DNA from: Spirochaetota bacterium
GTDB lineage: Bacteria; Spirochaetota; UBA4802; JAGODF01
Assembly (NCBI GenBank): GCA_029974015.1
Contig: JARKUF010000009.1
Location: 1,167 to 65,166 of the forward strand
Length of the DNA stretch: 64,000 bases
Direction: 5' to 3'
Part shown: positions 1-64,000 of the stretch, piece after piece
How positions within the stretch are numbered: the stretch's first letter is position 1
Layout of the letters: each line of letters begins with the position of its first letter
Made by a program: the position numbers and the translations under genes
The notes under the pieces: generated by a model
What the model was told of the DNA's origin: nothing
The model's input: the letters and a program-made list of their open reading frames with translations, nothing else
The model's database searches: none

Positions 1-429
1 GGTTGGAAAAGATGGATTCTTTCATTGAATTGAATATTGTTACAGTCGTACTATGAAGGCCCAAGTATCACACGGAGCGTATTTTTCAAGCAGATAATAT
101 CATAAATATACCATCATACTTTAAGCTGCTCATCAGCATCCTCGCCCCGGCTTTCCGGTAAACGGACGATACCAACAACTGGGAAAAACATAGTGCCTAA
201 TCTAGAACTCGAAGAAAGGGATCGGCGAATCGAAGGAACCGGCAGACAGGCTCATCGGCAAGCTGCCCGGCTGTACGGGCTACGTGGAAAAGGGTCAGAT
301 GAACGAGGACGGCCGCGTGGTCCGCGGTTTCATCGCCGAAAGGCTTTTAAAGCACAAGAAGGCCGACGGCGTCATCAGGCAGCAGACGCGTAAGTGCGAG
401 ATAAGATATCCCACAGAAGAGGGACAATA

Positions 430-1077
430 TTATTTCTTCTTCACCGCCCCCTTATCCACCAACCCTTCAATAACACCACTCGAAATTTGCCAGAGGTACA
501 AACTTGCCACTGGGGCATAGGGCGAATAACGTCTGTGGTATTTGCGAAAACGTTCGCGGTCAATATCCCTGAGTCCGTAAAGCATACGCATGCCGCGTAA
601 AATGGCAAAGTCGCCATAACTTAAGATGTTGGGACGCTGCATGGTAAAAAGCAGGAGCATTTCGGCGGTCCATACGCCAATTCCGGGCAGTTTTGTCAAT
701 TGGATAATCACCTCTTCGTCTGGCAGAGTGTGGAGTTCGTCCGGTTTAAGTGCACCCGTGTAAAATGCATCGGCTGCCGATTTAATATAGGCCGCTTTGC
801 GGAAGGAAATACCAAGCTGTTGCAAATCATCAAGCGGAGTTTGATAAATAATATCGGGAGTAATTTCCTCCAGACGCGTCTCAAACCGGCGCCAGATGGT
901 ATTCCTCGCTTTGCTTGAAATCTGCTGGCTCACAATGGCATGCGCCAGCGAGGTAAAGAGGTCAGGCTCTACCGCTCTTTTTATTACCCCGATTTGTTCG
1001 ATGGCTGAACCCAGCTTTTTATCAGCCTTTTTCAGGTAATCAACCTCTTTTTTGCCATATTGAAAGTATGGTGTCAT
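430..1077 (-). CDS. HhH-GPD DNA glycosylase, AlkA-like DNA-3-methyladenine glycosylase II (215 aa)
   Basis: HhH-GPD signature (LTKLPGIGVWTAEMLLLF ... D). The start is refined from the TTG-initiated ORF to the internal ATG (MTPYFQYG), because the upstream extension is a translation of MITE copy 1. Confidence 0.7.
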   Translation of the reverse strand: MTPYFQYGKKEVDYLKKADKKLGSAIEQIGVIKRAVEPDLFTSLAHAIVSQQISSKARNTIWRRFETRLEEITPDIIYQTPLDDLQQLGISFRKAAYIKSAADAFYTGALKPDELHTLPDEEVIIQLTKLPGIGVWTAEMLLLFTMQRPNILSYGDFAILRGMRMLYGLRDIDRERFRKYHRRYSPYAPVASLYLWQISSGVIEGLVDKGAVKKK

Positions 1078-1120
1078 GTTTTTTTGAACTTGTTGTTTGT
1101 TTTGTGTGTCAGAAATATAT

Positions 1121-1239
1121 GGCAACCTCTTATATTTAGGCTTTCCCGCCCGCCGAAGGCGGGCGGGAAAGCCCAAGTCCTGAGTATGTCAGTAGTTTCA
1201 ATTCATGGGAACTCCAAAAATTTAATTTTTAAGGTTCCC
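1121..1239 (+). repeat. MITE-like intergenic repeat, copy 1 (full; GAAG-loop variant)
   Basis: ggcaacctct..-TTTCCCGCCCGCCGAAGGCGGGCGGGAAA-gcccaagtcctgagtatgtcagtagtttcaatt-GGGAACTCCAAAAATTTAATTTTTAAGGTTCCC. It is flanked by ATAT/ATAT. Confidence 0.85.
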
Positions 1240-1302
1240 ATATAGGATTCGCAAAATTTTTAAGGACCCTGTCAAGGAGCTTTTCCCCCGGCTGGAGGTT
1301 TC

Positions 1303-1659
1303 ATGACCGCGGAAGCGCTGCTGACAATTGTCGCTATGCCGGGAGGGGCTGCACTCCGGGGGGCAGCTTCCTGGATATTCAAGCACGATAGCGGCATCTT
1401 GAATATACATCACGTGACCGGTATTATACAGTGTCTTCACAGAATTTTTCCCACGTTGATCCGGTTACAGTCATGGTGCGATACTTTGAGGGTGCATACC
1501 TCATTGCAGGAAACTTATCATGCAATCAGCCGCCCGTGTGCTGCCGCCCCGGGGCAGTCCGGACAAACCATAAAAATAATTGCATTTTTCCCAGCGTTCA
1601 AATACTATTTCCCGATGAAACACGCGATATCCTCACCCCCAGGACGAGATTCAACCTGA
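1303..1659 (+). CDS. hypothetical protein (118 aa)
   Basis: Strong SD (ctGGAGGtttcATG). The stop overlaps the next start (TGATG). No recognisable domain; His/Cys-rich. Confidence 0.3.
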   Translation: MTAEALLTIVAMPGGAALRGAASWIFKHDSGILNIHHVTGIIQCLHRIFPTLIRLQSWCDTLRVHTSLQETYHAISRPCAAAPGQSGQTIKIIAFFPAFKYYFPMKHAISSPPGRDST

Positions 1660-1964
1660 TGAGCAAAAAATGGCTCGCTTATACCGGGATCTGTTTGATT
1701 CTTTTATCTTTTACCGCTTTTCTTATATCCGAGCCGCACCCTCAGGCGGCAAAGCTCCTTTTTTCCGGCTTGATGTGCCTCGGCTCCGGGCTGATACTTG
1801 CCTATACAGCCATCACCGGCAGGGTGCCGCTCCGCGTGTCGGGACCATGGCCCCATTTCGGCGAGCGTTTTTTTTCCGCGGCCTTCGGCCTCCTGATATA
1901 CCTGGCCCTTTTCGGAACCATGATATACTACTTTTTTATTGCCATAAGTGATTATATGAGATGA
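1659..1964 (+). CDS. small hypothetical membrane protein (101 aa, 3 predicted TM helices)
   Basis: MSKKWLAYTGICLILLSFTAFLI...; hydrophobic segments. Translationally coupled to the upstream ORF. The start is refined from the longer GTG-initiated ORF. Confidence 0.35.
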   Translation: MSKKWLAYTGICLILLSFTAFLISEPHPQAAKLLFSGLMCLGSGLILAYTAITGRVPLRVSGPWPHFGERFFSAAFGLLIYLALFGTMIYYFFIAISDYMR

Positions 1965-2033
1965 TCACGCTTCAGGTGCCAGCGCATTACCGGCTACCGG
2001 ATAAATATTGAATCGTTAAAAAAGAGGCCCCAC

Positions 2034-3131
2034 ATGATCAGCCATGGAACCAGGGACCTTCCTGTACTCCGGGAAAGCATCCTACCAGTACTTTTTACGC
2101 TCATGTTTGTTCTTCTCTCCACGTCCTGCAAGATCACGGAAGTCCCCCCGCAGAAGATCGACTCCGTGAGGGACGCGGTAAATTATCCTCACGCCGAATC
2201 GTTCACATTCACCGGAATAGCCGAAACGGAACACCTGGGAATATACACCTGGCGCAATCCCGCATACAAGAGGCCCTTCGGGTCGGACGGAAAGCCTGAT
2301 CCTTTCGCGATGTGGGTCGTACCTGTCGTAGACCGGCCGGTCCGCGGGTCCGGCGTCGTTTACATGTGGGCGACCCTTGTTGTGTCGGGAGCAAACAACA
2401 GGAACGACGATAAAATACTTGATGAATGGCTCGACACATTGCGCTCGTCCTTCAACGGTAAAGAGGTGAAAGCACGCGTAATGGTCCGCTCCGGCGACGA
2501 GAGGGGTTCGGGGTGGGAAAAGGCCATCAGGAATGCGGAGCTGAAACACGGACTGAAATCCCATCCCCTCGCCCCGGTTGTGGCCTGGCCGTCCACGAAA
2601 GCATCAGCTGATAAAAATCCAACCAGGGTTAGTATTCAAGAAACACAAAATATGTATATTATTCAAGTTGTTCCTCTGATTTTTTTAGCATTCCTCATTG
2701 CCTTCGCCCTCTTCTACCGCAGGGCTCTTCTCTCACGGCTCCCGCCCCGGCCCGGAGAATCAATCCTGAGCGAAGAGTACGGGGTAGCCGTTTATGAGCA
2801 TAGTGGTCCCCGCATAAAATGCTATAACAACTGCCGCGTACGCCTTACCGATTCGCGCATCATCATTGCCCAGAAGCTACCCCTTCTCCGCGACTCCTTC
2901 TATCTTCGATTTATTATACAATACAATGTGGATAAGGCCAGAACTGATCTCCTGACAATTTTAAAGAAGGGCTACTACGATATTGAGGTTCCAGCATCAC
3001 TGATTACCCTTACGGAAAAGGGCACGGAAATATCGGTGACTCTTCCTCTCTATCCTGTCTCAAGGCGCACCATTGAGTTCAAAATACGGCGCTCCGGAGA
3101 GTTCCTGCGCGTATTCCCGGTACGGCAATGA
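2034..3131 (+). CDS. hypothetical lipoprotein/membrane protein (365 aa)
   Basis: SD aagagg precedes the ATG. N-terminal lipobox-like LLSTSC. Internal TM (YIIQVVPLIFLAFLIAFALFY) after an AT-rich linker. No known domain recognised. Confidence 0.5.
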   Translation: MISHGTRDLPVLRESILPVLFTLMFVLLSTSCKITEVPPQKIDSVRDAVNYPHAESFTFTGIAETEHLGIYTWRNPAYKRPFGSDGKPDPFAMWVVPVVDRPVRGSGVVYMWATLVVSGANNRNDDKILDEWLDTLRSSFNGKEVKARVMVRSGDERGSGWEKAIRNAELKHGLKSHPLAPVVAWPSTKASADKNPTRVSIQETQNMYIIQVVPLIFLAFLIAFALFYRRALLSRLPPRPGESILSEEYGVAVYEHSGPRIKCYNNCRVRLTDSRIIIAQKLPLLRDSFYLRFIIQYNVDKARTDLLTILKKGYYDIEVPASLITLTEKGTEISVTLPLYPVSRRTIEFKIRRSGEFLRVFPVRQ

Positions 3132-3352
3132 ATGATCAAAATTTAAGGCCGGAATACCGGGCTTTCAGGGCTTTGTAAAAGCTTGTGTGATTACGAGGGA
3201 TTCTGATAAACGAAATTGTGTCGACTGGCCCCAATCTGAATGCGGAGCTTTTCTCAATCAATATCCCAAAAAACTTACTACAAGCCCAAGTCCGGGGCAC
3301 CAAAGATCGTAACAACCACCGGAAGTCTTTAACGCCGCTCAAGGGCTCCCGG

Positions 3353-3531
3353 CTATAATATCTTACCGGTATTCAGTATACCCTCGGGTCGAAGGTATTC
3401 TTTATGCGCTTCAGGAGCTCGACCTCCCTCCCTGACAGGACCGGCCCGAGGCGGCATTTTCGGATAAAACCTATGCCGTGTTTACCGGCAATCGTACCGC
3501 CGAGCGATACTTCGCGCCGGTATATTTTCAT
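3353..3531 (-). pseudogene. remnant of the C-terminus of an FAD-linked oxidase (GlcD / D-lactate dehydrogenase family); truncated and frameshifted
   Basis: Minus-strand translation gives ..SLGGTIAGKHGIGFIRK...ELLKRIKNTFDPR / GILNTGKIL*. This matches the GGTISGEHGIG....IK..FDP.GILNPGKI C-terminal signature. A 1-nt frameshift sits before GILNTGKIL, and no upstream coding continuation exists. Confidence 0.45.
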
Positions 3532-3699
3532 GCGGGTGGTAAAAATACCCGCATGAACGACACTTCGTTAAGCAACCGCAAAAAACTGTATTTTCATCTC
3601 CCGGTCGCAGGCGGTTCTCAATAACTATTGACAAACAGACCAGGCATCCTTATACTTTCGTGAACTGAAGCTTTCAGCTTCGTGCGCCTGTTTTCATTT

Positions 3700-3821
3700 A
3701 AGGCAACCTCTAATAATCAGGTTTTCCCGCCCGCCTTCGGCGGGCGGGAAACCTTAGTCCTGAGTATGCCAGTAGTTACAATTTAAGGGAACCTCAAAAA
3801 ATTTAATTTTTAGAGGTCCCC
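3700..3821 (+). repeat. MITE-like intergenic repeat, copy 2 (full; TTCG-loop variant)
   Basis: aaggcaacctctaataatcagg-GTTTTCCCGCCCGCCTTCGGCGGGCGGGAAACC-ttagtcctgagtatgccagtagttacaattt-AAGGGAACCTCAAAAAATTTAATTTTTAGAGGTCCCC. It is flanked by TTAA/TTAA. Confidence 0.9.
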
Positions 3822-3896
3822 TTAAATGACATGCGCGGGGGCTGAAGGAGTTATCAACATCATCGCCGACAGTATTAACGAGGAGGTTTTTTAATC

Positions 3897-4127
3897 ATGG
3901 CAGACACATGGCTTACGTCACTCATCACAGACACGCCGCAGGCTGGCTTTGAGCTTGCCATCACCATGAGCCGCCGCGCCGTTAAGTACACCCAGCCGGA
4001 CGCGGCAGTCAGAGAGAAGCTTCGCCCCGTGTATTCTAACGACGCGGATTCGCTTATCGCCGCGTCTCAGGTTGTGGCCATCAATTTTCAAACCGTCGCC
4101 GCGGCCAATAACTACTGGCGCAAGTAA
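3897..4127 (+). CDS. hypothetical small protein (76 aa)
   Basis: Strong SD GAGGAGG 7 nt before the ATG. Followed by a stem-loop. No recognisable domain. Confidence 0.4.
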   Translation: MADTWLTSLITDTPQAGFELAITMSRRAVKYTQPDAAVREKLRPVYSNDADSLIAASQVVAINFQTVAAANNYWRK

Positions 4128-4135
4128 GAAAAACC

Positions 4136-4178
4136 ATCCGGCGGAAAGCCACACATGATGCGGCCTTCCGCCGGATTT
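4136..4178 (+). terminator. putative intrinsic terminator after the 76-aa ORF
   Basis: 11-bp perfect stem atccggcggaa / ttccgccggat with a 19-nt loop, followed by a short T-run (weak U-tract). Confidence 0.35.
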
Positions 4179-4240
4179 CCAAAAGTCACCAAAACGTCAG
4201 TGTACAACACTCGGGAAACCCGCTTATAAAAGGGGAAATT

Positions 4241-4873
4241 CTATCGGACTACCAGCCGGTCTTTTTTCATTAAATTCCACTGTTCCTGATACTCCATGAT
4301 ATAGGCCACCTTATCCACAAAATCCTCATCATAACCAAATCGTTCCAACAGATAAAATCCCATTTCAAGGCCCGATGTAATCCCACCCGCAGTGATGATC
4401 CTGCCGGTATCGACGACCCTATGTCTGTCGATCTCGCATTTCGGAGCGATTTTAGCCAGTCGGTCAATGGGTACAATCGGTTCACCCGGATCAGCGTTCT
4501 TGCGATTGGTTGCCTTAAGACCATCCAGAAGACCCAGTATGCCATAAACCCACGAGCCTGTACATACACTGACCAGCAGCGTTTTATCCGGCAGGCCTTT
4601 GACAAAAGCGTGCAGACGGCCATTGTGCATTTCCGCCCTTGAACCGATGCCCCCGGGAATTAAAAAGGCGTCCATATCCGGACATTGATCAAGGCTGTAA
4701 CGGGGGTTCACACTCAGATTTCCGGTAGCCATAACCGGGGCAAGGGAATCACCCACCAAAAACACATCCAGTTCCGGATCCATCCGCCGGGCGACGGCAA
4801 ATACCCCTATGGGACCCGCCCAGTCAATGACTTCCGCATTATTGTATATATAGATCCCCAATCTTTTGGCCAT
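4241..4873 (-). CDS. DJ-1/PfpI (ThiJ, isonitrile-hydratase-like) family protein (211 aa)
   Basis: SVCTGSWVYG nucleophile elbow and DJ-1/PfpI fold motifs. The start is refined to MAKRLGIYIY with SD GGGAGGA. The long in-frame upstream extension runs through repeat DNA. Confidence 0.8.
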   Translation of the reverse strand: MAKRLGIYIYNNAEVIDWAGPIGVFAVARRMDPELDVFLVGDSLAPVMATGNLSVNPRYSLDQCPDMDAFLIPGGIGSRAEMHNGRLHAFVKGLPDKTLLVSVCTGSWVYGILGLLDGLKATNRKNADPGEPIVPIDRLAKIAPKCEIDRHRVVDTGRIITAGGITSGLEMGFYLLERFGYDEDFVDKVAYIMEYQEQWNLMKKDRLVVR

Positions 4874-5008
4874 ATTGATCCTCCCTGTACCTAAATTATT
4901 GAATTGAAATTGATACGCGCTTCCTTTGAAGCAGGCGGGAGTATAGTAACCCGACCTATGTGTGTCAAGTTTATTTTTGTCATAAGGTGTTGGGTGTGGG
5001 TGTGATGT

Positions 5009-5090
5009 CCTTTCCTGGAAGAAAGAAAGCATCCAGGACACAAAGCCCGCGGTGGCACGCCGCGCATGCCGCAAAGCAAATTCAACTTCC
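5009..5090 (+). repeat. direct repeat DR-L (~85 nt) flanking the MNT/HEPN cassette
   Basis: cctttcctggaagaaagaaagcatccaggACACAAAGCCCGCGGTGGCACGCCGCGCATGCCGCAAAGCAAATTCAACTTCC. It is ~90% identical to 6531–6610 in its 53-nt core. Confidence 0.8.
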
Positions 5091-5348
5091 TGTAAAACTC
5101 TCGTCAGCATAACCTGCTCCTTGCATCGCAATATTCCACCGCCTGGCCCATCGCGCAATACGTCTTTTCTAAGATGGGCCAGGTTACAGGCTAAAAGAAC
5201 CACATGCGTTAAATCGCCGCTTTGAAAGTTTTTCAGAGTTGACAAATGTAGAAAAATAAGGCTGTGTTTTTCCATAAGTAAAGGACACCCGCAAAAACTC
5301 ATATGAGGGATCAAAAACAATATTTTTAAGGTCTCAAAATTTGTTATT

Positions 5349-5408
5349 GCTGACATACTCAGGAATTACAATTTCCCGCCTGCCTTCGGCGGGCGGGAAA
5401 TCTGAATT
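5349..5408 (-). repeat. MITE-like repeat, partial internal fragment (copy 3)
   Basis: tgacatactcaggaattacaa-TTTCCCGCCTGCCTTCGGCGGGCGGGAAA holds the core plus the GC hairpin. Both termini and the AT hairpin are missing. Confidence 0.7.
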
Positions 5409-5519
5409 TTGTGACTGCCCTAAACATTAAGGTTTCGCGGTCAACGGATTTTGGCCAATGCTGGAACGGCAATGTCGCTTCAGGGTAAAATAATAAAATG
5501 AAGCTGATGGTAGCGTACA

Positions 5520-5846
5520 ATGTCGAACGATGAAATAATACTAAAAACCGTGGATGCCCTGACGGCAGCCCTGGGGCTGCGTCTGAGGCGCATCGTTCTG
5601 TACGGGTCCATGGCGCGAGGCGACGCAGTCGCCGGTTCGGATATCGACTGTTTGGCCGTAGTCGACCGTATCGACAGCACCCTGCTGGACGCGCTGGACG
5701 AGACCGCGGCCTCCATGCTACTTTCGCATGGAGTGGTGTGCTCCTTCGTACCGGTGGCCGAGAAACATTACCGCAACGGCGAACACAACCCGCTTCTGGT
5801 AAACATTGAGCGTGAGGGCAGAGTGTTGTGGCCGAAAACGGCTTAA
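5520..5846 (+). CDS. minimal nucleotidyltransferase (MNT/MntA-type antitoxin), 108 aa
   Basis: LYGSMARGDAVAGSDIDCLAVVD = GS..RG....SDID nucleotidyltransferase signature. Confidence 0.85.
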   Translation: MSNDEIILKTVDALTAALGLRLRRIVLYGSMARGDAVAGSDIDCLAVVDRIDSTLLDALDETAASMLLSHGVVCSFVPVAEKHYRNGEHNPLLVNIEREGRVLWPKTA

Positions 5847-6238
5847 AGGCCCAGATAGAGGCCATGATGGATAAGGCGGCACGTTCGATCGAGGCGGCGC
5901 GTGCCCTGCTGAAGGGCGGCAACTCCGATTTCTCATCGTCCCGCAGCTATTATGCCGTGTTCTACGCCATTCAGGCGCTCCTGCTCACTAAGGGGTTGGT
6001 CTATTCAAAGCACGCCGGGGTCATTTCGGGATTTAGTGAACAATTCATACGCCCCGGCGACTTCCCCAGAGTGTATGCCAAATACATAAGCCGCCTCTTT
6101 CGCGAGCGCCACGCGGGCGATTATGATTTCGCGCACGCCATAACTGAGGAGGACGCAGCTGAAGACTTGCGAATAGCCACCGAGATGGTGGCGTCTATTG
6201 AAGCGTACCTGAGCGAACGGCATCTATTGAAGAATTAA
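5828..6238 (+). CDS. HEPN-domain protein (HepT-type toxin), 136 aa
   Basis: Rx4-6H motif (RLFRERH) in an all-helical protein. Overlaps the MNT gene by 19 nt (GTG start). An alternative ATG at 5864 has SD agagg. Confidence 0.75.
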   Translation: MAENGLKAQIEAMMDKAARSIEAARALLKGGNSDFSSSRSYYAVFYAIQALLLTKGLVYSKHAGVISGFSEQFIRPGDFPRVYAKYISRLFRERHAGDYDFAHAITEEDAAEDLRIATEMVASIEAYLSERHLLKN

Positions 6239-6530
6239 ATACCGCAGTGCATATTGAGAATACGATAAGCTGAATAAAACGGCATTCATTTCAAAACAAG
6301 GAGCTCTAATCCTGAAAGCAAACGCGACTGCAAAAACCTCTGTGGCAAATCCCCCCGCAACTACGGACACGGATGTCCGGTAATCCCGGTGGGCACAGGA
6401 TGTGCCTTCACCGGGCTACAGCCCCTCGCGGACGCTGAGTAGGGCGCAGCCCGTATCGAAGCGCGGCGCCTGAGCTAATGCGCGGGAGGGGCGTGGGGAG
6501 GGGGTCGCGTACCTCCTCCCCACAAATGCC

Positions 6531-6610
6531 CGTTCCTGGCAGGATGAAAGTAGCCAAAACACAAGGCCCGCGATGGCACGCCGCGCCTGCCGCAAAGCAA
6601 ACTCAACTCC
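6531..6610 (+). repeat. direct repeat DR-R (~85 nt) flanking the MNT/HEPN cassette
   Basis: ccgttcctggcaggatgaaagtagccaaaACACAAGGCCCGCGATGGCACGCCGCGCCTGCCGCAAAGCAAACTCAACTCC. Confidence 0.8.
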
Positions 6611-6760
6611 AATAAAACCACAAGCGGCAGATTCACGCCAGAATCACTGACAGCTTCAGGCTTAATTTCCCCGGGAAAGAACTACATCGAAAAAAAACGG
6701 ATGTAGCGCTGCATTTTTCTCGATAATTAAGCAAGAGACCCCTCTATCCTGGAGAATGCC

Positions 6761-6979
6761 ATGGAACAAGTACAAAGAAGTTTCAATTTTACCGTAACAC
6801 CGGCAAATCGCCCGATAAATGATGCCGCTTCAGCGGAGTCATTGAAAACCGGAAACGAATCAATCATCCTTGAAAAGAGCGTATGCCGGCTCCTCGATGA
6901 TTATGTTCGCCGTTACACTGATGATGAATCCATCATCGAATTAAAGGGAAAGCTCATCAGGTATATCAGAAGCATATAA
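6761..6979 (+). CDS. hypothetical small protein (72 aa)
   Basis: SD ggaga 7 nt upstream of the ATG. No recognisable domain. Confidence 0.3.
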   Translation: MEQVQRSFNFTVTPANRPINDAASAESLKTGNESIILEKSVCRLLDDYVRRYTDDESIIELKGKLIRYIRSI

Positions 6980-7039
6980 TGCGCGTTGAAAACAGCAGCA
7001 AATGCCCGCGTCAACCGGACCATCTCCTTTGATTTTGCG

Positions 7040-7068
7040 TTGACAGGGCCGACGCTCCGGATTATCTT
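7040..7068 (+). promoter_or_regulatory. putative sigma70-type promoter for the phosphohexomutase gene
   Basis: TTGACA, 17-nt spacer, TATCTT. It lies ~90 nt upstream of the ATG at 7161. Confidence 0.4.
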
Positions 7069-7160
7069 CGCGGCAGGCTAATGCGCGGGAAAGTCAAAAT
7101 TCCCCTGACGCCGTATGCCGCGGCCATCTTCCGCGGAAAAACCAGAAACGGAGCGACAAT

Positions 7161-8912
7161 ATGGACCCAATCATTCAGAAGCGCGTGGAAGAATGGACGC
7201 GCCCTCCCTTCGACGAAAACACCATAGGTGAGATAAAGGCCCTTGCAGAGGGAAATAACGTAAAGGAGCTCACTGAGCGCTTCCACGCCACACTTGAATT
7301 CGGCACCGGGGGACTCAGGGGGATACTGGGCGCCGGGACCAATAGAATGAACATTTACACGGTGGGTATGGCGGCCCAGGGGCTTGCGAACTACATAATA
7401 CGCATGGGACGCCAGGACAGCGGCGTCGTCATTGCCTGCGACTCGCGTCGCATGTCGGACCTCTTCCGAGACGAGACCGCCTCCATCATGGCGGGAAACG
7501 GCATCAGGGCCTATGTCTTCGACGACATCACCCCGACGCCCCTTTGCTCATATGCCATACGAAAGCTTAATGCCGTCTCCGGCGTGGTTATCACGGCAAG
7601 CCACAATCCGCCTGAATACAATGGCTTTAAAGCGTATTGGGACGACGGCGGCCAGGTGGTGCCGCCCCATGATAAAGCCATCATCGGCGAGGTGAACGCC
7701 ATCGAGTCCATCGCGCACATAAAAAAGATGGATTTCGAAGAAGGTAAAAAACGCGGACTCATTACCATAATCGGAGATGATATACGCGGCGCCTATCTTG
7801 CCGAGCTCGAAAAAAAGGCCCTGAGAAAGCCCGGCAATTCCGGCATCAAAATAGTCTACTCCCCCCTGCACGGCACTGGGTATCGCATTGTTCCTGAAGT
7901 CCTCTCTCATTTCGGGTTCAAAAATGTTTTCCCGGTAAAGGAACAATCAATTCCGGACGGAAAATTCCCCACTGTGAAATATCCGAACCCCGAAGAGCGG
8001 GCGGCCCTGGAAATGTCCCTGACCCTTGCCCGTGAGACGGGCGCCGACATCATCCTCGCCACGGACCCCGACGCCGACCGAATGGGCGTGGGCTTCCGAG
8101 ACGAAAAAGGCGACTACATCCTCATCAACGGCAACCAGATCGGCACGATGCTGGAGTACTATCTCCTGAAACGCCTCTCCGAAGAAAACCGTCTCCCGGA
8201 AGACGCCGCCGTCATCAAGACAATAGTCACGACGGACCTCCAGGAGGAAATAGCGAAGTCTTTCGGATGCAGGACCGAAAACGTGCTTACGGGCTTCAAA
8301 TGGATTGCCATGAAAATGAAGGAATACGAAGAGAATGGGGGCGGCTCTTTTGTTTTCGGCGGCGAGGAAAGCTACGGATACCTTCCCGTGGACTTCGTGC
8401 GGGACAAGGACGCCGTTAGCGCCTGCTACTTTTTCGCCGAGATGACCGACTGGCTCCAGAGTAAAGGTTTAACGCTGAACGACTTTTTGAATGAAATATA
8501 TCTGAAGCACCACCTCTACCTTGAGGACCTCCACTCCCTCACCCTCAAGGGCCTTGAGGGAATGGAAAAGATAGGCGCCATCATGGACTCCTTTCGCGCA
8601 GCCCCCCCGAAGGAATTCGCGGGAACACCGGTGACCTGCGTCTCCGATATCAAGTCCCTGACAATGAAAGACCTTAAATCGGGCGGAGAGTTCCCAATGG
8701 AAGGCCTGCCGAAATCGGACGTACTCCAGTTTTTCCTTGAGGACGGCGCAAAGATAACCATGCGCCCATCGGGCACGGAACCGAAAATCAAGTTCTATTT
8801 CAGCGTAAAGGAGAAGGTGGACGCCTCCGGCATCGCAGAGGGCAAGCAATCGTTGAAAAAAAAGATCGAAATGTACAGGGCGTCCCTTCTGGAGAAGGTC
8901 CAGGGGCTGTAA
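7161..8912 (+). CDS. pgm: alpha-D-phosphohexomutase (phosphoglucomutase/phosphomannomutase), 583 aa
   Basis: Active-site TASHNPPEYNGFK (phosphoserine loop); GEESYG sugar-binding loop. Confidence 0.9.
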   Translation: MDPIIQKRVEEWTRPPFDENTIGEIKALAEGNNVKELTERFHATLEFGTGGLRGILGAGTNRMNIYTVGMAAQGLANYIIRMGRQDSGVVIACDSRRMSDLFRDETASIMAGNGIRAYVFDDITPTPLCSYAIRKLNAVSGVVITASHNPPEYNGFKAYWDDGGQVVPPHDKAIIGEVNAIESIAHIKKMDFEEGKKRGLITIIGDDIRGAYLAELEKKALRKPGNSGIKIVYSPLHGTGYRIVPEVLSHFGFKNVFPVKEQSIPDGKFPTVKYPNPEERAALEMSLTLARETGADIILATDPDADRMGVGFRDEKGDYILINGNQIGTMLEYYLLKRLSEENRLPEDAAVIKTIVTTDLQEEIAKSFGCRTENVLTGFKWIAMKMKEYEENGGGSFVFGGEESYGYLPVDFVRDKDAVSACYFFAEMTDWLQSKGLTLNDFLNEIYLKHHLYLEDLHSLTLKGLEGMEKIGAIMDSFRAAPPKEFAGTPVTCVSDIKSLTMKDLKSGGEFPMEGLPKSDVLQFFLEDGAKITMRPSGTEPKIKFYFSVKEKVDASGIAEGKQSLKKKIEMYRASLLEKVQGL

Positions 8913-8939
8913 AATCGTCAAATTTTCGGCGAGGGAATA

Positions 8940-9389
8940 TTACATCCTTCGTAAAATTTCGTCTTCCTTCTTTCTCATCCTTTCCTCTCCGCGCTTCGAC
9001 TTCTCGTGGTCGTATCCCACAAGATGGAGAAATCCATGCACCAGAAGTCGGCGCACCTCGTCGCGGAAAGACGGCGAGTACTCTTCGTGCTGGATCCACG
9101 CCTGTTCGAGGGAAAGATACACGTCCCCGAGATGCTCCTCCCGCTCCGGAGGCCCGGGGAAGGGGTTGTCGCGATTGGCGAAGGAAATGACGTCCGTGGG
9201 GCTATCTTTTTTCCTGTACCTTTTGTTTATTGGACGTATTGAAGCATTGTCGGTCAAGATCAAAGTAACCCTGGAGTCTTCAAGCCCCAGAAGATAGAGG
9301 GCCCTTTCAGCCGCGTCGCGAAGCTCCCGCTTCTTCAAACCCCGAAAAGGAAAGCGTATATCACCCTCCAGGCATATCTCAATAGTCAT
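8940..9389 (-). CDS. ybeY: rRNA maturation endoribonuclease YbeY
   Basis: HGFLHLVGYDHE zinc-binding H..H....H motif. The start is refined to MTIEI; the gene overlaps the upstream gene's 3' end by 11 nt. Confidence 0.8.
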   Translation of the reverse strand: MTIEICLEGDIRFPFRGLKKRELRDAAERALYLLGLEDSRVTLILTDNASIRPINKRYRKKDSPTDVISFANRDNPFPGPPEREEHLGDVYLSLEQAWIQHEEYSPSFRDEVRRLLVHGFLHLVGYDHEKSKRGEERMRKKEDEILRRM

Positions 9390-11661
9390 CGTCGTCCTCT
9401 TCCTTCCCCATGACCCGGTCCTCAAGGTCCTCCACCGCTTCCTTCGTCGGATATTCGATGCGGTTATGGTATATGCCGTTGAGGATGCGCAGGAAGGCCC
9501 GCTGTATGCGTTTCAGGTCGGACATGGTGAGGTTTGAGTTTTCCAGCTCTCCCTCGTTAAGCTTGTTGTACACGATCTTGTTAACTAGGCCGCGGAGTTT
9601 ATTTGTCGTGGGTTCCTGTAGAGAGCGCGATGCCGCCTCTATCGCGTCGGCAAGCATAACCACCGCGACTTCCGGCGACGAGGGTTTCGGCCCGGGATAT
9701 TGGAAATCTTTTTTTTCTATGGCGTCACCGGCCCGGGAGGAATCGGAAAGCTCCAGGGCCTGGTGATAAAAATAGGTCATGGTGCTTTCGCCGTGGTGCT
9801 CCCGGATAAAATTTATCACGGAATCGGGAAGGTTTTCCTTTTCCGCGATCCTAACTCCCGTATCGACATGGGAGATAATAAGCTGCGAATACTCCCCGGG
9901 GCTCATAGTGCGGGCCCGCCGGTCTGTGACCTTGTTTTCTATGTACATCCCCGAGTTGGGTATTTTCCCAATATCGTGATAATACCCCCCCACCCGCGCG
10001 AGGAGGTAGTTGGCCCCCACTTCCTTGCATGCCGCTTCGGCCATGGTGGCCACCATGAGGGAGTGATTGTAAGTACCTGGGGCCTTGATGATCATCTTCT
10101 TGAAAATCGGGGCGTTCAGGTCGGAAAGCTCCAGAAGCTTGAACGGCGTGGTAACGCCAAAAACCGATTCGTAGATCGGCAAAATCCCCAGAACCAGGAT
10201 GGCGTTGATGACGCCGTTTGCCAGAGCAAGCCCCGAATTGGCTAAGTTGTCGCCAATCCCAAGCCCCTCGATGAGTCCCAGAGAAAGCGCGACGGCGGCG
10301 TTTATCACGCCGATGATGAGCCCCGTCCGCAGAAAGGACGTGCGCCGCTCGATGTCCCGGGAGAGGAACGCCCCCATCAAGGCCGACGAGAAAGACAAAA
10401 TCAGCGTAGGGGTGGACTCGCCGCTGATGACAAAACCGAAAAAGACAATGTACACTCCGGCGACGAGGGAGATGTATATGTTGTTCAACACCGCAATCAT
10501 CATAGTAGTAAAAGCAACCGGCAGAAAGAGGGCGAAGATCATCTTTGTGCCGGTGATGTTCTCCACGCGGGAGATGAGGAAGGTGTACACCATAAAGAGC
10601 ATAATAAGAGAGAAAACAATGAGAGGCGATTTGGCCTCCGTAAAAATCTGCTCGTAGTAAAAGAGAATAAGATAGGAAAATATCAGAATGAAGAGGGCCT
10701 GGAGGAGGAAAATTCCAAGGACATAGTAGATGTTCCGCGATTGGGTATTCCTGTTTACAATCTGTATTCTATCGTAGATGTCGGAGGTGACAGTCTCCCC
10801 TTCCTGGACGATGCTCTGGCCCCTCTTTAAGGCGGCCATGACGGGCTTCACGGATTTCATCGACTCGTCGATGCGCCGTTTGGTTTCCTCCTGGTTGAAG
10901 GAGAGGTTGGACGTCAGGTTTTGTTCCACAATTTTCCTTACGGCATTGAGCTGTTCCGGCGGGAGGAAGGTCGCAATGGCATGGGTTTTCTTCGGGACCT
11001 CCGGACGGACTTCTCTGAGGGTTTCAAGCTCCTCAAGTTTCATCATCGTCTCGTTCGTTTCCCCGGTGCTGTTGATCGTCCGCACGGACACATTGGTGTT
11101 CTTAATGTTAAGGGGATTGTTGTATGGCTCCTTGAGGATGCCCCGGTCAAAAATATAAACGAGGATTTTGCTGACCACGTTCTTGAGGCGCACGGGGTTG
11201 CGGTCCCTGAGTATTCCCTGGAGGACCTGATCGCTGTAGACCAGATAGCGGGGGAGTTTGGATTTCAGAGCAATAAGCTGAAAGGTGCGGTCCTCGGTGC
11301 CGATGGGGGGGTTCTCTTCCATTACGTCGCGCACATGCCGGAAGAGGGTGTCGACCATTGCAAGGCGCTCCACGAGCACCGACTGGTCCTTGTCAAAAAC
11401 CAGGGGCGATTGTTCCGCCGCCCTGGCCATCTTCCTCCGGGTCTCCGATTCAATCTGATAGCGGATATCATGGATCACCCGGATGTCCTCCCGGGCGATG
11501 TCCCCCACATTGTAGCTGTAGCTCTTGCCGACGATGCTGATTGATAGAAGAACAGTAGAGACCGCAATCACGCAGAGAGTCAGCAGTAACGAAACGCGGA
11601 CGCCCGGCTTCCTGAAAGCCTGGGTGAGACGACGCCTGAAAAATATGAACCCCTTGAGCAT
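9379..11661 (-). CDS. 7TM receptor with intracellular HD (HDIG) hydrolase domain, PgpH-like (760 aa)
   Basis: N-terminal TM, extracellular domain, 7 TM helices, then an HD domain with YYHDIGK. It sits in the conserved phoH–(7TM-HD)–ybeY arrangement. Confidence 0.85.
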   Translation of the reverse strand: MLKGFIFFRRRLTQAFRKPGVRVSLLLTLCVIAVSTVLLSISIVGKSYSYNVGDIAREDIRVIHDIRYQIESETRRKMARAAEQSPLVFDKDQSVLVERLAMVDTLFRHVRDVMEENPPIGTEDRTFQLIALKSKLPRYLVYSDQVLQGILRDRNPVRLKNVVSKILVYIFDRGILKEPYNNPLNIKNTNVSVRTINSTGETNETMMKLEELETLREVRPEVPKKTHAIATFLPPEQLNAVRKIVEQNLTSNLSFNQEETKRRIDESMKSVKPVMAALKRGQSIVQEGETVTSDIYDRIQIVNRNTQSRNIYYVLGIFLLQALFILIFSYLILFYYEQIFTEAKSPLIVFSLIMLFMVYTFLISRVENITGTKMIFALFLPVAFTTMMIAVLNNIYISLVAGVYIVFFGFVISGESTPTLILSFSSALMGAFLSRDIERRTSFLRTGLIIGVINAAVALSLGLIEGLGIGDNLANSGLALANGVINAILVLGILPIYESVFGVTTPFKLLELSDLNAPIFKKMIIKAPGTYNHSLMVATMAEAACKEVGANYLLARVGGYYHDIGKIPNSGMYIENKVTDRRARTMSPGEYSQLIISHVDTGVRIAEKENLPDSVINFIREHHGESTMTYFYHQALELSDSSRAGDAIEKKDFQYPGPKPSSPEVAVVMLADAIEAASRSLQEPTTNKLRGLVNKIVYNKLNEGELENSNLTMSDLKRIQRAFLRILNGIYHNRIEYPTKEAVEDLEDRVMGKEEDDDDY

Positions 11662-11670
11662 GGTCCCCTT

Positions 11671-12651
11671 TTAGCCGTCCTTTTTCGCATGCCGGTCATA
11701 GGCTGCCACTATTTTTTCCACGATGGGGTGCCGGCAGATATCTTCCCGGGCAAAGCGCATAAAGGCGATCTCCTCCACGTCCCGGAGAATGCGCATAGCG
11801 TGGAGAAGCCCTGACTTCGACGGCTTCTCCAAGTCAATTTGCGTCACGTCCCCGGAAATGACAATCCTGGACTCGTTTCCCAGCCTCGTCAAAAACATTT
11901 TCATCTGGGACATCGTCGTATTCTGGGCCTCGTCGAGGATGATATAGGCGCGGTTCAGCGTGCGCCCCCGCATGTACGCCAGGGGCGCAATTTCGATGCT
12001 GCCTTTTTCAATGAGCGATGACACCCGTTCGAAGGGTAAAAGGTCGAACAGCGCGTCGTAAAGCGGACGGAGATAGGGGTTGATCTTCTGGATGAGGTCT
12101 CCCGGAAGGAAGCCGAGGTTTTCTCCGGCCTCCACGGCGGGACGCGTGAGGATGATTCGCTCCACCTTCCCTTTTAGAAACATCTGGAGGCCAACAGCAA
12201 CGGCTAAATATGTCTTACCCGTCCCGGCGGGGCCGATGGAAAAGGTGATCGGATGTGAGTGGATATGGGATATGTACTCCGCCTGGTTCAAAGTCCGGGG
12301 CGCCACCGTGCGCCCCGTTTCAGGAATGACAATCCTAAAGCGATCGATATTCCCGGGCCTCACGTCCTTCCCCGCGGCCACGGTCCTTGCAAGGTACTTC
12401 ACGGCGAAGTCGTCGAAATCCTGGCGCTCTTCGCATCCATCAAGATGGTCGGACATGATGTGAAGGAGCTTCACCGCCGCCTCCGCTTCCTTTGGAGGCC
12501 CGTTCACAATGAGGGTGTTTCCCCGGGGAATGATGGTGACGCCTATCGCCGATTCGATGGTCTTGAGGTTTCGGTCCTTGAAGCCGCACAGACGCCTGTA
12601 CAGCGCGATATCGTCTATTTCGAACCTGTGCTCCTCCATCCTATTTGCCAA
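11671..12651 (-). CDS. phoH: PhoH-like ATPase
   Basis: Walker A GPAGTGKTY and the PhoH family C-terminal region. Confidence 0.9.
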   Translation of the reverse strand: MANRMEEHRFEIDDIALYRRLCGFKDRNLKTIESAIGVTIIPRGNTLIVNGPPKEAEAAVKLLHIMSDHLDGCEERQDFDDFAVKYLARTVAAGKDVRPGNIDRFRIVIPETGRTVAPRTLNQAEYISHIHSHPITFSIGPAGTGKTYLAVAVGLQMFLKGKVERIILTRPAVEAGENLGFLPGDLIQKINPYLRPLYDALFDLLPFERVSSLIEKGSIEIAPLAYMRGRTLNRAYIILDEAQNTTMSQMKMFLTRLGNESRIVISGDVTQIDLEKPSKSGLLHAMRILRDVEEIAFMRFAREDICRHPIVEKIVAAYDRHAKKDG

Positions 12652-14419
12652 CCAGGCCGATATTGAGCTCCTTAAGCTGGGCGGGGTCGACCGGCGATGG
12701 GGCTTCGCTCATGAGGCACTGCCCTCTTTGCGTTTTCGGAAAAGCGATGACGTCGCGGATGGAGGCCCTTTTAAGAAGAATCATCATAATCCTGTCAAGG
12801 CCCAGGGCTATGCCGCCGTGGGGGGGCGCGCCGAACTTCAGGGCGTCCAGGAGGAAAGAAAACTTTACCTTCGCTTCCTCCTCGCCAATGCCAAGGACGG
12901 AGAACATCTTCCTCTGGAGGTCCGTATTCGCTATCCTGATGGAACCGCCCCCTATCTCAACGCCGTTGAGGACCACATCGTAGGCCTGGGCCTTGATGTT
13001 TTGTACATTGTCCGGAGTGAGGGCGTCAAGCATATTCACATGGTCCGGCCGCGGCGAGGTGAAGGGATGGTGCGTTGAATAATACCGCCCGTCCTCGGGG
13101 CTGTATTCCAGGAGAGGGAAATCGGTCACCCAGAGGAAATTTAGTTTGTCCTCATCGATCAGCCCCAGGTCCCGCGCCGCTTTCAGGCGGAGATTTCCCA
13201 GGGCGTCATTCACCACGTTTAAGGAATCCGATACTATGAACAGAATGGAATTGTCTTCCGGCTTCATCCTTTCAACGATGGATTTTTTTTCAGCGTCGGA
13301 GAAGTACTTCGCTACGCCTCCTTCAAAAGCGCCGCCGCGGTAACGCGCCCAGGAGAGCCCCCGGGCGCGGTATATCTTCACATACTCGCCGTACTCGTCT
13401 ATCATCTTCCGGGACACGGCGTCTCCGCCCGGCGCCGCAAAAGCCTTGATGGCCCCTTTTGCCTCCAGCGTCGAAGTGAAAACGCCAAACTGCGATTCAC
13501 TGAAAACATCGCTCAGGTCTGAAAGCTCCATGCCGAAACGAAGGTCCGGCGCGTCTTTGCCAAAGCGCGACATCGCCTCGTCGTAGGTGAGCCGCGTGAA
13601 CGGCAGCTCAATTTCCCGGCCCAGGGCCGCCCGGACCATAACCCCAAGCGCCCCTTCGATGATCTCCATCACCATGGAGGCGTCCACAAAGGACATCTCC
13701 AGGTCCACCTGGGTAAACTCGGGCTGACGGTCATTTCGAAGGTCCTCGTCGCGGAAACATTTCACTATCTGAAAATATCTGTCGAAACCCGAAACCATGA
13801 GTATCTGTTTAAAGAGCTGAGGCGATTGGGGAAGGGCGTAGAACATACCTCTGTTGTTGCGGCTCGGCACCAGGAAGTCCCGGGCGCCTTCGGGCGTGGA
13901 TTTGTTAAGCAAAGGAGTCTCTATCTCAATGAACCTTTTTTCAGAAAGATAGTTCCTCACGGCCTGGGACACCCGATGGCGAAGTATCATAGCGTCGCGC
14001 ATAAAAGGACGCCGGAGGTCCATGTATCTGTACCGGAGGCGCAAGTCCTCACCTATGCTTTCGTGGTGGTCGATGGCGAATGGGGGCAGCTCCGACGTGT
14101 TCAATATCTCCACCGACCCGGCTATAATCTCAAACCCGCCCGTGGGAAGATCGGGGTTTATCGTTTCAGCCGAGCGCGTCCCCACGGTCCCCCGGGCGGC
14201 AACGCAGTATTCACTGCGGAGCGCCTCCGCGGTCCTCGCGCACTCATCGCTCGCCTCGGAGGAGTTCACCACGACCTGGGCGACTCCGGTCACGTCACGC
14301 AGCGTAATGAAGGTGATGCCGCCAAGGTCGCGCTTCCTGTCCACCCAGCCATAGAGGACAACTTCCCTTCCGACCAAACCGGCATTCAATTCGCCGCAAT
14401 AGGTCCTGTCCTGGAACAT
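12641..14419 (-). CDS. aspS: aspartyl-tRNA synthetase
   Basis: Class II aaRS motifs (FRDEDLR, GGGSIRI, GLDR). The start is refined to MFQDRTYCGEL with an upstream SD. Confidence 0.9.
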   Translation of the reverse strand: MFQDRTYCGELNAGLVGREVVLYGWVDRKRDLGGITFITLRDVTGVAQVVVNSSEASDECARTAEALRSEYCVAARGTVGTRSAETINPDLPTGGFEIIAGSVEILNTSELPPFAIDHHESIGEDLRLRYRYMDLRRPFMRDAMILRHRVSQAVRNYLSEKRFIEIETPLLNKSTPEGARDFLVPSRNNRGMFYALPQSPQLFKQILMVSGFDRYFQIVKCFRDEDLRNDRQPEFTQVDLEMSFVDASMVMEIIEGALGVMVRAALGREIELPFTRLTYDEAMSRFGKDAPDLRFGMELSDLSDVFSESQFGVFTSTLEAKGAIKAFAAPGGDAVSRKMIDEYGEYVKIYRARGLSWARYRGGAFEGGVAKYFSDAEKKSIVERMKPEDNSILFIVSDSLNVVNDALGNLRLKAARDLGLIDEDKLNFLWVTDFPLLEYSPEDGRYYSTHHPFTSPRPDHVNMLDALTPDNVQNIKAQAYDVVLNGVEIGGGSIRIANTDLQRKMFSVLGIGEEEAKVKFSFLLDALKFGAPPHGGIALGLDRIMMILLKRASIRDVIAFPKTQRGQCLMSEAPSPVDPAQLKELNIGLVGK

Positions 14420-14587
14420 GTTCCTTAACCCCTTCTGATATTTCTCATTGAGAACCAATCCCGGCCGGAGGAAAATACTACAGGAAACGTCAGTACGGCG
14501 GTGAAAATTCCGCGCCAGTATCCCGGCCTTCGCCGGTCAGGCACTCAGGTTTTTCCGGAAAGAGTATTTGTCAAGCCGATTTTGCGG

Positions 14588-15997
14588 TCACTCCGCCCCC
14601 GGGGGCGCCGTCGGCTCCGCCGCCAGGGCGCCGGCGTACCGGCGTGACGCGTGCCATCGCCAGAGATAAAACACCGGAACTCCCGCAAGGACCGCCAGAA
14701 GGGCAAACCTCGACGTGTTCGTCCAGGCCAAAAATCCCGCGGCCAGCATGAAGACGGAGATTACGATGAACACGAGGGGCACCAGGGGGTAAAGGGGCAC
14801 CTTGAAGGGCCTGGGTATCTCCGGATGTTTTTTCCTCAGGTAAATAAGGCCGATAACCGTCAGGACCGGGAAGATTCCCAGGGCAAAGCCCATGTACTCC
14901 ATGAGGAGCGTCGAGTTGCCGATGAACACGTAAAAAATCGACAGGACCACCTGAAGGGCGATGGCGAAGGCCGGGGTCCCGAAGCGTTCGCTCACGCTCC
15001 CCAATATGCCGAAGAGCATTCTGTCCTTCGCCATGGCGTAATAGACACGGGGGCCTATCATTATCTCAACCGATATAGACGAAAGAAGGATGAGGGCGAC
15101 GGCGATGGTAAAAAAGCCCGACACGCCGGGCCCGAAGAGGCTCCTGGCCGCCACGGCCCCCACGGCCTTCTGGTTCATCAACTCCGCCCCGGGCGCGGAA
15201 ACGAGAAACACGACATTAAGCAGGAGATAAATCACCGAAGTGACCACCGTTCCCAGGAGAAGCGCCAGCGGAAGGTTTCTTCCGGGATTTTTAATTTCCC
15301 CGGAAAGATACGACGCGCCGTTCCACCCGGCGTAGGAAAACATAATAATGAGAAGCGAAAGGCCCATTACCGGGACGCCTCCCAGAGGTTGCTCCGACGC
15401 GGCCGGATAAACAGTCACGAGGCGGTCAGCCTGACTCCAGTCGGCCATCCAGGCGCCAAAGCCGAGGAAAGATACGATGATGGCGATTTTAACGACCGTG
15501 AGGACGTTTTGAACCACCGTTCCGGTCCTCACTCCAATAATATGTACGCCGCCGAAAAAAAGTATGATAAGGGAAGCCGTTATTTTCTGGTTCATCGGGT
15601 CCGCTAAAAAAAGCGAGAGTGGCGCCTGGCTCCCATAGACATCGTTCAGAAATTGGCGCGTGTATTCAATGACGGTGATGGAGGTGATGGCAACGCAGGC
15701 CGTAAAACCGATTAAAAGCGATATCCATCCCGAGAGGAAGGCGGGAAGAAAACCGAAGGTTTTCTTGAGATAGACGTATTCCCCGCCGACATGGGGCCAC
15801 ATGGCGGCAAGCTCGGCATAACAGAGAGAGCCGGTCACGGCCACAAGGAGGGCCACTCCCCAGAGGGACAGAATAAGGAGGGCATTATGCGTCATGCCGA
15901 GTATTTCACCGGTGGTGATGAATATGCCCGTCCCTATCATGCTTGCCACCACCACCAGGATGGCGGAGGGAAGCCCGAGCTGCCGTTTCAGTTCCAA
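14588..15997 (-). CDS. APC-family amino acid permease (469 aa)
   Basis: 12 predicted TM helices and an N-terminal IGTGIF motif typical of APC transporters. Confidence 0.8.
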   Translation of the reverse strand: MELKRQLGLPSAILVVVASMIGTGIFITTGEILGMTHNALLILSLWGVALLVAVTGSLCYAELAAMWPHVGGEYVYLKKTFGFLPAFLSGWISLLIGFTACVAITSITVIEYTRQFLNDVYGSQAPLSLFLADPMNQKITASLIILFFGGVHIIGVRTGTVVQNVLTVVKIAIIVSFLGFGAWMADWSQADRLVTVYPAASEQPLGGVPVMGLSLLIIMFSYAGWNGASYLSGEIKNPGRNLPLALLLGTVVTSVIYLLLNVVFLVSAPGAELMNQKAVGAVAARSLFGPGVSGFFTIAVALILLSSISVEIMIGPRVYYAMAKDRMLFGILGSVSERFGTPAFAIALQVVLSIFYVFIGNSTLLMEYMGFALGIFPVLTVIGLIYLRKKHPEIPRPFKVPLYPLVPLVFIVISVFMLAAGFLAWTNTSRFALLAVLAGVPVFYLWRWHASRRYAGALAAEPTAPPGAE

Positions 15998-16180
15998 ATA
16001 GATGTACCTTCCAGGTTTTTATAGGGAAGCTTAAAAAAAATTTTAAGGCTCCCATAAATAGCGTTCCGGAGAATTTTTTTCACCCAACAGGTGTCGGGCA
16101 CCCGATGGCGGAAATTGGATAAGCATGGTTATATTATCGAAAAAGTCAAGAGTATAATCAAATGGGAATTACAAAAATTT

Positions 16181-16305
16181 TGCGTGTGATGCGCGTGATG
16201 CATGTGATGTATGTGAAGGCGCGCAAGCGCTTGCGCGCCTTCATACGCAACACGCGCGCATTCATACGCAACACGCACGCCTTCATACGCATCGCGCAAA
16301 TACGG
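16181..16305. promoter_or_regulatory. repeat-rich leader region with a 28-nt perfect palindrome (16214–16241: GAAGGCGCGCAAGCGCTTGCGCGCCTTC)
   Basis: On the left are four 9-nt tandem repeats (gtgatgcgc, gtgatgcat, gtgatgtat, gtgaaggcg). On the right are ~20-nt tandem repeats (ttcatacgcaacacgcgcgcat x2.5). It lies between the divergent permease gene and the beta-lactamase-family gene. Confidence 0.6.
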
Positions 16306-16394
16306 AAAACTATTTGCGTAAATACCCCATCCCGGGCAATGATGAACGAAAAATCGGCGCAATGCGCGGATTTTTCACGATATCGCAGATAATA

Positions 16395-17699
16395 ATGAGA
16401 CGCTGCTTTACAATAGCCATCATCGTCATATCCTCCTTGGTCTTTTTCGGAACGCCGGACCGCCCCGGCACGCTTCTGGGCGCCGATGAGGCCATACCGG
16501 TAGAGACGGACGCGGGGGAAGAGCTGAAGCTTCGCGTTCTTGAGCTGATGGACAAATACCGCATCATCGGCCTGAATTATCTGGTGGTATCCGGAAACAG
16601 GGAGAAGGGCTATGGCTGTTTCGGCTACTCCGATAAAGAAGAAAAAAAACCGATGAAGCGAACGACGATATTCAGAATTGCCTCGATTTCCAAACCCATC
16701 ACGGCTACTGCGCTCATGCAGTTGGCCCAGAAAAAGAAATGCCGCCTGGATGATGACATCAGCGCTTACCTGGGATATCGCCTGCGCAATCCCTGGCATC
16801 CTCGAAAAGCCATCACCCTCCGCCACCTCCTGACACACAGCTCGGGAATAAGCGATGGGGGACGCTACGATGATTTCCTCCAGGCTTCCTATAGTACGAG
16901 CCCGCCTCCGCTGCGCTCCATCCTTCAAAAAGACGGGATCTATTATAGTAAAAAAACCTGGAAGAGACATGCCCCCGGAAAAAAATTCACCTACTCCAAT
17001 CTCGGCTACGGCATCATAGCCACCATCGTCGAAAGAGTGTCGAAAACGCGGTTCGACCTGTATTGCAAAAAAAACATTTTCTCTCCCCTCGGCATCAAGG
17101 CCAGCTTCAACGTAGACGATTTCGAAGACGTAAACGACTTCGCCGTGCTCTATGCCCATTACAGCGAGGAAGAAAGAAAGCGCGAGGAATATAGCGATAA
17201 AAATGAGTTTGAACCGTCCATGGACGCGTACAGGGGCATTAAGCCGGGACCGAGAGACCTGAGGGGCTTCACGCCCGGGTACAACGCCGTGGTCCATTCA
17301 CCCCAGGGCGGGGTCCGGGCGTCGATTCTCGATCTTGAGCAATTCATGCTGGCGATGATAAATAAGGGGGCCCACAGGAAAGGAAGAATACTCCAGTACT
17401 GGGCGGCCCAATACATGCAGAAGCTACAGTGGTCCGGGTTCCGGCAAAACGGCCTCTTCCGGGAAAACGGGCTCTCCTTTCATATCACGCGCAACCTCGT
17501 GAAAGGAAAGAAGCTCGTAGGGCACAGCGGCCGCGCTTACGGCTTCCAGGGAATGATGTATTTCGACCCGTTGAGGAAAGACGGCATCATCATCCTGATG
17601 AACGGCGGCGATTATTACAGCGGCGAAAAAGGCCCCCTGGAATTCCACCATGTGGAAACCGAACTGTACCGCCTCCTCCACGACGCGCTTCTTCGTTGA
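16395..17699 (+). CDS. beta-lactamase-family serine hydrolase (class C beta-lactamase/PBP-like esterase) with signal peptide
   Basis: SxxK motif ASISKPIT and YSN motif (YSNLGYGI). The start is refined to MRRCFTIAIIVISSLVFF (signal peptide). Confidence 0.8.
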   Translation: MRRCFTIAIIVISSLVFFGTPDRPGTLLGADEAIPVETDAGEELKLRVLELMDKYRIIGLNYLVVSGNREKGYGCFGYSDKEEKKPMKRTTIFRIASISKPITATALMQLAQKKKCRLDDDISAYLGYRLRNPWHPRKAITLRHLLTHSSGISDGGRYDDFLQASYSTSPPPLRSILQKDGIYYSKKTWKRHAPGKKFTYSNLGYGIIATIVERVSKTRFDLYCKKNIFSPLGIKASFNVDDFEDVNDFAVLYAHYSEEERKREEYSDKNEFEPSMDAYRGIKPGPRDLRGFTPGYNAVVHSPQGGVRASILDLEQFMLAMINKGAHRKGRILQYWAAQYMQKLQWSGFRQNGLFRENGLSFHITRNLVKGKKLVGHSGRAYGFQGMMYFDPLRKDGIIILMNGGDYYSGEKGPLEFHHVETELYRLLHDALLR

Positions 17700-18070
17700 G
17701 TTCAACCGGGCCCGTGCGCCCTTTCCTCCGGCACTCCGCCACAAAGGCGGCATCGTCCTGTCAATTCTGCTTATGTTATATTGAAAAAGCGCCGATACAT
17801 TAATGCGGAGTACCTGTCGGTATAAATGCAGGCGCAGGGACGCGGAGGCGACACCAGGATGGTGACTATTTCGGACAGAAGGCGACGCGGCACACTCCCG
17901 GGGGTATTGCGGCACATTCGGGGAGGAGCGTATCTCTGCGCGGCGCTGGCCCTCGGTTCCCTCATGGCCCTTAGCGTGGCCTTCGGACGCGGGGAAACGA
18001 AAAAGCGCGCAACATCCCGTAGATGATAGCGGCGGCCTCATCGCCCGCGACATATACCCGCGGTTCCAAC

Positions 18071-19525
18071 TCAGTGGTCCAGTTCCGCGCCGGGCACGTC
18101 CGGCAGGATTGTCGGCACGCTCACCACTTCCTCTATCACCTTCATCGATTTCCATTTTCCGCCGCGGAAGCGAAGATAAAACGCCAGGCCCAGTAAGCAC
18201 ACATAGACGGTGCTGATGGCCCAGCAGATGAGGATTCCCGCCCCGAAGACAGCGATGGCGATATATGTAGGCGCAACCAGCACCGTGAGCGAAAGAACCG
18301 CTATCATAATCATGACAAAACGCGTGTCCCCTGCCCCCTTGATGGCCGCCGCGAAAATTATATTGCAGGTGTCCAGCAAAGAATACACCGCCACGAAGCG
18401 AAGAAGGAGCACCGCGAGTTCGGCGATTTCCCGGAACGCCTCGGGGCCCGCCCCGGAGGCGAAGGGGGCTATGAAAACCCACGGAGCAAAGACATAGAGT
18501 GACGCGATAAAAGCCATGTAGATGAAAGTGAGATGGAACCCGGACCAGCTCACCTTTTCCGCAAGGGCCGGGTTCCCTCCTCCGATATACTGCCCCACCT
18601 TGGTGGAAACGGCAATGCCAAAGCCGATCATAGGCATGAAAGCAAGGGTGTTGATATTGAAGGCGATGGTCGTAGCCGCCAGACTCACGGTACCCAGGCG
18701 TCCCACCAGAAGGAGAAACGCCGCAAAGCCCGCCACGTCGATGAAGAACTGGATGCCATTGGGAAGGCCGAACCTCATGAGGCGGCCGAAGAGGGCCCTG
18801 TCGAAACGCCAACCCGAAAGGGTCCCGAAGACCGCGTTGACCGAGGGGCGAAAGATGAGAACAATGTAGACCAGAAATCCCGCCAGCCCGGCGAATACCG
18901 TAGCGTAGGCGGCGCCGGAGATGCCCATCTCCGGAAAACCCCATTTGCCGAAAATCATGGCGTAATCGAGGACGAGGTTCACCACCGTGTTAAAGACATT
19001 TATCCACATCACCGGCATGGTTTTCCCCAGGCCAATATAATAGGAAGATAATGCCGTTGACCCAATCGCGGGGAACGCCCCGAGGCAGAGAATCCGGAAA
19101 TACTCGGACTCCAGGGCCTCCAGCGCCGCGCCATGTCCCGCCAGGGCGAATATGTCCCCGGAAAACCGCATGAGGGCCAGGTGCGCCAGGCCTCCTATTA
19201 GCGCGAGATAAAGCCCCTGCCAGATCACCGGGCCCACCCTGTCCTTCTTGCCCGCCCCGATGTACTGGGCGACGAAGGTGCCGGCGAAGCTTGCCGTACC
19301 GATGAAGAGGCTCAAGAAGGTAAAATTGGTGTTCCCCGCCGGCATGGAGGCCGCAACTGCCTCGGGGGAATACCAGGCGAGGAACATCCGGTCCACAAAG
19401 TGCTGGACGCTCCATGAGCCGGTGCTGATGATGAGGGGAAGCGCCACCGTTAAAAGCTCGCGGTAACCCCCCTCTGTTTTCCACCGGCCGCGTGCACTTA
19501 ATAATGATGATATAAAACCTGGCAT
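18071..19525 (-). CDS. MATE-family efflux transporter (485 aa)
   Basis: 12 TM helices. MATE-like N-terminus (LAWYSPEAVAASMPAGNTNFTFLSLFIGTASFAGTFVAQYIGAGKKDRVGP). The start is refined to MPGFISS. Confidence 0.85.
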   Translation of the reverse strand: MPGFISSLLSARGRWKTEGGYRELLTVALPLIISTGSWSVQHFVDRMFLAWYSPEAVAASMPAGNTNFTFLSLFIGTASFAGTFVAQYIGAGKKDRVGPVIWQGLYLALIGGLAHLALMRFSGDIFALAGHGAALEALESEYFRILCLGAFPAIGSTALSSYYIGLGKTMPVMWINVFNTVVNLVLDYAMIFGKWGFPEMGISGAAYATVFAGLAGFLVYIVLIFRPSVNAVFGTLSGWRFDRALFGRLMRFGLPNGIQFFIDVAGFAAFLLLVGRLGTVSLAATTIAFNINTLAFMPMIGFGIAVSTKVGQYIGGGNPALAEKVSWSGFHLTFIYMAFIASLYVFAPWVFIAPFASGAGPEAFREIAELAVLLLRFVAVYSLLDTCNIIFAAAIKGAGDTRFVMIMIAVLSLTVLVAPTYIAIAVFGAGILICWAISTVYVCLLGLAFYLRFRGGKWKSMKVIEEVVSVPTILPDVPGAELDH

Positions 19526-19668
19526 CGTATTGTTTCCGCTCCGGGGCCTTTCGCCGCGTATTTTAATTGCAAAGAATGGAGCAGGCCTGCATCCTGTCAA
19601 TTGATAAAGACGGCGAAGCCGCGGCGCGCACAACGCCCTTCTCCCGCCGCCCATATCCCGAAAAAACA

Positions 19669-20301
19669 ATGGATGATAATAAGGGCCCAGCACAAAACTC
19701 CATAATAATCGAAGGCGCGTCGATCACTCATCGCTTCGGAACGAGGACCATATTCACCGGCGTCAGCATCGTAGCCTTCCCCGGCGGCCCCGCGGCGATC
19801 ACCGGGCCCAATGGTTCCGGAAAGTCGACATTGCTGGAAATCCTCGCGGGGCTACGCCGCCCCACGGACGGATCGGTGATGATGCGAATACAGGGCGAAC
19901 CCCACACGGCCAGTCTGGAACGCTTTGTCGGCTTCGCCAGCCCGCGCCTGCGCCTCTACGAAGAGCTCACGGCGCTCGAAACATTGGACTTCATCGCCCA
20001 AAACCGCCTGTCCAGGGAACGGGGCCGGGAATTGATAGGGCGATTCGGCCTGGAAGACCGCGCACATTCCCGCGTGGGCGCCTTCTCGACGGGGATGATG
20101 CAGCGCCTCAAGCTAATCGCCGCGGCATTGAACGACCCCCCGATACTCCTCCTTGACGAACCCTGCTCCAATCTGGACGAGGACGGACGCCGGCTTGTCT
20201 TCGAGTACCTCGCCTCGGTGAAAGACCGCAAGGCCATCGTCATCGCCACGAACGACCCGGGCGAAGCGGACTTCTGCGAAGGGAGGGCGTCCCTTGGTTA
20301 A
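19669..20301 (+). CDS. ccmA: heme exporter ABC ATPase CcmA
   Basis: Walker A GPNGSGKST, ABC signature FSTGMMQRL, Walker B LLLDEP. Placed by gene-order context with ccmBCEF. Confidence 0.8.
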   Translation: MDDNKGPAQNSIIIEGASITHRFGTRTIFTGVSIVAFPGGPAAITGPNGSGKSTLLEILAGLRRPTDGSVMMRIQGEPHTASLERFVGFASPRLRLYEELTALETLDFIAQNRLSRERGRELIGRFGLEDRAHSRVGAFSTGMMQRLKLIAAALNDPPILLLDEPCSNLDEDGRRLVFEYLASVKDRKAIVIATNDPGEADFCEGRASLG

Positions 20302-20956
20302 GGACATCATCAGAAACATGCGGAAGGACTTCCGCGTGGAGTTCCGGGAAAAAAGCGCCCTGCAGATCGCCTTCTCCTTCGCTTTCATCGCCACCCTGTC
20401 CGTGGGCCTCGTGATGGGCGGCGCATCTACGGGGGCGCGCGAGCGCTCCATTATCCTGTGGCTCATCATGTTCTTCAGCGCCATGAGCGGCCTCGCCCAT
20501 GCCTTCGTGCGCGAGGAAGAAAAGGGGACCGCCCTTCTGCTCCGGCTCACATCGTCCCCTTCGGCGGTATTCACCGCGAAACTCCTTTTTAATCTGGCCT
20601 TTTTCCTGGCCCTTCAGTTCCTCATCACCCTCCTCTTCGTCTTCTTTGTGGAGGGTGATGTGGCGTCACCATTCCCTTTCGCCCTGACGATACTCTCCGG
20701 CGGTACCGCGCTCGCATCAGCCTCTACCATCCTCTCCGCGATGGCGGCCAGGGCCGGAGTCCGGGGGGCCCTCTTCCCGGTGATGTCCCTCCCCATCACC
20801 CTCCCGGTCCTGTTTGCGGCGACCGGGGCCACGGCGGAGGCCATGGAACGCCCCGGCCTGGCCCCCGGTGGCGACATCATTTTTTTACTTGCGTTTTCCG
20901 GCGCCATAATCGCGGTATCGTACCTGGTATTTGAATACATCTGGATTGACGAATGA
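20294..20956 (+). CDS. ccmB: heme exporter permease CcmB
   Basis: 6 TM helices; directly follows ccmA with a 7-nt overlap. Confidence 0.75.
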   Translation: MVKDIIRNMRKDFRVEFREKSALQIAFSFAFIATLSVGLVMGGASTGARERSIILWLIMFFSAMSGLAHAFVREEEKGTALLLRLTSSPSAVFTAKLLFNLAFFLALQFLITLLFVFFVEGDVASPFPFALTILSGGTALASASTILSAMAARAGVRGALFPVMSLPITLPVLFAATGATAEAMERPGLAPGGDIIFLLAFSGAIIAVSYLVFEYIWIDE

Positions 20957-21597
20957 AGCACATCGCGCGCCTCCTTCACATCGCCATGCCCGCCGCCATC
21001 ATAATGGCTTTCCTGTACGCGCCGACGGCAGAAGTCCACGGCGCCCCGGGACGCCTCCTTTTCTTTCACGTACCCATGGCATGGATTTCGGCCCTGGCCT
21101 TCCTCACGGCGGGGCTTCTCTCCATGGCCCATCTTGCCGGGCGCGGCAGGTTTCTCGACTCCACGGCGCGCCACTCCGCGGAGGCAGGCCTCGCCTTCAC
21201 CTTTTTAGCAACGGCGTCAGGCTCCGTCTGGTCGAAGCTGAGCTGGGGCTCCTACTGGAACTGGGACCCGCGGCAGACCTCAATCGTGTTTCTCATGCTC
21301 ATCTACATAGCCTACTTCAGCCTCGACTCCGCCCTGCGGGGAAAAACGAACCGGGGCCGCATCGCATCGGCCTATTTAATTCTGGCCATGGCGGTGATGC
21401 CGTTTTTTGTTTTCCTCTTTCCCCGCTTCCTCGGGATGTCCCTCCATCCCCAATCAGGCACCCTGGAAACGGACCCGGCGACTCGCATCACCCTTCTCGT
21501 CTCCATCGCGGCGCACACTCTGCTATATCTTCACATCCTCTCACTGAGAAACCGGACGCACCGCCTGGAACAAAACATAAGGAACATCGCGCGATGA
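20953..21597 (+). CDS. ccmC: heme exporter protein CcmC
   Basis: Tryptophan-rich WWD-type motif WGSYWNWDPRQ. Confidence 0.85.
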   Translation: MKHIARLLHIAMPAAIIMAFLYAPTAEVHGAPGRLLFFHVPMAWISALAFLTAGLLSMAHLAGRGRFLDSTARHSAEAGLAFTFLATASGSVWSKLSWGSYWNWDPRQTSIVFLMLIYIAYFSLDSALRGKTNRGRIASAYLILAMAVMPFFVFLFPRFLGMSLHPQSGTLETDPATRITLLVSIAAHTLLYLHILSLRNRTHRLEQNIRNIAR

Positions 21598-21854
21598 AAG
21601 ATATTATAAAAGATATTATAAAAAGAACCGGGATGATGAGGGCAAAAGCCGCCGCGGCCTTCACTTCCTGCGCCATCATGGCCGCCATGCCACAGGGGCT
21701 CCTTGCCCAATCTTCGCAGACGCCCGCCCCCGGCGACGCGGTCCTCACGAGGGTGATGTGGGTGGTCCTCGCGGGATGGATTGGAATCGGAATCTACCTT
21801 TTTATTATCGACCGAAGGGTATCACGTCTGGAAAAGAGGGCGCGAAATGACTAA
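21594..21854 (+). CDS. putative CcmD-like small membrane protein (start uncertain)
   Basis: Single TM VMWVVLAGWIGIGIYLFII followed by a basic DRRVSRLEKR tail. ATGA overlap with the ccmC stop. The N-terminal 50 aa are atypical for CcmD. Confidence 0.4.
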   Translation: MKDIIKDIIKRTGMMRAKAAAAFTSCAIMAAMPQGLLAQSSQTPAPGDAVLTRVMWVVLAGWIGIGIYLFIIDRRVSRLEKRARND

Positions 21855-22251
21855 CACGAGCAAGAAGATATTCATCGGCGCGACAGCCCTTGCCTGCGTG
21901 CTACTGGCTTTTTATTCCCTGAAAGATTCCATGCGCACCTATGTGCCCTTCTCCGAGGCCCGTTCAACGGGAAGGCCGGTCCAGGTGATCGGGACCCTGG
22001 AAAAATCCCTGCCCGTGAAACACTACGAGGGCTACTACACCATGGTCCTGAAAGACCGGGACGGGTCGCCCATGACCGTAAAGCATGCCGCGGCGAAACC
22101 CGCAAACCTGGAACACGCCGATCAGGTGGTGGCCCGGGGAAGGTTCAATCGGGAAAGCGGACTCTTCGAAGCGGAGAAGGTCCTGGTGAAATGCCCCTCC
22201 CGATACGCGAAAAGCGCCGGGGAAAAAGCCCCGGCTAAGGGTCCAGAATAA
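21847..22251 (+). CDS. ccmE: cytochrome c-type biogenesis heme chaperone CcmE
   Basis: N-terminal TM anchor; OB-fold region with a conserved-His segment (TVKHAAAKP). Positioned between ccmC/D and ccmF. Confidence 0.65.
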   Translation: MTNTSKKIFIGATALACVLLAFYSLKDSMRTYVPFSEARSTGRPVQVIGTLEKSLPVKHYEGYYTMVLKDRDGSPMTVKHAAAKPANLEHADQVVARGRFNRESGLFEAEKVLVKCPSRYAKSAGEKAPAKGPE

Positions 22252-22288
22252 AATATCAAAACGCAACCTGAAAGGCGGTGACAGATCA

Positions 22289-24469
22289 ATGCATGCCGGA
22301 TCCATCCTCATTTTCTGCGCTCTGGCGCTCTCCATGCTTCATCTCTTTTTTCTGGCGCGAAGCGCCGGGGGAAACATCTTTGCCCGGGTTACGGCCCAGA
22401 GGGTTTTTTATCTCACCTCCATCATCATCGCCTTTGCCATGGTGCTGCTTCTCCTGGCCTTCCTCGGCAATGACTTCTCGCTCCACTATGTCTACCAGCA
22501 TTCGTCCTTAGAACAGCCTTTGCTCTATAAAGTGTCGGCGCTCTGGGCGGGGCAGGAAGGTGGATTTCTCCTCTGGCTTTTCTTTCTATCCATCATCGGC
22601 ATTATCATCATCCGGACGAAGGACGAGCACGAGAGCGTGCTCATGTCCTTGCTTACGATAACACAATTTTTCATTCTCATCGCCCTCGCGGTAAAAAGCC
22701 CCTTCGCCCGGGTCTGGGACACAAACCCCGGACAATTCTCCGGCCTCATTCCGGGGGCCTTGGACGGCCTTGGGCTTAATCCCCTCCTCCAGGATTTTTG
22801 GATGGCGGTGCATCCTCCTGTCCTCTTCGCCGGATACGCCGCCGCCGTGGTGCCCTTCGGCTATGCCGTGGCGGCCCTTCTCCGAAACAGGTACGATATC
22901 ATGCCCCTCCGGGCGTATCGCTGGGTCATCTTCACTGCGACGGCCCTGGGAATCGGCATTTTCCTTGGCGGATACTGGGCCTACTCGGTCCTCGGATGGG
23001 GAGGATACTGGGGCTGGGACCCTGTTGAAAACTCGTCCCTGGTGCCCTGGCTCCTCCTGGTGGCCCTCATTCATGGCCTCATCATACAGAGGCGCCGCGG
23101 GTCCCTGGTGCGGACCAATCTGGTCCTGGCCATGCTCTCCTTTGTGCTGGTGCTCTACAGCACCTTTCTCACCCGGAGCGGCATCCTCTCGGACTTCTCG
23201 GTCCACTCTTTTTCCGGGGAATCGGTATCGTTCCAGATAGCCTACTACATCGCCTTCTACATCGTTGCCGGGACGGCCCTCCTCATCCTCCGGGGGAGGA
23301 AGATACAGACCGAACCGCTGGAGAAGGACGTCATGGCGCCGACGAACCTGCTTTTCTACGGCATAGTCATCATACTCCTGTACTCCGCCGTGATACTTCT
23401 CGGGACTTCCATGCCCATTCTTACGGGGCTTGTCATGAAACGCCCATCGGCGGTGAATGAAGGGTTCTATAACACCTGGTCGATACCGGCGGGCCTCGGC
23501 ATTCTCATCATCATATCCCTGTTGACCCTCAGGCGCGGCGCATCTTTCGAGAAGCTTCCCGGGGCCCTTCTCCTGGCCGCGGCCTGCGCCGCCGGAGTGT
23601 TCTTTAACCTGTTTCACACAACGACACCGGGGGCCTATCTTCTGTCCGCCGCCGCTTTCTTAGTCATAGGCGCCGTAACACGGGACTGGTTTCTGAGGCG
23701 GTCGAAGGCCCACCGGGCCTCCCGACTGGCCCACCTCGGCACGGCCATCCTGGTCCTGGGAATCGTCGCCTCCGGGTACCATTCATTTTCCGAGCAAGCG
23801 CGCCTGGTGAACAATGTGGAGCAGAACATAGGGAACATGAACATCCGCTTCCTGGGCATCACGGAGGAGGAAAAGTCTTCTCTCCGTTTCTCAGTCGCCT
23901 CGGGGAGCTCGTCTAAGAACGTATCCATGCTCTACTATTTCTCGGAGCGCACCAACTCCATCTACAAGGAACCCGCGATCCTTCCCGGAATCACCGGAGA
24001 CACCTATATCAGCCCTCTTTCATACGCTTCGGGGCCCGGTCTCGCCTCGACACTGGTTCTGAAAACGGGCGAAGCAAAGAAAATCGCCGATACAGAGGTC
24101 CGTTTCCTTGGCATGAAGAAGGTCGATAAAAAGGCGATGATGGAGGGGAAACCCGAGCTTTTCGTGGACCTGGAAATACTTATGGGCGGGGCCTCTTATC
24201 GAGTTAGCCCCGGAGTGCGCATGGGCGCTTCGGGAAAGCTTGAAAGCATCGAGGCGATGTTCTCTCCGTCGAAGAGGAAAGTGGCCCTGCAGCATCTACA
24301 CCGGGAAACGGGGGAAGTGCAGCTCTACGTGGAACCGGAAAGGGGCGCTCCCCTTCCGCCGGACGAGGTCATCGTGGAGATAGCGCACAAGCGGCTTATG
24401 GTCCTCGTCTGGGCCGCAACGGCCCTCATCGCCCTGGGACTCGCCGTGGCCATGCGGCGCGTCGCGTAA
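22289..24469 (+). CDS. ccmF: cytochrome c-type biogenesis protein CcmF (726 aa)
   Basis: WWD-type motif WGGYWGWDPVEN and multi-TM heme lyase architecture. Confidence 0.9.
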   Translation: MHAGSILIFCALALSMLHLFFLARSAGGNIFARVTAQRVFYLTSIIIAFAMVLLLLAFLGNDFSLHYVYQHSSLEQPLLYKVSALWAGQEGGFLLWLFFLSIIGIIIIRTKDEHESVLMSLLTITQFFILIALAVKSPFARVWDTNPGQFSGLIPGALDGLGLNPLLQDFWMAVHPPVLFAGYAAAVVPFGYAVAALLRNRYDIMPLRAYRWVIFTATALGIGIFLGGYWAYSVLGWGGYWGWDPVENSSLVPWLLLVALIHGLIIQRRRGSLVRTNLVLAMLSFVLVLYSTFLTRSGILSDFSVHSFSGESVSFQIAYYIAFYIVAGTALLILRGRKIQTEPLEKDVMAPTNLLFYGIVIILLYSAVILLGTSMPILTGLVMKRPSAVNEGFYNTWSIPAGLGILIIISLLTLRRGASFEKLPGALLLAAACAAGVFFNLFHTTTPGAYLLSAAAFLVIGAVTRDWFLRRSKAHRASRLAHLGTAILVLGIVASGYHSFSEQARLVNNVEQNIGNMNIRFLGITEEEKSSLRFSVASGSSSKNVSMLYYFSERTNSIYKEPAILPGITGDTYISPLSYASGPGLASTLVLKTGEAKKIADTEVRFLGMKKVDKKAMMEGKPELFVDLEILMGGASYRVSPGVRMGASGKLESIEAMFSPSKRKVALQHLHRETGEVQLYVEPERGAPLPPDEVIVEIAHKRLMVLVWAATALIALGLAVAMRRVA

Positions 24470-24712
24470 GCGCGCGCCGACATAACAGTAGCCGCTTCCC
24501 GTGCACCCAACCTTTCTCTCTTTCCGGCGGCATTCAATGCAGGAAGCTCAGCGGAATATCCGCCCGGGGCCATAATCGCCGTCGATATTACGGAAAGTAC
24601 TTGACCGAATTATTTTTTTACTAACGGTTAGTCTCAAAATCAGGTTTCTTGCGGGGGGGCGATGCATCGCGCCCCCACCCCCCGCACAGGAAAAACCCCG
24701 GATATTTCATCT

Positions 24713-25450
24713 ATGAAAAGCAAAGGGAAAGGCAAAGGCAAGGGACTCATTTTAATAGTGCTTCTTTCGGCTTCGGCAGTGTCGGCATTTATCTACCGGG
24801 AAGAAGCCCGCATCCTGTATCTGAAGACATATTATCTCAAGGTGAAAAAAATATCGGCCGATGGGGCTGTAAAAAAATCCTCCGGGCTTTATCGTGAAAA
24901 AAAATACGAGGAAGCCGCCGACTCCGCCAGGGATTTTCTTCTCATCTTTCCCGGAAACGAAAAGCTCCTCCGTATTGCGGGCATGTCCCTCCTCATGATG
25001 GAGGACCGTATAGCCGGGGCAAAATATCTCATTCCCCTGATAGATGGTTCATCTGAAGACCGGGCCCTCCTTCGCCGCGTAGCGGAAACCCTTTTCGATG
25101 AACGCTACTACAACGATACGATAAACCTTCTGACCGCGCATTCCCCGGGGGCCGACCCGGCCCTCAACTTTTACATGGGGGCTTCTCTGGTAAACACTGG
25201 ACGCCACAGCGAAGCCCTGACCTTTTTGGAAAAATCGGAAAGCCGGGGAAGCAATAATCCGGACGTATACTTTTATTTAGGCCTCGTCCACGAGAAAGCT
25301 GGAAGGGACAATGCCGCTATGGAACAGTATCGAAGCGCCCTGGAAAGAAACCGTTTCCATCGCAAGGCCAGAAAAGCCCTCCTCGATATGTACACCAGGC
25401 GAAAGATGTTTCGGGAGGCGGAGATTCTAATCAGGGGCACGGTGTTATAA
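24713..25450 (+). CDS. TPR-repeat protein, possibly CcmH/CcmI(CycH)-like
   Basis: N-terminal TM, then TPR repeats. Immediately downstream of ccmF. The start is refined to MKSKGKGKGKG. Confidence 0.55.
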   Translation: MKSKGKGKGKGLILIVLLSASAVSAFIYREEARILYLKTYYLKVKKISADGAVKKSSGLYREKKYEEAADSARDFLLIFPGNEKLLRIAGMSLLMMEDRIAGAKYLIPLIDGSSEDRALLRRVAETLFDERYYNDTINLLTAHSPGADPALNFYMGASLVNTGRHSEALTFLEKSESRGSNNPDVYFYLGLVHEKAGRDNAAMEQYRSALERNRFHRKARKALLDMYTRRKMFREAEILIRGTVL

Positions 25451-25489
25451 CACCTGCAAAAGAGCATCCATCGGCGGCCGAAACTTCCC

Positions 25490-26155
25490 ATGAAAGACTA
25501 TCCCTATAATAAAAACGCCTGCCGCGATATCGTCGCCATCCACAATGAAATTAGCGAACGCGTCAAAAAACGTCTGCAGATTTTCCATCGCCTCTGGGAG
25601 CGAGGTACAGAGAAAGAGATATTCCTTGAACTGGCTTTCTGCCTCATGACTCCCCAGACGAAGGCGCGCCAGGGGGAAAAGGCGATAAACATCCTTCTGG
25701 AGAAGGACCTCGTGTTTCGCGGCGATGCCGGAGAAATCGCCCGGCACCTGAACATCGTCCGGTTCAGAAACAGGAAGGCGGAATACCTTGTGGCCGCCCG
25801 GGAACAGTTCACCGACAAAGGCCGCATCATCCTCAAAAAAACTCTGCGCGAATTCGCTGATCCAAAAACCATGCGGAAATTTCTGGTGTCCGAAGTGAAG
25901 GGAATGGGCTGGAAGGAAGCGAGCCATTTCCTCCGAAACATCGGATTAGGACGCGACCTCGCGATACTGGACCGCCATATTTTAAAAAACCTTCTCCGGG
26001 CGGGGTGCATCGACAATGTGCCCGAATCGCTCACGCCGCCACGTTATATGCTCATCGAGGAGAAGATGGCCGACCTTGCCGCAGCCCTTGATATCCCTCT
26101 TGCGGGCCTTGACTTCGTGCTGTGGTACATGGAGACGGGGGATATTTTTAAATAA
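25490..26155 (+). CDS. Ogg2-type 8-oxoguanine DNA glycosylase/AP lyase (HhH-GPD)
   Basis: HhH-GPD element VKGMGWKEASHFLRNIGLGRDLAILDRHI with the catalytic Lys/Asp arrangement of archaeal-type Ogg. Confidence 0.75.
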   Translation: MKDYPYNKNACRDIVAIHNEISERVKKRLQIFHRLWERGTEKEIFLELAFCLMTPQTKARQGEKAINILLEKDLVFRGDAGEIARHLNIVRFRNRKAEYLVAAREQFTDKGRIILKKTLREFADPKTMRKFLVSEVKGMGWKEASHFLRNIGLGRDLAILDRHILKNLLRAGCIDNVPESLTPPRYMLIEEKMADLAAALDIPLAGLDFVLWYMETGDIFK

Positions 26156-26200
26156 TGCTTCACGGGCCGCAGGCGGAACCGGCTACAGGAGGCGACCAAT

Positions 26201-26701
26201 TTATTTGGTAAGTTTCAGAATACATTCACGGCATTCCGGGTATTCGGCCAGCAAGTCCTCCCGCTTCCCCATTTCAAAATCGGAGAAATCGAAGCCCGGC
26301 GCCACCGCACAACCCACGAGGCAGAAATCCCCATCGCCCTCAATTCTGGCGCCAAACCAGGAACCGGCAGGCGCCACGGCCTGCGGGCGCTGGCCCGCAA
26401 CGGCATTTAGCCCCAGGACGGTTTTTTCAACGCCGCCGGCGCCGAGAATACATATCGTGAGGGCCGCCCCATCGTGAAAATACCAGATTTCATCGGAGCG
26501 GATGCGGTGAATGGCCGATATCGCCCCTCTGGTGAGAAGAAAATAAATTGAAGTCGCAAAGGGGCGGCCGCCGTCAAATCGTCCCGGGAGGCCTGAGTGA
26601 GGAATATTCTCCCTGGAACGATAGATTTCCCGGTAATAACCTCCTTCGGGATGTGGATGCAGATTGAGCTCCGCAATCCAGCTTTCGGCTGTTCTCATCA
26701 T
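26201..26701 (-). CDS. cupin-fold protein (DUF985 / YML079w-like)
   Basis: Conserved cupin strands (EGGYYREIYRS ... IYFLL ... WYFHDG). Confidence 0.7.
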   Translation of the reverse strand: MMRTAESWIAELNLHPHPEGGYYREIYRSRENIPHSGLPGRFDGGRPFATSIYFLLTRGAISAIHRIRSDEIWYFHDGAALTICILGAGGVEKTVLGLNAVAGQRPQAVAPAGSWFGARIEGDGDFCLVGCAVAPGFDFSDFEMGKREDLLAEYPECRECILKLTK

Positions 26702-26859
26702 AGCATGGCCTCCCGGGACATAGTTTCTTGCCGGCGTCCTGCGCGCCTCAGCGGAAGCAGTATTGTCCCCCTGCGAATTGAATCCAGATTTTTTTCTTTT
26801 GCGGCGAGAATTTTCTTTACACTCCAGGGGGCGGTTTCTATACTGTGTCCAATGTATTT

Positions 26860-26934
26860 CGGGGCGTAGCGCAGCCCGGTTAGCGCACTTGACTGGGGGT
26901 CAAGGGGTCGGAGGTTCAAATCCTCTCGCCCCGA
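26860..26934 (+). tRNA. tRNA-Pro (anticodon GGG)
   Basis: Cloverleaf: acceptor CGGGGCG/CGCCCCG, D-arm GCGC-AGCCCGGTTA-GCGC, anticodon stem CTTGA/TCAAG with loop CTGGGGG, T-arm GGAGG-TTCAAAT-CCTCT. Near-identical architecture to E. coli tRNA-Pro. No encoded CCA. Confidence 0.9.
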
Positions 26935-26946
26935 ATTACTTACAAC

Positions 26947-27068
26947 AGGCAACTTCTAATGCTTATGTTTCTCCGCCCTCCAAGGGGGGGCGGAAAAAAC
27001 TAAGCCTCGAGTTTTTCATTAGCTTCAATCCATGGAAACTTAAAAAAATTAATTTTTTAAAGGTTCCC
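26947..27068 (+). repeat. MITE-like repeat, diverged copy 4, 12 nt downstream of tRNA-Pro
   Basis: aggcaacttctaat..-TTTCTCCGCCCTCCAAGGGGGGGCGGAAAAAA-...-GGAAACTTAAAAAAATTAATTTTTTAAAGGTTCCC. Same module order, with a degenerate GC hairpin. Confidence 0.7.
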
Positions 27069-27225
27069 TTTCGAGATACCCAATATTTGATTGATGGACA
27101 ACAAACCGTACATTCACGAAAGAACACTGCCGATAGCCGAATCAGTGCGTCACACTACAGTACAGTGCGCGCATGTTTTTCAGCAATTACAGGACGGCAC
27201 AGGGCTGTCATGAGCACCTTGAAAA

Positions 27226-27251
27226 CCTGATGAAACGATCATCAGGTTTTC
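27226..27251. terminator. possible bidirectional stem-loop terminator (weak)
   Basis: AAAA-cctgatga-aacga-tcatcagg-TTTT: 8-bp stem flanked by A4/T4. Confidence 0.3.
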
Positions 27252-27351
27252 TTATGGGAATTTTTTCAAAAAACGATTTTGGTAAAGGTCTTGCGCCCAC
27301 GGGGGAACATCCAATGTTTTTTTTGAAGTCCCCTTATTTATACACAGGAGT

Positions 27352-28185
27352 ATGAGCGTATATATGGAAATTGAAAGTTTTTTCTGTAAGGAACAGGTTA
27401 TCACCCTCAAGAGTACGGAGAAGCAGCTCGTGATCAAGGAGTTGGTCACCAGGCTCGTAGAGCTTGGCAAGATCGACAACGCCGACCGCTTTTACGCCCA
27501 GGTGGTTCACCGCGAATCTCTGGAGAACACCGGCATTGGCCACGGCTTCGCCATCCCCCATGCCCGTACCGACTCCGTTGACGACTTCCACTGCGTCTTC
27601 GGCATCTTACCCGAGGGCATAGAGTACCAGTCGTATGATAAGGTCCCAGTGAACTATATCATGCTGAGCATCTTCCCCACTTCAATGAGCACCAAGTACC
27701 TCTATCTGGTGGGCATGATGGCCCGTCTCTTCGCTACGGCTGAGAAGAGGGAGGCCCTGGACGAAGCAAGGACGCCGGCGAAGGTCTTCGCGGTCCTAAA
27801 AAAAGAATCGAAGGCCTATTTCGACGGCATATCAAAAAAGGAACCTTTAAAGACCGATGAAGAGATAGCGGACCTCACGGGGGTCCCATCATCGAACCTT
27901 GACCTCCTCATCCGCCTCGACAGGCTCTATCAGATTTATGACAGCGGCGAAAAATCCGAATCCACCTCCGGGAAGATATCCGAACTGCGGCGCCTTATAG
28001 ACAACAGGTCGCTCACCTACTACGAGAGAATGCGGAAAAAACTCCAAAACCCATTCGCCATCATCGACAAGACGAGCTGTTCCGGCTGTCACCTGGAAAT
28101 TCCTCCGGTCTACATGGCCCAGATCAAACAGAGCAAAGACATCCCGGTCTGCAACCATTGCGGGCGGTTCCTCATCATCGTGTGA
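27352..28185 (+). CDS. PTS EIIA type-2 (PtsN/EIIA-Ntr-like) domain fused to a C-terminal C4 zinc-ribbon (COG1579-like) domain
   Basis: EIIA-2 phosphorylation-site His in GIGHGFAIPHARTD. C-terminal CSGCHLEIPP...CNHCGRFLII matches the CxxC..CxxCGR(I/F)L zinc ribbon. Confidence 0.7.
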   Translation: MSVYMEIESFFCKEQVITLKSTEKQLVIKELVTRLVELGKIDNADRFYAQVVHRESLENTGIGHGFAIPHARTDSVDDFHCVFGILPEGIEYQSYDKVPVNYIMLSIFPTSMSTKYLYLVGMMARLFATAEKREALDEARTPAKVFAVLKKESKAYFDGISKKEPLKTDEEIADLTGVPSSNLDLLIRLDRLYQIYDSGEKSESTSGKISELRRLIDNRSLTYYERMRKKLQNPFAIIDKTSCSGCHLEIPPVYMAQIKQSKDIPVCNHCGRFLIIV

Positions 28186-28190
28186 TGCAT

Positions 28191-29648
28191 TCAAATACCA
28201 TAACGCCATACATACAGGGCAATGGATGCGGCGATGGCAGCATTGAGGGAATCGATGTCACCTTCCATCGGTATGGCCACGCCCTCGTAAGAAAGCCCAC
28301 CGGGAACACCGGGCCCCTCCATGCCGGGGAGGAGCAGAAACCTTTCCGGAAACGCGACTTCCGCAAGCGGCCTTCCTTCCCTGTCCAGAGCAAAAATCGG
28401 CCACGCCTCGCCGCCCAGCTCGCTGATGGAGGGGCCGCGTAAGAGCGGCGCGCCCAGGACCGCCCCTGATGAGGAACGTACGCTCCTGGGGTGATAGGGG
28501 TGGGCCGCCTCCCGGAGGAGGATGATACGCTCCACTCCGAAAGCCGCGGCCGAGCGGACCACGGAGCCCAGGTTGGACGGGTCCTGAAAAGGCACCAGGA
28601 GATTACATCCCGGAGCAAGTGACCCGTCCCAGGCCGGAATAGCAGGCGTCCTCACGAAAAGAAGAGGGCCGCCGGTATTGAAGATATCGAGATCATTGTA
28701 GAGCGATTTTTTCATGATGAGGGCCATGCCCCTTTCCGTGATCCCGGCGATGAGTGCGTTCATTTCGTCGTCCTGGTCCGTATAGCCATCATGGATAACC
28801 AGGGCCATGGTGTCCCCCTTACCCGACTTCACCGCGTCTTTTATTATGCGCCTGCCGGACACAAGGGTAATTCTCGCCTTCTTCGCGCCGTCGGAATGGA
28901 CGATGTTTTTTAACTCTCTGTACCGCCCATTCGACTCAGAGGTGATGACCATTTCACGGTTCTCCTTTTGGTCCTTGAATATCCTGTAGGTTTTGCGCAA
29001 TACCGCGCCGGTCTTCCTGAACACCAGGAGCCGCCGCATATGTCCCTCGCCTATCATGTATTCCCGGTCCTGCTCCATTTCGAAAGACTTGAGATGAGGC
29101 CCCTTCAAAGCGCCCAGGTCCTCATCAGCCCCAGGTCCCTTCATGAAAATCACCATGCCGCCGGGAGGAAGAAAGTGGTCCACCCTGGCGAGGGTGCTAT
29201 CGACCGACTCCAGGGCCCGGGTGATGACGCCCTTCACATTAAAAAAGGAATGGCCCGTCACCCCGTGGGGGTACACCTCCACACCCTTAAGGCCCAGGGT
29301 ATCCACCGCCATGTTCAGGAATTCCACGCGTTTTTTTCTCTGTTCGGCCAGCACCAGGGAGATGCGGGGAGCAATTATCTTCAGGGGAATTCCAGGGAAC
29401 CCGGCGCCGGTCCCGATGTCGAGAAGGCTCTCCGGCAGGGCCATGAGCTTTGAGACGATCATGGAATCCAGGAAGTGCTTGATAATAAAATCCTCAAAGC
29501 GGGTGATTCTTGTCAGGTCGTATTCATCATTATGGCGGACGATGAGGCGGTAATAGCTCCAGAGGAGCTCCATCGCATCCTCTGCGAGGCCTAATCCCGC
29601 CTTTAAGAGCATTTGTTTCATTCGCTCTTTGTTAGTATCTTGCGCCAT
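28191..29648 (-). CDS. rsmG: fused 16S rRNA m7G527 methyltransferase RsmG (GidB) N-domain and SpoU/TrmH-family RNA 2'-O-methyltransferase C-domain (485 aa)
   Basis: N-terminus: LLDIGTGAGFPGIPLKI (RsmG SAM motif). C-terminus: SPOUT signatures (NLGSVVRSAAAFGV ... GVAIPMEGDIDSLNAAIAASIALY). Confidence 0.8.
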   Translation of the reverse strand: MAQDTNKERMKQMLLKAGLGLAEDAMELLWSYYRLIVRHNDEYDLTRITRFEDFIIKHFLDSMIVSKLMALPESLLDIGTGAGFPGIPLKIIAPRISLVLAEQRKKRVEFLNMAVDTLGLKGVEVYPHGVTGHSFFNVKGVITRALESVDSTLARVDHFLPPGGMVIFMKGPGADEDLGALKGPHLKSFEMEQDREYMIGEGHMRRLLVFRKTGAVLRKTYRIFKDQKENREMVITSESNGRYRELKNIVHSDGAKKARITLVSGRRIIKDAVKSGKGDTMALVIHDGYTDQDDEMNALIAGITERGMALIMKKSLYNDLDIFNTGGPLLFVRTPAIPAWDGSLAPGCNLLVPFQDPSNLGSVVRSAAAFGVERIILLREAAHPYHPRSVRSSSGAVLGAPLLRGPSISELGGEAWPIFALDREGRPLAEVAFPERFLLLPGMEGPGVPGGLSYEGVAIPMEGDIDSLNAAIAASIALYVWRYGI

Positions 29649-29749
29649 AGTATCTTTTTTTTTCCTGAAAAATTACCCAAAAAATTGCTGTTTTACGGGC
29701 ATTTTATTATATTTATGTCACTATAATCACAGGAAACCAGAGGCTCATC

Positions 29750-29956
29750 ATGGATAATGTCGTGATACGGCCCCCATGCAGGCTTCCCACGGTATTCACG
29801 CCTTCCTATCTCATTGGAAACACCGTGAACGCCCTGAGCAGGGCCGGGCTTAGCGAGCGAGCCAGGGAATTCACCGAAGAGCTGGATAAAAAAGCCGCTT
29901 TCAGTGATTATCATCAGGTACTCGCGATCGCCCACCGATATGTGGATTTTCTCTGA
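29750..29956 (+). CDS. hypothetical small protein (68 aa)
   Basis: ORF in a divergent intergenic region with a weak SD. No domain recognised. Confidence 0.25.
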   Translation: MDNVVIRPPCRLPTVFTPSYLIGNTVNALSRAGLSERAREFTEELDKKAAFSDYHQVLAIAHRYVDFL

Positions 29957-30139
29957 TCCATCACATTCACACCTGCGGATAAGTTGCCACTAAAAAATCC
30001 GCATGCCTTTCATTTTGACGGAACCCCAAACTTTTCACCGGCGTTAAGGCCGAGGGCCATAAAGAAAACCCGCCCGGGCCGATTTGATACGGCTCTTTGG
30101 TTAATATTCTTGACAAGAGGGCCGAAGAATAAATAGGGT

Positions 30140-31192
30140 GTGAAGGTTAAAAAAGACGACCCAAAACTGAAGAAAACCGGCAGCGGCGACGCCATGCGTT
30201 ACAGGATAAAACAGTACCACAACCGAGTAAGGAAAAGCTTCACAGAACGCTATTACATTTGGAAGAAAAAATCCGGAAAATGGTGGGACCGGTTCATCGA
30301 GAAAGGACACGAGAAGATGACGGTGATGTTTATCCCCCACAACGAGAAACGGATTTTTAATTTTCAGATATCGAAATTTTTCATTTCATTCTTCGTGGTG
30401 CTTTTTCTCATTGTCCTCGTTTCCTCGTCCTATGCCATCATCAAAAACGCGGCAATCAAGAGGGAAGAGGAGCGCCTTCTTCTTAACTACAAGGACATCC
30501 GCTCGCACCTTATCCGCTTCGAGCGCCAGACCAACCGCATCTCGGACCTTTTTGGCGACATCAAGCCTTATATAGAGGAGCTCTTTGAACTTTCAGCCGG
30601 GAGCGACGAATCCGTCGCGAGGATATGGGACTTCGATGAGTCGACGGACCCGGACATAAAGGAACTCAATAAACTCCGAAGCATCCTGCCCGACGAAATT
30701 TTCACGCTCAGACAGCTTCAAAGGGACTTTATCTGCACCACCAACGCAGTGAAGACCGTGAAAAACTTCATCGACGTACGAAGCAAGGTGATCAACGATA
30801 CGCCCTCCATCGTTCCCAATGCGGGGCACATCACTTCCCTTTTCGGATGGCGGCGTTCTCCCTTCGGGTTTGGCCGCGATTTCCATACGGGCATCGACAT
30901 CGCCGCGGCGGGCGGCACGCCCATCCGAGTCACCGCGCCTGGCACCGTGGAGGCGACCGGCTGGGCCGGCGGCTACGGATACATGGTCCGCGTCCGCCAC
31001 AAGTACGGGTTCGAAACGCTCTACGCGCACTGCTCCAGCATCTACGTGGGCAAGGGCCAAAATGTGACGCGCGGCCAGGTGATCGCCGGCGTGGGCCAAA
31101 CGGGAAACGCCACCGGCAACCACTGCCACTATGAGGTGCGCCTGGGCAACACGCCCATCAACCCCTATCCCTACATGCGTAAAATCTGGTAG
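30140..31192 (+). CDS. M23 family (LytM-domain) metallopeptidase with N-terminal TM and coiled coil
   Basis: HTGIDIAAAGGTPIRV ... NHCHYEV matches the HxxxD and HxH zinc-binding motifs of LytM/M23. Confidence 0.8.
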   Translation: MKVKKDDPKLKKTGSGDAMRYRIKQYHNRVRKSFTERYYIWKKKSGKWWDRFIEKGHEKMTVMFIPHNEKRIFNFQISKFFISFFVVLFLIVLVSSSYAIIKNAAIKREEERLLLNYKDIRSHLIRFERQTNRISDLFGDIKPYIEELFELSAGSDESVARIWDFDESTDPDIKELNKLRSILPDEIFTLRQLQRDFICTTNAVKTVKNFIDVRSKVINDTPSIVPNAGHITSLFGWRRSPFGFGRDFHTGIDIAAAGGTPIRVTAPGTVEATGWAGGYGYMVRVRHKYGFETLYAHCSSIYVGKGQNVTRGQVIAGVGQTGNATGNHCHYEVRLGNTPINPYPYMRKIW

Positions 31193-31201
31193 GAGTCGTC
31201 C

Positions 31202-32275
31202 ATGCGCATAGCGGTCGCCATGAGCGGGGGCGTCGACTCGTCGCTCGCCGCGGTCCTCCTGAAAGAGCAGGGGCACGACGTGGTAGGACTCACAGCAAAA
31301 ATACCCCTTTGCACTGACATGGACGGCTCGGAACCGCGCTACGATCTCTGTTGTTCACCCGATAGCATTGCCGACGCGCGAGAAGTCGCGCGCATGCACG
31401 GGTTTTCCCACGCCGTCCTCGACGTGGAGGAGGACTTCTCGCGGAAAATCATCACCCCTTTTTGCGAGGAGTACCTTGCGGGAAGGACGCCTAGCCCCTG
31501 CCTCCGCTGCAACGCGAAGATTAAGTTTAATGGCCTTTTGGTGCGCGCCCGAGAGATGGGCTGCGATAAGCTCGCCACCGGACACTACGCCCGCCTGGGC
31601 GCCGACGATGGCAGGCGCTTCGTCGCGGCGGGCGCCGATCCCATGAAAGACCAGTCCTACTTCCTCGGAATGCTTTCCCAGGAGGCCCTTTCATCGATAC
31701 TGCTTCCGCTTGGTGAATACAAAAAAGATGATATTCGAAAAATGGCCCTGGAGCGAGGGCTTGCCGTGGCGCACAAACCCGAAAGCCAGGAAATATGTTT
31801 CGTGCTCGATGACGACTACGCAGGCTATATCGAAAGGCGGACCGGCCGCGTCCCGGCGCCGGGGAACATCGTCGATGAGGATGGCAGGGTGCTCGGAAGG
31901 CACAGGGGCATTCACCGCTACACCATCGGCCAGCGGCGCGGCCTCGGCATCGCCCATTCTGTACCGCTCTATGTGGCAGAGATCCGCGTCGAGACGAATG
32001 AAATCGTCGTAGCAGAGAAGGCGCGACTCGCCCGAAAGGGGCTTTTCGCCGACGGCATCAATCACATGAAAAGCGCGCTACTGGACGGCCCCGCCCTGGT
32101 GAAAACCCGTTCCACGCAAAAGGCCGTCCCGGCGCTCCTTCACGAGGACGACGGAGGCGTCTACGCGGAGTTCGCCGCGCCCCAGGAGGGCGTCTCCCCC
32201 GGACAGGCCGCGGTCTTCTACGATGAGGGCGGCGCCGTTCTTGGAGCGGCATGGATCCGAAAGGCCATGCCATGA
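31202..32275 (+). CDS. mnmA: tRNA-specific 2-thiouridylase MnmA
   Basis: PP-loop SGGVDSS and catalytic Cys (RCN) motifs. Confidence 0.9.
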   Translation: MRIAVAMSGGVDSSLAAVLLKEQGHDVVGLTAKIPLCTDMDGSEPRYDLCCSPDSIADAREVARMHGFSHAVLDVEEDFSRKIITPFCEEYLAGRTPSPCLRCNAKIKFNGLLVRAREMGCDKLATGHYARLGADDGRRFVAAGADPMKDQSYFLGMLSQEALSSILLPLGEYKKDDIRKMALERGLAVAHKPESQEICFVLDDDYAGYIERRTGRVPAPGNIVDEDGRVLGRHRGIHRYTIGQRRGLGIAHSVPLYVAEIRVETNEIVVAEKARLARKGLFADGINHMKSALLDGPALVKTRSTQKAVPALLHEDDGGVYAEFAAPQEGVSPGQAAVFYDEGGAVLGAAWIRKAMP

Positions 32276-32276
32276 G

Positions 32277-33281
32277 ATGAAAAAAATCCATGCGATACCC
32301 GTGGACTTCGAACAGAGGAAAAGAATGGACCAGAGCATAGTATTTCTCGATGCGTCAACAATCAATTACGGCGATCAGGACCTTTCCATTTTCGAGAAAC
32401 ATGGGAACTTCATCGCATACGGCCACACCCTACCCGAAGAGACGGCAAGCCGCCTCCGCGGGGCCACGGTGGCCATTTCCAACAAGGTGGTAATTGACCG
32501 AAAGGTGCTGGACCTCTGCCCGGACCTCCGCTTGATAGCCGTGGCCGCCACGGGATACGACAACATAGACACTATCGCAACCAAGAAAAGGGGCATAACT
32601 GTCGCAAACGCGGCGGGGTATTCCACCCCTTCCGTGGCACAGTTCACCGTGCTTTTTATGCTCGCCCTGGCCTGCAGGCTTGTGGAGTACAATGGCGCCG
32701 GCCGCGACGGCCGGTGGAGCGCCTCCCCCATATACACCCTGGGGACATGGCCCACCGTGGAGCTTACCGGAAAAGTGCTTGGCATTCTCGGCCTGGGGGC
32801 CATTGGAAGCGAGGTGGCGCGCCTGGCCGGGGCCTTCGGCATGGAAGTCGTTGCGCTAAAAAGGCCGGGGGTCGAATACCGCGGAGGGCCGCCGCGATTT
32901 GAGCTGTACGACCTGGCGCGCCATGCCGACTTCATCTCACTTCACATGCCCCTCACCCCTGAGAACCGCCATCTGATAGACGGCTCTTTTTTCAGCGCCA
33001 TGAAACGGAACGCCTTTCTCATCAACATGGCCAGGGGCGCCCTTGTGGACCCAGCCGCCCTGGCCAGCGCCCTTGAGGCGGGGAAAATCGCCGGGGCCGC
33101 CGTGGACGTCATGGAGAAGGAACCCCCGGACGCCGATGATCCCCTCCTCGGGGCCCCCAACCTCCTCATCACCCCCCATATTTCCTGGGCTACGATGGAA
33201 TCCAGGAAGCGGCTTTTGCGGGAAATCGACGCGAATATAACCGCCTTTTTGGCAGGTACGCCTCGGAATATCGTCGCCTGA
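32277..33281 (+). CDS. D-isomer-specific 2-hydroxyacid dehydrogenase (glycerate dehydrogenase/hydroxypyruvate reductase-like)
   Basis: NAD-binding GxGxxG (GLGAIGSEVARL) and catalytic R/E/H motifs. The start is 2 nt after the mnmA stop. Confidence 0.85.
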   Translation: MKKIHAIPVDFEQRKRMDQSIVFLDASTINYGDQDLSIFEKHGNFIAYGHTLPEETASRLRGATVAISNKVVIDRKVLDLCPDLRLIAVAATGYDNIDTIATKKRGITVANAAGYSTPSVAQFTVLFMLALACRLVEYNGAGRDGRWSASPIYTLGTWPTVELTGKVLGILGLGAIGSEVARLAGAFGMEVVALKRPGVEYRGGPPRFELYDLARHADFISLHMPLTPENRHLIDGSFFSAMKRNAFLINMARGALVDPAALASALEAGKIAGAAVDVMEKEPPDADDPLLGAPNLLITPHISWATMESRKRLLREIDANITAFLAGTPRNIVA

Positions 33282-33392
33282 ATAAAACGTACGGGCCGTC
33301 AATAATCTGCTTGTCAAAGGCCCTTGCGCGGGAATAATATTACGCCATCTCCAACACTCCGGCCCCTGGCCGGAACGAATTACGAGGCGCCA

Positions 33393-34235
33393 ATGAAAGT
33401 GTTCGGCATAGCCGGGGCCGGCATTATGGGGACGGATATAGCCCATCTTGCCGCGGAAAAGGGGTTCAGTGTCATCCTCTTCGACACCGACGAACTCCGT
33501 CTGCGGGCGTCCTATGAGACGATACGAGAACGGCTTTCCCGTTATGTCGAGGAAAAACGAATCGCACAGGATGAGATGGCGGCGACTCTATCGAAAATCA
33601 AAATCCATAGGAACATCCAGGACCTGGTAAATGCCGACATCGTCATCGAGACGGTGACGGAAGACATCACCGTAAAAAAAGCGCTGTTCCGTGAACTCGA
33701 CATGGTCTGCCGCGGCGGCGTAGTCCTCGCATCAAACACATCTTCGCTGTCGATAACAGAGCTCGCGTCAGTAACAAAGCGCCCGGAGCTCGTCATCGGC
33801 ATGCACTTCATCAACCCAGCCCGCGCCATGAAGCTCGTCGAAATCATTTCGGGCATGGCCACCACATGGGAAACAGTGGAAACCGCCAAGGACATCGTGA
33901 AAAAATTCGGGAAAGTCTTCGTGGAATCGAAGGACTATCCCGGGTTTCTTCTCAACAGAATTATAATACCGATGATCAACGAAGCGATATATGCGCTCTA
34001 TGAAGGGGCCGGCTCCGTGGAAGCCATAGACCGAGTTGTCAAACAGGGAATGAACATCCCCATGGGGCCCCTGGAACTGGCCGATATGATTGGTCTCGAC
34101 GTGGTTTTGGCGGTCATCGGGGAACTTCACACCGGGTTTTCCGATTCCAAGTACAGGCCCTGCCCGCTCCTAAAAAATTACGTTGCCGCAGGCTACCTGG
34201 GCAGAAAATCCGGGCGGGGATTTTACAGCTATTGA
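33393..34235 (+). CDS. 3-hydroxyacyl-CoA (3-hydroxybutyryl-CoA) dehydrogenase
   Basis: N-terminal Rossmann GAGIMGTDIA and HFINPA motif. The start is refined to MKVFGIAGAG. Confidence 0.85.
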   Translation: MKVFGIAGAGIMGTDIAHLAAEKGFSVILFDTDELRLRASYETIRERLSRYVEEKRIAQDEMAATLSKIKIHRNIQDLVNADIVIETVTEDITVKKALFRELDMVCRGGVVLASNTSSLSITELASVTKRPELVIGMHFINPARAMKLVEIISGMATTWETVETAKDIVKKFGKVFVESKDYPGFLLNRIIIPMINEAIYALYEGAGSVEAIDRVVKQGMNIPMGPLELADMIGLDVVLAVIGELHTGFSDSKYRPCPLLKNYVAAGYLGRKSGRGFYSY

Positions 34236-34264
34236 TCCCGGAAGGAGACCGCCGCTGCCGCGAA

Positions 34265-34349
34265 GGATACGGCATGACATAAGGACTCCCCGACATTCAA
34301 TGACACGAGGGCCGGCATGTTTGTCACCGACGCCGTATCCTGTTTTTTT
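34265..34349 (+). terminator. putative intrinsic terminator after the 3-hydroxyacyl-CoA dehydrogenase gene
   Basis: 9-bp stem ggatacggc/gccgtatcc enclosing a structured loop, followed by T7. Confidence 0.4.
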
Positions 34350-34380
34350 CTTGCAAAATACCATCTCTGCAGTAACATCC

Positions 34381-34500
34381 GGGAACCTCTAAAAATCAAT
34401 TTTTCGAGGTTTCCATAAATTGTAACTGCTGGCATACTCAGGACTTCGGTTTTCCCGCCCGCCGAAGGCGGGCGGGAAAACCTGATTATTAGAGGTTGCC
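34381..34500 (-). repeat. MITE-like repeat, copy 5 (full, reverse orientation)
   Basis: GGGAACCTCTAAAAATCAATTTTTCGAGGTTTCC-ataaattgtaactgctggcatactcaggact-TCGGTTTTCCCGCCCGCCGAAGGCGGGCGGGAAAACC-tgattattagaggttgcc. Confidence 0.9.
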
Positions 34501-34553
34501 ATACATCAAAAGCACCGCCATCCATCCGTGCGGCGGGGAAAGGAGATCCCGTC

Positions 34554-36365
34554 ATGACAGAAGCCAGGAACGTCGCCTCGCTCCACGACCTCATCAGGCA
34601 AATAAGCGAAATTGAAACGGAACTTGAATCGCATATCGATACCACCATGTGGATAAGCGACCCCCACGGCGCGGGAGAGCGTTTTGTTTCCATACTTAAA
34701 GGGCGTTTCGGGCTCGTTTGGAAAATTTGCCTTGAGGCCCTTCCAAAAACCTTCTCCGCCGACAAAATCGATTACCTGGGAAGAATCATCCGCCGCGAGT
34801 GGTATTTCACTACGCCGGCCTTTTCCATGGAGCGTCAGGACGTTATATCGGCCCTGGTGAAGATCATCCAGTACCGTGTAGAGAACGCTAAAAAATTCGA
34901 TGAAATCCGCAAAAGCATTAACAACGACCTCAGGATGGTCCTGGAAAATCTCATCCTGAAATTTCCCGTCCCCAACATGGTTTACGAAAACGAAGTGATA
35001 GCCGACCGCGTCATCCATTCCCTCTGCAAGATAGTAAAGCAGGCCATCCTGGGGCATCTCCTTGTCCTGGGCGATGTCTTCGACCGGGGCGACGAGCCGG
35101 ACAAGATCCTTCGCATCCTGAGCAGCAGAGACATCAAGCCCTACGTGACCTTCGTCTGGGGCAACCACGACATCCTGTGGATGGGGGCCGCCGCGGGAAA
35201 CAAGTCCCTTATCGCCGAGGCCCTGCGCATCAGCGTGAGATATGACAACCTGAAATTTTTGGGCCGCCTCGGCATCGACATAAGCAGGCTCCAGTATCTG
35301 GCGGAGAAATTGTATCCGGAAGGAGTGTCCGGGAGCTTCAAAGCAAAGCACGACATCTCCAGAAAGATGGAAAAGACCCTTGCGATGATTCAGTTTAAGC
35401 TCGAGGAAAAAACGGTCCTCGAAAACCCGGAACTGGAAATGGAATCGCGCCTCAATCTCGGCAAACTGGCGGCCCTTCTTGAGTCCGGAGACGTGGAAGG
35501 ACTCACCGATACGCATTTCCCCACTCTAAATCCGGACCGTCCACTGGAGCTGACATCGGAAGAGCAATCCGTAATTGATGATCTATCCCGGCAGTTCACC
35601 TCGAGCCATCGAATCATGTCCCTCATGAAGTTTCTCTTTGAGGACGGGCGTCTTTATCACATCAACAATTACATACTGAACCTGCACGCCCTTATCCCCA
35701 GCACGGAAAGCGGCGAGTTCGATACCTTTCTCGGGAAGAAGGGCAAGGACCTCCTGGACCATATCGAAAACAGGGTAAAGGAGATCGGCCAAAATTACCT
35801 TTTCGGCCGAGAGCAGGACCCGAAGGACCTGGCATTGATGTTCTACCTCTGGTGCGGGGCAAAATCCCCCTTTTTCGGGAAGGACGCGATGAAAACCTTC
35901 GAGAGGTACTTTTACAAAGACAAGGGGACCCACAAGGAGAAGCTCCTCTTCTGGGGGGAAAACATCAGGAAAAAGGAGTTCATGGACCGCATCATGGACG
36001 AATTCGGGACCCGGCGCATCGTGTACGGCCACACGCCGGTGGACATTTCAAAGGGGGATAAAATCGCTTCGCCGGACGGCAGGGCCATCAATATTGACGG
36101 CGGCTTTTCCCATGCCTATCTTGAAAGGGGCCATTCCCTCATACAAACTCCGGCTTCGCTCTACGCGATCATACTTCCAACCCCAGATGAGATACGGGAG
36201 GCCCGAGAGAAAGGGGAAACTCCCCCCATGATAGTGGACGTGATCGATTCTTTCGACCCGCCGCTGAAGATTAAAGACACCCACCGGGGAGTGCTTTTAC
36301 GGAAGCGCCTTTCGGAGCTTTCGGCAATGCTTGCGGAATACGCATCGAGCAATACGACCGTCTAA
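34554..36365 (+). CDS. fbp: fructose-1,6-bisphosphatase class 3
   Basis: Metallophosphatase motifs (ISDPHG, GDVFDRGDEPD, GNHD). ~600 aa length and the N-terminal coiled segment are typical of class 3 FBPase. SD aaggaga. Confidence 0.85.
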   Translation: MTEARNVASLHDLIRQISEIETELESHIDTTMWISDPHGAGERFVSILKGRFGLVWKICLEALPKTFSADKIDYLGRIIRREWYFTTPAFSMERQDVISALVKIIQYRVENAKKFDEIRKSINNDLRMVLENLILKFPVPNMVYENEVIADRVIHSLCKIVKQAILGHLLVLGDVFDRGDEPDKILRILSSRDIKPYVTFVWGNHDILWMGAAAGNKSLIAEALRISVRYDNLKFLGRLGIDISRLQYLAEKLYPEGVSGSFKAKHDISRKMEKTLAMIQFKLEEKTVLENPELEMESRLNLGKLAALLESGDVEGLTDTHFPTLNPDRPLELTSEEQSVIDDLSRQFTSSHRIMSLMKFLFEDGRLYHINNYILNLHALIPSTESGEFDTFLGKKGKDLLDHIENRVKEIGQNYLFGREQDPKDLALMFYLWCGAKSPFFGKDAMKTFERYFYKDKGTHKEKLLFWGENIRKKEFMDRIMDEFGTRRIVYGHTPVDISKGDKIASPDGRAINIDGGFSHAYLERGHSLIQTPASLYAIILPTPDEIREAREKGETPPMIVDVIDSFDPPLKIKDTHRGVLLRKRLSELSAMLAEYASSNTTV

Positions 36366-37465
36366 CGTTCCCGGCTCCATGTTTCGATGAGGGACATTAC
36401 TTCTTCCCGCACGGCCCTTATCACTTCCCCGCGGGTAATTTTTCCTTTACGCTCTCCCCGCGCAAAAAGGAGAAAATTCCCGCTTCTGGCCCCGGCAACA
36501 CCTACGTGGGCGTGGGACGCCTCGCCCGGTCCGTTCACCTCGCAGCCCATTATCGCGACAACCAATTCCCTGCCCAGAGCGCGCAATACGTCGGAAAACT
36601 CATTCGCGATCGCGTTTTCCACTTCCCGGGCAATTTCTTCGAGATTCACGGAGGGGCCGGTACGCCCGCAGGTTGGACAGGCGATTATGCGTAGAGGTTC
36701 AAGGCGCTCGCCAATGGACGCGAGTATCTTTTTCGCCACATGTATTTCCTCAATGGGGTCCCCTGTCATCGATACACGGACCGTATCGCCCAGCCCTTTT
36801 AAAAGAAGATGGCCTATGAGAATGGAGCTCTGCACCACGCAGGAAAGCCCATACCCGGCCTCGGTGAGGCCCACATGCAGGGGATACTCCTTCATATCGG
36901 AAAAAATTATGTTGGCTTCGGCCGTTAATAAAATGTCGGACGACTTGAGAGATACTACGATATCGTAGAAACCGCATTCCTCGAGTATTTCCACATGCTC
37001 CAAGGCCGAAGCGGCAAGGGCTTGGGCCGTCATTTCAGGATATTTGCGCCTGTCAAGAGAGCCGCCATTTACGCCTATTCGGATAGGGACCGAATGTTCC
37101 GTCGCGGCCCTTACGACCTCACGGACCCTGTCGACGCCGCCGATATTTCCAGGATTGATGCGTATCTTGTCGATTCCGCATTCTATGGCCCCGATGGCAA
37201 GACGGTGGTTGAAATGAATATCGGCCGAAAGAGGGACATCGACGGATTCCCTTACTTTTTTTAAGGGCCCCAGGGCGGCCTCATTCAACACGGCCAGGCG
37301 CACAAGCTGGGCCCCCTCTCTGTGGAGCCGGTTGATCTGGTCAATGGTGGCGTCTATGTTTTCGAGCGGAACGCTGGTCATGGTCTGGATGGAAACCGGA
37401 GCGTCGCCGCCTATACAAAGTCCGCGCACCAGGGCGGGACGGGTTTTTTTTCTGTATGTTCGCAT
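36362..37465 (-). CDS. ispG: 4-hydroxy-3-methylbut-2-enyl diphosphate synthase IspG (GcpE)
   Basis: GcpE TIM-barrel motifs and the C-terminal CPTCGR Fe-S cysteines. The start is refined to MRTYRKKTRPALV. Confidence 0.9.
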   Translation of the reverse strand: MRTYRKKTRPALVRGLCIGGDAPVSIQTMTSVPLENIDATIDQINRLHREGAQLVRLAVLNEAALGPLKKVRESVDVPLSADIHFNHRLAIGAIECGIDKIRINPGNIGGVDRVREVVRAATEHSVPIRIGVNGGSLDRRKYPEMTAQALAASALEHVEILEECGFYDIVVSLKSSDILLTAEANIIFSDMKEYPLHVGLTEAGYGLSCVVQSSILIGHLLLKGLGDTVRVSMTGDPIEEIHVAKKILASIGERLEPLRIIACPTCGRTGPSVNLEEIAREVENAIANEFSDVLRALGRELVVAIMGCEVNGPGEASHAHVGVAGARSGNFLLFARGERKGKITRGEVIRAVREEVMSLIETWSRER

Positions 37466-37671
37466 GGAAAAATCGCGCCTGTCGGTATAGTTTCTGTACA
37501 TCCAAGGGTATAATTAGGCAAGGATTTTTTGGAAGATATCTTTGAATATATGGTCCCAGAAAGGCGCGATACCGCCGGGAAGCGAGCTGTCAGCCAACGC
37601 GCCCCCGGCACAGCGCCTCCGACGCAAAAAGAACTTGATCTCCGGCGTTCGCTTTTGTATCATGCTGCATC

Positions 37672-38241
37672 GTGATAAAGAATTCCTTGTACCATTATAA
37701 ATCCTCGCCTGTATATGTTAAAGTCCGCCTTTTCGTGGCGGCTTGTATCATCCTGTGTTCTTTTTCTTCCGCATTCGGAGAAGATGGCGCGGATGGCAAT
37801 GGAAAGAAAGCGCGGGAAAGCAATTTCCTTGGCATGGAACTCCTTGCCCGGCGCGACTTCAAAGGGGCCGAACGGCATTTTGCGTACGCAATATCCCTCA
37901 ATCCGGAAATTAAGTTTTATTATAACAATATCGCCGTTGCGCTGATGAACCAGAAGAATTACTCAGATGCGGTAGATAATTTAGAAAAGGCCATTCTGCT
38001 CGATCCCTTCTATACCAGGGCCCTGTCGAATTTGGCCATCAGCTATTTTCATCTTTCCTGTTACAGGCAAGCTTTTTATTATTATCAGCGCGCCTCAAAG
38101 GCCGATCGGCCATATACGGAAAAAAGGTTTGATCTGAAAAAAATAGTATCGGGCATGGAAAAGCTGCACAGGGGCAATCCGAAAGACGCAACATTAAAAT
38201 CCATCCTAAATCGGGTAAGAAACATCGAAAGCCTCCCCTGA
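37672..38241 (+). CDS. TPR-repeat protein with N-terminal signal/TM segment
   Basis: TPR-like helices (ALSNLAISYFHLSCYRQAFYYYQRA). Confidence 0.55.
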   Translation: MIKNSLYHYKSSPVYVKVRLFVAACIILCSFSSAFGEDGADGNGKKARESNFLGMELLARRDFKGAERHFAYAISLNPEIKFYYNNIAVALMNQKNYSDAVDNLEKAILLDPFYTRALSNLAISYFHLSCYRQAFYYYQRASKADRPYTEKRFDLKKIVSGMEKLHRGNPKDATLKSILNRVRNIESLP

Positions 38242-38253
38242 ACCCCTTCCTTA

Positions 38254-38862
38254 CTACCGCGAGCTCATATCTTCCGGGTAATTGATATTGTGGAATACCT
38301 CCCGAGGGGTAACAATTTCGGATATTTCTTTTTCGTCTATTTTTCTTACCCGTACCTCGGAAAAAAAGCTTATTATTCTTCTTCTGCCCTCTTCCATAAC
38401 ACGGGCGATATGAGCGGCACATCGACGTGAATATACCGCGTGGAGCGCTTCAAACTCGCCGTTTATTACTGGTACAGTCACATCAAAGCACTCCGACTCA
38501 TTCACCATGTACCGGACCAGTCCTTCGTGAAGTCCGGGCATATCGCCCCCGACAATGAAGGAGCGGTCATTTTTTGAATGTTCCAGGGCCGTAAAGATGC
38601 CCCCAATGGGGCCCGCACCAGTCACGATGTCTGAATGCCAGGGAAGTTCAAGAAAAGAGAAACGCTCACCTCCATCGGCTATGATGGCAACATGTTCGAA
38701 AGTCGAGGTCAGAATATCAGCAACATGACGTATAAGCGGCTTTCCGAGATAAAGATGCATGAGCTTGTCACTTCCAAAGCGCCTGCTCTTGCCGCCGGCC
38801 ACGATAAACGCCGAGACATCGCGTATCTTATCTTTGGCATTAATCCTTGACATCATCCGCAA
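38254..38862 (-). CDS. mobA: molybdenum cofactor guanylyltransferase MobA
   Basis: LAGGKSRRFGSDKL nucleotide-binding motif. Confidence 0.8.
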   Translation of the reverse strand: MRMMSRINAKDKIRDVSAFIVAGGKSRRFGSDKLMHLYLGKPLIRHVADILTSTFEHVAIIADGGERFSFLELPWHSDIVTGAGPIGGIFTALEHSKNDRSFIVGGDMPGLHEGLVRYMVNESECFDVTVPVINGEFEALHAVYSRRCAAHIARVMEEGRRRIISFFSEVRVRKIDEKEISEIVTPREVFHNINYPEDMSSR

Positions 38863-38877
38863 ACTCTTAAATTATAT

Positions 38878-38965
38878 GGCAATCTAAAAATGTTTGGTTT
38901 CCCGCACGCCCTCGGCGGGCATGAAAACATGGTTTTTGCGACAACCCTTTAGGTTGATTTTTCCA
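38878..38965 (+). repeat. MITE-like repeat, degenerate copy between mobA and mobB
   Basis: ggcaatctaaaaatgtttgg-TTTCCCGCACGCCCTCGGCGGGCATGAAAAC-... The left terminus and GC hairpin are recognisable. The remainder has decayed. Confidence 0.5.
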
Positions 38966-38977
38966 GAGTATCAAAAC

Positions 38978-39490
38978 ATGGCAACGACTAAATTTCCGCC
39001 GCTCATCGCATTCACGGGCCGTTCCGGTTCCGGGAAGACGACCATCATTGAGAAATTGACTGCCCTCTGCGCCGGGCGAGGGCTTCGTGTCGGCATAGTG
39101 AAACACATGCGTCACGAATTCGATATCGACCATCCAGGAAAGGACACGTACCGCTACATGTCCTCGGGCGCCGCCGTAAGGTCTATAACCAACGGCACCT
39201 CCATCGCCATTATGGCCGACGGCATTGACGGGCTTTCCCCGTTGGATGCGGCCCCGCATCTTTTCGCCGCCTGCGATCTGGTGATCATCGAGGGACAGAA
39301 GGAAGGGGCATATCCGAAAATCGAGGTGATAGGCGATTCCACCGAGGCGCCGCTGCACCTATCCGGCGTGGAAAATATCGTGGCCCTTGCATGTGACCGA
39401 GACATCGAAACGTCCCTGCCGCTTTTTAGAAGGGACGACATCGTCCCCCTGTTGAATTTCATTTCCCGCCTTACGGGCCTTACTCCCTGA
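38978..39490 (+). CDS. mobB: molybdopterin-guanine dinucleotide biosynthesis adapter MobB
   Basis: Walker A GRSGSGKTT. The start is refined to MATTKFPPLIAF. Confidence 0.8.
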   Translation: MATTKFPPLIAFTGRSGSGKTTIIEKLTALCAGRGLRVGIVKHMRHEFDIDHPGKDTYRYMSSGAAVRSITNGTSIAIMADGIDGLSPLDAAPHLFAACDLVIIEGQKEGAYPKIEVIGDSTEAPLHLSGVENIVALACDRDIETSLPLFRRDDIVPLLNFISRLTGLTP

Positions 39491-41888
39491 GAAGGGCGAT
39501 GGTGACGCCGTCTCCCCCTTCCCCATAATCACCTGGCCTAAAATCCATCGCGTAAGAAGAAAACCGAAGTGCGCTCCTCACGGCTTCCTTCAGTGCCCCC
39601 GTTCCATGACCGTGGATTATGACGGCGCTATGGATGCCGCTTCGAACCATGGAATCCAGAGAAGAGTTCATAAGCTCTACTGCCTCATCGGCCCTCATTC
39701 CTCGCAGGTCGATAGTATTGTAGCTCGTCTGGATGGTAAGGGGAACGAATTTGCCGCTATTCTCAAGATGCGCCTTGCTTTTCCTTTCAGATATTTTTTT
39801 CTTTTTCGCGGGAACAGCGGGAAGCATGAGATCGTCGAAGGAATGGCGCGATTTCATGGCGTTTCCCAAAAGCACGAAAACGGCGCCCTGCCTCTCGTCG
39901 ACACTCTCTATTATGCATTCCAAATCCAGGGATACTACGAAGGCGGCGTCCCCGGGGCCCGCCAGGGACGGATCAAATGGGCGATAGATATCCGCAAGCT
40001 GCCGGGCTTTCGTTTTCTCTATGTCCTTCCGGAGCGTTTTCTCCATCTCGTCAGCTTCCAGGCGTATCTCCCCCAGACGCCGCATATCGGCTTCTCTTAT
40101 TTCACGGGCCCGTTCCGAAAGCTTCCTGCGCAGTTCCGCCATTTCGGCGAAAAGTTCCTTCCCCCTGGCGGACTTCATCTCGGCTTCCATGGAACGGAGC
40201 CTGCGCTTTCCCTCTTCGATGTCATGCTTCTCCCGTTCCAGTTCTTTCTTCAGATTAATGATGAGATCCCGTTCGCGGTGAAGCTCTTCGTCGAGCCGAT
40301 GGACCTTTTCCAATAACGCCTCCGAAGAAAGCTCCGTTTCACCCAAAAGCGACCGGGCCCTTTCAGTGACGTTGCTCGGCATACCATAAAGGCCCGCGAT
40401 TTCTATTGCGTGGCTTGACCCTGGTATTCCGGGCATAAGCCGGTAGGTGGGCTCGAAAGTTTCGGGATCGAAAGAAACCGAGGCGTTCCGGAACCTCGGA
40501 TCGGATGAAGCGAGGTTTTTTAATTCAGGATAATGGGTCGTGGCGAAGATGAGCGCTCCGGTCTCCGCTAACATTTCCAGAATGGCCCGGGCAAGGGCGG
40601 CGCCCTGCCGGGGATTGGTCCCCACCACAATCTCGTCCACCAGGACCAGGCTTTTTCCGTCGGCATTTTCCAGCATTTCGCGAAGGGCCACTATTTGGCC
40701 TGAAAACGTCGACAGGGACCGGGATAGGTTCTGGTCGTCACCGATATCCGCATAAACACCGTCGAATAGCGCAATTCTTGAATCGGGGCCGGCTGGAATA
40801 TGAAGCCCGTGCTTCGCCAAAAGCGAACAAAGCCCTATGGTTTTTAGAAGTACCGTTTTGCCTCCCGTGTTTGCACCAGTCACGAGCATGCATCGAGCGT
40901 TTTTTCCAAGCCTCACTGTATTTGGCACCACGGCATCCGGGTCCATTAGATGAAGCAGGGGGTGGCGAACATCAATGAGGTCCACCTCATTGGAAGCGAT
41001 CAGCTCCGGCGCATTGCCCCGGACAGCTTCGCTAAAACGCGAAGCTGCATTCAAAAAGTCAAGTTGCGCCAGGGCCGCCTGGTTGGCTTCGAGACCGGCG
41101 GCATTGGCGCCCACCTTTTTTGAAAGCGCGGCAAGTATCTTTACGGTTTCCGCCTTTAGATCATGCTCCTTCATCACCATCCGATTATTGATATCGGTAA
41201 TGGCGTCGGGCTCCACATACAGGGTGGCCTCGCTGGCCGATACGTCGTGGACGGTCCCTTTGATTTTTCCGCGAAAAGAAGCTTTCACCAGAAGCACATA
41301 ACGATCACCACGCGTGGTGAAGACTTTTTCCTGTAGATACGTAGAGATCGAAGGCGAATGAATCATCGCCTTCAGTTGTTTTTCGATCTCGGAGCGAAGC
41401 GACGCAATTTCCGCCTCTATGGACCCAAGCCTCGGGTATGCGGAACGGCTCAGGGCCCCCGAATCAGTAAGGGACTTTCCAAGAAGCTCCGTAAGCTCGT
41501 TTAGAGGGTCGAGGGCACCGGAATCGCCGCCCAGCACGGGATAGTGTTCCCTGTGTGATTTTAAGAAATTCCTTATTCTGCGGGATGCTGTAAGAAAATT
41601 GCTAACTTCATAAAGGTCGGGGAGGGAAATGGTCCCTCCCTTGCGCGCCAGCTTGACTGAACCGGTGATATCAATGAAACCGGAAAAATCGGGAACATCA
41701 TGTTCCAGGAGGCGGATATTTTTAAAATCGGTGATTTTTTGAAGGCGTTTCGAGGCGGAACCGAGTTCCACGGGCTCCAGGTCCCTTGCAAAAACCACAC
41801 CGGGACCCGTATCGCACCGTGAAGCAAGATGGTCGAGTACTCCGTCCCACTCCAGGGCTTCCAGGACTTTTTTTGATAAATGCCGCAC
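39480..41888 (-). CDS. mutS2: endonuclease MutS2 (MutS domain + C-terminal Smr)
   Basis: Walker A GANTGGKT in the MutS ATPase and a C-terminal Smr domain (LRGMRADEA...HGHGTGALK). Confidence 0.9.
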   Translation of the reverse strand: MRHLSKKVLEALEWDGVLDHLASRCDTGPGVVFARDLEPVELGSASKRLQKITDFKNIRLLEHDVPDFSGFIDITGSVKLARKGGTISLPDLYEVSNFLTASRRIRNFLKSHREHYPVLGGDSGALDPLNELTELLGKSLTDSGALSRSAYPRLGSIEAEIASLRSEIEKQLKAMIHSPSISTYLQEKVFTTRGDRYVLLVKASFRGKIKGTVHDVSASEATLYVEPDAITDINNRMVMKEHDLKAETVKILAALSKKVGANAAGLEANQAALAQLDFLNAASRFSEAVRGNAPELIASNEVDLIDVRHPLLHLMDPDAVVPNTVRLGKNARCMLVTGANTGGKTVLLKTIGLCSLLAKHGLHIPAGPDSRIALFDGVYADIGDDQNLSRSLSTFSGQIVALREMLENADGKSLVLVDEIVVGTNPRQGAALARAILEMLAETGALIFATTHYPELKNLASSDPRFRNASVSFDPETFEPTYRLMPGIPGSSHAIEIAGLYGMPSNVTERARSLLGETELSSEALLEKVHRLDEELHRERDLIINLKKELEREKHDIEEGKRRLRSMEAEMKSARGKELFAEMAELRRKLSERAREIREADMRRLGEIRLEADEMEKTLRKDIEKTKARQLADIYRPFDPSLAGPGDAAFVVSLDLECIIESVDERQGAVFVLLGNAMKSRHSFDDLMLPAVPAKKKKISERKSKAHLENSGKFVPLTIQTSYNTIDLRGMRADEAVELMNSSLDSMVRSGIHSAVIIHGHGTGALKEAVRSALRFSSYAMDFRPGDYGEGGDGVTIALLRE

Positions 41889-41983
41889 CCAGCACTCCCT
41901 CTTCTACTTTTGAGCATCTCTTCGGGCCGGGCAGTGTCAAGTGTAAATTCTTCTTGGCTTTTTACGTCGCGCTTTCTTGATAT

Positions 41984-43051
41984 CTACTCCTCCCAGTCCC
42001 AGAAAAAATCTTTGTTTGTGAGCTCCTTCTCCGGCTCCCTCGTTTCTTCTCCGGGAAGTCTTGTTGAAAAAACGCTTCCGCTACCGTGGATTAATTCGAG
42101 CTGGTCCTCCAGGTCCGCCGTCTGCTCCTCCCAGTACTGGACAGAGCCGAAATGGGGAAATGCCGCGGGGAAAGCCGGGTCGTCCCATCGTGCGGCTATC
42201 CAGGAGGCGTACCTGATATACCGGAGCGACCTAAGGGGCTCCACGAGGCGAAGCCATGAATCATCAAAATCCCGAAAAACCCGATAGGCGTCAAGCATCA
42301 GGGTACGCTGGCGCAAACCCTCTTCATCACAGGCCGGAGCGAGCATCCAGAGGTCCTGGACAGCCGGCCCGGTAAGAAAATCATCGAAGTCAAGAAAAAA
42401 ATACCCCTCCCTGCCATGGAGGAGGTTTCCCAGGTGACAATCCCCGTGGATGCGGTGAACAGGGACGTTCCCGGCCAAGGCGTCGTATATCTCCACGATC
42501 TCCCTCACCGCTGCGGCATACCGGTCCCGACAATGGGAGGGCAGTAAATTTCTTTCAAGCAGAAACTCCAGGGGCCGAAGTCCGTACGTCTCCCCCGTGA
42601 GGGCGATACGGTGACGCGCCGGCTTCGCGGCGCCATTGTTATGGATGCGGGCGAGAAGGCGTCCGAGAGACTGCAGTTGAGCGTCGGAAAGCTCGTCGGG
42701 AACTCTGCCTCCTGTGCGCGGCCAAATGGCGTAGTAAATCCCCTTTGTTTCATGGAGCGTTTCGCCATCGGAAAATTGCACAGGAGCGCATACGGGAATT
42801 TCATCGTCCTTTAAATCAAAGAGAAATTCGTGCTCCTCTAAAATCTGCTCCCGAGACCAACGTCCCGGCCTGTAAAATTTCCCAATTACATGGGAGCCAT
42901 CCTCAAGACGCAAGTCGTAAACCCGGTTTTCGTAACTGTTTAGGGCCATGCAATGGCCCGTGGGCTCGTACCCGCTTTCTTCGACCGCTTTCAGGATGAT
43001 ATCCGGCGTAAGCTGGAAAAAAAAGTTACTCATTTCACAAAAGCTCTTCAA
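41984..43051 (-). CDS. RdoA/SrkA (YihE)-like Ser/Thr protein kinase / phosphotransferase-fold protein
   Basis: Kinase-like catalytic motifs (HRIHGDCHLGNLL and LDFDD). Confidence 0.7.
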   Translation of the reverse strand: MKSFCEMSNFFFQLTPDIILKAVEESGYEPTGHCMALNSYENRVYDLRLEDGSHVIGKFYRPGRWSREQILEEHEFLFDLKDDEIPVCAPVQFSDGETLHETKGIYYAIWPRTGGRVPDELSDAQLQSLGRLLARIHNNGAAKPARHRIALTGETYGLRPLEFLLERNLLPSHCRDRYAAAVREIVEIYDALAGNVPVHRIHGDCHLGNLLHGREGYFFLDFDDFLTGPAVQDLWMLAPACDEEGLRQRTLMLDAYRVFRDFDDSWLRLVEPLRSLRYIRYASWIAARWDDPAFPAAFPHFGSVQYWEEQTADLEDQLELIHGSGSVFSTRLPGEETREPEKELTNKDFFWDWEE

Positions 43052-43109
43052 ACGCCGAAGGCGAGGCAGAATGCCTCGCCTTCACGCTAATCATTTTAAA
43101 CAAGATTAT

Positions 43110-44159
43110 TTACGACTCCTGGCGGGGGCTTCTCTTCTTCCACCAGAGAAAGTAACCGGCAGCACAGCCTCCTCCAAGAACCAGCAATATAAGGGGAATA
43201 ATCCAGAACAAAGCGTTCGGAGATTCGTCAAGATTACGGTAATGCAACTGCTCCGTCGCGGCGGCATTTTCATCGAGGTCCTTCGCGTCGACAGCGCCAG
43301 CCGCTTTGAGGAGCTTGAAAATTTCGGGACGGCTGTGGTTGATGGAGTATTTCACGATGGAATTGCCGAACTTGTCCTTTGCGTTCACATCGGCCTTCGC
43401 TTCGATTAGGGCCTTGGCGATCTCAGTATTGCCGCTGATCGTGGCCGCCATAAGAGGCGTCACGTAGGCCATAACGAGCTCATAATCTTTATCGTTGGTC
43501 TTGGCGTTTACATTGGCGCCTGCAGCGATGAGGGCCTTGGCTACATCGGTATGTCCTTTTTTCGCCGCTAAGATGAGGGGCGTTTCGCCGAAATCGTTGC
43601 TGATGTTAACATTCGCTCCCTTGGCCGAGAGAAGGCGCACCACATCGGCGTATCCCTTTTCAGCGGCCACCATAAGAGGCGTGGCCCCCCTGCCGCTGGG
43701 CTGGTTGACCCTGGCGCCTCTGTCGATAAGGTCATGGACGATATCTACATTACCGGTCTTTGTGGCGAGGTAGAGGGGCGTCACTCCTTCCTTGTTCGAC
43801 TGGTTGACGTTGGCGCCCTTCGCCGTCAGGAGGCGCACCACCTGAAGGTCCTGATTTTTAACCGCAAGGGAGAGGGCGGTTATGCCATATGTTTTATCGG
43901 TGGAGTTGACGTCGGCGCCCTTCGAAATGAGCAGTTCTACAATCTCCGCCAGCCCCCTGTGGGCCGCGAGGATAATCATCGTCGCATCATAATTGTCGGG
44001 ATCCCGGTGGTTCACACTGGCCCCTTCCTTCAGAGCTTCACTGACGCCCCTGAAGCTCCCTGCACGCACGGCGCGAAGCAGATCATCATTGGGCGACGCA
44101 AACGCGGAAATTGAAGCCAGTACTACAAACGCAATCATCATAGCTATAGTCTTTTTCAA
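43110..44159 (-). CDS. ankyrin-repeat protein with signal peptide and C-terminal TM anchor
   Basis: At least 6 ANK repeats (TALSLAVKNQDLQVVRLLTAKGANVN ...). Signal peptide LKKTIAMMIAFVVLASISAFA with a TTG start and SD GGAGG. C-terminal TM FWIIPLILLVLGGG. An alternative ATG start at 44180 lacks an SD. Confidence 0.7.
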   Translation of the reverse strand: MKKTIAMMIAFVVLASISAFASPNDDLLRAVRAGSFRGVSEALKEGASVNHRDPDNYDATMIILAAHRGLAEIVELLISKGADVNSTDKTYGITALSLAVKNQDLQVVRLLTAKGANVNQSNKEGVTPLYLATKTGNVDIVHDLIDRGARVNQPSGRGATPLMVAAEKGYADVVRLLSAKGANVNISNDFGETPLILAAKKGHTDVAKALIAAGANVNAKTNDKDYELVMAYVTPLMAATISGNTEIAKALIEAKADVNAKDKFGNSIVKYSINHSRPEIFKLLKAAGAVDAKDLDENAAATEQLHYRNLDESPNALFWIIPLILLVLGGGCAAGYFLWWKKRSPRQES

Positions 44160-44191
44160 AACAGTGCCTCCGGCATACAAAAAGAGATTAT

Positions 44192-44324
44192 GGGGAACCT
44201 CAAAAAATTATTTTTTTGAGGTTCCCATCGACTGTAACAACAGGTATAACTACTGGCATACTAAGGGCTTGGGTTTTCCCGCCCGCCGAAGGCGGGCGGG
44301 AAAACCCAAGTATTAGAGATTGCC
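44192..44324 (-). repeat. MITE-like repeat, copy 6 (full, reverse orientation)
   Basis: GGGGAACCTCAAAAAATTATTTTTTTGAGGTTCCC-atcgactgtaacaacaggtataactactggcatactaagggcttgg-GTTTTCCCGCCCGCCGAAGGCGGGCGGGAAAAC-ccaagtattagagattgcc. It is flanked by TATG/TATG. Confidence 0.9.
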
Positions 44325-44471
44325 TATGGTGTAATACCCGATTGGGGTTACATATCAGTCATCAGAGGGGATCGCCTGTATAATAAGGCTGATATGTCCG
44401 TTGGAAGTGCACATTAAATAAGATTATTATTTTGTCAATAAAATTACCTTGTCCGAGACAAACCCGATCGG

Positions 44472-45350
44472 TTAAATATCGAAGGTCTGCTTTTCCATGG
44501 CGGCATGCAGCTCCAGGGGGAAACCGCGGTCCTGTATCATCTGCCGATAGTGCAGAAGTATGTCATCAAGATCATCGTCGCTGCGCAGAGGTTCGTGGTG
44601 GAAAAAAAACAGCTTCTTCACCCCGGCACGAACCGCCATGTTGACCACATGGTGGGTGGTGCTGTGGCCCCATCCCCGCTTTGACTCATATTCCGATGGA
44701 AGATACTGTGAATCCGTGACCAGGGCATCGGCTCCCTTCACGAACTCCACAAGGCGCCGATTCAAATTCTCGACAAACTCTCCCATCTCGCCGTCTCCGT
44801 CTTTGTAGACATTATAATACGGCTCGTTGTCCCCCAGGTAGATGAAGGTTTTTCCGCCATAATGGACCTTGTAGCCGAGGCACGCCACGGGATGGTTTAG
44901 AGTGATCGATTCAATTGTAAAGTTTCCTATAGTGAAGCTGTCCTGCTCAATCTGGTGATAGCTGATTTCCGCCTGAAGCTCCACGGTGCGCACAGGGAAG
45001 TAGCTGTACTTCATCTGGCCGCTCAGGATGTCCTCCAGGGACATCTCCACGGTGCCGGGCCCGTAGATCGCGACACGGTTCCCCGGGATGTAGATGGGGG
45101 TAAAAAAAGGGATCCCGTTGATATGGTCCCAGTGTGGATGGGAGATGAGGATTGTGATATCATGCTTCTTTGAAAGATCGAGGGATTCGCCGAGGACCCG
45201 CAATCCCGTTCCCGCGTCGAAAATGATCCAGTCCCCATCCTCCGATCGGATCTCAAGACAGGAGGTGTTCCCTCCGTACCGCATGGTAGATGGGCCGGGT
45301 ACAGGAATGGAACCGCGTACTCCCCAAAATGTGACTTTCAGCCATCCCAT
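44472..45350 (-). CDS. MBL-fold metallo-hydrolase
   Basis: HxHxDH motif ISHPHWDH. Confidence 0.75.
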   Translation of the reverse strand: MGWLKVTFWGVRGSIPVPGPSTMRYGGNTSCLEIRSEDGDWIIFDAGTGLRVLGESLDLSKKHDITILISHPHWDHINGIPFFTPIYIPGNRVAIYGPGTVEMSLEDILSGQMKYSYFPVRTVELQAEISYHQIEQDSFTIGNFTIESITLNHPVACLGYKVHYGGKTFIYLGDNEPYYNVYKDGDGEMGEFVENLNRRLVEFVKGADALVTDSQYLPSEYESKRGWGHSTTHHVVNMAVRAGVKKLFFFHHEPLRSDDDLDDILLHYRQMIQDRGFPLELHAAMEKQTFDI

Positions 45351-46198
45351 TATTTAAGAAAAAGCCTCGCCTTTTCAATTTCCTTGTTAATATCGGCCAG
45401 GGCCTCAAAGACCGCCTCTTCATTGAGGCCCAAAACCTTCCAGATTTCCTCAACGATGGGAGATATTCGATAATTTCCGCTGAAACCGACCTTTAAAATT
45501 TTCACAAAATTGTCGGCAATGCCCACCACCATGGAGAATATGGCCGACTGACCGGTGAGAACAGGCAGATGATGCCTTCCCACGGCATAGAGAAGATTGT
45601 TTTCAAATTTCCATTTTTTCCCGATGGCGATGCCAATCTCCTCATGGGAGAGTCCCAGGATGTTTTTTTCAATATCGGTGATGAGCGCGTTCTTCCGGGA
45701 GGATATCTCCAACACCTTCTTCATCTCTTCGGGAAAAAAATTATTTATGAGGATTTTTCCAATATCGTGAATAAGACCGGCGATAAAATATTCTTCAATA
45801 AATTTGTCCTCTACGCCGAGCCGCTTGGCAATCATCTTCGATGCGACCGCAACACCGAGGGAATGTTTCCAGAAGTCTTCGCCATCCAGGACGGTGCTAC
45901 CTTTCAGGTAGGACCTCCCGAGGAACGCCGATGAAATCGCGACGTTCTTGATGGTGTTGACGCCGAGCATCACTACGGCCTGCTTGAGTGACTTCACCTC
46001 CTGGGGCAGGCCAAAGTATGCCGAGTTGACCATGCGTATGACTTTCGCCGTAAGGACGGGGTCAAACTGGATGACGTCCGTAAGGTCCTGTGCGGAAGAA
46101 CGTACGTTATTCGCCACCTCGTTAATCTTGTGGATCACCGGCGAGAGGCTCGGCATCTTGTCAATAGACTCCTTGACCCTGTCAACCACGCTTTTCAT
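45350..46198 (-). CDS. HDOD-domain signalling protein
   Basis: HDOD-like helical domain (AGLIHDIGKILINNFF). Confidence 0.75.
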   Translation of the reverse strand: MKSVVDRVKESIDKMPSLSPVIHKINEVANNVRSSAQDLTDVIQFDPVLTAKVIRMVNSAYFGLPQEVKSLKQAVVMLGVNTIKNVAISSAFLGRSYLKGSTVLDGEDFWKHSLGVAVASKMIAKRLGVEDKFIEEYFIAGLIHDIGKILINNFFPEEMKKVLEISSRKNALITDIEKNILGLSHEEIGIAIGKKWKFENNLLYAVGRHHLPVLTGQSAIFSMVVGIADNFVKILKVGFSGNYRISPIVEEIWKVLGLNEEAVFEALADINKEIEKARLFLK

Positions 46199-46392
46199 TC
46201 AATTATAACGGTCCGAAAGAATCGATAAGGCTTTTATCGTTTATAATATGAATTTCCATGCTTCAAATTCAGTAGTTCAGCCAATACAGCACATCAAGAA
46301 CAATAAGCGCCCAGAAGAGGACGATGTAGGAAATTATCAGCCCGAGGAATACCATGCGGAGTCGTTTCAAGACCATGCGCTTCATTCCGGCA

Positions 46393-46758
46393 TCATTCAC
46401 GCTTGAGGACAATTTTACCCCGCATCACCCTGAAGGGCATTATTGTTTCATTCCGTTTTATCGACAGGAAAACCGCGGTCCCCGCTTTGCCGCGAAGCAA
46501 GTTTGTGACAATATGATCGTGCTTAAGTCCCTTGAGGTTTTTTCCGTCCACCGACTCAATGATATCGCCCGGTTTTAAACCCGCATCATGTCCAGTGCCC
46601 CCCTGGTAGACGGAGACGATGATATAAGGCCGTTCATCGGTAACAATTTCGTTCCCCGACGGGACTTCAATGCCGAGCCCGCCGAATTCTTCACCGGAAC
46701 ATCCGAAAATATACATTGCAAACATCATCACGGGGACAAATATTGCGAAAGGTCTCAT
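46393..46758 (-). CDS. small PDZ-domain lipoprotein
   Basis: Signal/lipobox MRPFAIFVPVMMFAMYIFGCSG, then a PDZ fold (GLKPGDIIESVDGKNL). Confidence 0.6.
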   Translation of the reverse strand: MRPFAIFVPVMMFAMYIFGCSGEEFGGLGIEVPSGNEIVTDERPYIIVSVYQGGTGHDAGLKPGDIIESVDGKNLKGLKHDHIVTNLLRGKAGTAVFLSIKRNETIMPFRVMRGKIVLKRE

Positions 46759-46811
46759 TGTTGACACCACCCTTGCCTGCGAAGCCAAATCGGTACAGAA
46801 TTTTGATTTTT

Positions 46812-46894
46812 GGCAGCCTCTAATTGCATGGTTTTCCCGCCCGCCGAAGGCAGACAGAAAAACCCAGGTGCCGAGTCTGTCAGTAATTACAATT
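46812..46894 (+). repeat. MITE-like repeat, partial copy 7 (left TIR, half-degenerate GC hairpin, core; no AT hairpin)
   Basis: ggcagcctctaattgcatgg-TTTTCCCGCCCGCCGAAGGCAGACAGAAAAA-cccaggtgccgagtctgtcagtaattacaatt. Confidence 0.75.
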
Positions 46895-46944
46895 ATTGTT
46901 CAAAACTGGGCCAATATGTCAAATATTTTCCATGATGATCAGAT

Positions 46945-46976
46945 AAAAAGGGCGCCCCGAGAGACGCCCTTTTTAT
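46945..46976. terminator. bidirectional intrinsic terminator (downstream of the minus-strand OMP gene)
   Basis: AAAAA-gggcg-ccccgagaga-cgccc-TTTTT: GC stem flanked by A5/T5. Confidence 0.5.
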
Positions 46977-47001
46977 GTTATGAGAATATTGTGCAATCGT
47001 C

Positions 47002-47538
47002 TTAAAATTTATACTGGAGGCCAAGAAGAATCGCAAAGATGTTTTCATCCCTATCCGCTATATCAATAAAGCGATATCTGGCTTCAAGTATCAGTTCAAA
47101 GGGCGTTCCGGAAATACCGAATTGGGCCCCCGCAAAAAGATCGACACCGGCGTCAGAATCCTTATCTCTGCTGTATTTATTATTATAATCTTTATAATTC
47201 AGCGAAGGACCGAACCCAAGGAAGGGCGATATGGAGGAATTACCCATGAAGTACCAGTACCAATCAAAATGAATTCCCCAAATATCATAGAGGGAAGCAT
47301 TGCTTGTTTCAATGGATACCCAATCAAGCCCCGGTTTAAATTTTAAACTGTTGAAAATAAAAGTGCCCATGTCGAAGAAAACGCCAAAAGTCCAGGTGTT
47401 TTCCGCGTCAATATCCTCCAGGTCGTTCTGCATCATCGCATAGCCGCCCTTAATAATGATGGCCCTGGCGGACAGTTCTCCGGCCGCGAAAGAGAGCATC
47501 AAACCCGCCGCAATCAGAAACACCAACAGTTTTTTCAT
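47002..47538 (-). CDS. outer-membrane beta-barrel protein (OmpA-like TM domain / porin family), 178 aa
   Basis: Signal peptide MKKLLVFLIAAGLMLSFAAGELSA. Alternating amphipathic beta-strands. C-terminal aromatic ...GLQYKF. Low-GC codon usage relative to its neighbours. Confidence 0.65.
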   Translation of the reverse strand: MKKLLVFLIAAGLMLSFAAGELSARAIIIKGGYAMMQNDLEDIDAENTWTFGVFFDMGTFIFNSLKFKPGLDWVSIETSNASLYDIWGIHFDWYWYFMGNSSISPFLGFGPSLNYKDYNNKYSRDKDSDAGVDLFAGAQFGISGTPFELILEARYRFIDIADRDENIFAILLGLQYKF

Positions 47539-47624
47539 TACAATTCCTCCTCGTTATCTGAATATCTTTCCATAAATGAAACCAGCCGTATGTATTTGTC
47601 AACCACAAGACCAATTTATAATTT

Positions 47625-47706
47625 AAGGCAACCTCAAATTATTAGGTTTTTCCGCCTTCCGAAGGGGGACAGAAATATCTAAGTCCTGAGTCTGCCAGCA
47701 GTTACA
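47625..47706 (+). repeat. MITE-like repeat, diverged partial copy 8
   Basis: aaggcaacctcaaattattagg-TTTTTCCGCCTTCCGAAGGGGGACAGAAA-tatctaagtcctgagtctgccagcagttacag. Confidence 0.65.
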
Positions 47707-47814
47707 GATCATCCGAATTATAAAGAGCCAAACTTTAAAAGAACCCTTAACTCAAAAAAATTTTAAACTTCAGTCCGATTTTACGTATTAATTACGTGAC
47801 AGAATGCATAATTG

Positions 47815-47849
47815 CAAGGGGAAACCCAAGTCCTGTGTTTGTCAGTAGT
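47815..47849 (+). repeat. MITE-like repeat fragment (core only), directly abutting copy 9
   Basis: aagggGAAACCCAAGTCCTGTGTTTGTCAGTAGT is the 3' half of the GC hairpin plus the core. It is truncated where the next copy begins. Confidence 0.6.
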
Positions 47850-47968
47850 GGCAACCTCTAATAATTAGATTTACCCTCCCGCCTTCGGCGGGCGGGTAAA
47901 TCTAAGTCCTGAGTATGCCAGTATTAACAAATCATGCGAATCTCAAAAATTAATTTTTAGAGGTCCCC
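47850..47968 (+). repeat. MITE-like repeat, copy 9 (full; TTCG-loop variant)
   Basis: ggcaacctctaataattaga-TTTACCCTCCCGCCTTCGGCGGGCGGGTAAATC-taagtcctgagtatgccagtattaacaaatcatgcgaatc-TCAAAAATTAATTTTTAGAGGTCCCC. Confidence 0.9.
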
Positions 47969-47981
47969 TAAGGAATTAAAA

Positions 47982-48440
47982 ATGACAATTAAAACAACTT
48001 TGTATATTACTAACGAAAGACTCAAAAAACTTGACCGCGCTGCCGTTAATTCGGGAATGAAACGCAGTCTTATTATTTCAGCGCTGCTGCGACACCTCGC
48101 CGGAAAAGATCGACCTGAGCATGCGGCATTTTCACCCGTGTGCTACCAGGGTCGGCTGGAAGAACACAGGTGGACCAGAGCACATGTCTCCCTTAGATGC
48201 GACGAGTATGAGTTTTCTCTAGATTTGAGGAAGGTGTTGAAAATGAGCGTTTCTTTTATTGTGGCCTTTGCGATTGACCATTACCTTGAAGAATTGCTCT
48301 CTCTGATGAAAGGTGATATAGATAACTATCGATATCGCGACTATGTTATTATGAACACTTTCGTAGATAATGTCATGTGTTGGATAATCTACTGGGGGCT
48401 ACCCCAAAAATTACCCATGCCGCCACCCCCGTGCAACTGA
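47982..48440 (+). CDS. hypothetical protein with a predicted N-terminal ribbon-helix-helix (RHH/CopG-like) DNA-binding domain (152 aa)
   Basis: N-terminus TTLYITNERLKKLDRAAVNSGMKRSLIISALLRHL fits the beta-alpha-alpha RHH pattern. The ~100-aa C-terminal domain is unknown. AT-rich codon usage. SD aagga lies 9 nt upstream, immediately after the MITE copy. Confidence 0.5.
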   Translation: MTIKTTLYITNERLKKLDRAAVNSGMKRSLIISALLRHLAGKDRPEHAAFSPVCYQGRLEEHRWTRAHVSLRCDEYEFSLDLRKVLKMSVSFIVAFAIDHYLEELLSLMKGDIDNYRYRDYVIMNTFVDNVMCWIIYWGLPQKLPMPPPPCN

Positions 48441-48509
48441 ACGCGCATCATAAATTAAGTCCCTCATTATAATCCGGTAAAAACTTCGGAAATACCTCTA
48501 ACCTGCCAA

Positions 48510-51374
48510 TTATTTTGCTCCCTTCTTCTCCTTCCCGGAGGTTTCCCCGTAAAACCCATATTCTTCGAAAAGGTTCATCGCCCGATCTAATGTTTCCCGC
48601 GATGTTGCACTGCCGATTATCCCAGTGAGATAGGATTTCGCGGCATCCCTGTCCCCCCTGGCATAGGCATCAACAGAAAGCAAAAGCTTCGATTTCTGCG
48701 CAAAAATATTCTCTCCTCCGGCGTCTTTCGAGAGCCTTGTGAAATAGAACATGGCCTTTTCCCTGTTTTCCTGCTTATAAAGGCTGATAATCCCAAGATG
48801 GAAAAGCGCCTCCTGGCGATACTCATTGTTGAACGATGAAAGCTTATAAAAGCTGTAATAAGCATTGCCATACGAGCCGGAATCTAATTCCAATTTGCCG
48901 GTATAGTATCCCACCAGGTTGCCATTGCCCGGATACTTTTTCAGCAGTTCCGAATATTTTTTAAACCCCTCCCGGTCTCCCTTCTTATAGTAATGGACCA
49001 TGCTTTCCTGGAACGCCATTTCTCCGAAGGGACTTTTTTTAAGGCTTTCCATGTTCTTTTCCGTTGCCTTGACCCCCAGATCGGGGTTTCCGCCCTTGAA
49101 ATATGCCACGGATAGAAGGGCGTTTTTGCGGTCCCCATGCACAGCATCCGTCACTGAATCGAGCTCCGACCGGGCGCCGTTATAATCTCCTTCTCGAATT
49201 TTGATATCGGCAAGCTCAAGCCGCGCATCGGGGACTTTTTCGGCATCGGGGAACCGCTGGGCCAATTCGGAGAAAAGCTCCTTCGCCTGTTGGAGGTCAT
49301 TGTTCTCTTTGAAGAACATTCCCAGTCTGAACATCGCATCGGCATACATCACCGGGTTTCGCATAAGCCTCCCGAAAGCCCTCCGGGCGCCTTCCACGTC
49401 CTTCGCCAGGAGCGATATATCGACCATCATCGACAGGTCTTCATCGGAAAAAAACATGAGGTCGAAATTTTTAAGAATCCGGTATGATTCCCCGTGTTTT
49501 CCAAGCTTGCTCAGGCTTTTCCCCTCCCAGAAGCGCACGAGCTTCTCCGTGAATTCGTCGCCTGGAGGCATCCTCTCATCCTCCACCATGCGGACCGCTT
49601 CGCGGAAACGGCCCAATCTGTACAGCGAAATCACGCGGTAAAGATACACCGACGGCGCGTTCTCCCTCCCCGGCACAGCGAGGAACTGCCGGTAATATCG
49701 TTCAGAGGAGGAATAATCTTTTTTCTGGAAGGCTTCATCGCCCCTCGTAAGAAGCACCGCACCAGCGGCGGCGGAGCGCGGTTTTTGCTCAACGATAAAA
49801 TCGAAGAGCTTGTCATATTTCAGGTTTTTCTCTCGGTAAGCCAGGGCGGATTTGTAAACCGTATCCTCGATGCCGTTTCTCCCGCGATATCGCCGCATGA
49901 TGGAGCCCATCGTCTTCATGGCGTTATTGTACTCGCCCATTTCGAGGTATATTTCATGCAGCTTCTCGTTCGCCTCGAAATGCAGTTCTGGATTTTTAGT
50001 TTCCAGATACCGGTTCAGGTGCTCGACGGCCTTTACCGGCTTGCCTTCCCTGTACCTCGCCATTCCAAGGTAAAAGTGCGTATCGTTAAGGAATTTGGAG
50101 AACGGGTTTATCTCGCGTATCTTTTTAAATTTCTGGTCGGCCCTGTCGATGTCTCCACGGCTCAGGTATACCCGCGAAAGGAGAAACTGCACCTCCTCCA
50201 TGGAGCTATCGTATGGATACTTGTTTGCAAGCAGGTCAAGGAGCCTTTCCGCATCGTCGTTTCGGTCGGCCTCGATGTAAACCCGGCTAAGGAGCAAGAG
50301 GGCGTTTTTCTGTTCTTCAGGGTCGGTGAGAGACACAGAGTCCTCGAGAAAGGGAATTGCGTCTTTCGGGTTTTTTTTCAGATAAATCTTCGCCAGGGAC
50401 ATGGCGGCCTTGCTTCGCAATTCCATCTTCGTGGTCCCCAATCTCGCCTCCTCCAGGAGGCGCACACCCCTTTGCTCACGGTTTTCGTTTATAAGGACCC
50501 GCCCGAGGTCGTACTTCGCGTCGAAATACCAGTCGGAATCCATGCCGATGATGAGGAAGAGTTCCAGATTGGACTTGGCGATGTACTGCTGTCCCAGCTC
50601 TAAGTACGAAAGGGCCTTGAAATACTGCGCGTCGTAGTACGGTTTTTCCTTGAGCATACGCTCCGGAATGGCCCCGAACTGCCGAAGCGCCCCTCGATGG
50701 TTTTTTTTAAGCTGGTAAATTCTGCCCATAGTGAGAGATGACCTCGCCGCGATTTTGGCGTCGGGCCGCAATGACTGGAGCTGTTCCAGCACCGCCGCGG
50801 ACTCGTCATATCTCTCGTCATAGAAAAGGGCTTCGCCTATCTTGAGGTTGAGTTTCTGCTTCTTCGGTTCGTCCTCCATCTTATCCAGGGTCTTTTTCCA
50901 AACAAGGACCGCCTCATCGTATCTGTTCTGGATATGGTAAATCTCGCCAATTCTCAGCATGGCATCCACTGTGAGCTTCGCGTCGGGACTCTGGGCTATG
51001 AACCGATTATATTCCTCGATGGACTTGATGTATTTTTTCCGGTGATACTCGGACTCGGCTATCCAGAAGCGGGACTGGGAGCACAGGTTCGACGTGGTGC
51101 ACTCAAGAAGGAACCGGTTGAATTCGAAGATGGCCGATTCGTATTTCTTCTGCCGGAAAATGGAAAGACCCAGATGGTACCAGGCCCGGTCCCGGTAATC
51201 GTCGTCTGCATCTACAATCTTACGGAAGATGAGGTCCGCACTGCCGTAGTTCCCCGCTTTGAAAGCCTCCATGCCCTGCTGATACAGGTCCGCGGAGTTT
51301 TCCCGGGCACCCACATATCCCGCCGCCAGCATCGCCGCGAAGACGATCACGTATGTCAGCTTTGAAAATCTCAT
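48510..51374 (-). CDS. large secreted TPR-repeat protein (954 aa)
   Basis: Signal peptide MRFSKLTYVIVFAAMLAAGYVGA, then >15 TPR-like repeats. Confidence 0.8.
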   Translation of the reverse strand: MRFSKLTYVIVFAAMLAAGYVGARENSADLYQQGMEAFKAGNYGSADLIFRKIVDADDDYRDRAWYHLGLSIFRQKKYESAIFEFNRFLLECTTSNLCSQSRFWIAESEYHRKKYIKSIEEYNRFIAQSPDAKLTVDAMLRIGEIYHIQNRYDEAVLVWKKTLDKMEDEPKKQKLNLKIGEALFYDERYDESAAVLEQLQSLRPDAKIAARSSLTMGRIYQLKKNHRGALRQFGAIPERMLKEKPYYDAQYFKALSYLELGQQYIAKSNLELFLIIGMDSDWYFDAKYDLGRVLINENREQRGVRLLEEARLGTTKMELRSKAAMSLAKIYLKKNPKDAIPFLEDSVSLTDPEEQKNALLLLSRVYIEADRNDDAERLLDLLANKYPYDSSMEEVQFLLSRVYLSRGDIDRADQKFKKIREINPFSKFLNDTHFYLGMARYREGKPVKAVEHLNRYLETKNPELHFEANEKLHEIYLEMGEYNNAMKTMGSIMRRYRGRNGIEDTVYKSALAYREKNLKYDKLFDFIVEQKPRSAAAGAVLLTRGDEAFQKKDYSSSERYYRQFLAVPGRENAPSVYLYRVISLYRLGRFREAVRMVEDERMPPGDEFTEKLVRFWEGKSLSKLGKHGESYRILKNFDLMFFSDEDLSMMVDISLLAKDVEGARRAFGRLMRNPVMYADAMFRLGMFFKENNDLQQAKELFSELAQRFPDAEKVPDARLELADIKIREGDYNGARSELDSVTDAVHGDRKNALLSVAYFKGGNPDLGVKATEKNMESLKKSPFGEMAFQESMVHYYKKGDREGFKKYSELLKKYPGNGNLVGYYTGKLELDSGSYGNAYYSFYKLSSFNNEYRQEALFHLGIISLYKQENREKAMFYFTRLSKDAGGENIFAQKSKLLLSVDAYARGDRDAAKSYLTGIIGSATSRETLDRAMNLFEEYGFYGETSGKEKKGAK

Positions 51375-52621
51375 ATTCTTTTAAGATACCGCCTCAGCAT
51401 ATCGAGGGCGAACACCGCGGAAAAGGCCCGCACCCTTCCCCTGTCTCCGGGAAGATACTGCCGCTCCCCTCTGGAGCCTGCACCATCGGCAATGCCGAAG
51501 CAGACGGTGCCGACGGGTTTGTCCGGGCTCCCCCCGCCAGGCCCTGCGATGCCGGTCGTGGAGATGCCTATATCGGCGCCAAAAACCTTCCTCGCCCCTT
51601 CCGCCATCTCACGGGCAGTCTCGACGCTAACTGCGCCATATATTTCGAGGGTTTTCCTCGATACCCCGAGAACCGATTCCTTCGCTTCATTAGAATAGGC
51701 GACGGCCCCCCCACGGAATACCCTTGATGAACCCGGCACATCGGTAATCCTGGCGCCGATCATACCCCCCGTGCACGATTCAGCCAGGGACAGGGTTAGG
51801 CCACGCCCGGCAAGAAGGGCGACCACCTCCTCTTCAAGTGATTCTCCATCAAGAAGGCTTTCTCCGAAGAGCCTGCGCATAGAGGAACGCAACGCACTCT
51901 CATCGAAATTAGCTCCCCCAGTGGACGTGACGGTGATCTCATTTATTCCCGGAGCGGTACAAATTCCCCACTCCAGACCGGATTTACCGAGCTCCAGGGA
52001 CTTCACCCTTTCGTCCGCCTCGGCCTCCCGGAGAAGGAGCGTTCGGAAGGTCAGAAACATTTTTTCCTTCACCCCGAGGCCTTCGCGCAACCAGGGAAGG
52101 ACATGGGCCTCCCACATCCTTTTCAATTCCCGTGGAGGCCCCGGGAGGGCAATAACGCGGGAGCTTCTAAAGGGCATGGCAAATCCGCATGCCATACCGA
52201 CTTCATTGGGGAAAACCCGCGAGCCGATCGGGACCGTGACCATCTTCATGTCTCCGGGCCGGGGTTCCATGCCCCGCTTTGAAAAAAAATCATTCATCCG
52301 GTCGAGGGAAGGCCCGTGAATTTCCGTGCCAACTCCCGCCAGGTCGCAAAGAATTCCGCAGGTAAGATCGTCCTCCGTGGGGCCTAACCCGCCGGTGATG
52401 AAAAGAACTTCGTACCGTGCCGCAGTCTCATCCAGGGCGGACCGGATATCCGCGACCCGGTCGCCGACAAACCGCATCTCCCCTAACTCCATATCCAGGC
52501 GGAACAGCCCCGCAGCAATGAGGGCACCGTTCTCGTCCCTCACCCTGCCGCGTAAAAGCTCGCTCCCCGTGGCTATCACGCAGGCATGCACGCCGCTACA
52601 TCCTCTCGGGCGCCGACACAC
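51371..52621 (-). CDS. cinA: competence/damage-inducible protein CinA (MoCF-binding N-domain + CinA C-domain)
   Basis: N-terminus VIATGSELLRG (MoCF_biosynth fold) and C-terminal CinA motifs (AESCTGGMIGARITDVPGSS). GTG start; overlaps the argS 3' end. Confidence 0.8.
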   Translation of the reverse strand: MCRRPRGCSGVHACVIATGSELLRGRVRDENGALIAAGLFRLDMELGEMRFVGDRVADIRSALDETAARYEVLFITGGLGPTEDDLTCGILCDLAGVGTEIHGPSLDRMNDFFSKRGMEPRPGDMKMVTVPIGSRVFPNEVGMACGFAMPFRSSRVIALPGPPRELKRMWEAHVLPWLREGLGVKEKMFLTFRTLLLREAEADERVKSLELGKSGLEWGICTAPGINEITVTSTGGANFDESALRSSMRRLFGESLLDGESLEEEVVALLAGRGLTLSLAESCTGGMIGARITDVPGSSRVFRGGAVAYSNEAKESVLGVSRKTLEIYGAVSVETAREMAEGARKVFGADIGISTTGIAGPGGGSPDKPVGTVCFGIADGAGSRGERQYLPGDRGRVRAFSAVFALDMLRRYLKRI

Positions 52622-54260
52622 CCATGAGCGCCAGGCCGTTTTTCAGGACGATGCGCACGGCGTCGCAGAGCGTTAGATAGGCCGCCGTATTCTCTGCGTC
52701 ATCGGAGAGCACCCTGTGTTCGGTGTAGAACCTGTGATATGCCTGGGCAAGACGCATGAGATAGGTGGCGATTCTGTGGGGCTCGCAAGTCATTGCGGCA
52801 TCGCTTATCTCTTCGGGAAATTTCGCCAGAAGTTTCAAAAGCGCTGACGATTCAGGATTATCGAAGCGGTCCCGGCGGACGTCTTCGGAAGCGCAGGCAA
52901 TGCCACGTACTTCGGCCTCGCGAAATATTGAACAAATCCTCGCGTGGGCGTACTGAAGATAGAATACCGGGTTCTCGGAGCTGGCGCGCTTCGCCAGGAC
53001 CAGGTCAAAATCGAGATGGCTTTCCATGGAGCGCATCACGAAGAAATAGCGCGACACGTCCACTCCTATCTCGTCGATGAGCTCGCGCATGGTTGAGAAT
53101 TTCCCCAAACGCTTTGACATCTTGACAATCTCCCCTTCCCTCACCAGGTTCACCTGCTGGGCGATGAGGACGCGGAAATCGCCTTTGTATCCCGTGGATT
53201 TGACGGCCCCGGAAAGCCTGGCGATATAGCCGTGGTGGTCCGGCCCCCAGATGTCGATGATGGTATCGTACCCCCGGTCAATCTTGTTTTTGTGATAGGC
53301 GATATCGGCCAGAAAATAGGTGGGACGCCCGTCATCCCGGACCAGGACGCGGTCCTTATCGTCCCCGTGGTCCGTGGACCTGAAAACTTTTTTTCCTTCC
53401 TCGTTAAAGACGGCCCCCCGCTGTTCAAGGAACGCCAGGGCATTCCGCACCTCCCCTTTTTCGTGGATGGTGCGCTCGCTGAACCATCGGTCGAAATGCA
53501 CGTTGAAAAGCTCCAGGTCCTCCCTCTGGCCGGCGACATTATGTTCCACGGCCTTGCGGGACAGAAATTCAACCATCTCCTCTTCGCCGGAGAACGATTC
53601 CAGCTCTTTCGAATATTTATCTGCGATTGTTTTCGTGATGTCTTTGACGTACTCGCCGCGATAACCTTCTTCCGGGAATTCCACGGCCTCCCCGCGGAGC
53701 TCCTTCAGCCGACAGAGGACTGACAGGCCCAGGAGGCGGACCTGGTTGCCGTAATCGTTCACGTAAAACTCTCGCTCCACCCTGTCGCCATTGGCCTCCA
53801 TCAGGTTGGCAAGGGTGTCCCCCACGGCGGCGGCCCTGGCCGAAACGATGTTCATGGGGCCGGTGGGATTGGCCGAAACAAACTCGATGTTCACATAACG
53901 GGGGTTTTCCCGGCTGTTTTTCCCGTATCCGTCCCGCTCCCGCACTATCTTTTTCAGATTTGAGATGAGATGGTCCAGGGAAATAAAGATATTAATAAAG
54001 CCCGGCTTCACCACGTCGACCTTCTCAATAGAAGGCGATTGTTCGATATACTTTTTCAGAATTTCACCGATTTCCAGGGGGGACTTCCGTAGAACCCTGG
54101 CGCTTTCCAGGGCAAAGGGAGTGGAATAATCGCCAAACCTGTCGTCTTTGGGATATTCCACCTTCACAGCTTGAACTGAGCCGAGGGCCAAAAGGCCGTC
54201 CCTTGCGGCGCTTTCAATGGCGCCTTTAATGATGAGAGATAATTCTTCTTTGAAGATCAC
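52596..54260 (-). CDS. argS: arginyl-tRNA synthetase
   Basis: Class I HIGH-like (SANPTGPMNIVSARAA) and KMSK (KMSKRLG) motifs; anticodon-binding C-terminus. Confidence 0.9.
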   Translation of the reverse strand: MIFKEELSLIIKGAIESAARDGLLALGSVQAVKVEYPKDDRFGDYSTPFALESARVLRKSPLEIGEILKKYIEQSPSIEKVDVVKPGFINIFISLDHLISNLKKIVRERDGYGKNSRENPRYVNIEFVSANPTGPMNIVSARAAAVGDTLANLMEANGDRVEREFYVNDYGNQVRLLGLSVLCRLKELRGEAVEFPEEGYRGEYVKDITKTIADKYSKELESFSGEEEMVEFLSRKAVEHNVAGQREDLELFNVHFDRWFSERTIHEKGEVRNALAFLEQRGAVFNEEGKKVFRSTDHGDDKDRVLVRDDGRPTYFLADIAYHKNKIDRGYDTIIDIWGPDHHGYIARLSGAVKSTGYKGDFRVLIAQQVNLVREGEIVKMSKRLGKFSTMRELIDEIGVDVSRYFFVMRSMESHLDFDLVLAKRASSENPVFYLQYAHARICSIFREAEVRGIACASEDVRRDRFDNPESSALLKLLAKFPEEISDAAMTCEPHRIATYLMRLAQAYHRFYTEHRVLSDDAENTAAYLTLCDAVRIVLKNGLALMGVSAPERM

Positions 54261-54639
54261 AGCATCACATCCTGAGGTTTATTTCTTATGGCATCTTCTC
54301 GGGTATCTCTTAAAACCTGATTACTTAAGAAGTGGCCGACAGGGCGCTACATGTCAACAAAATCTTATAAAGCACGAACGTCTGTAAAAACCCTGTATCC
54401 AATCCGAAGGGGAAATTGCGGCGCCATACGGCACATCCATCTTCCCGGGTGAGGGAAGAGAGTTTTTACAGGAATGGTCAATAAAATTCTTGAAAAAAAT
54501 AGCTCTTTAACATACATTCCCGATATTGGGTACACAAAACATTTTCGCCAAATATGTCAATCTTTCTGTTCGGATTTTTTCTGCAATACATAAGTGTTTA
54601 CCAGTTTTATCACAGAAGTAATACTACAAGGAGTCATCC

Positions 54640-56814
54640 ATGGGTATTTTCAAGTACGACAAAAGCCAGCTTTTAGCCATTCTCATTTCAGTGGGGCTCT
54701 TTTTCCTCTTCTCCGGCCTTTACAAGTATTCCAGAATTTTCGACGGTATGGAAAACGGCGCCATCGACTTCAGGTTTCGCATGAGGGAGCCGTTCAAGGA
54801 AGTAAAAAAACTCGGCGACCGCGTCACCACCTTCAAACGCAATCCCAGGGCCCGGGAGGATATCGTCATCTGCGCCATCGACGAAGACACTCTGAAAACA
54901 TTCAGCCAGGAAGAGGACATTCGATGGCCCTTCCCCTGGGACATGCACAAAACCATCACACGCTACATGGCGGCAGACAAACCGGTGGCCATTTTCTTCG
55001 ACATCATGTTTTTAGACAATCTAAGCGAAAAGCTCGTGGACGGAGGCAGAGGGGCATTTCTGCCGGGCGGCGACTTCAGCCGCCTCGGTTACGCCCAGAT
55101 GAAACGGAGCTTCAATCCCGTCAATTTCCACTGGTTCCGCGCCCAGGAGCGCGAATTCGCCCGGACCATTAAGGAATCGGGCTGCGTGTTCTTAGACTAC
55201 CCTTTCCACACGGAGGAGTCGTTCAAGTCCTTTCCCGACTTTGGGGAACGCATGGATGCCCTAGACAAGTTCACATTCCCCGTGGAGAAAAAGGACATTC
55301 CGGGAAGCAACTGCGAGGAGGCCGAAGAGTTCGGCCGCGACCCTCGGTGTCCCTGGGTTTTCACCCTCACCCCTCCCACACCCCTCCTTTCCAGAGCGGC
55401 AAAGGGGTTGGGATACGCCAACGTCAGGCCCGATCCCGACTCGGTAAACCGAAGACTACCCCTGGTGATTCTTCACAGGCATGGGGACAGCTATAAATAC
55501 TATCCCTCTATCGACCTCCTTCTGGCGATGCAGTATTTCAATATCGGCGCTAAAGACGTAGAAATAAGGATGGGAGAATACGTGAAGCTCAAGAACCTCC
55601 CCGAAAAGAAGATGACGCGCCCCAACAAGGCCAGGGAAATCGCCATTCCTATTGACCACCAGGGTTTCATGGACATTAATTTCATAGGTGGTCCAGGGAG
55701 CTTCGACGTAAAAAGCTATTTCTATTTCAACCGCGATCCGGACCGCCGCGGAAATTTTAAGGACAAAATTGTTTTCATCGCCGCTTACAACGCAGCCGGA
55801 ATAGCCATAGACGTCCACAAGTCCCCCTTCGGCGACACCTTCGGGGTGGAGCACCACGCCAACGCGCTTAACACAATACTGAACCAGGACTTCATCCGCC
55901 GGCTCTCGGAAAACCAGAACGCCCTCATACTCCTCGGAATTGCCCTCTTCCTGGGACTCGTAATATCGAAGGCCACGATGATCAAGTCGATCATTTTCAC
56001 CCTGGCCTTTTCGCTTGTTTACGTCATCGCCTCCATGGCGCTTTTCGACACGGCGAACGTGGTGTACATATTCGCCACTCCCCTGGTCCAGATAGGCACC
56101 ACCTTTTCGGCCATCACGGCATACCGGGTCCTCACAGAGCAGAAAGAAAAGAAATACATTCGCCAGACATTCTCCAAGTTCGTCTCGCACACCGTGGTGG
56201 ACGAACTCCTGGCGCACCCGGAGAAGCTGAAACTCGGAGGAGACAAAAAAATCCTCACGGTCCTTTTCTCGGACATCCGGGGATTCACGACAATATCCGA
56301 GGCGCTTACGCCGGAAGCCCTTGTGGACCATCTGAACATCTATCTACAAGCCATGACCGATATCGTCATCAAGTTCGACGGCACGCTGGACAAGTACGTC
56401 GGCGACGAAATCATGGCCTTCTGGGGCGCGCCCATACCCCAGGACGACCACGCCCTTTTGGCCTGTAAAACGGCCATTGAGATGATGGAGGTCCTTCACC
56501 GGATGAACGATGCCTGGCGCGCCGAAGGGAAGCCCCCTCTGGAGATAGGCATCGGCCTCAACTCCGGCGAGATGGTTGTGGGAAACATGGGTTCTACCTC
56601 GCGCATGGACTACACTCTCATGGGCGACAATGTTAACCTCGGCGCGCGCCTGGAGGGGACAAACAAGCAGTACAAGACGAATATCATCATCAGCGAATAC
56701 ACCTACGAGCATGTCAAGGAGCATGTGATATGCCGTGAACTTGACCTGGTGCGGGTGAAGGGGAAGGAACTGCCGGTGAAGATTTACGAATTACTTGATA
56801 TTAAACAGGGGTAA
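54640..56814 (+). CDS. CHASE2 sensor domain–class III adenylate/guanylate cyclase (724 aa)
   Basis: N-terminal TM, periplasmic CHASE2, 3 TM helices, then a cyclase domain (LTVLFSDIRGFTTISE ... GDEIMAFWGAP ... GIGLNSGEMVVGNMGS). SD aaggag. Confidence 0.85.
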   Translation: MGIFKYDKSQLLAILISVGLFFLFSGLYKYSRIFDGMENGAIDFRFRMREPFKEVKKLGDRVTTFKRNPRAREDIVICAIDEDTLKTFSQEEDIRWPFPWDMHKTITRYMAADKPVAIFFDIMFLDNLSEKLVDGGRGAFLPGGDFSRLGYAQMKRSFNPVNFHWFRAQEREFARTIKESGCVFLDYPFHTEESFKSFPDFGERMDALDKFTFPVEKKDIPGSNCEEAEEFGRDPRCPWVFTLTPPTPLLSRAAKGLGYANVRPDPDSVNRRLPLVILHRHGDSYKYYPSIDLLLAMQYFNIGAKDVEIRMGEYVKLKNLPEKKMTRPNKAREIAIPIDHQGFMDINFIGGPGSFDVKSYFYFNRDPDRRGNFKDKIVFIAAYNAAGIAIDVHKSPFGDTFGVEHHANALNTILNQDFIRRLSENQNALILLGIALFLGLVISKATMIKSIIFTLAFSLVYVIASMALFDTANVVYIFATPLVQIGTTFSAITAYRVLTEQKEKKYIRQTFSKFVSHTVVDELLAHPEKLKLGGDKKILTVLFSDIRGFTTISEALTPEALVDHLNIYLQAMTDIVIKFDGTLDKYVGDEIMAFWGAPIPQDDHALLACKTAIEMMEVLHRMNDAWRAEGKPPLEIGIGLNSGEMVVGNMGSTSRMDYTLMGDNVNLGARLEGTNKQYKTNIIISEYTYEHVKEHVICRELDLVRVKGKELPVKIYELLDIKQG

Positions 56815-59115
56815 TGTTTCCAGGTCCCCGTTCTCTTTGTCTTTTCGCCCCTTCACCTTCGACAAAGTGGGTCCGGCGATGGGGCCTTTCATTTCCAGGG
56901 ACGCGTTCGTTGAGCCACCCTGAGGCTCCGTCAGGGCGAACGTTACGTCAAGGGGTACGTTCAATCCCGTGATGTAATCGTACCTGCCCCTGGCATAGAA
57001 ACGGGCCTTATCGCCCTGGAAGGCGAGCTTCGTTACCTGATATGAGTCGGCCCGCTGGCTGAAAGCCAGGGACGCCGAAATCGAAGAAATATCCCGCAAG
57101 TCCGCGTTATTCCACCCCTGCGAATTGAAAAAGTCTATCAGCCTCTCCTGAAAAAGCGTGTTTTTTAACACACCTCCGGTTAGGTCGACGGAAACGTCGA
57201 GTATCGAATTTTCAAGGAGCTGTGAAAGCCGAAAAGCCCCTACCCGATAGTGGATATCGGCATCAAGGGTCCCCTCCACCTCGCCCCTGACGGCGGCATC
57301 GGCACAGAAGGCCTTGAGGTCGAGCCCCTTCACCCCGGCATCGATGCTGACCTGGGGCATCCAGAGATTGAATTGGGCCGATGCCTTCAGGGTATAGGCG
57401 CCGCCGTACCCTGAGAGGGCGAAGTTGTCCACAGAAAAGGACCCGTCTTTCAATTCAGCAGAGAGGGAAAGCCCTGTCATGGCGGCGCGCTGGCCCGCCA
57501 CCACTTTTCCGGCTTCCAGGCGCATCTTCACATTGTTGAGATTGAGCAGCTTCCCCATCGGCTCCTTGTTGAAAATGATCTGCTCGTATCCGATTTTTTT
57601 ATCGGCATAGGCCCCCTCGTAGAGCATTTCCACGGCGGCCTTCAAAGGCCCCAGGAAGTCCCCGGCAGCCATCACGGGAGAGGTGAAAGTGATGGCGCTT
57701 TCCGAGCTTAGCGGGGCCCAGTTCTTGATGTACGTTTCCCAGTCCACATCAAATTTAGATGTCTCCAGGGCCGCCCGGACCCGGGCCTTCAGGACATCCT
57801 CCCTTAATATGAGGCTGGCGTGAATATTTTTTACCGCCTCCCGGGTTTTTTTCTTCTCCTGTACGCGCATGGAAAAATTTTCCAGTTCAAGCTCCATGCC
57901 CACCCCGCGCGAGGTCTTATTGCGAAAATCATAGCGAAGCCGGCCTCCGGCTTTCAGAGTGCCTCCGAAAGTCGCGCCTTCCACAGGGGTCACGTGTTCT
58001 GAAAACCTGGCGAGGTCGATGGAGTTGGTCTCGAAAGTTACGTCGAAATAATCCTCAAGGGAGTTTCTGTTGTATATCCCGTTCAGCGCCAGGCGGAAGC
58101 TGTCGTCGGAAAGGTCAAAGCGTCGCACTGTTATTCTCTCAAACCCCCTCGCACCGTCGACGATAAAATCGAGATTGAGATTTTCGTGGAAAAGGTAGTG
58201 AATGCGCTCGTGGTCCCGTATTTCAAGGGCGTCCAGACTTGTCATTTCCACTCTGCCATACAGGCTCACGTTGTCGTCCACGGTGTTCATCTCCAGGAAC
58301 GCGTCGAGCCCGCCTCCTATAAAGAGGGAGTCCTTCATGTTTTCTCTGAGATAGGCGTTGAAATACGAAACGTCCAGGTCCTCCACGTTAAGGACGTTCA
58401 CCGACGAGACAGCCCTGCCGTCCCCGCCAAGTTTCATGCGCCCAAAGAAGCGGACCCGGCCGCGGCCCAGGTTTTCATTCCGCAACGGCAGGACCTTTCC
58501 GGAAAAATCGCAGGACACCGCATTGCCGCGAAGAACCAGAAACGCCGATGCCCGCTCCAATTTCACCTCGAGGGTGTCGTCCCGGAATACCTCACGGTAC
58601 AGAACCCTCGACCCGTCGATGTCGATGTAAAAACGGTCCCGGTCTATCTGAGGTATCTCTGCCACGGGCCTGGCGAGGCGGAATATTTCATGGAACGTTT
58701 CGAGATACCCCTTTCCGTACTTCTTGTACAGGGTGATATCGGGGTTCTCGAAGAGGATACCGCGAATTACGGGCTTTTCCGTAAAGAGGGAACGGAAGCA
58801 CATCCGAATCTCGACGGTACGGCATTTGATGAGGCTGATATTGTCGTTGAAGTCGCCGCTGATCGAGATATTAAGATTGGAAACGACTATATTGCCGAGA
58901 ACGCTCACATACACATCATCGAAAGCCGCTGCCTTCCCGAAATTGTCCCTGATGAATGTCGTGACATAATCTTTCAGCACGTTTTCCGGGAAGGCCCTGA
59001 CGAGATACACCTTCAGGGACACGGCGAAGACCGCCAGGAAGGCCAGAGGTACCAGGACGGACAAGAGGACCTTCCTGCCCACCCTGGCGAGGAGAGTATC
59101 GAACAGCTTTATCAA
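56791..59115 (-). CDS. AsmA-family large membrane-anchored protein (774 aa)
   Basis: N-terminal TM anchor plus the AsmA/DUF748-like N-region (VSLKVYLVRAFPENVLKDYVTTFIRDNFG). Convergent with the cyclase gene and overlaps it by 24 nt. Confidence 0.65.
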   Translation of the reverse strand: MIKLFDTLLARVGRKVLLSVLVPLAFLAVFAVSLKVYLVRAFPENVLKDYVTTFIRDNFGKAAAFDDVYVSVLGNIVVSNLNISISGDFNDNISLIKCRTVEIRMCFRSLFTEKPVIRGILFENPDITLYKKYGKGYLETFHEIFRLARPVAEIPQIDRDRFYIDIDGSRVLYREVFRDDTLEVKLERASAFLVLRGNAVSCDFSGKVLPLRNENLGRGRVRFFGRMKLGGDGRAVSSVNVLNVEDLDVSYFNAYLRENMKDSLFIGGGLDAFLEMNTVDDNVSLYGRVEMTSLDALEIRDHERIHYLFHENLNLDFIVDGARGFERITVRRFDLSDDSFRLALNGIYNRNSLEDYFDVTFETNSIDLARFSEHVTPVEGATFGGTLKAGGRLRYDFRNKTSRGVGMELELENFSMRVQEKKKTREAVKNIHASLILREDVLKARVRAALETSKFDVDWETYIKNWAPLSSESAITFTSPVMAAGDFLGPLKAAVEMLYEGAYADKKIGYEQIIFNKEPMGKLLNLNNVKMRLEAGKVVAGQRAAMTGLSLSAELKDGSFSVDNFALSGYGGAYTLKASAQFNLWMPQVSIDAGVKGLDLKAFCADAAVRGEVEGTLDADIHYRVGAFRLSQLLENSILDVSVDLTGGVLKNTLFQERLIDFFNSQGWNNADLRDISSISASLAFSQRADSYQVTKLAFQGDKARFYARGRYDYITGLNVPLDVTFALTEPQGGSTNASLEMKGPIAGPTLSKVKGRKDKENGDLETLPLFNIK

Positions 59116-59400
59116 ACCGGGAAATGCCTCTTAATATACTGAGCTATTATATCCGCCCTTCGGGCCGACGAGAAGCGGCATGAAGGCAACTACAAACATT
59201 GCCCACCGACCGTTATAGTCAAGCATATAAGGAAATGGCTGATAATAAAAGGAAGACGCAAGGGACACATAATACTTTCTGAAATATTGTTCTTGTAAGG
59301 CCCCGGCCGTCTCATACCATTGGCCGGAAATTTCTTCCCCGGACCGGAGAATCACCCTGTGGATTTCATATCTTCCCTTCTTTCGGACTTTTCCCCCTAC

Positions 59401-60009
59401 ATGCCGCTTATCAGCATGGGTTTACTAATGCTTGCGGGCCTCAACATGCCCATTTCCGAAGACCTTGTCTTGATTATCTCCGGGGCCCTCTCCGCAGCCT
59501 ACCTCCCCGACCGGGCACTTCTTGTCTTCGCTGGATGCTACACAGGCGCCCTGGCCAGCGACATCATTTCCTATTGCCTTGGCCGCTTCGGTGGGCGCTT
59601 TCTCATGACCTGGAAACACGCACACAGGATGATGCCGGAGGAAAAAATCCGCAGAATGGAGGGTTATTTCGAACAGTATGGCGGGAAAACCCTTCTCTTC
59701 GGCCGGTTCATTCCCTTCGGCGTGCGCAACCTCATTTTCATGACTGCGGGATTTAGCAGGATGCCTTTTATTAAATTCGTCCTGATCGACATCATCCCTC
59801 TCTCGATCTCCTCGTCGCTTACCTTCTACCTTGGAATGTCCTTCAGCGATAACTATCATGTCATCATACCCTGGCTCGACCGCTTCAAGCTCGTCATAGC
59901 CGGTATCGCCGCCCTAATCGTCGCCATCATCCTCATCATGAGACATAGAAAGCGAAACATCGGCGTCCTCAACGCCGAACCCGCCGACCATCGTCGCATT
60001 ACGCGATAA
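59401..60009 (+). CDS. DedA (SNARE-associated / TVP38-TMEM64) family membrane protein
   Basis: Conserved DedA motif (LFGRFIPFGVRNLIFMTAGFSRMPF). The start is refined to MPLISMGLLM. Confidence 0.75.
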   Translation: MPLISMGLLMLAGLNMPISEDLVLIISGALSAAYLPDRALLVFAGCYTGALASDIISYCLGRFGGRFLMTWKHAHRMMPEEKIRRMEGYFEQYGGKTLLFGRFIPFGVRNLIFMTAGFSRMPFIKFVLIDIIPLSISSSLTFYLGMSFSDNYHVIIPWLDRFKLVIAGIAALIVAIILIMRHRKRNIGVLNAEPADHRRITR

Positions 60010-60115
60010 AATTTTCACATTCTCCCTTTTTTTCATTGAAAAAGGACATTCGCTTAATTACATTATACCATTCCGGTCGTTTATTCCGCATTTCACGGCG
60101 GCCAGGCGAGGTATC

Positions 60116-61273
60116 ATGGCAAAGGTCAAGATACAATCTATCCGCGAAAAAAACGCCATCATCGGCAACATCATCGACGCAATGGCGGCCAGGACGGGGT
60201 TTCTCCTGGTGGGCCACAGGAATGCCGATGAGGACTGCATCGCCTCCATGGTGGCCTTCGCCATACTCCTGACCAAATTCGACAAACAGGTCCAGATATA
60301 TATTGACGGGGTGATCCCCCCCAATGTGGGGTACCTGGCCAACATCTGCGTCTACAACTCCATCAGGGTTATAAATAGCCGCCAGCGCCTGATGCCCGGC
60401 GTCGACACCATTATCGCCTGCGACACGCCAAAGCCGTCAATGCTCGACATGAGCCCGAAAATCCGCAAGATATTCGCAAGCGCCGAAGTAATCCGCATCG
60501 AGGTGGACCATCACCTTGGAGCGGACAGCGACTATATTGGCGATGAAGGATACCGACTGGTCACCGAGGCGTCATCGGCAAGCGAGCTTGTGGGGGTCCT
60601 CGCATTGAAGCTGAAGCTTCGCAAGGACATTCTGGGCCGCTTCATGATAGCCGATCCCCTGTCGCGCAACTTTGTCCTTGCGGTCCTCACCGGTATTATC
60701 GGCGATACCAATATGGGGAAGTACCTCAAATCCAGGAGGGAGAGCAGATACTACAATATCTTCTCCGGCATCTACAACGACATTCTCATGCGCACCACGG
60801 TAAAGGAGTCGAACTTTACCCGGATTGACGAGGTGTACAAGGAGCTGCAAAAACTTTCCGAAAAGGAAGCAAAGTGCTACGGCTACGTGATACAGAAACA
60901 GAACCTGTCTAAATCCGTGGCATATATCGTCCTCACCGGAAAGGACATGAGTCACCTTGCTGAAAACTACGACAGGGAGACCATCGTCAACGTCACAAAA
61001 CAGATCGTCAACGATCTGGCCGAGATAAGCCAGAAAGTGGGAATCATAGCTTTTCCGGAGAAAACGGAAACGACCGACCTGGTACAGTTTCGCATGCGGC
61101 GAAGCCATAATTTCAAAAGCTACGACCTCAGAAAGATACTCGAGTTGTTTTCCATAAAAAACGGAGGAGGCCACGAAGGGGCCGTGGGCTTTCGCTTCTC
61201 CTCCGGGGAGATAAAGGACCTCCGGGGGTACACGGAGCGCATCGTGGAAAGGCTCGAGAAGGAAATCGAATAA
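60116..61273 (+). CDS. DHH/DHHA1 phosphoesterase (NrnA-like nanoRNase / pAp phosphatase)
   Basis: DHH motif (GHRNADEDCIASMVAF, ACDTPK) and DHHA1 GGGHEGAVGF. Confidence 0.8.
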   Translation: MAKVKIQSIREKNAIIGNIIDAMAARTGFLLVGHRNADEDCIASMVAFAILLTKFDKQVQIYIDGVIPPNVGYLANICVYNSIRVINSRQRLMPGVDTIIACDTPKPSMLDMSPKIRKIFASAEVIRIEVDHHLGADSDYIGDEGYRLVTEASSASELVGVLALKLKLRKDILGRFMIADPLSRNFVLAVLTGIIGDTNMGKYLKSRRESRYYNIFSGIYNDILMRTTVKESNFTRIDEVYKELQKLSEKEAKCYGYVIQKQNLSKSVAYIVLTGKDMSHLAENYDRETIVNVTKQIVNDLAEISQKVGIIAFPEKTETTDLVQFRMRRSHNFKSYDLRKILELFSIKNGGGHEGAVGFRFSSGEIKDLRGYTERIVERLEKEIE

Positions 61274-61276
61274 TCG

Positions 61277-61894
61277 ATGAAGGGATTCGCCGCATGTATC
61301 TCCGCGGGCCTGCTCTTCCTGGGAACTTCCGCCGCAGCTTCCATCCATACCCGGATTCTCCACGACGGCACCATGGAGTACTTCAATACCTCGGAATCGG
61401 CGCGTCCCCGGGGGAAAATAATGCTGAGCGGCCGGTACGATCCTCTGATTCAGCGCATCGCCGAAAAGGAAGGCGTTGACCCTCTCCTGGTCAAGTCGGT
61501 GATTAAAATTGAGTCCGACTTCAATCCCAACGCCGTCTCCGAGGCGGGGGCCATGGGGCTCATGCAGATCATGCAGGTCATCGCCAACTCATACGGCGTC
61601 AGGGACCCCTTCGATCCGGAGCAAAACCTCTCCGCTGGAATTAGGCACCTCTCTTGGCTTATGCGCTCCTTTGACAACGATACACCCCTGGCCCTGGCCG
61701 CCTATCACGCCGGCATAGGCAGGGTGAAGCGCCGCATGGCTATTCCCCCCATCCGTTCCACCGTGGCCTACGTGAACGATGTCATGCGCATCTACAACCG
61801 CCTCACGGGAAAAGAGGACCGGGATTATGGGGGTGCGGTAAAGAAGCTCTACACCCGCATCCGAAAAGACGGGACGCTGGAGATTCTGAATTGA
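61277..61894 (+). CDS. lytic transglycosylase (SLT domain) with signal peptide
   Basis: SLT catalytic region ESDFNPNAVSEAGAMGLMQIM ... AYHAG. Confidence 0.8.
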   Translation: MKGFAACISAGLLFLGTSAAASIHTRILHDGTMEYFNTSESARPRGKIMLSGRYDPLIQRIAEKEGVDPLLVKSVIKIESDFNPNAVSEAGAMGLMQIMQVIANSYGVRDPFDPEQNLSAGIRHLSWLMRSFDNDTPLALAAYHAGIGRVKRRMAIPPIRSTVAYVNDVMRIYNRLTGKEDRDYGGAVKKLYTRIRKDGTLEILN

Positions 61895-61930
61895 GGGCGG
61901 ACAGTTCCGTTGTGCTGCGGGAAGGAGAAA

Positions 61931-62944
61931 TCACTCCACAAATTCTTCCTTCTCTTTTCTGATGGTAATGGTCCCCTGGTCGTTCAGGGTTTTCATCACG
62001 CCGACGATGATGTCCCGCGCCGCCTGGATTTCCGAAATCCGGACCGGTCCCATGGCGTCCATGTCGCCCAGGATGTCCGTGGCCCGGTTGCGGCTCATAT
62101 TGCGGAAAAATTTGACGCGGATTTCGTCCCCCGCGCCCTTCAGGGCGCGGGAGATGACGGCGTCATCGCTGATTTCATCGATGAGAATGCGCATCTCGCG
62201 GTTTTCAAGGTTCGCCACATGCTCAAATGTGAATATTTTGTCGCGTATCTCTCGGGCCACATCGGGCATCTGTACGTCGAAGTAATCCATGAGGGATTTC
62301 TCCTGGTCTCCGCTCATATGGTTTAGAATGGTCACCAGGGTATCGACCCCTCCCGTTGTCTCCATGCCGGGGCCGGTTTTGTATTTGTCGTACTTACGTC
62401 GAAGCACACGGGCAATCTCCACAACCGCCTCCGGAGATGTCTTGTCCATCCGGGCCATGCGGCGCGCCACTTCCTTTGCAACGGGCGAGTCGAGGCCTTT
62501 GAGGACTTCAGCGGCCTTTTTCGGTAGAACATGGGCCATGGTAACCGCGATGGTCTGGGGATGCTCATCTTGAAGGAAGGACACCAGGACTTCGGAGTCC
62601 ACGTCCGTCAGGAACTCGAACCCCTTTTCCAGGTCCTGTTTCGAGAGACGATTGAAAATGTCCCTCGACTTTTCCTCGCCGAAGGCGCTCACCAGGAGCT
62701 CGCGGGCCACGTTTTCGCCCCCGAAAGAGGCGCCGCGGTGTTTTCTGATTTCCACCATGAACTCGCCTATCAGGTCTTCCTTGTCCTCGGCGGTAAGCTT
62801 TTGTATCTTTGCGATCTCCCCGGAAATTTTACGCACGGTCTCATCGTCCAGGTGGCGGATTATTTCCGAAGCTACAGCGGGCCCCAGGGCCACCATGAGG
62901 GCGGCCGCCTTCTCAACGCCGGACATTTCGTGAAGGGGCTTCAT
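61931..62944 (-). CDS. fliG: flagellar motor switch protein FliG
   Basis: FliG N-terminal, middle and C-terminal domain architecture (MSGVEKAAALMVALGP...; ...ILIDEISDDAVISRALKGAGDEIRVKFFRNMSRNRATDIL). The start is refined to MKPLHEMSG. Confidence 0.85.
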   Translation of the reverse strand: MKPLHEMSGVEKAAALMVALGPAVASEIIRHLDDETVRKISGEIAKIQKLTAEDKEDLIGEFMVEIRKHRGASFGGENVARELLVSAFGEEKSRDIFNRLSKQDLEKGFEFLTDVDSEVLVSFLQDEHPQTIAVTMAHVLPKKAAEVLKGLDSPVAKEVARRMARMDKTSPEAVVEIARVLRRKYDKYKTGPGMETTGGVDTLVTILNHMSGDQEKSLMDYFDVQMPDVAREIRDKIFTFEHVANLENREMRILIDEISDDAVISRALKGAGDEIRVKFFRNMSRNRATDILGDMDAMGPVRISEIQAARDIIVGVMKTLNDQGTITIRKEKEEFVE

Positions 62945-63798
62945 GCCTTGACGGTGACCCTCAGGGGAGTGATGACCTTCTGGGGGCATACCTCGGCGCA
63001 CTTGCCGCAGTTGATGCACTTGTCATAATCAAAGACAGCGAGATTGTCGATTACCTCTATGGCCGTTTCGATGTCCGGGCTGTCTTTGAAAACCTCTTTG
63101 CACGCCTTGACGCACCGCCGACAGGCGGTGCAGCCCACGTCGCACCCCAATTTCATGACCGGGGTCTTGTCGTGGCTGCAGCATATCATGTTCACGTCGA
63201 AATTGCGCTCAACAAGGCGTATAATGTTCCTCGGGCACTCGTTGACGCACTTGCCGCAACCGGTGCATTTGTCCCAGTCGACCACAGGAAGCCCGCGCTT
63301 TTCGTCCATGTGGATGGCATCGAAGGGGCAGACGCGGGTGCAGTCCCCCAGGCCAAGGCAGCCGTATCGGCATGTTTTGAAACCTCCCATGATCTGGTGG
63401 GCGGCGTGGCAGCTTTTCGGCCCGTGATATTCGAATTTTTTCCGGGTAACGTCGATCGCCCCCTGGCACATAACCCGGGCAACCGTAGGCTTTAAACCCA
63501 GGGAAACGACCCCCATGACCTCTGCGATTTTATCCACCGTTTCGGACCCACCTACGGAACAAAGATTGATAGCTACCTCCCCTTTCATGATCTTGGCGGC
63601 ATATCCGGAACACCCCGGCTGGCCGCAGGCCCCGCAGTTTGCCCCTGGAAGGGATTCAAGGATGCTTGCGAAGCGCGGATCGTGCTCCACTTTGAGCTTC
63701 TGTTTGGCGACGGAGAGGACGAGCCCGAAGACGGCGCCGAGGGCGGTCAAGCTCACTACAGCCGATATTGAAGGTAAAAAATATTCCACAAAGAGCAC
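62941..63798 (-). CDS. RnfB-like Fe-S protein (electron transport complex subunit B family): N-terminal TM, CxxCGxxGC cluster, two 4Fe-4S ferredoxin domains
   Basis: LPGANCGACGQPGCSGYA, then CTRVCPFDAIHM, CTGCGKCVNECP, CTACRRCVKAC, CINCGKCAEVCP. Its stop overlaps the fliG start by 4 nt. Confidence 0.75.
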   Translation of the reverse strand: MLFVEYFLPSISAVVSLTALGAVFGLVLSVAKQKLKVEHDPRFASILESLPGANCGACGQPGCSGYAAKIMKGEVAINLCSVGGSETVDKIAEVMGVVSLGLKPTVARVMCQGAIDVTRKKFEYHGPKSCHAAHQIMGGFKTCRYGCLGLGDCTRVCPFDAIHMDEKRGLPVVDWDKCTGCGKCVNECPRNIIRLVERNFDVNMICCSHDKTPVMKLGCDVGCTACRRCVKACKEVFKDSPDIETAIEVIDNLAVFDYDKCINCGKCAEVCPQKVITPLRVTVKA

Positions 63799-64000
63799 CT
63801 CCGGGAAGGATTGGGCCGCCCGTGCAGGCCTGCCTGGCGGGCATCAGAGAATTATATACGCCTTCCGGCTGATACTACATAAGTTTTTGCGGAAAATAAT
63901 CAATAATTATTTTGACTCTTTATCCGAAAAAGATAGTATAGCTCCATTTAGATGCCTATAAACCCATGGAAAAACGAAACATCCATTCCGACCTCCACGA

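Follow-up and report, generated by a model that had tools for sequence, protein, structure and literature searches.

The ~120-bp repeat that recurs in the 64-kb stretch of DNA analysed here (below: the window) very probably constitutes a MITE family, i.e. a family of non-autonomous, non-coding elements of the cut-and-paste type. The repeat family is real and of an ordinary, well-known kind, and it has apparently not been described so far, as judged from a scan in the case of Rfam and from descriptions in the case of other families. Its units are small and non-coding, carry terminal inverted repeats, are bordered by a duplication of fixed length, have a counterpart in an empty site and are dispersed over intergenic positions, all of which are criteria by which MITEs are recognized. 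The non-autonomous, MITE-like reading that an initial annotation of the window had put forward is borne out by the termini, the duplicated 4-mers, the empty site and the nesting of copies. The host is an uncultured spirochaete from anaerobic digesters, and the window is contig JAPXOM010000008.1 in the Spirochaetota assembly GCA_033811455.1.

The window holds 10 copies, one fragment and one solo 30-bp palindrome, on both strands. A profile derived from the five full copies, when searched against the 64 kb, yielded the 10 copies at E = 7e-50 to 8e-8 and the fragment at 1e-4, and nothing of substance beyond these; all of the ten modular copies and the fragment that had been annotated initially, in both orientations, were thereby recovered. 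The solo palindrome was absent from that earlier list. The imperfect terminal inverted repeats proposed at the time are supported by the terminal motif GGSRACCTCTAAWAAT (16 nt, at most 2 mismatches), which has 14 matches against 0.31 expected, 14/14 of them inside copies. The units measure 70-138 bp, which is within the MITE range of ~50-800 bp, and no ORF is present in the element interior. The features are the following (A and B types are described below):

1121-1239, + strand: A-type full copy, 119 bp; ATAT at 1117-1120 and 1240-1243; divergent intergenic region
3702-3821, + strand: A-type full copy, 120 bp; TTAA at 3698-3701 and 3822-3825
5283-5420, - strand: B-type chimera, 138 bp; TTTA at 5279-5282 and 5421-5424
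16024-16053, no strand assigned: solo 30-bp palindrome GGGAAGCTTAAAAAAAATTTTAAGGCTCCC; weak profile match plus sequence
26948-27068, + strand: A-type, full length, degenerate (~70-77% identity to other copies); without flanking duplication
34381-34500, - strand: A-type full copy; flanks ATCC / ATAC (+ strand), 3/4 positions equal
38878-38947, + strand: short form, 70 nt; A-type left terminus, degenerate GC hairpin, B-like right terminus GTTTTTGCGACAACCC
44193-44324, - strand: A-type full copy of 132 bp, 12 nt of which are an internal insertion; TATG at 44189-44192 and 44325-44328
46812-46898, + strand: A-type, 3'-truncated (without hairpin 2 and right terminus)
47627-47746, + strand: A-type, full length, degenerate (~61-72% identity to others); TTAA at 47623-47626 and 47747-47750
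47818-47849, + strand: fragment left from an older copy, comprising the GC hairpin's right arm and the core as far as CAGTAGT
47850-47968, + strand: A-type full copy; flanks unequal (TAGT / TAAG)

When judged by Pfam-supported genes all copies are intergenic, as had been claimed; the seeming overlaps with ORFs 430-1176 and 4241-5356 arise because the longest possible start codon was taken. For most copies, the distance to a downstream start codon is 14-80 nt. The copy at 3702-3821, for instance, lies between a promoter-like site (3628-3656) and the HTHP gene (3897-4127), 76 nt before the latter, the copy at 44193-44324 lies 34 nt upstream of a gene for 349 aa, and the copy at 47850-47968, which abuts the older fragment, lies 14 nt upstream of ORF 47982-48440. 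The copy at 34381-34500 is found in the upstream region of the fructose-1,6-bisphosphatase (FBPase) gene, antisense to that gene and 54 nt before its start codon, placed between a conserved motif (TTTTTTTCTTGCAAAA) and the leader, and the copy at 46812-46898 directly follows a promoter-like TTGACA that is conserved ahead of the PDZ gene, to which the copy is antisense. The short form at 38878-38947 is located between the divergent mobA and mobB, and the degenerate copy at 26948-27068 begins 13 nt past a tRNA-Pro(GGG).

A-type elements (~120 bp) start with a left terminus of 16 nt (GGCAACCTCTAATAAT), followed by a GC-rich palindrome, a conserved core (AGTCCTGAGTATGCCAGTAGTTACAA) that includes a degenerate inverted copy of the terminus, and a 34-nt AT-rich palindrome (hairpin 2), the outer arm of which forms the right terminus (reverse complement GGGRACCTCTAAAAAT). 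The inverted repeats formed by the left terminus and the reverse complement of the right one reach the length used as a MITE criterion (at least 10-15 bp). The perfect 13-bp GC stem of the initial annotation stands, but the loop is not a tetraloop: it consists of 3 nt, TTC or its complement GAA, and flanking T and A runs lengthen the stem to 17-20 bp. Likewise, the single modular structure described earlier needs to be amended by subfamilies. B-type elements have the A-type interior within other termini (GGGCAGTCACAAAAACT ... AGTTTTTGTGACCGCCC), short forms of 70-86 nt consist of terminus, GC hairpin and terminus, and solo terminus-terminus palindromes of 30-36 bp occur as well; the subfamilies probably originated by recombination of modules. 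The palindrome at 16024-16053 resembles hairpin 2 in that it comprises two terminal repeats back to back, without an interior. Two copies that had been taken to be partial proved to be complete. The one listed as 5349-5408 is a 138-bp element (5283-5420) with other termini (GGGCAGTCAC... and ...GCGGGTGTCC) and its own TTTA duplication, and the one listed as 47625-47706 is of full length (47627-47746) with TTAA flanks. In the former, the GC hairpin, core and hairpin 2 are as in the A type and only the outer termini, GGGCAGTCACAAAA... and ...TTTTGCGGGTGTCC, differ, which is the architecture of the element at L001:2026-2167.

An identical AT-rich 4-mer is present right outside both ends in 10 of the 15 full-length copies whose flanks were tested, taken from the window and from the metagenome-assembled genome (MAG) ADurb.BinA120. 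Permutation of the right flanks gave a mean of 1.0 matching copies and a maximum of 6 in 100,000, so that the duplication of flanking 4-mers exceeds chance. The ATAT, TTAA and CATA/TATG duplications noted earlier at three copies are correct; in total TTAA, ATAT, ATAA, TAAT, TTTA, TATT, TCAA and CATA were seen, and TTAA also flanks two further B-type copies. The 5/15 copies without a perfect duplication agree at 3/4 (one copy), 2/4 (three copies) or 0/4 (one copy) positions.

The duplication has a direct counterpart in related genomes. Where the window reads GATTATG[132-bp element]TATGGTGTAATACCC at 44193-44324, the site is uninterrupted in two relatives, reading GATAAG|GTTTGGTACCC in L014 and GATTTAAG|GTTTGATACCC in L045/L046, with conserved flanks on both sides and a single 4-mer, TAAG, exactly where the element sits. 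This exact comparison concerns one copy, the relatives being too diverged for base-level alignment elsewhere; five further copies of the region under comparison, i.e. all the remaining ones (34381, 38878, 46812, 47627, 47850), are likewise missing from the corresponding intergenic gaps of the relatives. The FBPase upstream site of copy 34381-34500 is uninterrupted in L012, L014, L017 and L018, and the mobA-mobB gap measures 121 bp in the window against 59 bp (L014) and 20 bp (L045). Sequence totalling 166 kb from four related genomes, in which FBPase is 81-86% and HDOD 88-91% identical, was devoid of copies.

These characteristics suggest a mechanism in which a transposase, as yet hypothetical, mobilises the family. 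DDE transposases are the usual enzymes of cut-and-paste IS elements, and an enzyme of this (inferred) type would bind the two termini and cleave an AT-rich target with a 4-bp stagger, after which gap repair would leave the 4-mer duplicated. A preference for AT-rich targets would bring copies into the promoters and leaders that directly precede genes. Resident copies would be targeted as well, namely in hairpin 2 with its AT-rich centre, and nested and clustered copies would result. In line with the initial annotation, no transposase gene was found in the window; the window, ~30 related loci and viral contigs yielded no autonomous element that shares the termini, and in the window and those ~30 loci no ORF is enclosed by solo termini or by a widely spaced pair of them.

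Among known systems, the Correia/NEMIS elements of Neisseria are similar in being non-coding units of 100-155 bp with terminal inverted repeats and without their own transposase, and in having many intergenic copies, often near gene starts, that form long hairpins if transcribed. They differ in that Correia elements duplicate TA, whereas the window family duplicates a variable AT-rich 4-mer, resides in another host phylum and has an interior composed of a perfect GC hairpin and a second palindrome. The 26-bp sequence TATAGTGGATTAACAAAAATCAGGAC, which we take to be the Correia terminal repeat, has 0 matches in the window at up to 3 mismatches, and this candidate was rejected. Members of the IS5 group of the IS5 family generate 4-bp duplications. 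MITEs derived from this group resemble the window family in having termini that start with GG, a 4-bp duplication and AT-rich targets including TTAA, which we regard as a lead; most of the observed 4-mers, however, depart from YTAR, the target of IS5 itself, and no IS with matching ends was found. The family fits the working MITE definition of a survey of 183,232 prokaryotic genomes (50-800 bp, terminal repeats of at least 10-15 bp, 2-10-bp duplications, ~90% intergenic; PMC11602168). The Spirochaetes genera reported as MITE-rich in that survey (PMC11602168), Leptospira, Treponema and Sediminispirochaeta, are cultured, whereas the present family stems from uncultured digester Spirochaetota MAGs.

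Palindromic repeats of the REP/REPIN type offer another explanation, in which a RAYT tyrosine transposase (IS200/IS605 kind), and not a cut-and-paste DDE enzyme, would propagate the elements as single-stranded hairpins. REP/BIME/REPIN systems with a RAYT share with the window family the palindromic hairpins, the clustered copies and the patchy occurrence between species (PMC3733652). The strong palindromes and long predicted hairpins would agree with this, as would the GTAG in the core (CAGTAGTTAC), the occurrence of the loop both as TTC and as GAA, which suggests extrusion of the palindrome at the DNA level, and the clusters in ADurb.BinA120, where copies are arranged head-to-head, tail-to-tail and in tandem like REP arrays (PMC3733652). 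REPs, however, are 20-40 bp long and carry GTAG or CGTC directly at one stem end (PMC3733652), whereas in the 120-bp unit, with its terminal inverted repeats and 4-bp target duplications, the GC stem has TTT and AAA at its sides and the GTAG belongs to the core, ~25 nt downstream; moreover, the window copies lie mostly upstream of genes and REPs mostly downstream. No RAYT gene is present in the window or its annotated copies (L010, L041, L043). To our knowledge, enzymes of the IS200/IS605 type are not expected to give target duplications, and a variable 4-bp duplication at 10/15 copies together with a precise insertion with duplication is unexpected for them. Membership of REP/REPIN was rejected on the absent stem-adjacent tag and on the contradiction between insertion without duplication and the 4-bp duplications, and we consider a RAYT-driven origin very improbable.

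Slightly more credible, though still improbable, is that the repeats are structured RNA modules, either cis-regulatory leaders or small RNAs, whose sequence is preserved because selection acts on the RNA function, with dispersal being secondary. Predicted folds by far exceed shuffled sequence in stability (z = -7.3 and -8.9; copy 3702-3821 folds at -55.7 kcal/mol, z = -7.3), the pairing of the GC stem is kept via compensatory changes (7/26 predicted pairs), most copies precede a start codon at short distance, one of them between a promoter-like site and its gene, and the interior is ~90% identical between organisms with 49% MutS2 identity. Yet in tandem gene contexts three copies run along with the downstream gene and two are opposed to it, and the pair table, counted by hand, has 12 G-U cells against 7 C-A/A-C cells, i.e. 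no clear selection on one strand. An Rfam scan of the window gave only tRNA-Pro above the gathering threshold and no repeat match, in agreement with the earlier reading, and a permissive scan of copy 3702-3821 gave only matches far below threshold, mostly to eukaryotic microRNA models. In three scanned copies no consensus promoter was found, and the only terminator-like site is the GC hairpin of 5283-5420, on the antisense strand. The orthologous leaders of close relatives lack the elements, which therefore are outside the conserved regulation of those genes. The genes beside the copies (FBPase, mobB, PDZ, haem protein, hypothetical proteins) are functionally unrelated, and this lack of a common theme also speaks against the least probable of the explanations, namely that the 13-bp GC inverted repeat is a dispersed operator that binds a dimeric regulator or a nucleoid protein and thereby delimits a regulon. 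Although the palindrome is perfectly symmetric and strongly conserved and the copies are promoter-proximal, what is repeated is more than such a site, i.e. the whole 120 bp with termini and flanking duplications, and in relatives the same promoters are without it.

For the MITE family favoured here, the conserved interior common to elements with different termini and the compensated GC stem give, at the sequence level, a hint of some constraint beyond selfish transposition. In line with the initial annotation, further copies exist elsewhere, namely in a second, much more distant Spirochaetota MAG (ADurb.BinA120), the loci of which contain at least 15 distinct copies, and in digester metagenomes. 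Identity between window copies and those of ADurb.BinA120 reaches 92%, the same value as for the best pair inside the window, and the interior is ~90% identical between the two organisms, whereas MutS2 is 49% identical to that of the window in ADurb.BinA120 and 67-68% in the copy-free relatives. Copies of such similarity despite a distant MutS2, together with closer relatives that are free of copies, point to horizontal transfer as the probable cause of the patchy distribution. At three loci (L001, L005, L038) hairpin 2 of A-type copies harbours, at its centre, nested B-type copies that each have a duplication of their own, and a solo unit similar to that at 16024-16053 was found at L048:2650-2684.

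A repeat finder returned numerous direct and inverted matches of a 120-nt family in the window (G+C 53.6%), and a profile built from five full copies recovered all ten copies and the fragment described in the initial annotation, with no other substantial match; the family is real. The window sequence is contained in contig JAPXOM010000008.1 (143,715 bp) of the Spirochaetota metagenome-assembled genome GCA_033811455.1, and its proteins have homologues that are labelled Spirochaetes/Spirochaetota in their source records. The terminal motif GGSRACCTCTAAWAAT was found 14 times when up to two mismatches were allowed, against 0.31 expected, and every one of these matches lies within a copy. The main form (the A type) is built, according to the aligned copies, from the following modules:

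Left terminus of the A type: GGCAACCTCTAATAAT
GC palindrome: TTTCCCGCCCGCC-TTC-GGCGGGCGGGAAA, perfect, with a 13-bp stem and a 3-nt loop (17-20 bp with flanking bases)
Core of 27 nt, after the GC palindrome: AGTCCTGAGTATGCCAGTAGTTACAA
AT-rich palindrome (hairpin 2): GGGAACCTCAAAAAATTTAATTTTTAGAGGTCCC, the outer arm of which is the right terminus

The loop of the GC stem is thus 3 nt long and not a tetraloop, as had been proposed. The core segment GAGTATGCC can pair with the left terminus (GGCA..CTC), so that the left 70 nt themselves constitute a long imperfect palindrome, and the element is most aptly described as a pair of palindromic units with a spacer joining them. The predicted folds are far stabler than those of shuffled controls (z = -7.3 and -8.9), and 7 of the 26 predicted pairs are compensated on both sides and still pair among the aligned copies. 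Copies in the window as well as in the second genome (loci L001-L038) differ in the loop of the GC palindrome, which reads either TTC or the complementary GAA; this hints at flipping of the palindrome centre and thereby at formation of a hairpin or cruciform in the DNA itself.

The modules recur in several combinations. What had been taken for a partial copy at 5349-5408 is actually a complete 138-bp element of a second type (B type; 5283-5420, minus strand), in which the GC hairpin, core and hairpin 2 of the A type reside inside other termini (GGGCAGTCACAAAA... / ...TTTTGCGGGTGTCC) and which is flanked by TTTA; similarly, the supposedly partial copy at 47625-47706 is of full length (47627-47746), though degenerate. 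The B type is also present at L001, L005 and L038 (loci from other genomes and metagenomes), and at L036 its termini surround an unrelated interior. Additional forms are:

38878-38947: short 70-nt form with the A-type left terminus, the hairpin and a B-like right end
L001 6225-6501: 86-nt units in a tandem array, with terminus, hairpin and inverted terminus in every unit
Window 16024-16053 and L048 (a relative) 2650-2684: solo palindromes like hairpin 2

At three loci (L001, L005 and L038) an A copy has a B copy nested within its hairpin 2, at the AT-rich centre; in the window, the copy at 47850-47968 directly adjoins a fragment left by an older one. The family in this way illustrates how MITE subfamilies originate, i.e. 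by the swapping of termini and by insertion into one another's hairpins. At L007 (1138-1348; also L028, L030 and L032) hairpin 2 of an A-type copy contains an unrelated insertion of ~95 bp with a GC-rich hairpin of its own (CCCACGCCTGCGGCGGG).

Flanking duplications were evaluated for the 15 full-length copies of which both ends could be delimited, eight from the window and seven from ADurb.BinA120 (MVZN01), a second and distant Spirochaetota MAG. Identical 4-mers directly outside both ends were found for 10 of these copies (ATAT, TTAA, TTTA, CATA, TTAA, ATAA, TCAA, TAAT, ATAA and TATT) and one further copy matches at three of the four positions, whereas permutation of the right flanks among the copies gave 1.0 perfect matches on average and at most 6 in 100,000 trials. 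Two nested B copies have additional TTAA/TTAA flanks.

Relatives for comparison were reached via homologues of the FBPase and the HDOD protein. The copy at 44193-44324 has well-conserved flanks, and the corresponding sites read as follows:

Window 44193-44324: ...GCCTCCGGCATACAAAAAGAGATTATG[element]TATGGTGTAATACCCGATTGGGG
L014 (relative): ...GCCTCCGGAAAATATAGATAAGGTTTGGTACCCGGTCGAGG
L045/L046 (relatives): ...GCCTCCGGTATATGATTTAAGGTTTGATACCCGATCGAGG

The window becomes colinear with the relatives once the element is taken out together with one TATG, so that the flanking duplication that had been read from the window holds at this copy against the empty site in both L014 and L045/L046. The copy at 34381-34500 interrupts a conserved region upstream of the FBPase gene (TTTTTTTCTTGCAAAA...leader) that is intact in four relatives; the mobA-mobB gap measures 121 bp in the window versus 59 bp and 20 bp in relatives; the copy at 46812-46898 lies in the OMP-PDZ gap, just 3' of a TTGACA common to window and relatives; and the TPR-OMP gap spans 972 bp with two copies in the window versus 117 bp in L048. 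A search of 166 kb from four related genomes, even at E = 10, yielded no copy. The TPR-OMP gap of the copy-free relative L045 (8241-8701) holds different small repeats (GTCATTCCGGC...GGAATGACAG), so that insertions accumulate at this position in several lineages.

With respect to the FBPase locus, four relatives (L012, L014, L017 and L018, compared with window positions 34236-34340) carry a block of 6.5-9 kb with 8-9 genes (DUF2752 ... MoxR-type AAA, DUF58, SpoIIM), located between the genes for 3-hydroxyacyl-CoA dehydrogenase and FBPase and absent in the window. We considered that the copy at 34381-34500 might mark the junction of a 6.5-kb deletion relative to other genomes and rejected this, since the conserved FBPase motif is found beyond the copy; the copy is therefore a simple insertion, with the deletion located further upstream. 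The junction of the missing block is situated upstream of that motif and away from the repeat. The motif itself (TTTTTTTCTTGCAAAA, 34340-34356) precedes FBPase in conserved form in each of the five genomes compared (the window and the same four relatives) and is probably part of the FBPase promoter or an operator.

The flanking duplications, the empty site, the nesting and the absence from relatives together support the MITE-like interpretation made earlier, and the family shows all the testable features that define a MITE, an identified parent excepted. Cultured Spirochaetes were found to be MITE-rich in a survey of prokaryotic MITEs (PMC11602168), and such a family is therefore to be expected in this phylum. 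REP elements carry a GTAG/CGTC tag at the stem (PMC3733652), whereas the present family lacks such a tag, is built of a unit three times longer than the REP definition allows and shows duplications, and so does not qualify as REP. The dissimilarity to Correia elements noted before was borne out, as their terminal repeat has no match in the window and their duplication is different. A known RNA family was rejected because Rfam at gathering thresholds returned only tRNA-Pro in the window; a permissive Rfam scan of one copy gave far sub-threshold matches only, mostly to eukaryotic microRNA models. By its absence from Rfam and from the literature searched, the family is apparently undescribed. It reveals no new mechanism; its notable features are the modular chimeras, the insertion into its own hairpin and the evidence of exchange between distant uncultured spirochaetes.

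A strict internal pattern was scanned over one genome per species (185,579 species). Genuine copies were recovered only from 'Spirochaetes bacterium ADurb.BinA120', on five contigs, the other four loci being chance matches. The same pattern identified 17 genuine loci in JGI metagenomes, most of which are 98-100% identical to ADurb.BinA120 contigs, the rest being new and without a match to the window. Chance matches discarded from the two scans were L002, L004, L006, L008, L031, L034, L035, L039 and L040. Locus L032 is a member of the ADurb.BinA120 population (98.8% identical to L007), and its MutS2 protein is 49% identical to that of the window, versus 67-68% for the copy-free relatives L014 and L045. 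Copies from the window and from ADurb.BinA120 are nevertheless up to 92% identical, which equals the best pair within the window, and old, degenerate copies are present in both genomes. Horizontal spread of the family among spirochaetes that reside together in digesters best accounts for this patchy pattern, although strong sequence constraint could contribute to the cross-genome identity of the copies. As such, the family would be a clean marker for recent exchange of DNA between uncultured Spirochaetota that are distant from each other but share anaerobic digesters. Two contigs of the ADurb.BinA120 population, L020 and L005, differ by a tandem duplication of ~120 bp (L005 4419-4540), with a pair of repeat copies some 600 bp away.

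All copies lie between genes when judged against Pfam-supported genes, as had been stated. Four divergent regions hold five copies; in tandem regions four of five copies are nearer to the start of the downstream gene (34-76 nt) than to the end of the upstream gene, three being oriented with the downstream gene and two against it; and one copy follows tRNA-Pro at 13 nt. These positions and orientations fit a preference for AT-rich promoter DNA over a strand-specific RNA role, and the numbers of G-U (12) and C-A/A-C (7) cells, counted by hand in the pair table, give no pointer to single-strand selection. A role as a leader or riboswitch in the same orientation as the downstream gene was dropped in view of the mixed orientations and the absence of the element from the same leaders in relatives. 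A consensus scan of the three copies in 1-6000 found no promoter-like site, and the sole terminator-like call among three copies was the GC hairpin of 5283-5420 on the antisense strand, so that promoter-bearing and terminator-bearing elements were both rejected; on both strands the GC hairpin has T before and A after it, the reverse of an intrinsic terminator. Copies do reside in the promoters or leaders of the genes for FBPase, mobB, the PDZ-HDOD operon and a haem protein, and may therefore alter expression. One could go further and view the GC hairpin (17-20 bp) with the 27-nt core as a functional cassette on at least two sets of termini, horizontally exchanged among distant Spirochaetota of digesters and rewiring the mRNA stability or translation of its neighbours from leaders 14-80 nt before start codons. 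The interior is ~90% identical between lineages with MutS2 proteins 49% identical, stem pairing is kept through compensatory changes, and A-type, B-type and hybrid elements all contain the interior module. These observations are also compatible with a selfish element that was transferred recently and whose interior is required for transposase binding, and we regard the regulatory cassette as improbable.

The MITE is most likely mobilised in trans; the enzyme would be a DDE transposase recognising the 16-nt termini and cutting AT-rich targets with a 4-bp stagger. Gene and domain searches confirmed that no transposase is encoded in the window. The end sequences to be expected around any parent element are:

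GGCAACCTCTAATAAT / ATTTTTAGAGGTYCCC
alternatively, GGGCAGTCACAAAAACT / AGTTTTTGTGACCGCCC

Neither solo nor paired termini bounding an ORF occur in the window or in about 30 loci, and viral contigs scanned with the pattern contained neither copies nor a parent IS. The combination of GG-starting termini and 4-bp duplications would point to the IS5 family, a lead only; the YTAR target of IS5 is unmatched by most 4-mers of the present family. The 365-aa ORF between the copies at 1121-1239 and 3702-3821 was rejected as a transposase, as its sequence is membrane/lipoprotein-like and has no Pfam or NCBIfam match. Metagenome contig L029 has a 1.2-kb insertion (4880-6114, corresponding to L003 about 812) that is absent from the ADurb.BinA120 MAG and contains an ORF (4906-5877, minus strand, 323 aa, N-terminus MRKSIGIDVSK...), presumably an IS110-family transposase by the look of its N-terminal motif. 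Some 139 bp separate the insertion from a copy, and it is located at the end of another element:

L003 about 806-935: other small inverted-repeat element, TGTCATCGCGA ... TCGCAATGACA

The termini and duplications of the present family are not expected of IS110-family enzymes, and the L029 enzyme is an unlikely mobiliser of the repeats.

Logan contigs end inside the copies at 34381-34500 and 44193-44324, i.e. these repeats break short-read assemblies. Two same-strain Logan contigs end at 6543, inside the second copy of an unrelated 83-nt direct repeat (5005-5087 and 6526-6608, two intergenic stretches, 84% identical) that has no match in Rfam. A nucleotidyltransferase-HEPN gene pair (5520-6238), a putative toxin-antitoxin module, adjoins the B-type copy, and the region around it (1-7 kb) appears to be accessory. 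Finally, a 152-aa ORF without a family match (47982-48440) starts 14 nt 3' of a repeat copy; its homologues (35-49% identical) adjoin gcpE in relatives (e.g. L012 13001-13426), where the window has an empty position, and it seems to be a relocated gene or a paralogue.

Follow-up and report, generated by a model that had tools for sequence, protein, structure and literature searches.

A class II MNT-HEPN toxin-antitoxin module bracketed by direct repeats in a Spirochaetota genome

Within a 64,000-nt stretch of a Spirochaetota genome (hereafter the window, meaning the whole stretch analysed), we found an intact MNT-HEPN gene pair that, judged by its sequence, is a class II HEPN/MNT toxin-antitoxin (TA) module and lies between two copies of a 94-nt direct repeat. 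The module itself is ordinary, and its bracketing by repeats is a modest lead. Comparison with other genomes clearly points to horizontal acquisition of the module from other bacteria. We consider that the locus is best accounted for by insertion of the module with a long target duplication, in which case the repeats would be duplicated local DNA and not a dedicated recombination site; the chances of this reading appear to us evenly balanced. The features of the locus are as follows.

4241–4873, minus strand: DJ-1/PfpI-family gene, left neighbour (Pfam PF01965)
4940–4968, minus strand: sigma-70-like promoter match TTGACA-17-TATACT upstream of the DJ-1 gene (consensus scan, 11/12)
5005–5098, plus strand: direct repeat, copy 1, 94 nt (alignment, pattern search, nhmmer)
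5305–5425, plus strand: MITE of the window's family, full-length but diverged (repeat families D2 and D3)
5431–6291, plus strand: horizontally shared TA unit comprising a leader of ~89 nt, MNT, HEPN and a tail of ~53 nt (blastn, boundary alignments)
5520–5846, plus strand: MNT (minimal nucleotidyltransferase), predicted antitoxin, 108 aa (PF01909, NTP_transf_2)
5828–6238, plus strand: HEPN (PF05168, AF0298-like HEPN-T), predicted toxin, 136 aa, GTG start (Pfam)
6341–6525, no strand assigned: GC-rich cluster of four to five hairpins (GC 0.64–0.67, folding)
6526–6618, plus strand: direct repeat, copy 2, 93 nt (alignment, pattern search, nhmmer)
6761–6979, plus strand: 72-aa ORF, candidate gene without an assigned function (tblastn with the 70-aa ORFs of loci L004 and L007)
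7161–8912, plus strand: phosphoglucomutase/phosphomannomutase (pgm) gene, right neighbour (Pfam PGM_PMM I–IV)

The MNT and HEPN genes and their class

Both open reading frames described in an earlier note on this DNA exist with the 19-nt overlap given there, and the same overlap is called in loci L012–L014. MNT scored 30.2 bits against Pfam NTP_transf_2 (PF01909, cutoff 21) and matched PADLOC PDC-S09 (E = 4e−19) as well as chain E of PDB 9xbd (E = 2e−7), a HEPN-nucleotidyltransferase complex with four HEPN and four NTase chains. HEPN scored 67.2 bits against PF05168 (cutoff 22); its relatives in the PDB are 9xbd, 9xbc and 2hsb (AF0298), the last matched by the HEPN family profile at E = 2e−13. 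The GTG start of HEPN is supported by its homologues, which start at the same residue. Two HEPN variants, P0341 and P0342, fall in the same 90%-identity cluster and occur on 49 and 45 contigs. Both genes are intact and under purifying selection, with dN/dS of 0.11–0.43 against their nearest homologues, and the 1427 nt between the repeats contain no supported ORFs other than these two.

The pair had been taken for a canonical HepT/MntA system, an assignment that did not hold. PF05168 was the sole Pfam match of HEPN at E ≤ 0.01, neither DUF86 (PF01934) nor PF08780 being matched, and MNT reached only 22.6 bits against the NCBIfam MntA equivalog NF047752, for which the cutoff is 60. Class I and class II HEPN/MNT pairs were defined, together with their families and the GSX10DXD motif, by Yao et al. 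2020 (PMC7641770). Because the RX4HXY motif of class I toxins is missing from HEPN, the module is class II in that sense, and PF05168 and PF01909 both score above gathering level in neighbouring, overlapping genes. We therefore classify the pair, on sequence grounds, as class II HEPN/MNT of the AF0298-like HEPN-T family.

The catalytic motif claimed for MNT is present as GSX10DXD at residues 29–43 (G29-S30-(10 residues)-D41-I42-D43). The motif claimed for HEPN fared differently: RLFRERH is literally there, as R89-x5-H95 within the stretch R89-LFRE-R94-H95-AGD-Y99, but it is not the motif of the family, in which H95 is replaced by E or Q in many members. Alignment of 29 homologues showed H62, R94, D98 and Y99 to be invariant. 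This agrees with the description of AF0298-like HEPN-T proteins, in which the His of the Rx4-6H motif is typically missing with the basic residue retained, and another His that is strongly conserved, on the N-terminal side of the motif, forms an alternative active site with the Arg (PMC3710099). HEPN is accordingly a predicted RNase that would use H62 and R94 as this alternative active site, and MNT is predicted to neutralise it. By analogy with class I, MNT may act through nucleotidylylation of the invariant Y99; the homologous HEPN proteins in the PDB include one with Y, plus an F variant, at the aligned position (9xbd, 9xbc). Toxicity and the chemistry of neutralisation, like the origin of the repeats by target duplication discussed below, are points that we infer, and our literature search found no published demonstration of toxicity or AMPylation for class II pairs.

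Horizontal origin of the module and its surroundings

Searching the window with blastn showed that a unit of ~0.86 kb is shared, at ~90% nucleotide identity, with other Spirochaetota MAGs. The alignment covers 5445–6291 against L013 (89.7%), 5449–6291 against L022 (89.5%) and 5431–6214 against L014 and L012 (82.9%). In all four contigs, where the module is present at 83–90% nucleotide identity, its neighbours are the DUF3780 gene on one side and the DUF1156 gene on the other, both of a DUF499 defence system, and no repeats accompany it. Other genomes also conserve the 89-nt leader of the unit. HEPN has its nearest relatives at 87–93% identity, whereas the host pgm has no relative above 78%; in addition, the contig at locus L011 is 99% identical as far as HTHP, whose right flank then differs. 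These observations, together with the different genomic context of the relatives and the loss of synteny described next, make it clear that the module was acquired horizontally.

The location between the DJ-1 and phosphohexomutase genes given in the earlier note was borne out, and the region proved to be a variable patch. Synteny with relatives is kept from pgm rightwards (contexts of the homologues P0002, P0004 and P0005) and is lost upstream of the 72-aa ORF. This candidate gene, which has no match in Pfam or NCBIfam, is kept upstream of pgm in related Spirochaetota at 37–39% identity and is the first natively syntenic gene on the right side. On the left, the DJ-1 protein shares 87–90% amino-acid identity with Syntrophobacterales, Nitrospirota and similar proteins. 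Because its closest homologues thus lie in other phyla, the DJ-1 gene was probably acquired horizontally too. Its nucleotide homology to loci L072 and L073 is restricted to the coding sequence (4251–4873), and since DJ-1 homologues share the CDS alone, we rejected the idea that the repeat is a DJ-1 upstream region.

No recombinase or transposase domain was detected in the segment, ~4 kb to its left or ~12 kb to its right (genes called or Pfam-scanned), nor did DUF499, DUF3780 or DUF1156 adjoin the module within the same distances, where the neighbouring genes belong to other families or have no family match. No tRNA or tmRNA was found at the locus, and an Rfam search over 4800–7200, at the gathering threshold and at E ≤ 10, gave nothing credible. 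A plasmid origin was rejected on the ground that 4874–7160 has no blastn match in PLSDB, and a phage origin on the ground that HEPN has no relative in IMG/VR.

Two further elements lie between the repeats. A MITE copy had been noted as truncated (5349–5408); the copy is present, but it extends in full over ~5305–5425, and 5349–5408 is its hairpin alone. It aligns with the window copies at 34381–34500 and 44193–44324 and adjoins the shared TA unit on its left. The GC-rich structured tail that had been reported was also recovered, with GC of 0.64–0.67 and folding z-scores of −3.6 on the plus strand and −2.9 on the minus strand. It lies outside the shared unit, its best Rfam match has E = 0.68, and no similar sequence was found within the window or the fetched loci.

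The direct repeats and how they may have arisen

The bracketing repeat is real and slightly longer than the ~85 nt first claimed. The copies align without gaps over 83 nt at 84% identity and, with one gap, over 94 and 93 nt at 83% identity (blastn E = 5e−23). The core pattern has exactly two matches in the window, against zero expected from 100 shuffles, and an nhmmer profile run over the 64 kb recovered the two copies (E = 5e−28 and 6e−27), the next match having E = 0.9. A dispersed repeat in the window was not found: pattern search with three mismatches, a repeat search over the whole window and nhmmer all gave just these two copies. There were no copies in an additional 12 kb from this genome, none at any of 50 genome loci with HEPN homologues, and none of the core in exact scans of genome_contigs, metagenome_contigs and viral_contigs; seven metagenome matches to a second, shorter core were all chance matches of the 20-mer alone. 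A possible third partial copy at 6315–6336 (22 nt, 82%) was not significant. The ends of the repeat are sharp, and similarity beyond them is not significant, as 22 of 300 and 237 of 300 shuffles scored equally well.

Both copies begin with ATG and stay open for 29–35 codons. A small protein encoded by the repeat was rejected, because the 13 substitutions fall 4/5/4 over the codon positions (4 synonymous, 9 non-synonymous) and so give no sign of coding constraint. Eleven of these 13 lie in the first (5′) 48 nt, the 3′ 46 nt holding only 2–3, which suggests constraint or gene conversion acting on the 3′ core, not simple neutral decay.

The earlier note had offered att-like duplication as one option, which we read as sites of the integron attC or integrative-element attL/attR kind between which the 1.5-kb segment would move as a unit. 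Direct repeats of similar length do bracket a compact, addictive gene pair here, and chromosomal integron arrays typically contain TA cassettes set between similar repeats. Several observations nevertheless speak against this reading: there is no recombinase gene over the distances scanned; the longest identical run between the copies is 14 nt, so that there is no shared crossover core; and neither an imperfect-palindrome fold nor an RYYYAAC...GTTRRRY pair in attC order is present. Single-stranded DNA folds of the repeat gave z-scores of −1.5, +0.55, −0.55 and +0.06 without end-to-end pairing. The repeat core is moreover absent from every collection scanned. Since the unit elsewhere comprises only 5431–6291, or 5449–6291, without repeats at four other sites, and homology stops well inside the repeats of the window, the copies are not att sites carried by an element. 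The same observation removes the proposal that the repeats are the ends of a mobile unit, and led us to reject the repeat as a part of the TA unit. We consider site-specific recombination highly improbable.

A second reading takes the repeat as a functional cis element (an operator, an upstream activating site or a small RNA), which in the plus sense would lie upstream of the TA operon as well as of the 72-aa ORF/pgm operon, and in the minus sense upstream of the DJ-1 gene, with the bracketing of the module incidental. The uneven distribution of substitutions fits a constrained core, each copy lies 131–142 nt away from where a flanking gene starts, and copy 1 ends 37 nt from the strong promoter-like site of the DJ-1 gene, which is itself a pattern match only. 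Promoter-like leader repeats at L050, and perhaps L063, provide a parallel. Against this, there is no conservation in the sequence preceding DJ-1 homologues, nor in that preceding the 72-aa ORF homologue of relatives, and the copies have neither an Rfam match nor a fold that is significant or conserved (RNA folds z = −0.3 to +1.4). A sigma-54 promoter in the core (TGGCAC...GC) was rejected because the distance from GG to GC misses the expected one by 2 nt in either direction. Copy 1 also lies 421 nt from the MNT start, and the TA unit has its own conserved 89-nt leader. We regard a cis element as unlikely.

Could the repeat instead be a very small non-autonomous mobile element, inserted twice into this variable patch without any connection to the TA genes? 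Its sharp ends would fit, the patch has received a MITE as well, and CCACAA occurs on both sides of copy 2 (6520–6525 and 6618–6623) like a target-site duplication. Copy 1 has no such flanking duplication, however, the repeat has no terminal inverted repeats, and it has only two copies in 64 kb, none in the further 12 kb and no core match in the public collections scanned. This origin seems very unlikely.

To place the bracketing in a wider setting, we compared homologous TA loci with control positions. A significant locus-specific direct repeat brackets the pair at 9 of 42 homologous loci, compared with 2 of 71 and 4 of 175 control positions (2–3%; Fisher p = 0.002). Bracketing by locus-specific direct repeats thus recurs in this TA family. 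The repeats are heterogeneous, and those at L050 are promoter-like leaders between tandem TA units, with L063 perhaps promoter-like too, which means that no single cause accounts for the enrichment. At L058 and L059 the adjacent gene belongs to the UbiD or methyltransferase family, and one of the two repeat copies is an orphan 3′ piece of it. More generally, duplicates at other loci cluster at 81–90% identity, one copy lying on an intact neighbouring gene and the other being an orphan.

Insertion with long target duplication has been described for restriction-modification (RM) complexes (Nobusato et al. 2000; Furuta et al. 2010, PMC2853133), where the insert is shorter than 20 kb, the duplication exceeds 30 bp, there is no other mobile element and the repeat is unique in the genome (PMC2853133). 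The segment between the repeats here measures 1427 nt and contains a complete addiction unit and no mobility gene, and the 94-nt repeat is unique within the 64-kb window and the further 12 kb, which are the stretches covered. Under this model, the module would have come as, or within, DNA inserted in the divergent intergenic region between DJ-1 and the 72-aa ORF-pgm genes; the two repeats would be local target sequence copied at insertion that later diverged to 83%; and the MITE, perhaps with the GC-rich hairpin element, would have been added afterwards. Since 332 nt separate the shared unit from copy 1 and 234 nt separate it from copy 2, the insert must have carried extra DNA, or the repeats may be unrelated to the arrival of the TA genes.

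An empty site, as asked for in the earlier note, with a single repeat joining DJ-1 to the 72-aa ORF and pgm, was not found in the contexts of the three closest pgm homologues, because even these relatives are only 73–78% identical in pgm; upstream of pgm they carry a flavodiiron gene, small ORFs and a methyltransferase gene. Among three contigs with the exact pgm protein none joins pgm to the DJ-1 gene, and two of them, from Logan, both begin at window position 6543; a further contig break lies at 6340. The duplication is accordingly inferred. The recombination-mediated insertion proposed in the earlier note stays viable in the form of insertion with long target duplication, which the recurrent bracketing supports.

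Homology-facilitated illegitimate recombination offers a related route, by which donor DNA carrying its own version of the intergenic stretch would have recombined at one homologous end and been joined illegitimately at the other, so that one repeat is donor-derived, one is native and the two were already diverged on arrival. It accounts for 83% identity of the copies beside intact TA genes and for the 81–90% duplicates elsewhere with their intact-gene and orphan copies, and most RM long-target-duplication cases come from naturally competent species (PMC2853133). On the other hand, no donor sequence with the repeat occurs in the collections or loci scanned, the nearest TA units stand in a wholly different context, and the data do not separate this route from an old de novo duplication. 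We hold it to be improbable, to about the same degree as the cis element.

Insertion with long target duplication remains our preferred reading of the window. Its extension to the family, namely that class II MNT-HEPN modules spread between chromosomal sites without a recombinase and leave long (30–300 nt) locus-specific target duplications, of which the window would be a rather old example, is tentative, and we think it doubtful.

Significance and comparison with known systems

The module itself adds little, being one more class II HEPN/MNT pair of a kind common in Spirochaetota MAGs. A near-identical unit that is free-standing here and also occurs inside DUF499/DUF3780/DUF1156 operons nevertheless defines cleanly, by a natural comparison, what is transferred (~0.86 kb). 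Roughly a fifth of homologous modules have bracketing repeats, compared with 2–3% of control positions, and some of them are orphan core-gene fragments. If a survey with empty-site comparisons confirms this pattern, long target duplication would extend from RM to TA systems, and the mechanism of recombinase-free TA mobility, an old question, would become directly testable. Were the family-wide proposal true, long target duplication would be a general signature of mobility or persistence of addiction modules and not a peculiarity of RM.

As a class II HEPN/MNT pair, the module shows the same Pfam families, adjacent small genes, a conserved Arg with an N-terminal His, GSX10DXD and no RX4HXY; there is no essential difference, and this subfamily adds an invariant D-Y after the Arg (R94-x3-D98-Y99). 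According to PMC7641770 and PMC2701414, class II pairs are found more often in archaea and thermophiles; the module here occurs in Spirochaetota MAGs, and the contig of one close homologue carries an anaerobic-digester metagenome label. With the type VII HepT/MntA system (Shewanella SO_3166/SO_3165) the module shares the MNT-first order, the overlapping HEPN gene, GSX10DXD, a conserved Tyr near the HEPN motif Arg and a likely hetero-oligomeric complex (PDB relative 9xbd); it differs in a HEPN of PF05168 in place of DUF86/PF01934 or PF08780, in the missing RX4HXY and in an MntA score of 22.6 against 60 bits.

HEPN or HEPN-MNT 'backup effectors' have been described inside BREX-related defence systems centred on DUF499 (Hma / Type-2 BR; PMC12839542). 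The closest relatives of our module (87–93% amino-acid identity) fit that arrangement, lying between DUF3780 and DUF1156, whereas the module in the window stands alone. Integron cassettes and CALIN arrays resemble the locus in their compact, possibly promoterless TA unit and repeats of ~60–140 nt, and they differ in having an attC palindrome, ordered R″/R′ boxes and an integrase, all missing here, where the repeat has two copies only.

The RM long target duplications differ in their cargo, which here is TA and not RM, and in their repeats, which are 93–100% identical in documented cases against 83% here; they are defined by comparison with an empty site, and no such site was found here. In common with them, the locus has an addiction-type unit of less than 20 kb, no transposase or integrase and direct repeats longer than 30 bp, and flanking repeats are likewise significantly commoner around such units than at ordinary positions.

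Class and conservation of the HEPN/MNT genes

We identified two open reading frames that overlap by 19 nt, as the earlier note had claimed, and that encode the predicted antitoxin (MNT) and toxin (HEPN) of a toxin–antitoxin (TA) pair:

5520-5846, + strand: MNT ORF, 108 aa; NTP_transf_2 (PF01909) in Pfam, 30.2 bits, cutoff 21
5828-6238, + strand: HEPN ORF, 136 aa, GTG start; HEPN (PF05168) in Pfam, 67.2 bits, cutoff 22

The GTG start is supported, since HEPN homologues begin at the same residue (sharing the first residues MAENGL...) and the same overlap was called in three other contigs. The assignment of the pair to HepT/MntA did not hold, because HEPN matched PF05168 only, with no DUF86 match in Pfam, and MNT scored 22.6 bits against the NCBIfam MntA equivalog, for which the cutoff is 60. 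In the scheme of Yao et al. 2020 (PMC7641770), class I combines DUF86 or PF08780 with PF01909 and carries RX4HXY and GSX10DXD, and class II has a PF05168 HEPN without RX4HXY; an equivalent split was drawn by Makarova et al. 2009 (COG1669/COG2361 versus COG1708/COG2250).

A 29-homologue alignment of HEPN revealed S38, Y41, Y42, A50, L53, H62, F69, F73, R94, D98 and Y99 as invariant, while the His of RLFRERH (H95), previously taken as part of the family motif, is replaced by E or Q in many members. With R94 and H62 invariant and the motif His variable, HEPN resembles the AF0298-like HEPN-T proteins, which usually lack the motif His; they retain the Arg, and a second conserved His N-terminal to the Arg forms an alternative active site (Anantharaman et al. 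2013, PMC3710099). The HEPN family profile matched AF0298 itself (PDB 2hsb, E=2e-13) and, more strongly, two recent entries: 9xbd, which holds four chains each of a homologous HEPN and a nucleotidyltransferase that MNT matches (E=2e-7), and 9xbc, the same HEPN solved alone with F replacing Y at the Y99-aligned position. This F variant hints that Tyr modification in this class is possibly under test by others.

GSX10DXD is kept in MNT (G29 S30 ... D41 I42 D43), and dN/dS was 0.11-0.43 for both genes against their nearest homologues (dS = 0.2-0.55), indicating that both are maintained by selection. We concluded from these sequence features that the module is a predicted functional class II HEPN/MNT pair. 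By analogy with class I systems, and with the PDB entries as a lead, HEPN is predicted to be an RNase toxin that MNT would neutralise by nucleotidylylating Y99.

The closest HEPN proteins (87-93% identity) were encoded on four other Spirochaetota/"Leptospirales" MAG contigs and an anaerobic-digester metagenome contig. Nucleotide homology with these contigs was limited to a stretch from 5431/5449 to 6214-6291 at 83-90% identity, a shared unit of ~0.86 kb comprising a ~89-nt leader, both genes and a ~53-nt tail; the transferable unit is therefore smaller than the segment bracketed by repeats. In the loci of the nearest TA relatives (L012, L013, L014 and L022:1168-6855), the unit lies between DUF3780 and DUF1156 methyltransferase genes, 3' of a DUF499 ATPase gene. 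This DUF499-centred host operon is a "Type-2 BREX-related"/Hma defence system; HEPN or HEPN-MNT genes embedded in such systems have been described as backup effectors (PMC12839542).

The bracketing repeats and the segment between them

The direct repeats that had been reported to bracket the TA pair are real. A repeat search returned 83 nt at 84% identity, blastn comparison of the 1.5-kb flanks of the pair gave E=5e-23, and one-gap local alignment set the extent at 94/93 nt, with sharp ends beyond which similarity equalled that of shuffled sequence. The segment is arranged as follows:

5005-5098: repeat copy 1
~5305-5425: MITE-like copy
5431-6291: shared TA unit
6341-6525: GC-rich element
6526-6618: repeat copy 2

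Exactly two copies were found in the 64-kb window, both by pattern search (0 expected by chance) and with an nhmmer profile (next match E=0.9). The repeat was absent from the four nearest-TA contigs and from 50 genome loci that carry more distant homologues of HEPN; core scans of genome_contigs, metagenome_contigs and viral_contigs did not find it, and a shorter core gave chance 20-mer matches only. These results indicated that the repeats are neither dispersed nor TA-borne but private to this locus, and we consider it very improbable that this sharp-ended sequence is a mini mobile element.

The earlier note had read the bracketing as fitting either att-like duplication by site-specific integration or a recombination-mediated cassette insertion. 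No recombinase or transposase domain was detected in the segment, in ORFs to ~4 kb on the left or in genes called over ~12 kb on the right, and the longest identical run between the copies is 14 nt. Neither copy folded above shuffled sequence on either strand as RNA or single-stranded DNA, and no attC-like end-to-end pairing was seen in the repeats. No tRNA was found at the locus, no plasmid matched, and the viral contigs held no relative of the TA family. The site-specific reading is thus unsupported, and that the repeats are att sites seems highly improbable to us. The TA pair itself stands, and its insertion remains probable.

The two copies are 83% identical, with 11 of the 13 substitutions in the first 48 nt. 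This unevenness could stem from a constrained 3' core, from a tract of gene conversion or from one copy being donor-derived. A cis-regulatory element or small RNA, to which such constraint might be ascribed in spite of the absence of folding, is in our judgement unlikely. We place about the same low probability on one copy having come from the donor by homology-facilitated illegitimate recombination, a reading compatible with the skew.

Two smaller features were observed nearby. A CCACAA hexamer directly flanks copy 2 (6520-6525 and 6618-6623), like a 6-nt target-site duplication, and copy 1 has no counterpart of this pair. Just before the GC-rich element, 22 nt at 6315-6336 match the 3' end of copy 2 at 82% identity (AAAGCAAAC.C.ACT.CAA) and may be what is left of a third copy; this match is not statistically significant.

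The MITE described as truncated proved to be a whole, diverged copy of a ~120-nt MITE-like family composed of an AT-rich palindrome (GGGAACCTC-A/T-GAGGTTCCC) and a GC hairpin (TTTCCCGCCCGCC-GAAG-GGCGGGCGGGAAA), with these copies in the window:

1120-1239, 3701-3820, 5305-5425
26947-27066, 34381-34500, 44193-44324
46811-46930, 47626-47745, 47849-47968

Breaks in public assemblies of this organism tend to fall at MITE copies. The GC-rich structured tail was confirmed as a hairpin cluster of 64-67% GC, its folding z-scores being -3.6 on one strand and -2.9 on the other; it had no Rfam match and nothing similar in the window or the fetched loci. Independent assemblies stop on both sides of it: an ENA contig ends at 6340, its exact start, and two Logan contigs, which match the window at 100% identity for 9.7 and 12.4 kb, both begin at 6543, which is 17 nt into copy 2. 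Since the copies have no common 31-mer, a break in the assembly graph cannot be due to the repeat itself, and the breaks reflect either a drop in coverage at the GC-rich hairpins or a polymorphic 6341-6542 stretch.

A variable patch between HTHP and pgm

The neighbourhood of the segment contains the following genes:

3897-4127: hexameric tyrosine-coordinated haem protein (HTHP) gene, PF11534, E=3e-39, adjoining the variable patch
4241-4873, - strand: DJ-1/PfpI gene
6761-6979: 72-aa ORF
7161-8912: pgm

The pgm gene places the host among uncultured Spirochaetota; its own protein is recorded from a 144 kb NCBI contig, and the next pgm relatives reach just 78% identity. None of the genomes found was close enough to reveal an empty site. 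The relatives are syntenic 3' of pgm (YbeY, 7TM-HD protein, PhoH, AspRS, permease and beta-lactamase-family protein) and differ upstream, where they carry a flavodiiron-protein gene, small ORFs and a methyltransferase gene; only the 72-aa ORF has a counterpart there, at 37-39% identity.

An ENA contig (L011) is 99% identical to window 3642-4154 and then loses all similarity immediately past the HTHP gene, its positions 514-850 holding, in place of window 4155 onwards, a different gene whose product begins MTTTLNQ...IGCGSIGQ (a Rossmann-type N-terminus). What lies to the right of HTHP thus varies between close strains. The nearest homologues of the DJ-1/PfpI protein (87-90% aa identity) come from Syntrophobacterales, Dissulfurispiraceae, Nitrospirota and Thermodesulfobacteriota MAGs, not Spirochaetota, and the gene was probably horizontally transferred. 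Its nucleotide homology ends at the CDS ends. The foreign homologues and the L011 divergence together mark the interval from HTHP to the 72-aa ORF as a variable patch. In the locus of one such homologue (L072), the DJ-1 gene comes after a TetR-family gene.

Upstream of a well-supported ATG/RBS at 4873, the DJ-1 frame (4241-5356, - strand) continues without a stop for 161 codons, crossing repeat copy 1 and reaching the MITE (chance ~4e-4 for one frame). The extension is unlike protein, and its portion within the repeat has no sign of coding constraint. A Logan gene call (P0352, 359 aa) uses it, so that copy 1 is present in Logan data, identical at protein level, consistent with the same strain as the window.

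A proposed target duplication and comparison with known systems

We surveyed 50 genome loci, one genome per species, aligning the 1.5 kb before MNT to the 1.5 kb after HEPN and counting same-strand matches at E<1e-4. Significant bracketing repeats occurred at 9 of 42 testable loci, with two more just outside the test criteria, against 2/71 at shifted positions in the same loci (Fisher's exact, p=0.002) and 4/175 at positions tiled over all loci and the window, two of the four being MITE copies. The repeats span 32-293 nt at 74-96% identity, differ between loci and are not TA genes; their downstream copy usually begins 15-65 nt after the HEPN stop codon.

Examples of bracketing arrangements in homologous loci
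L024, 5216-5508/6447-6723: first ~97 codons of a neighbour gene on both sides
L050: promoter-like 35-mer before each of two tandem TA units and after the second
L058, 1414-1484/2213-2283: last 23 codons of a UbiD-family gene, with an orphan copy after the TA pair
L059, 1395-1614/3065-3280: last ~72 codons of a methyltransferase-family gene, with an orphan copy on the opposite side of the TA pair
L063, 3411-3504/4398-4491: bracketing direct repeat
L069: TA pair flanked by two MarR-like paralogues

The repeats are mixed in nature, and no single cause can clearly account for the enrichment across loci. For the window, we give roughly even chances that the repeats are a long target duplication of local DNA, the likeliest of the readings weighed and favoured over att sites. 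A plausible ancestral state would be a 367-nt divergent intergenic region running from the DJ-1 gene through 131 nt, the repeat and 142 nt to the 72-aa ORF. Against a target duplication stand the lack of an empty site among the genomes compared, the skew of the substitutions, and an insert that must exceed the 0.86-kb shared unit, as ~206 nt on the left and ~49 nt on the right lie beyond it even after the MITE and GC-rich element are subtracted.

A parallel is known from restriction-modification (RM) systems, where "insertion with long target duplication" describes an addiction unit without mobility genes between local, unique direct repeats that are tens to hundreds of nt long, and where flanking repeats are significantly commoner around RM genes than around average genes (Furuta et al., PMC2853133). 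The window likewise has a 1427-nt insert, a 94-nt repeat unique in the searched data and no mobility genes, but its repeats are far less identical than those of the RM cases, which also counts against the reading. One lead is that TA insertions in general may come with long target duplications.
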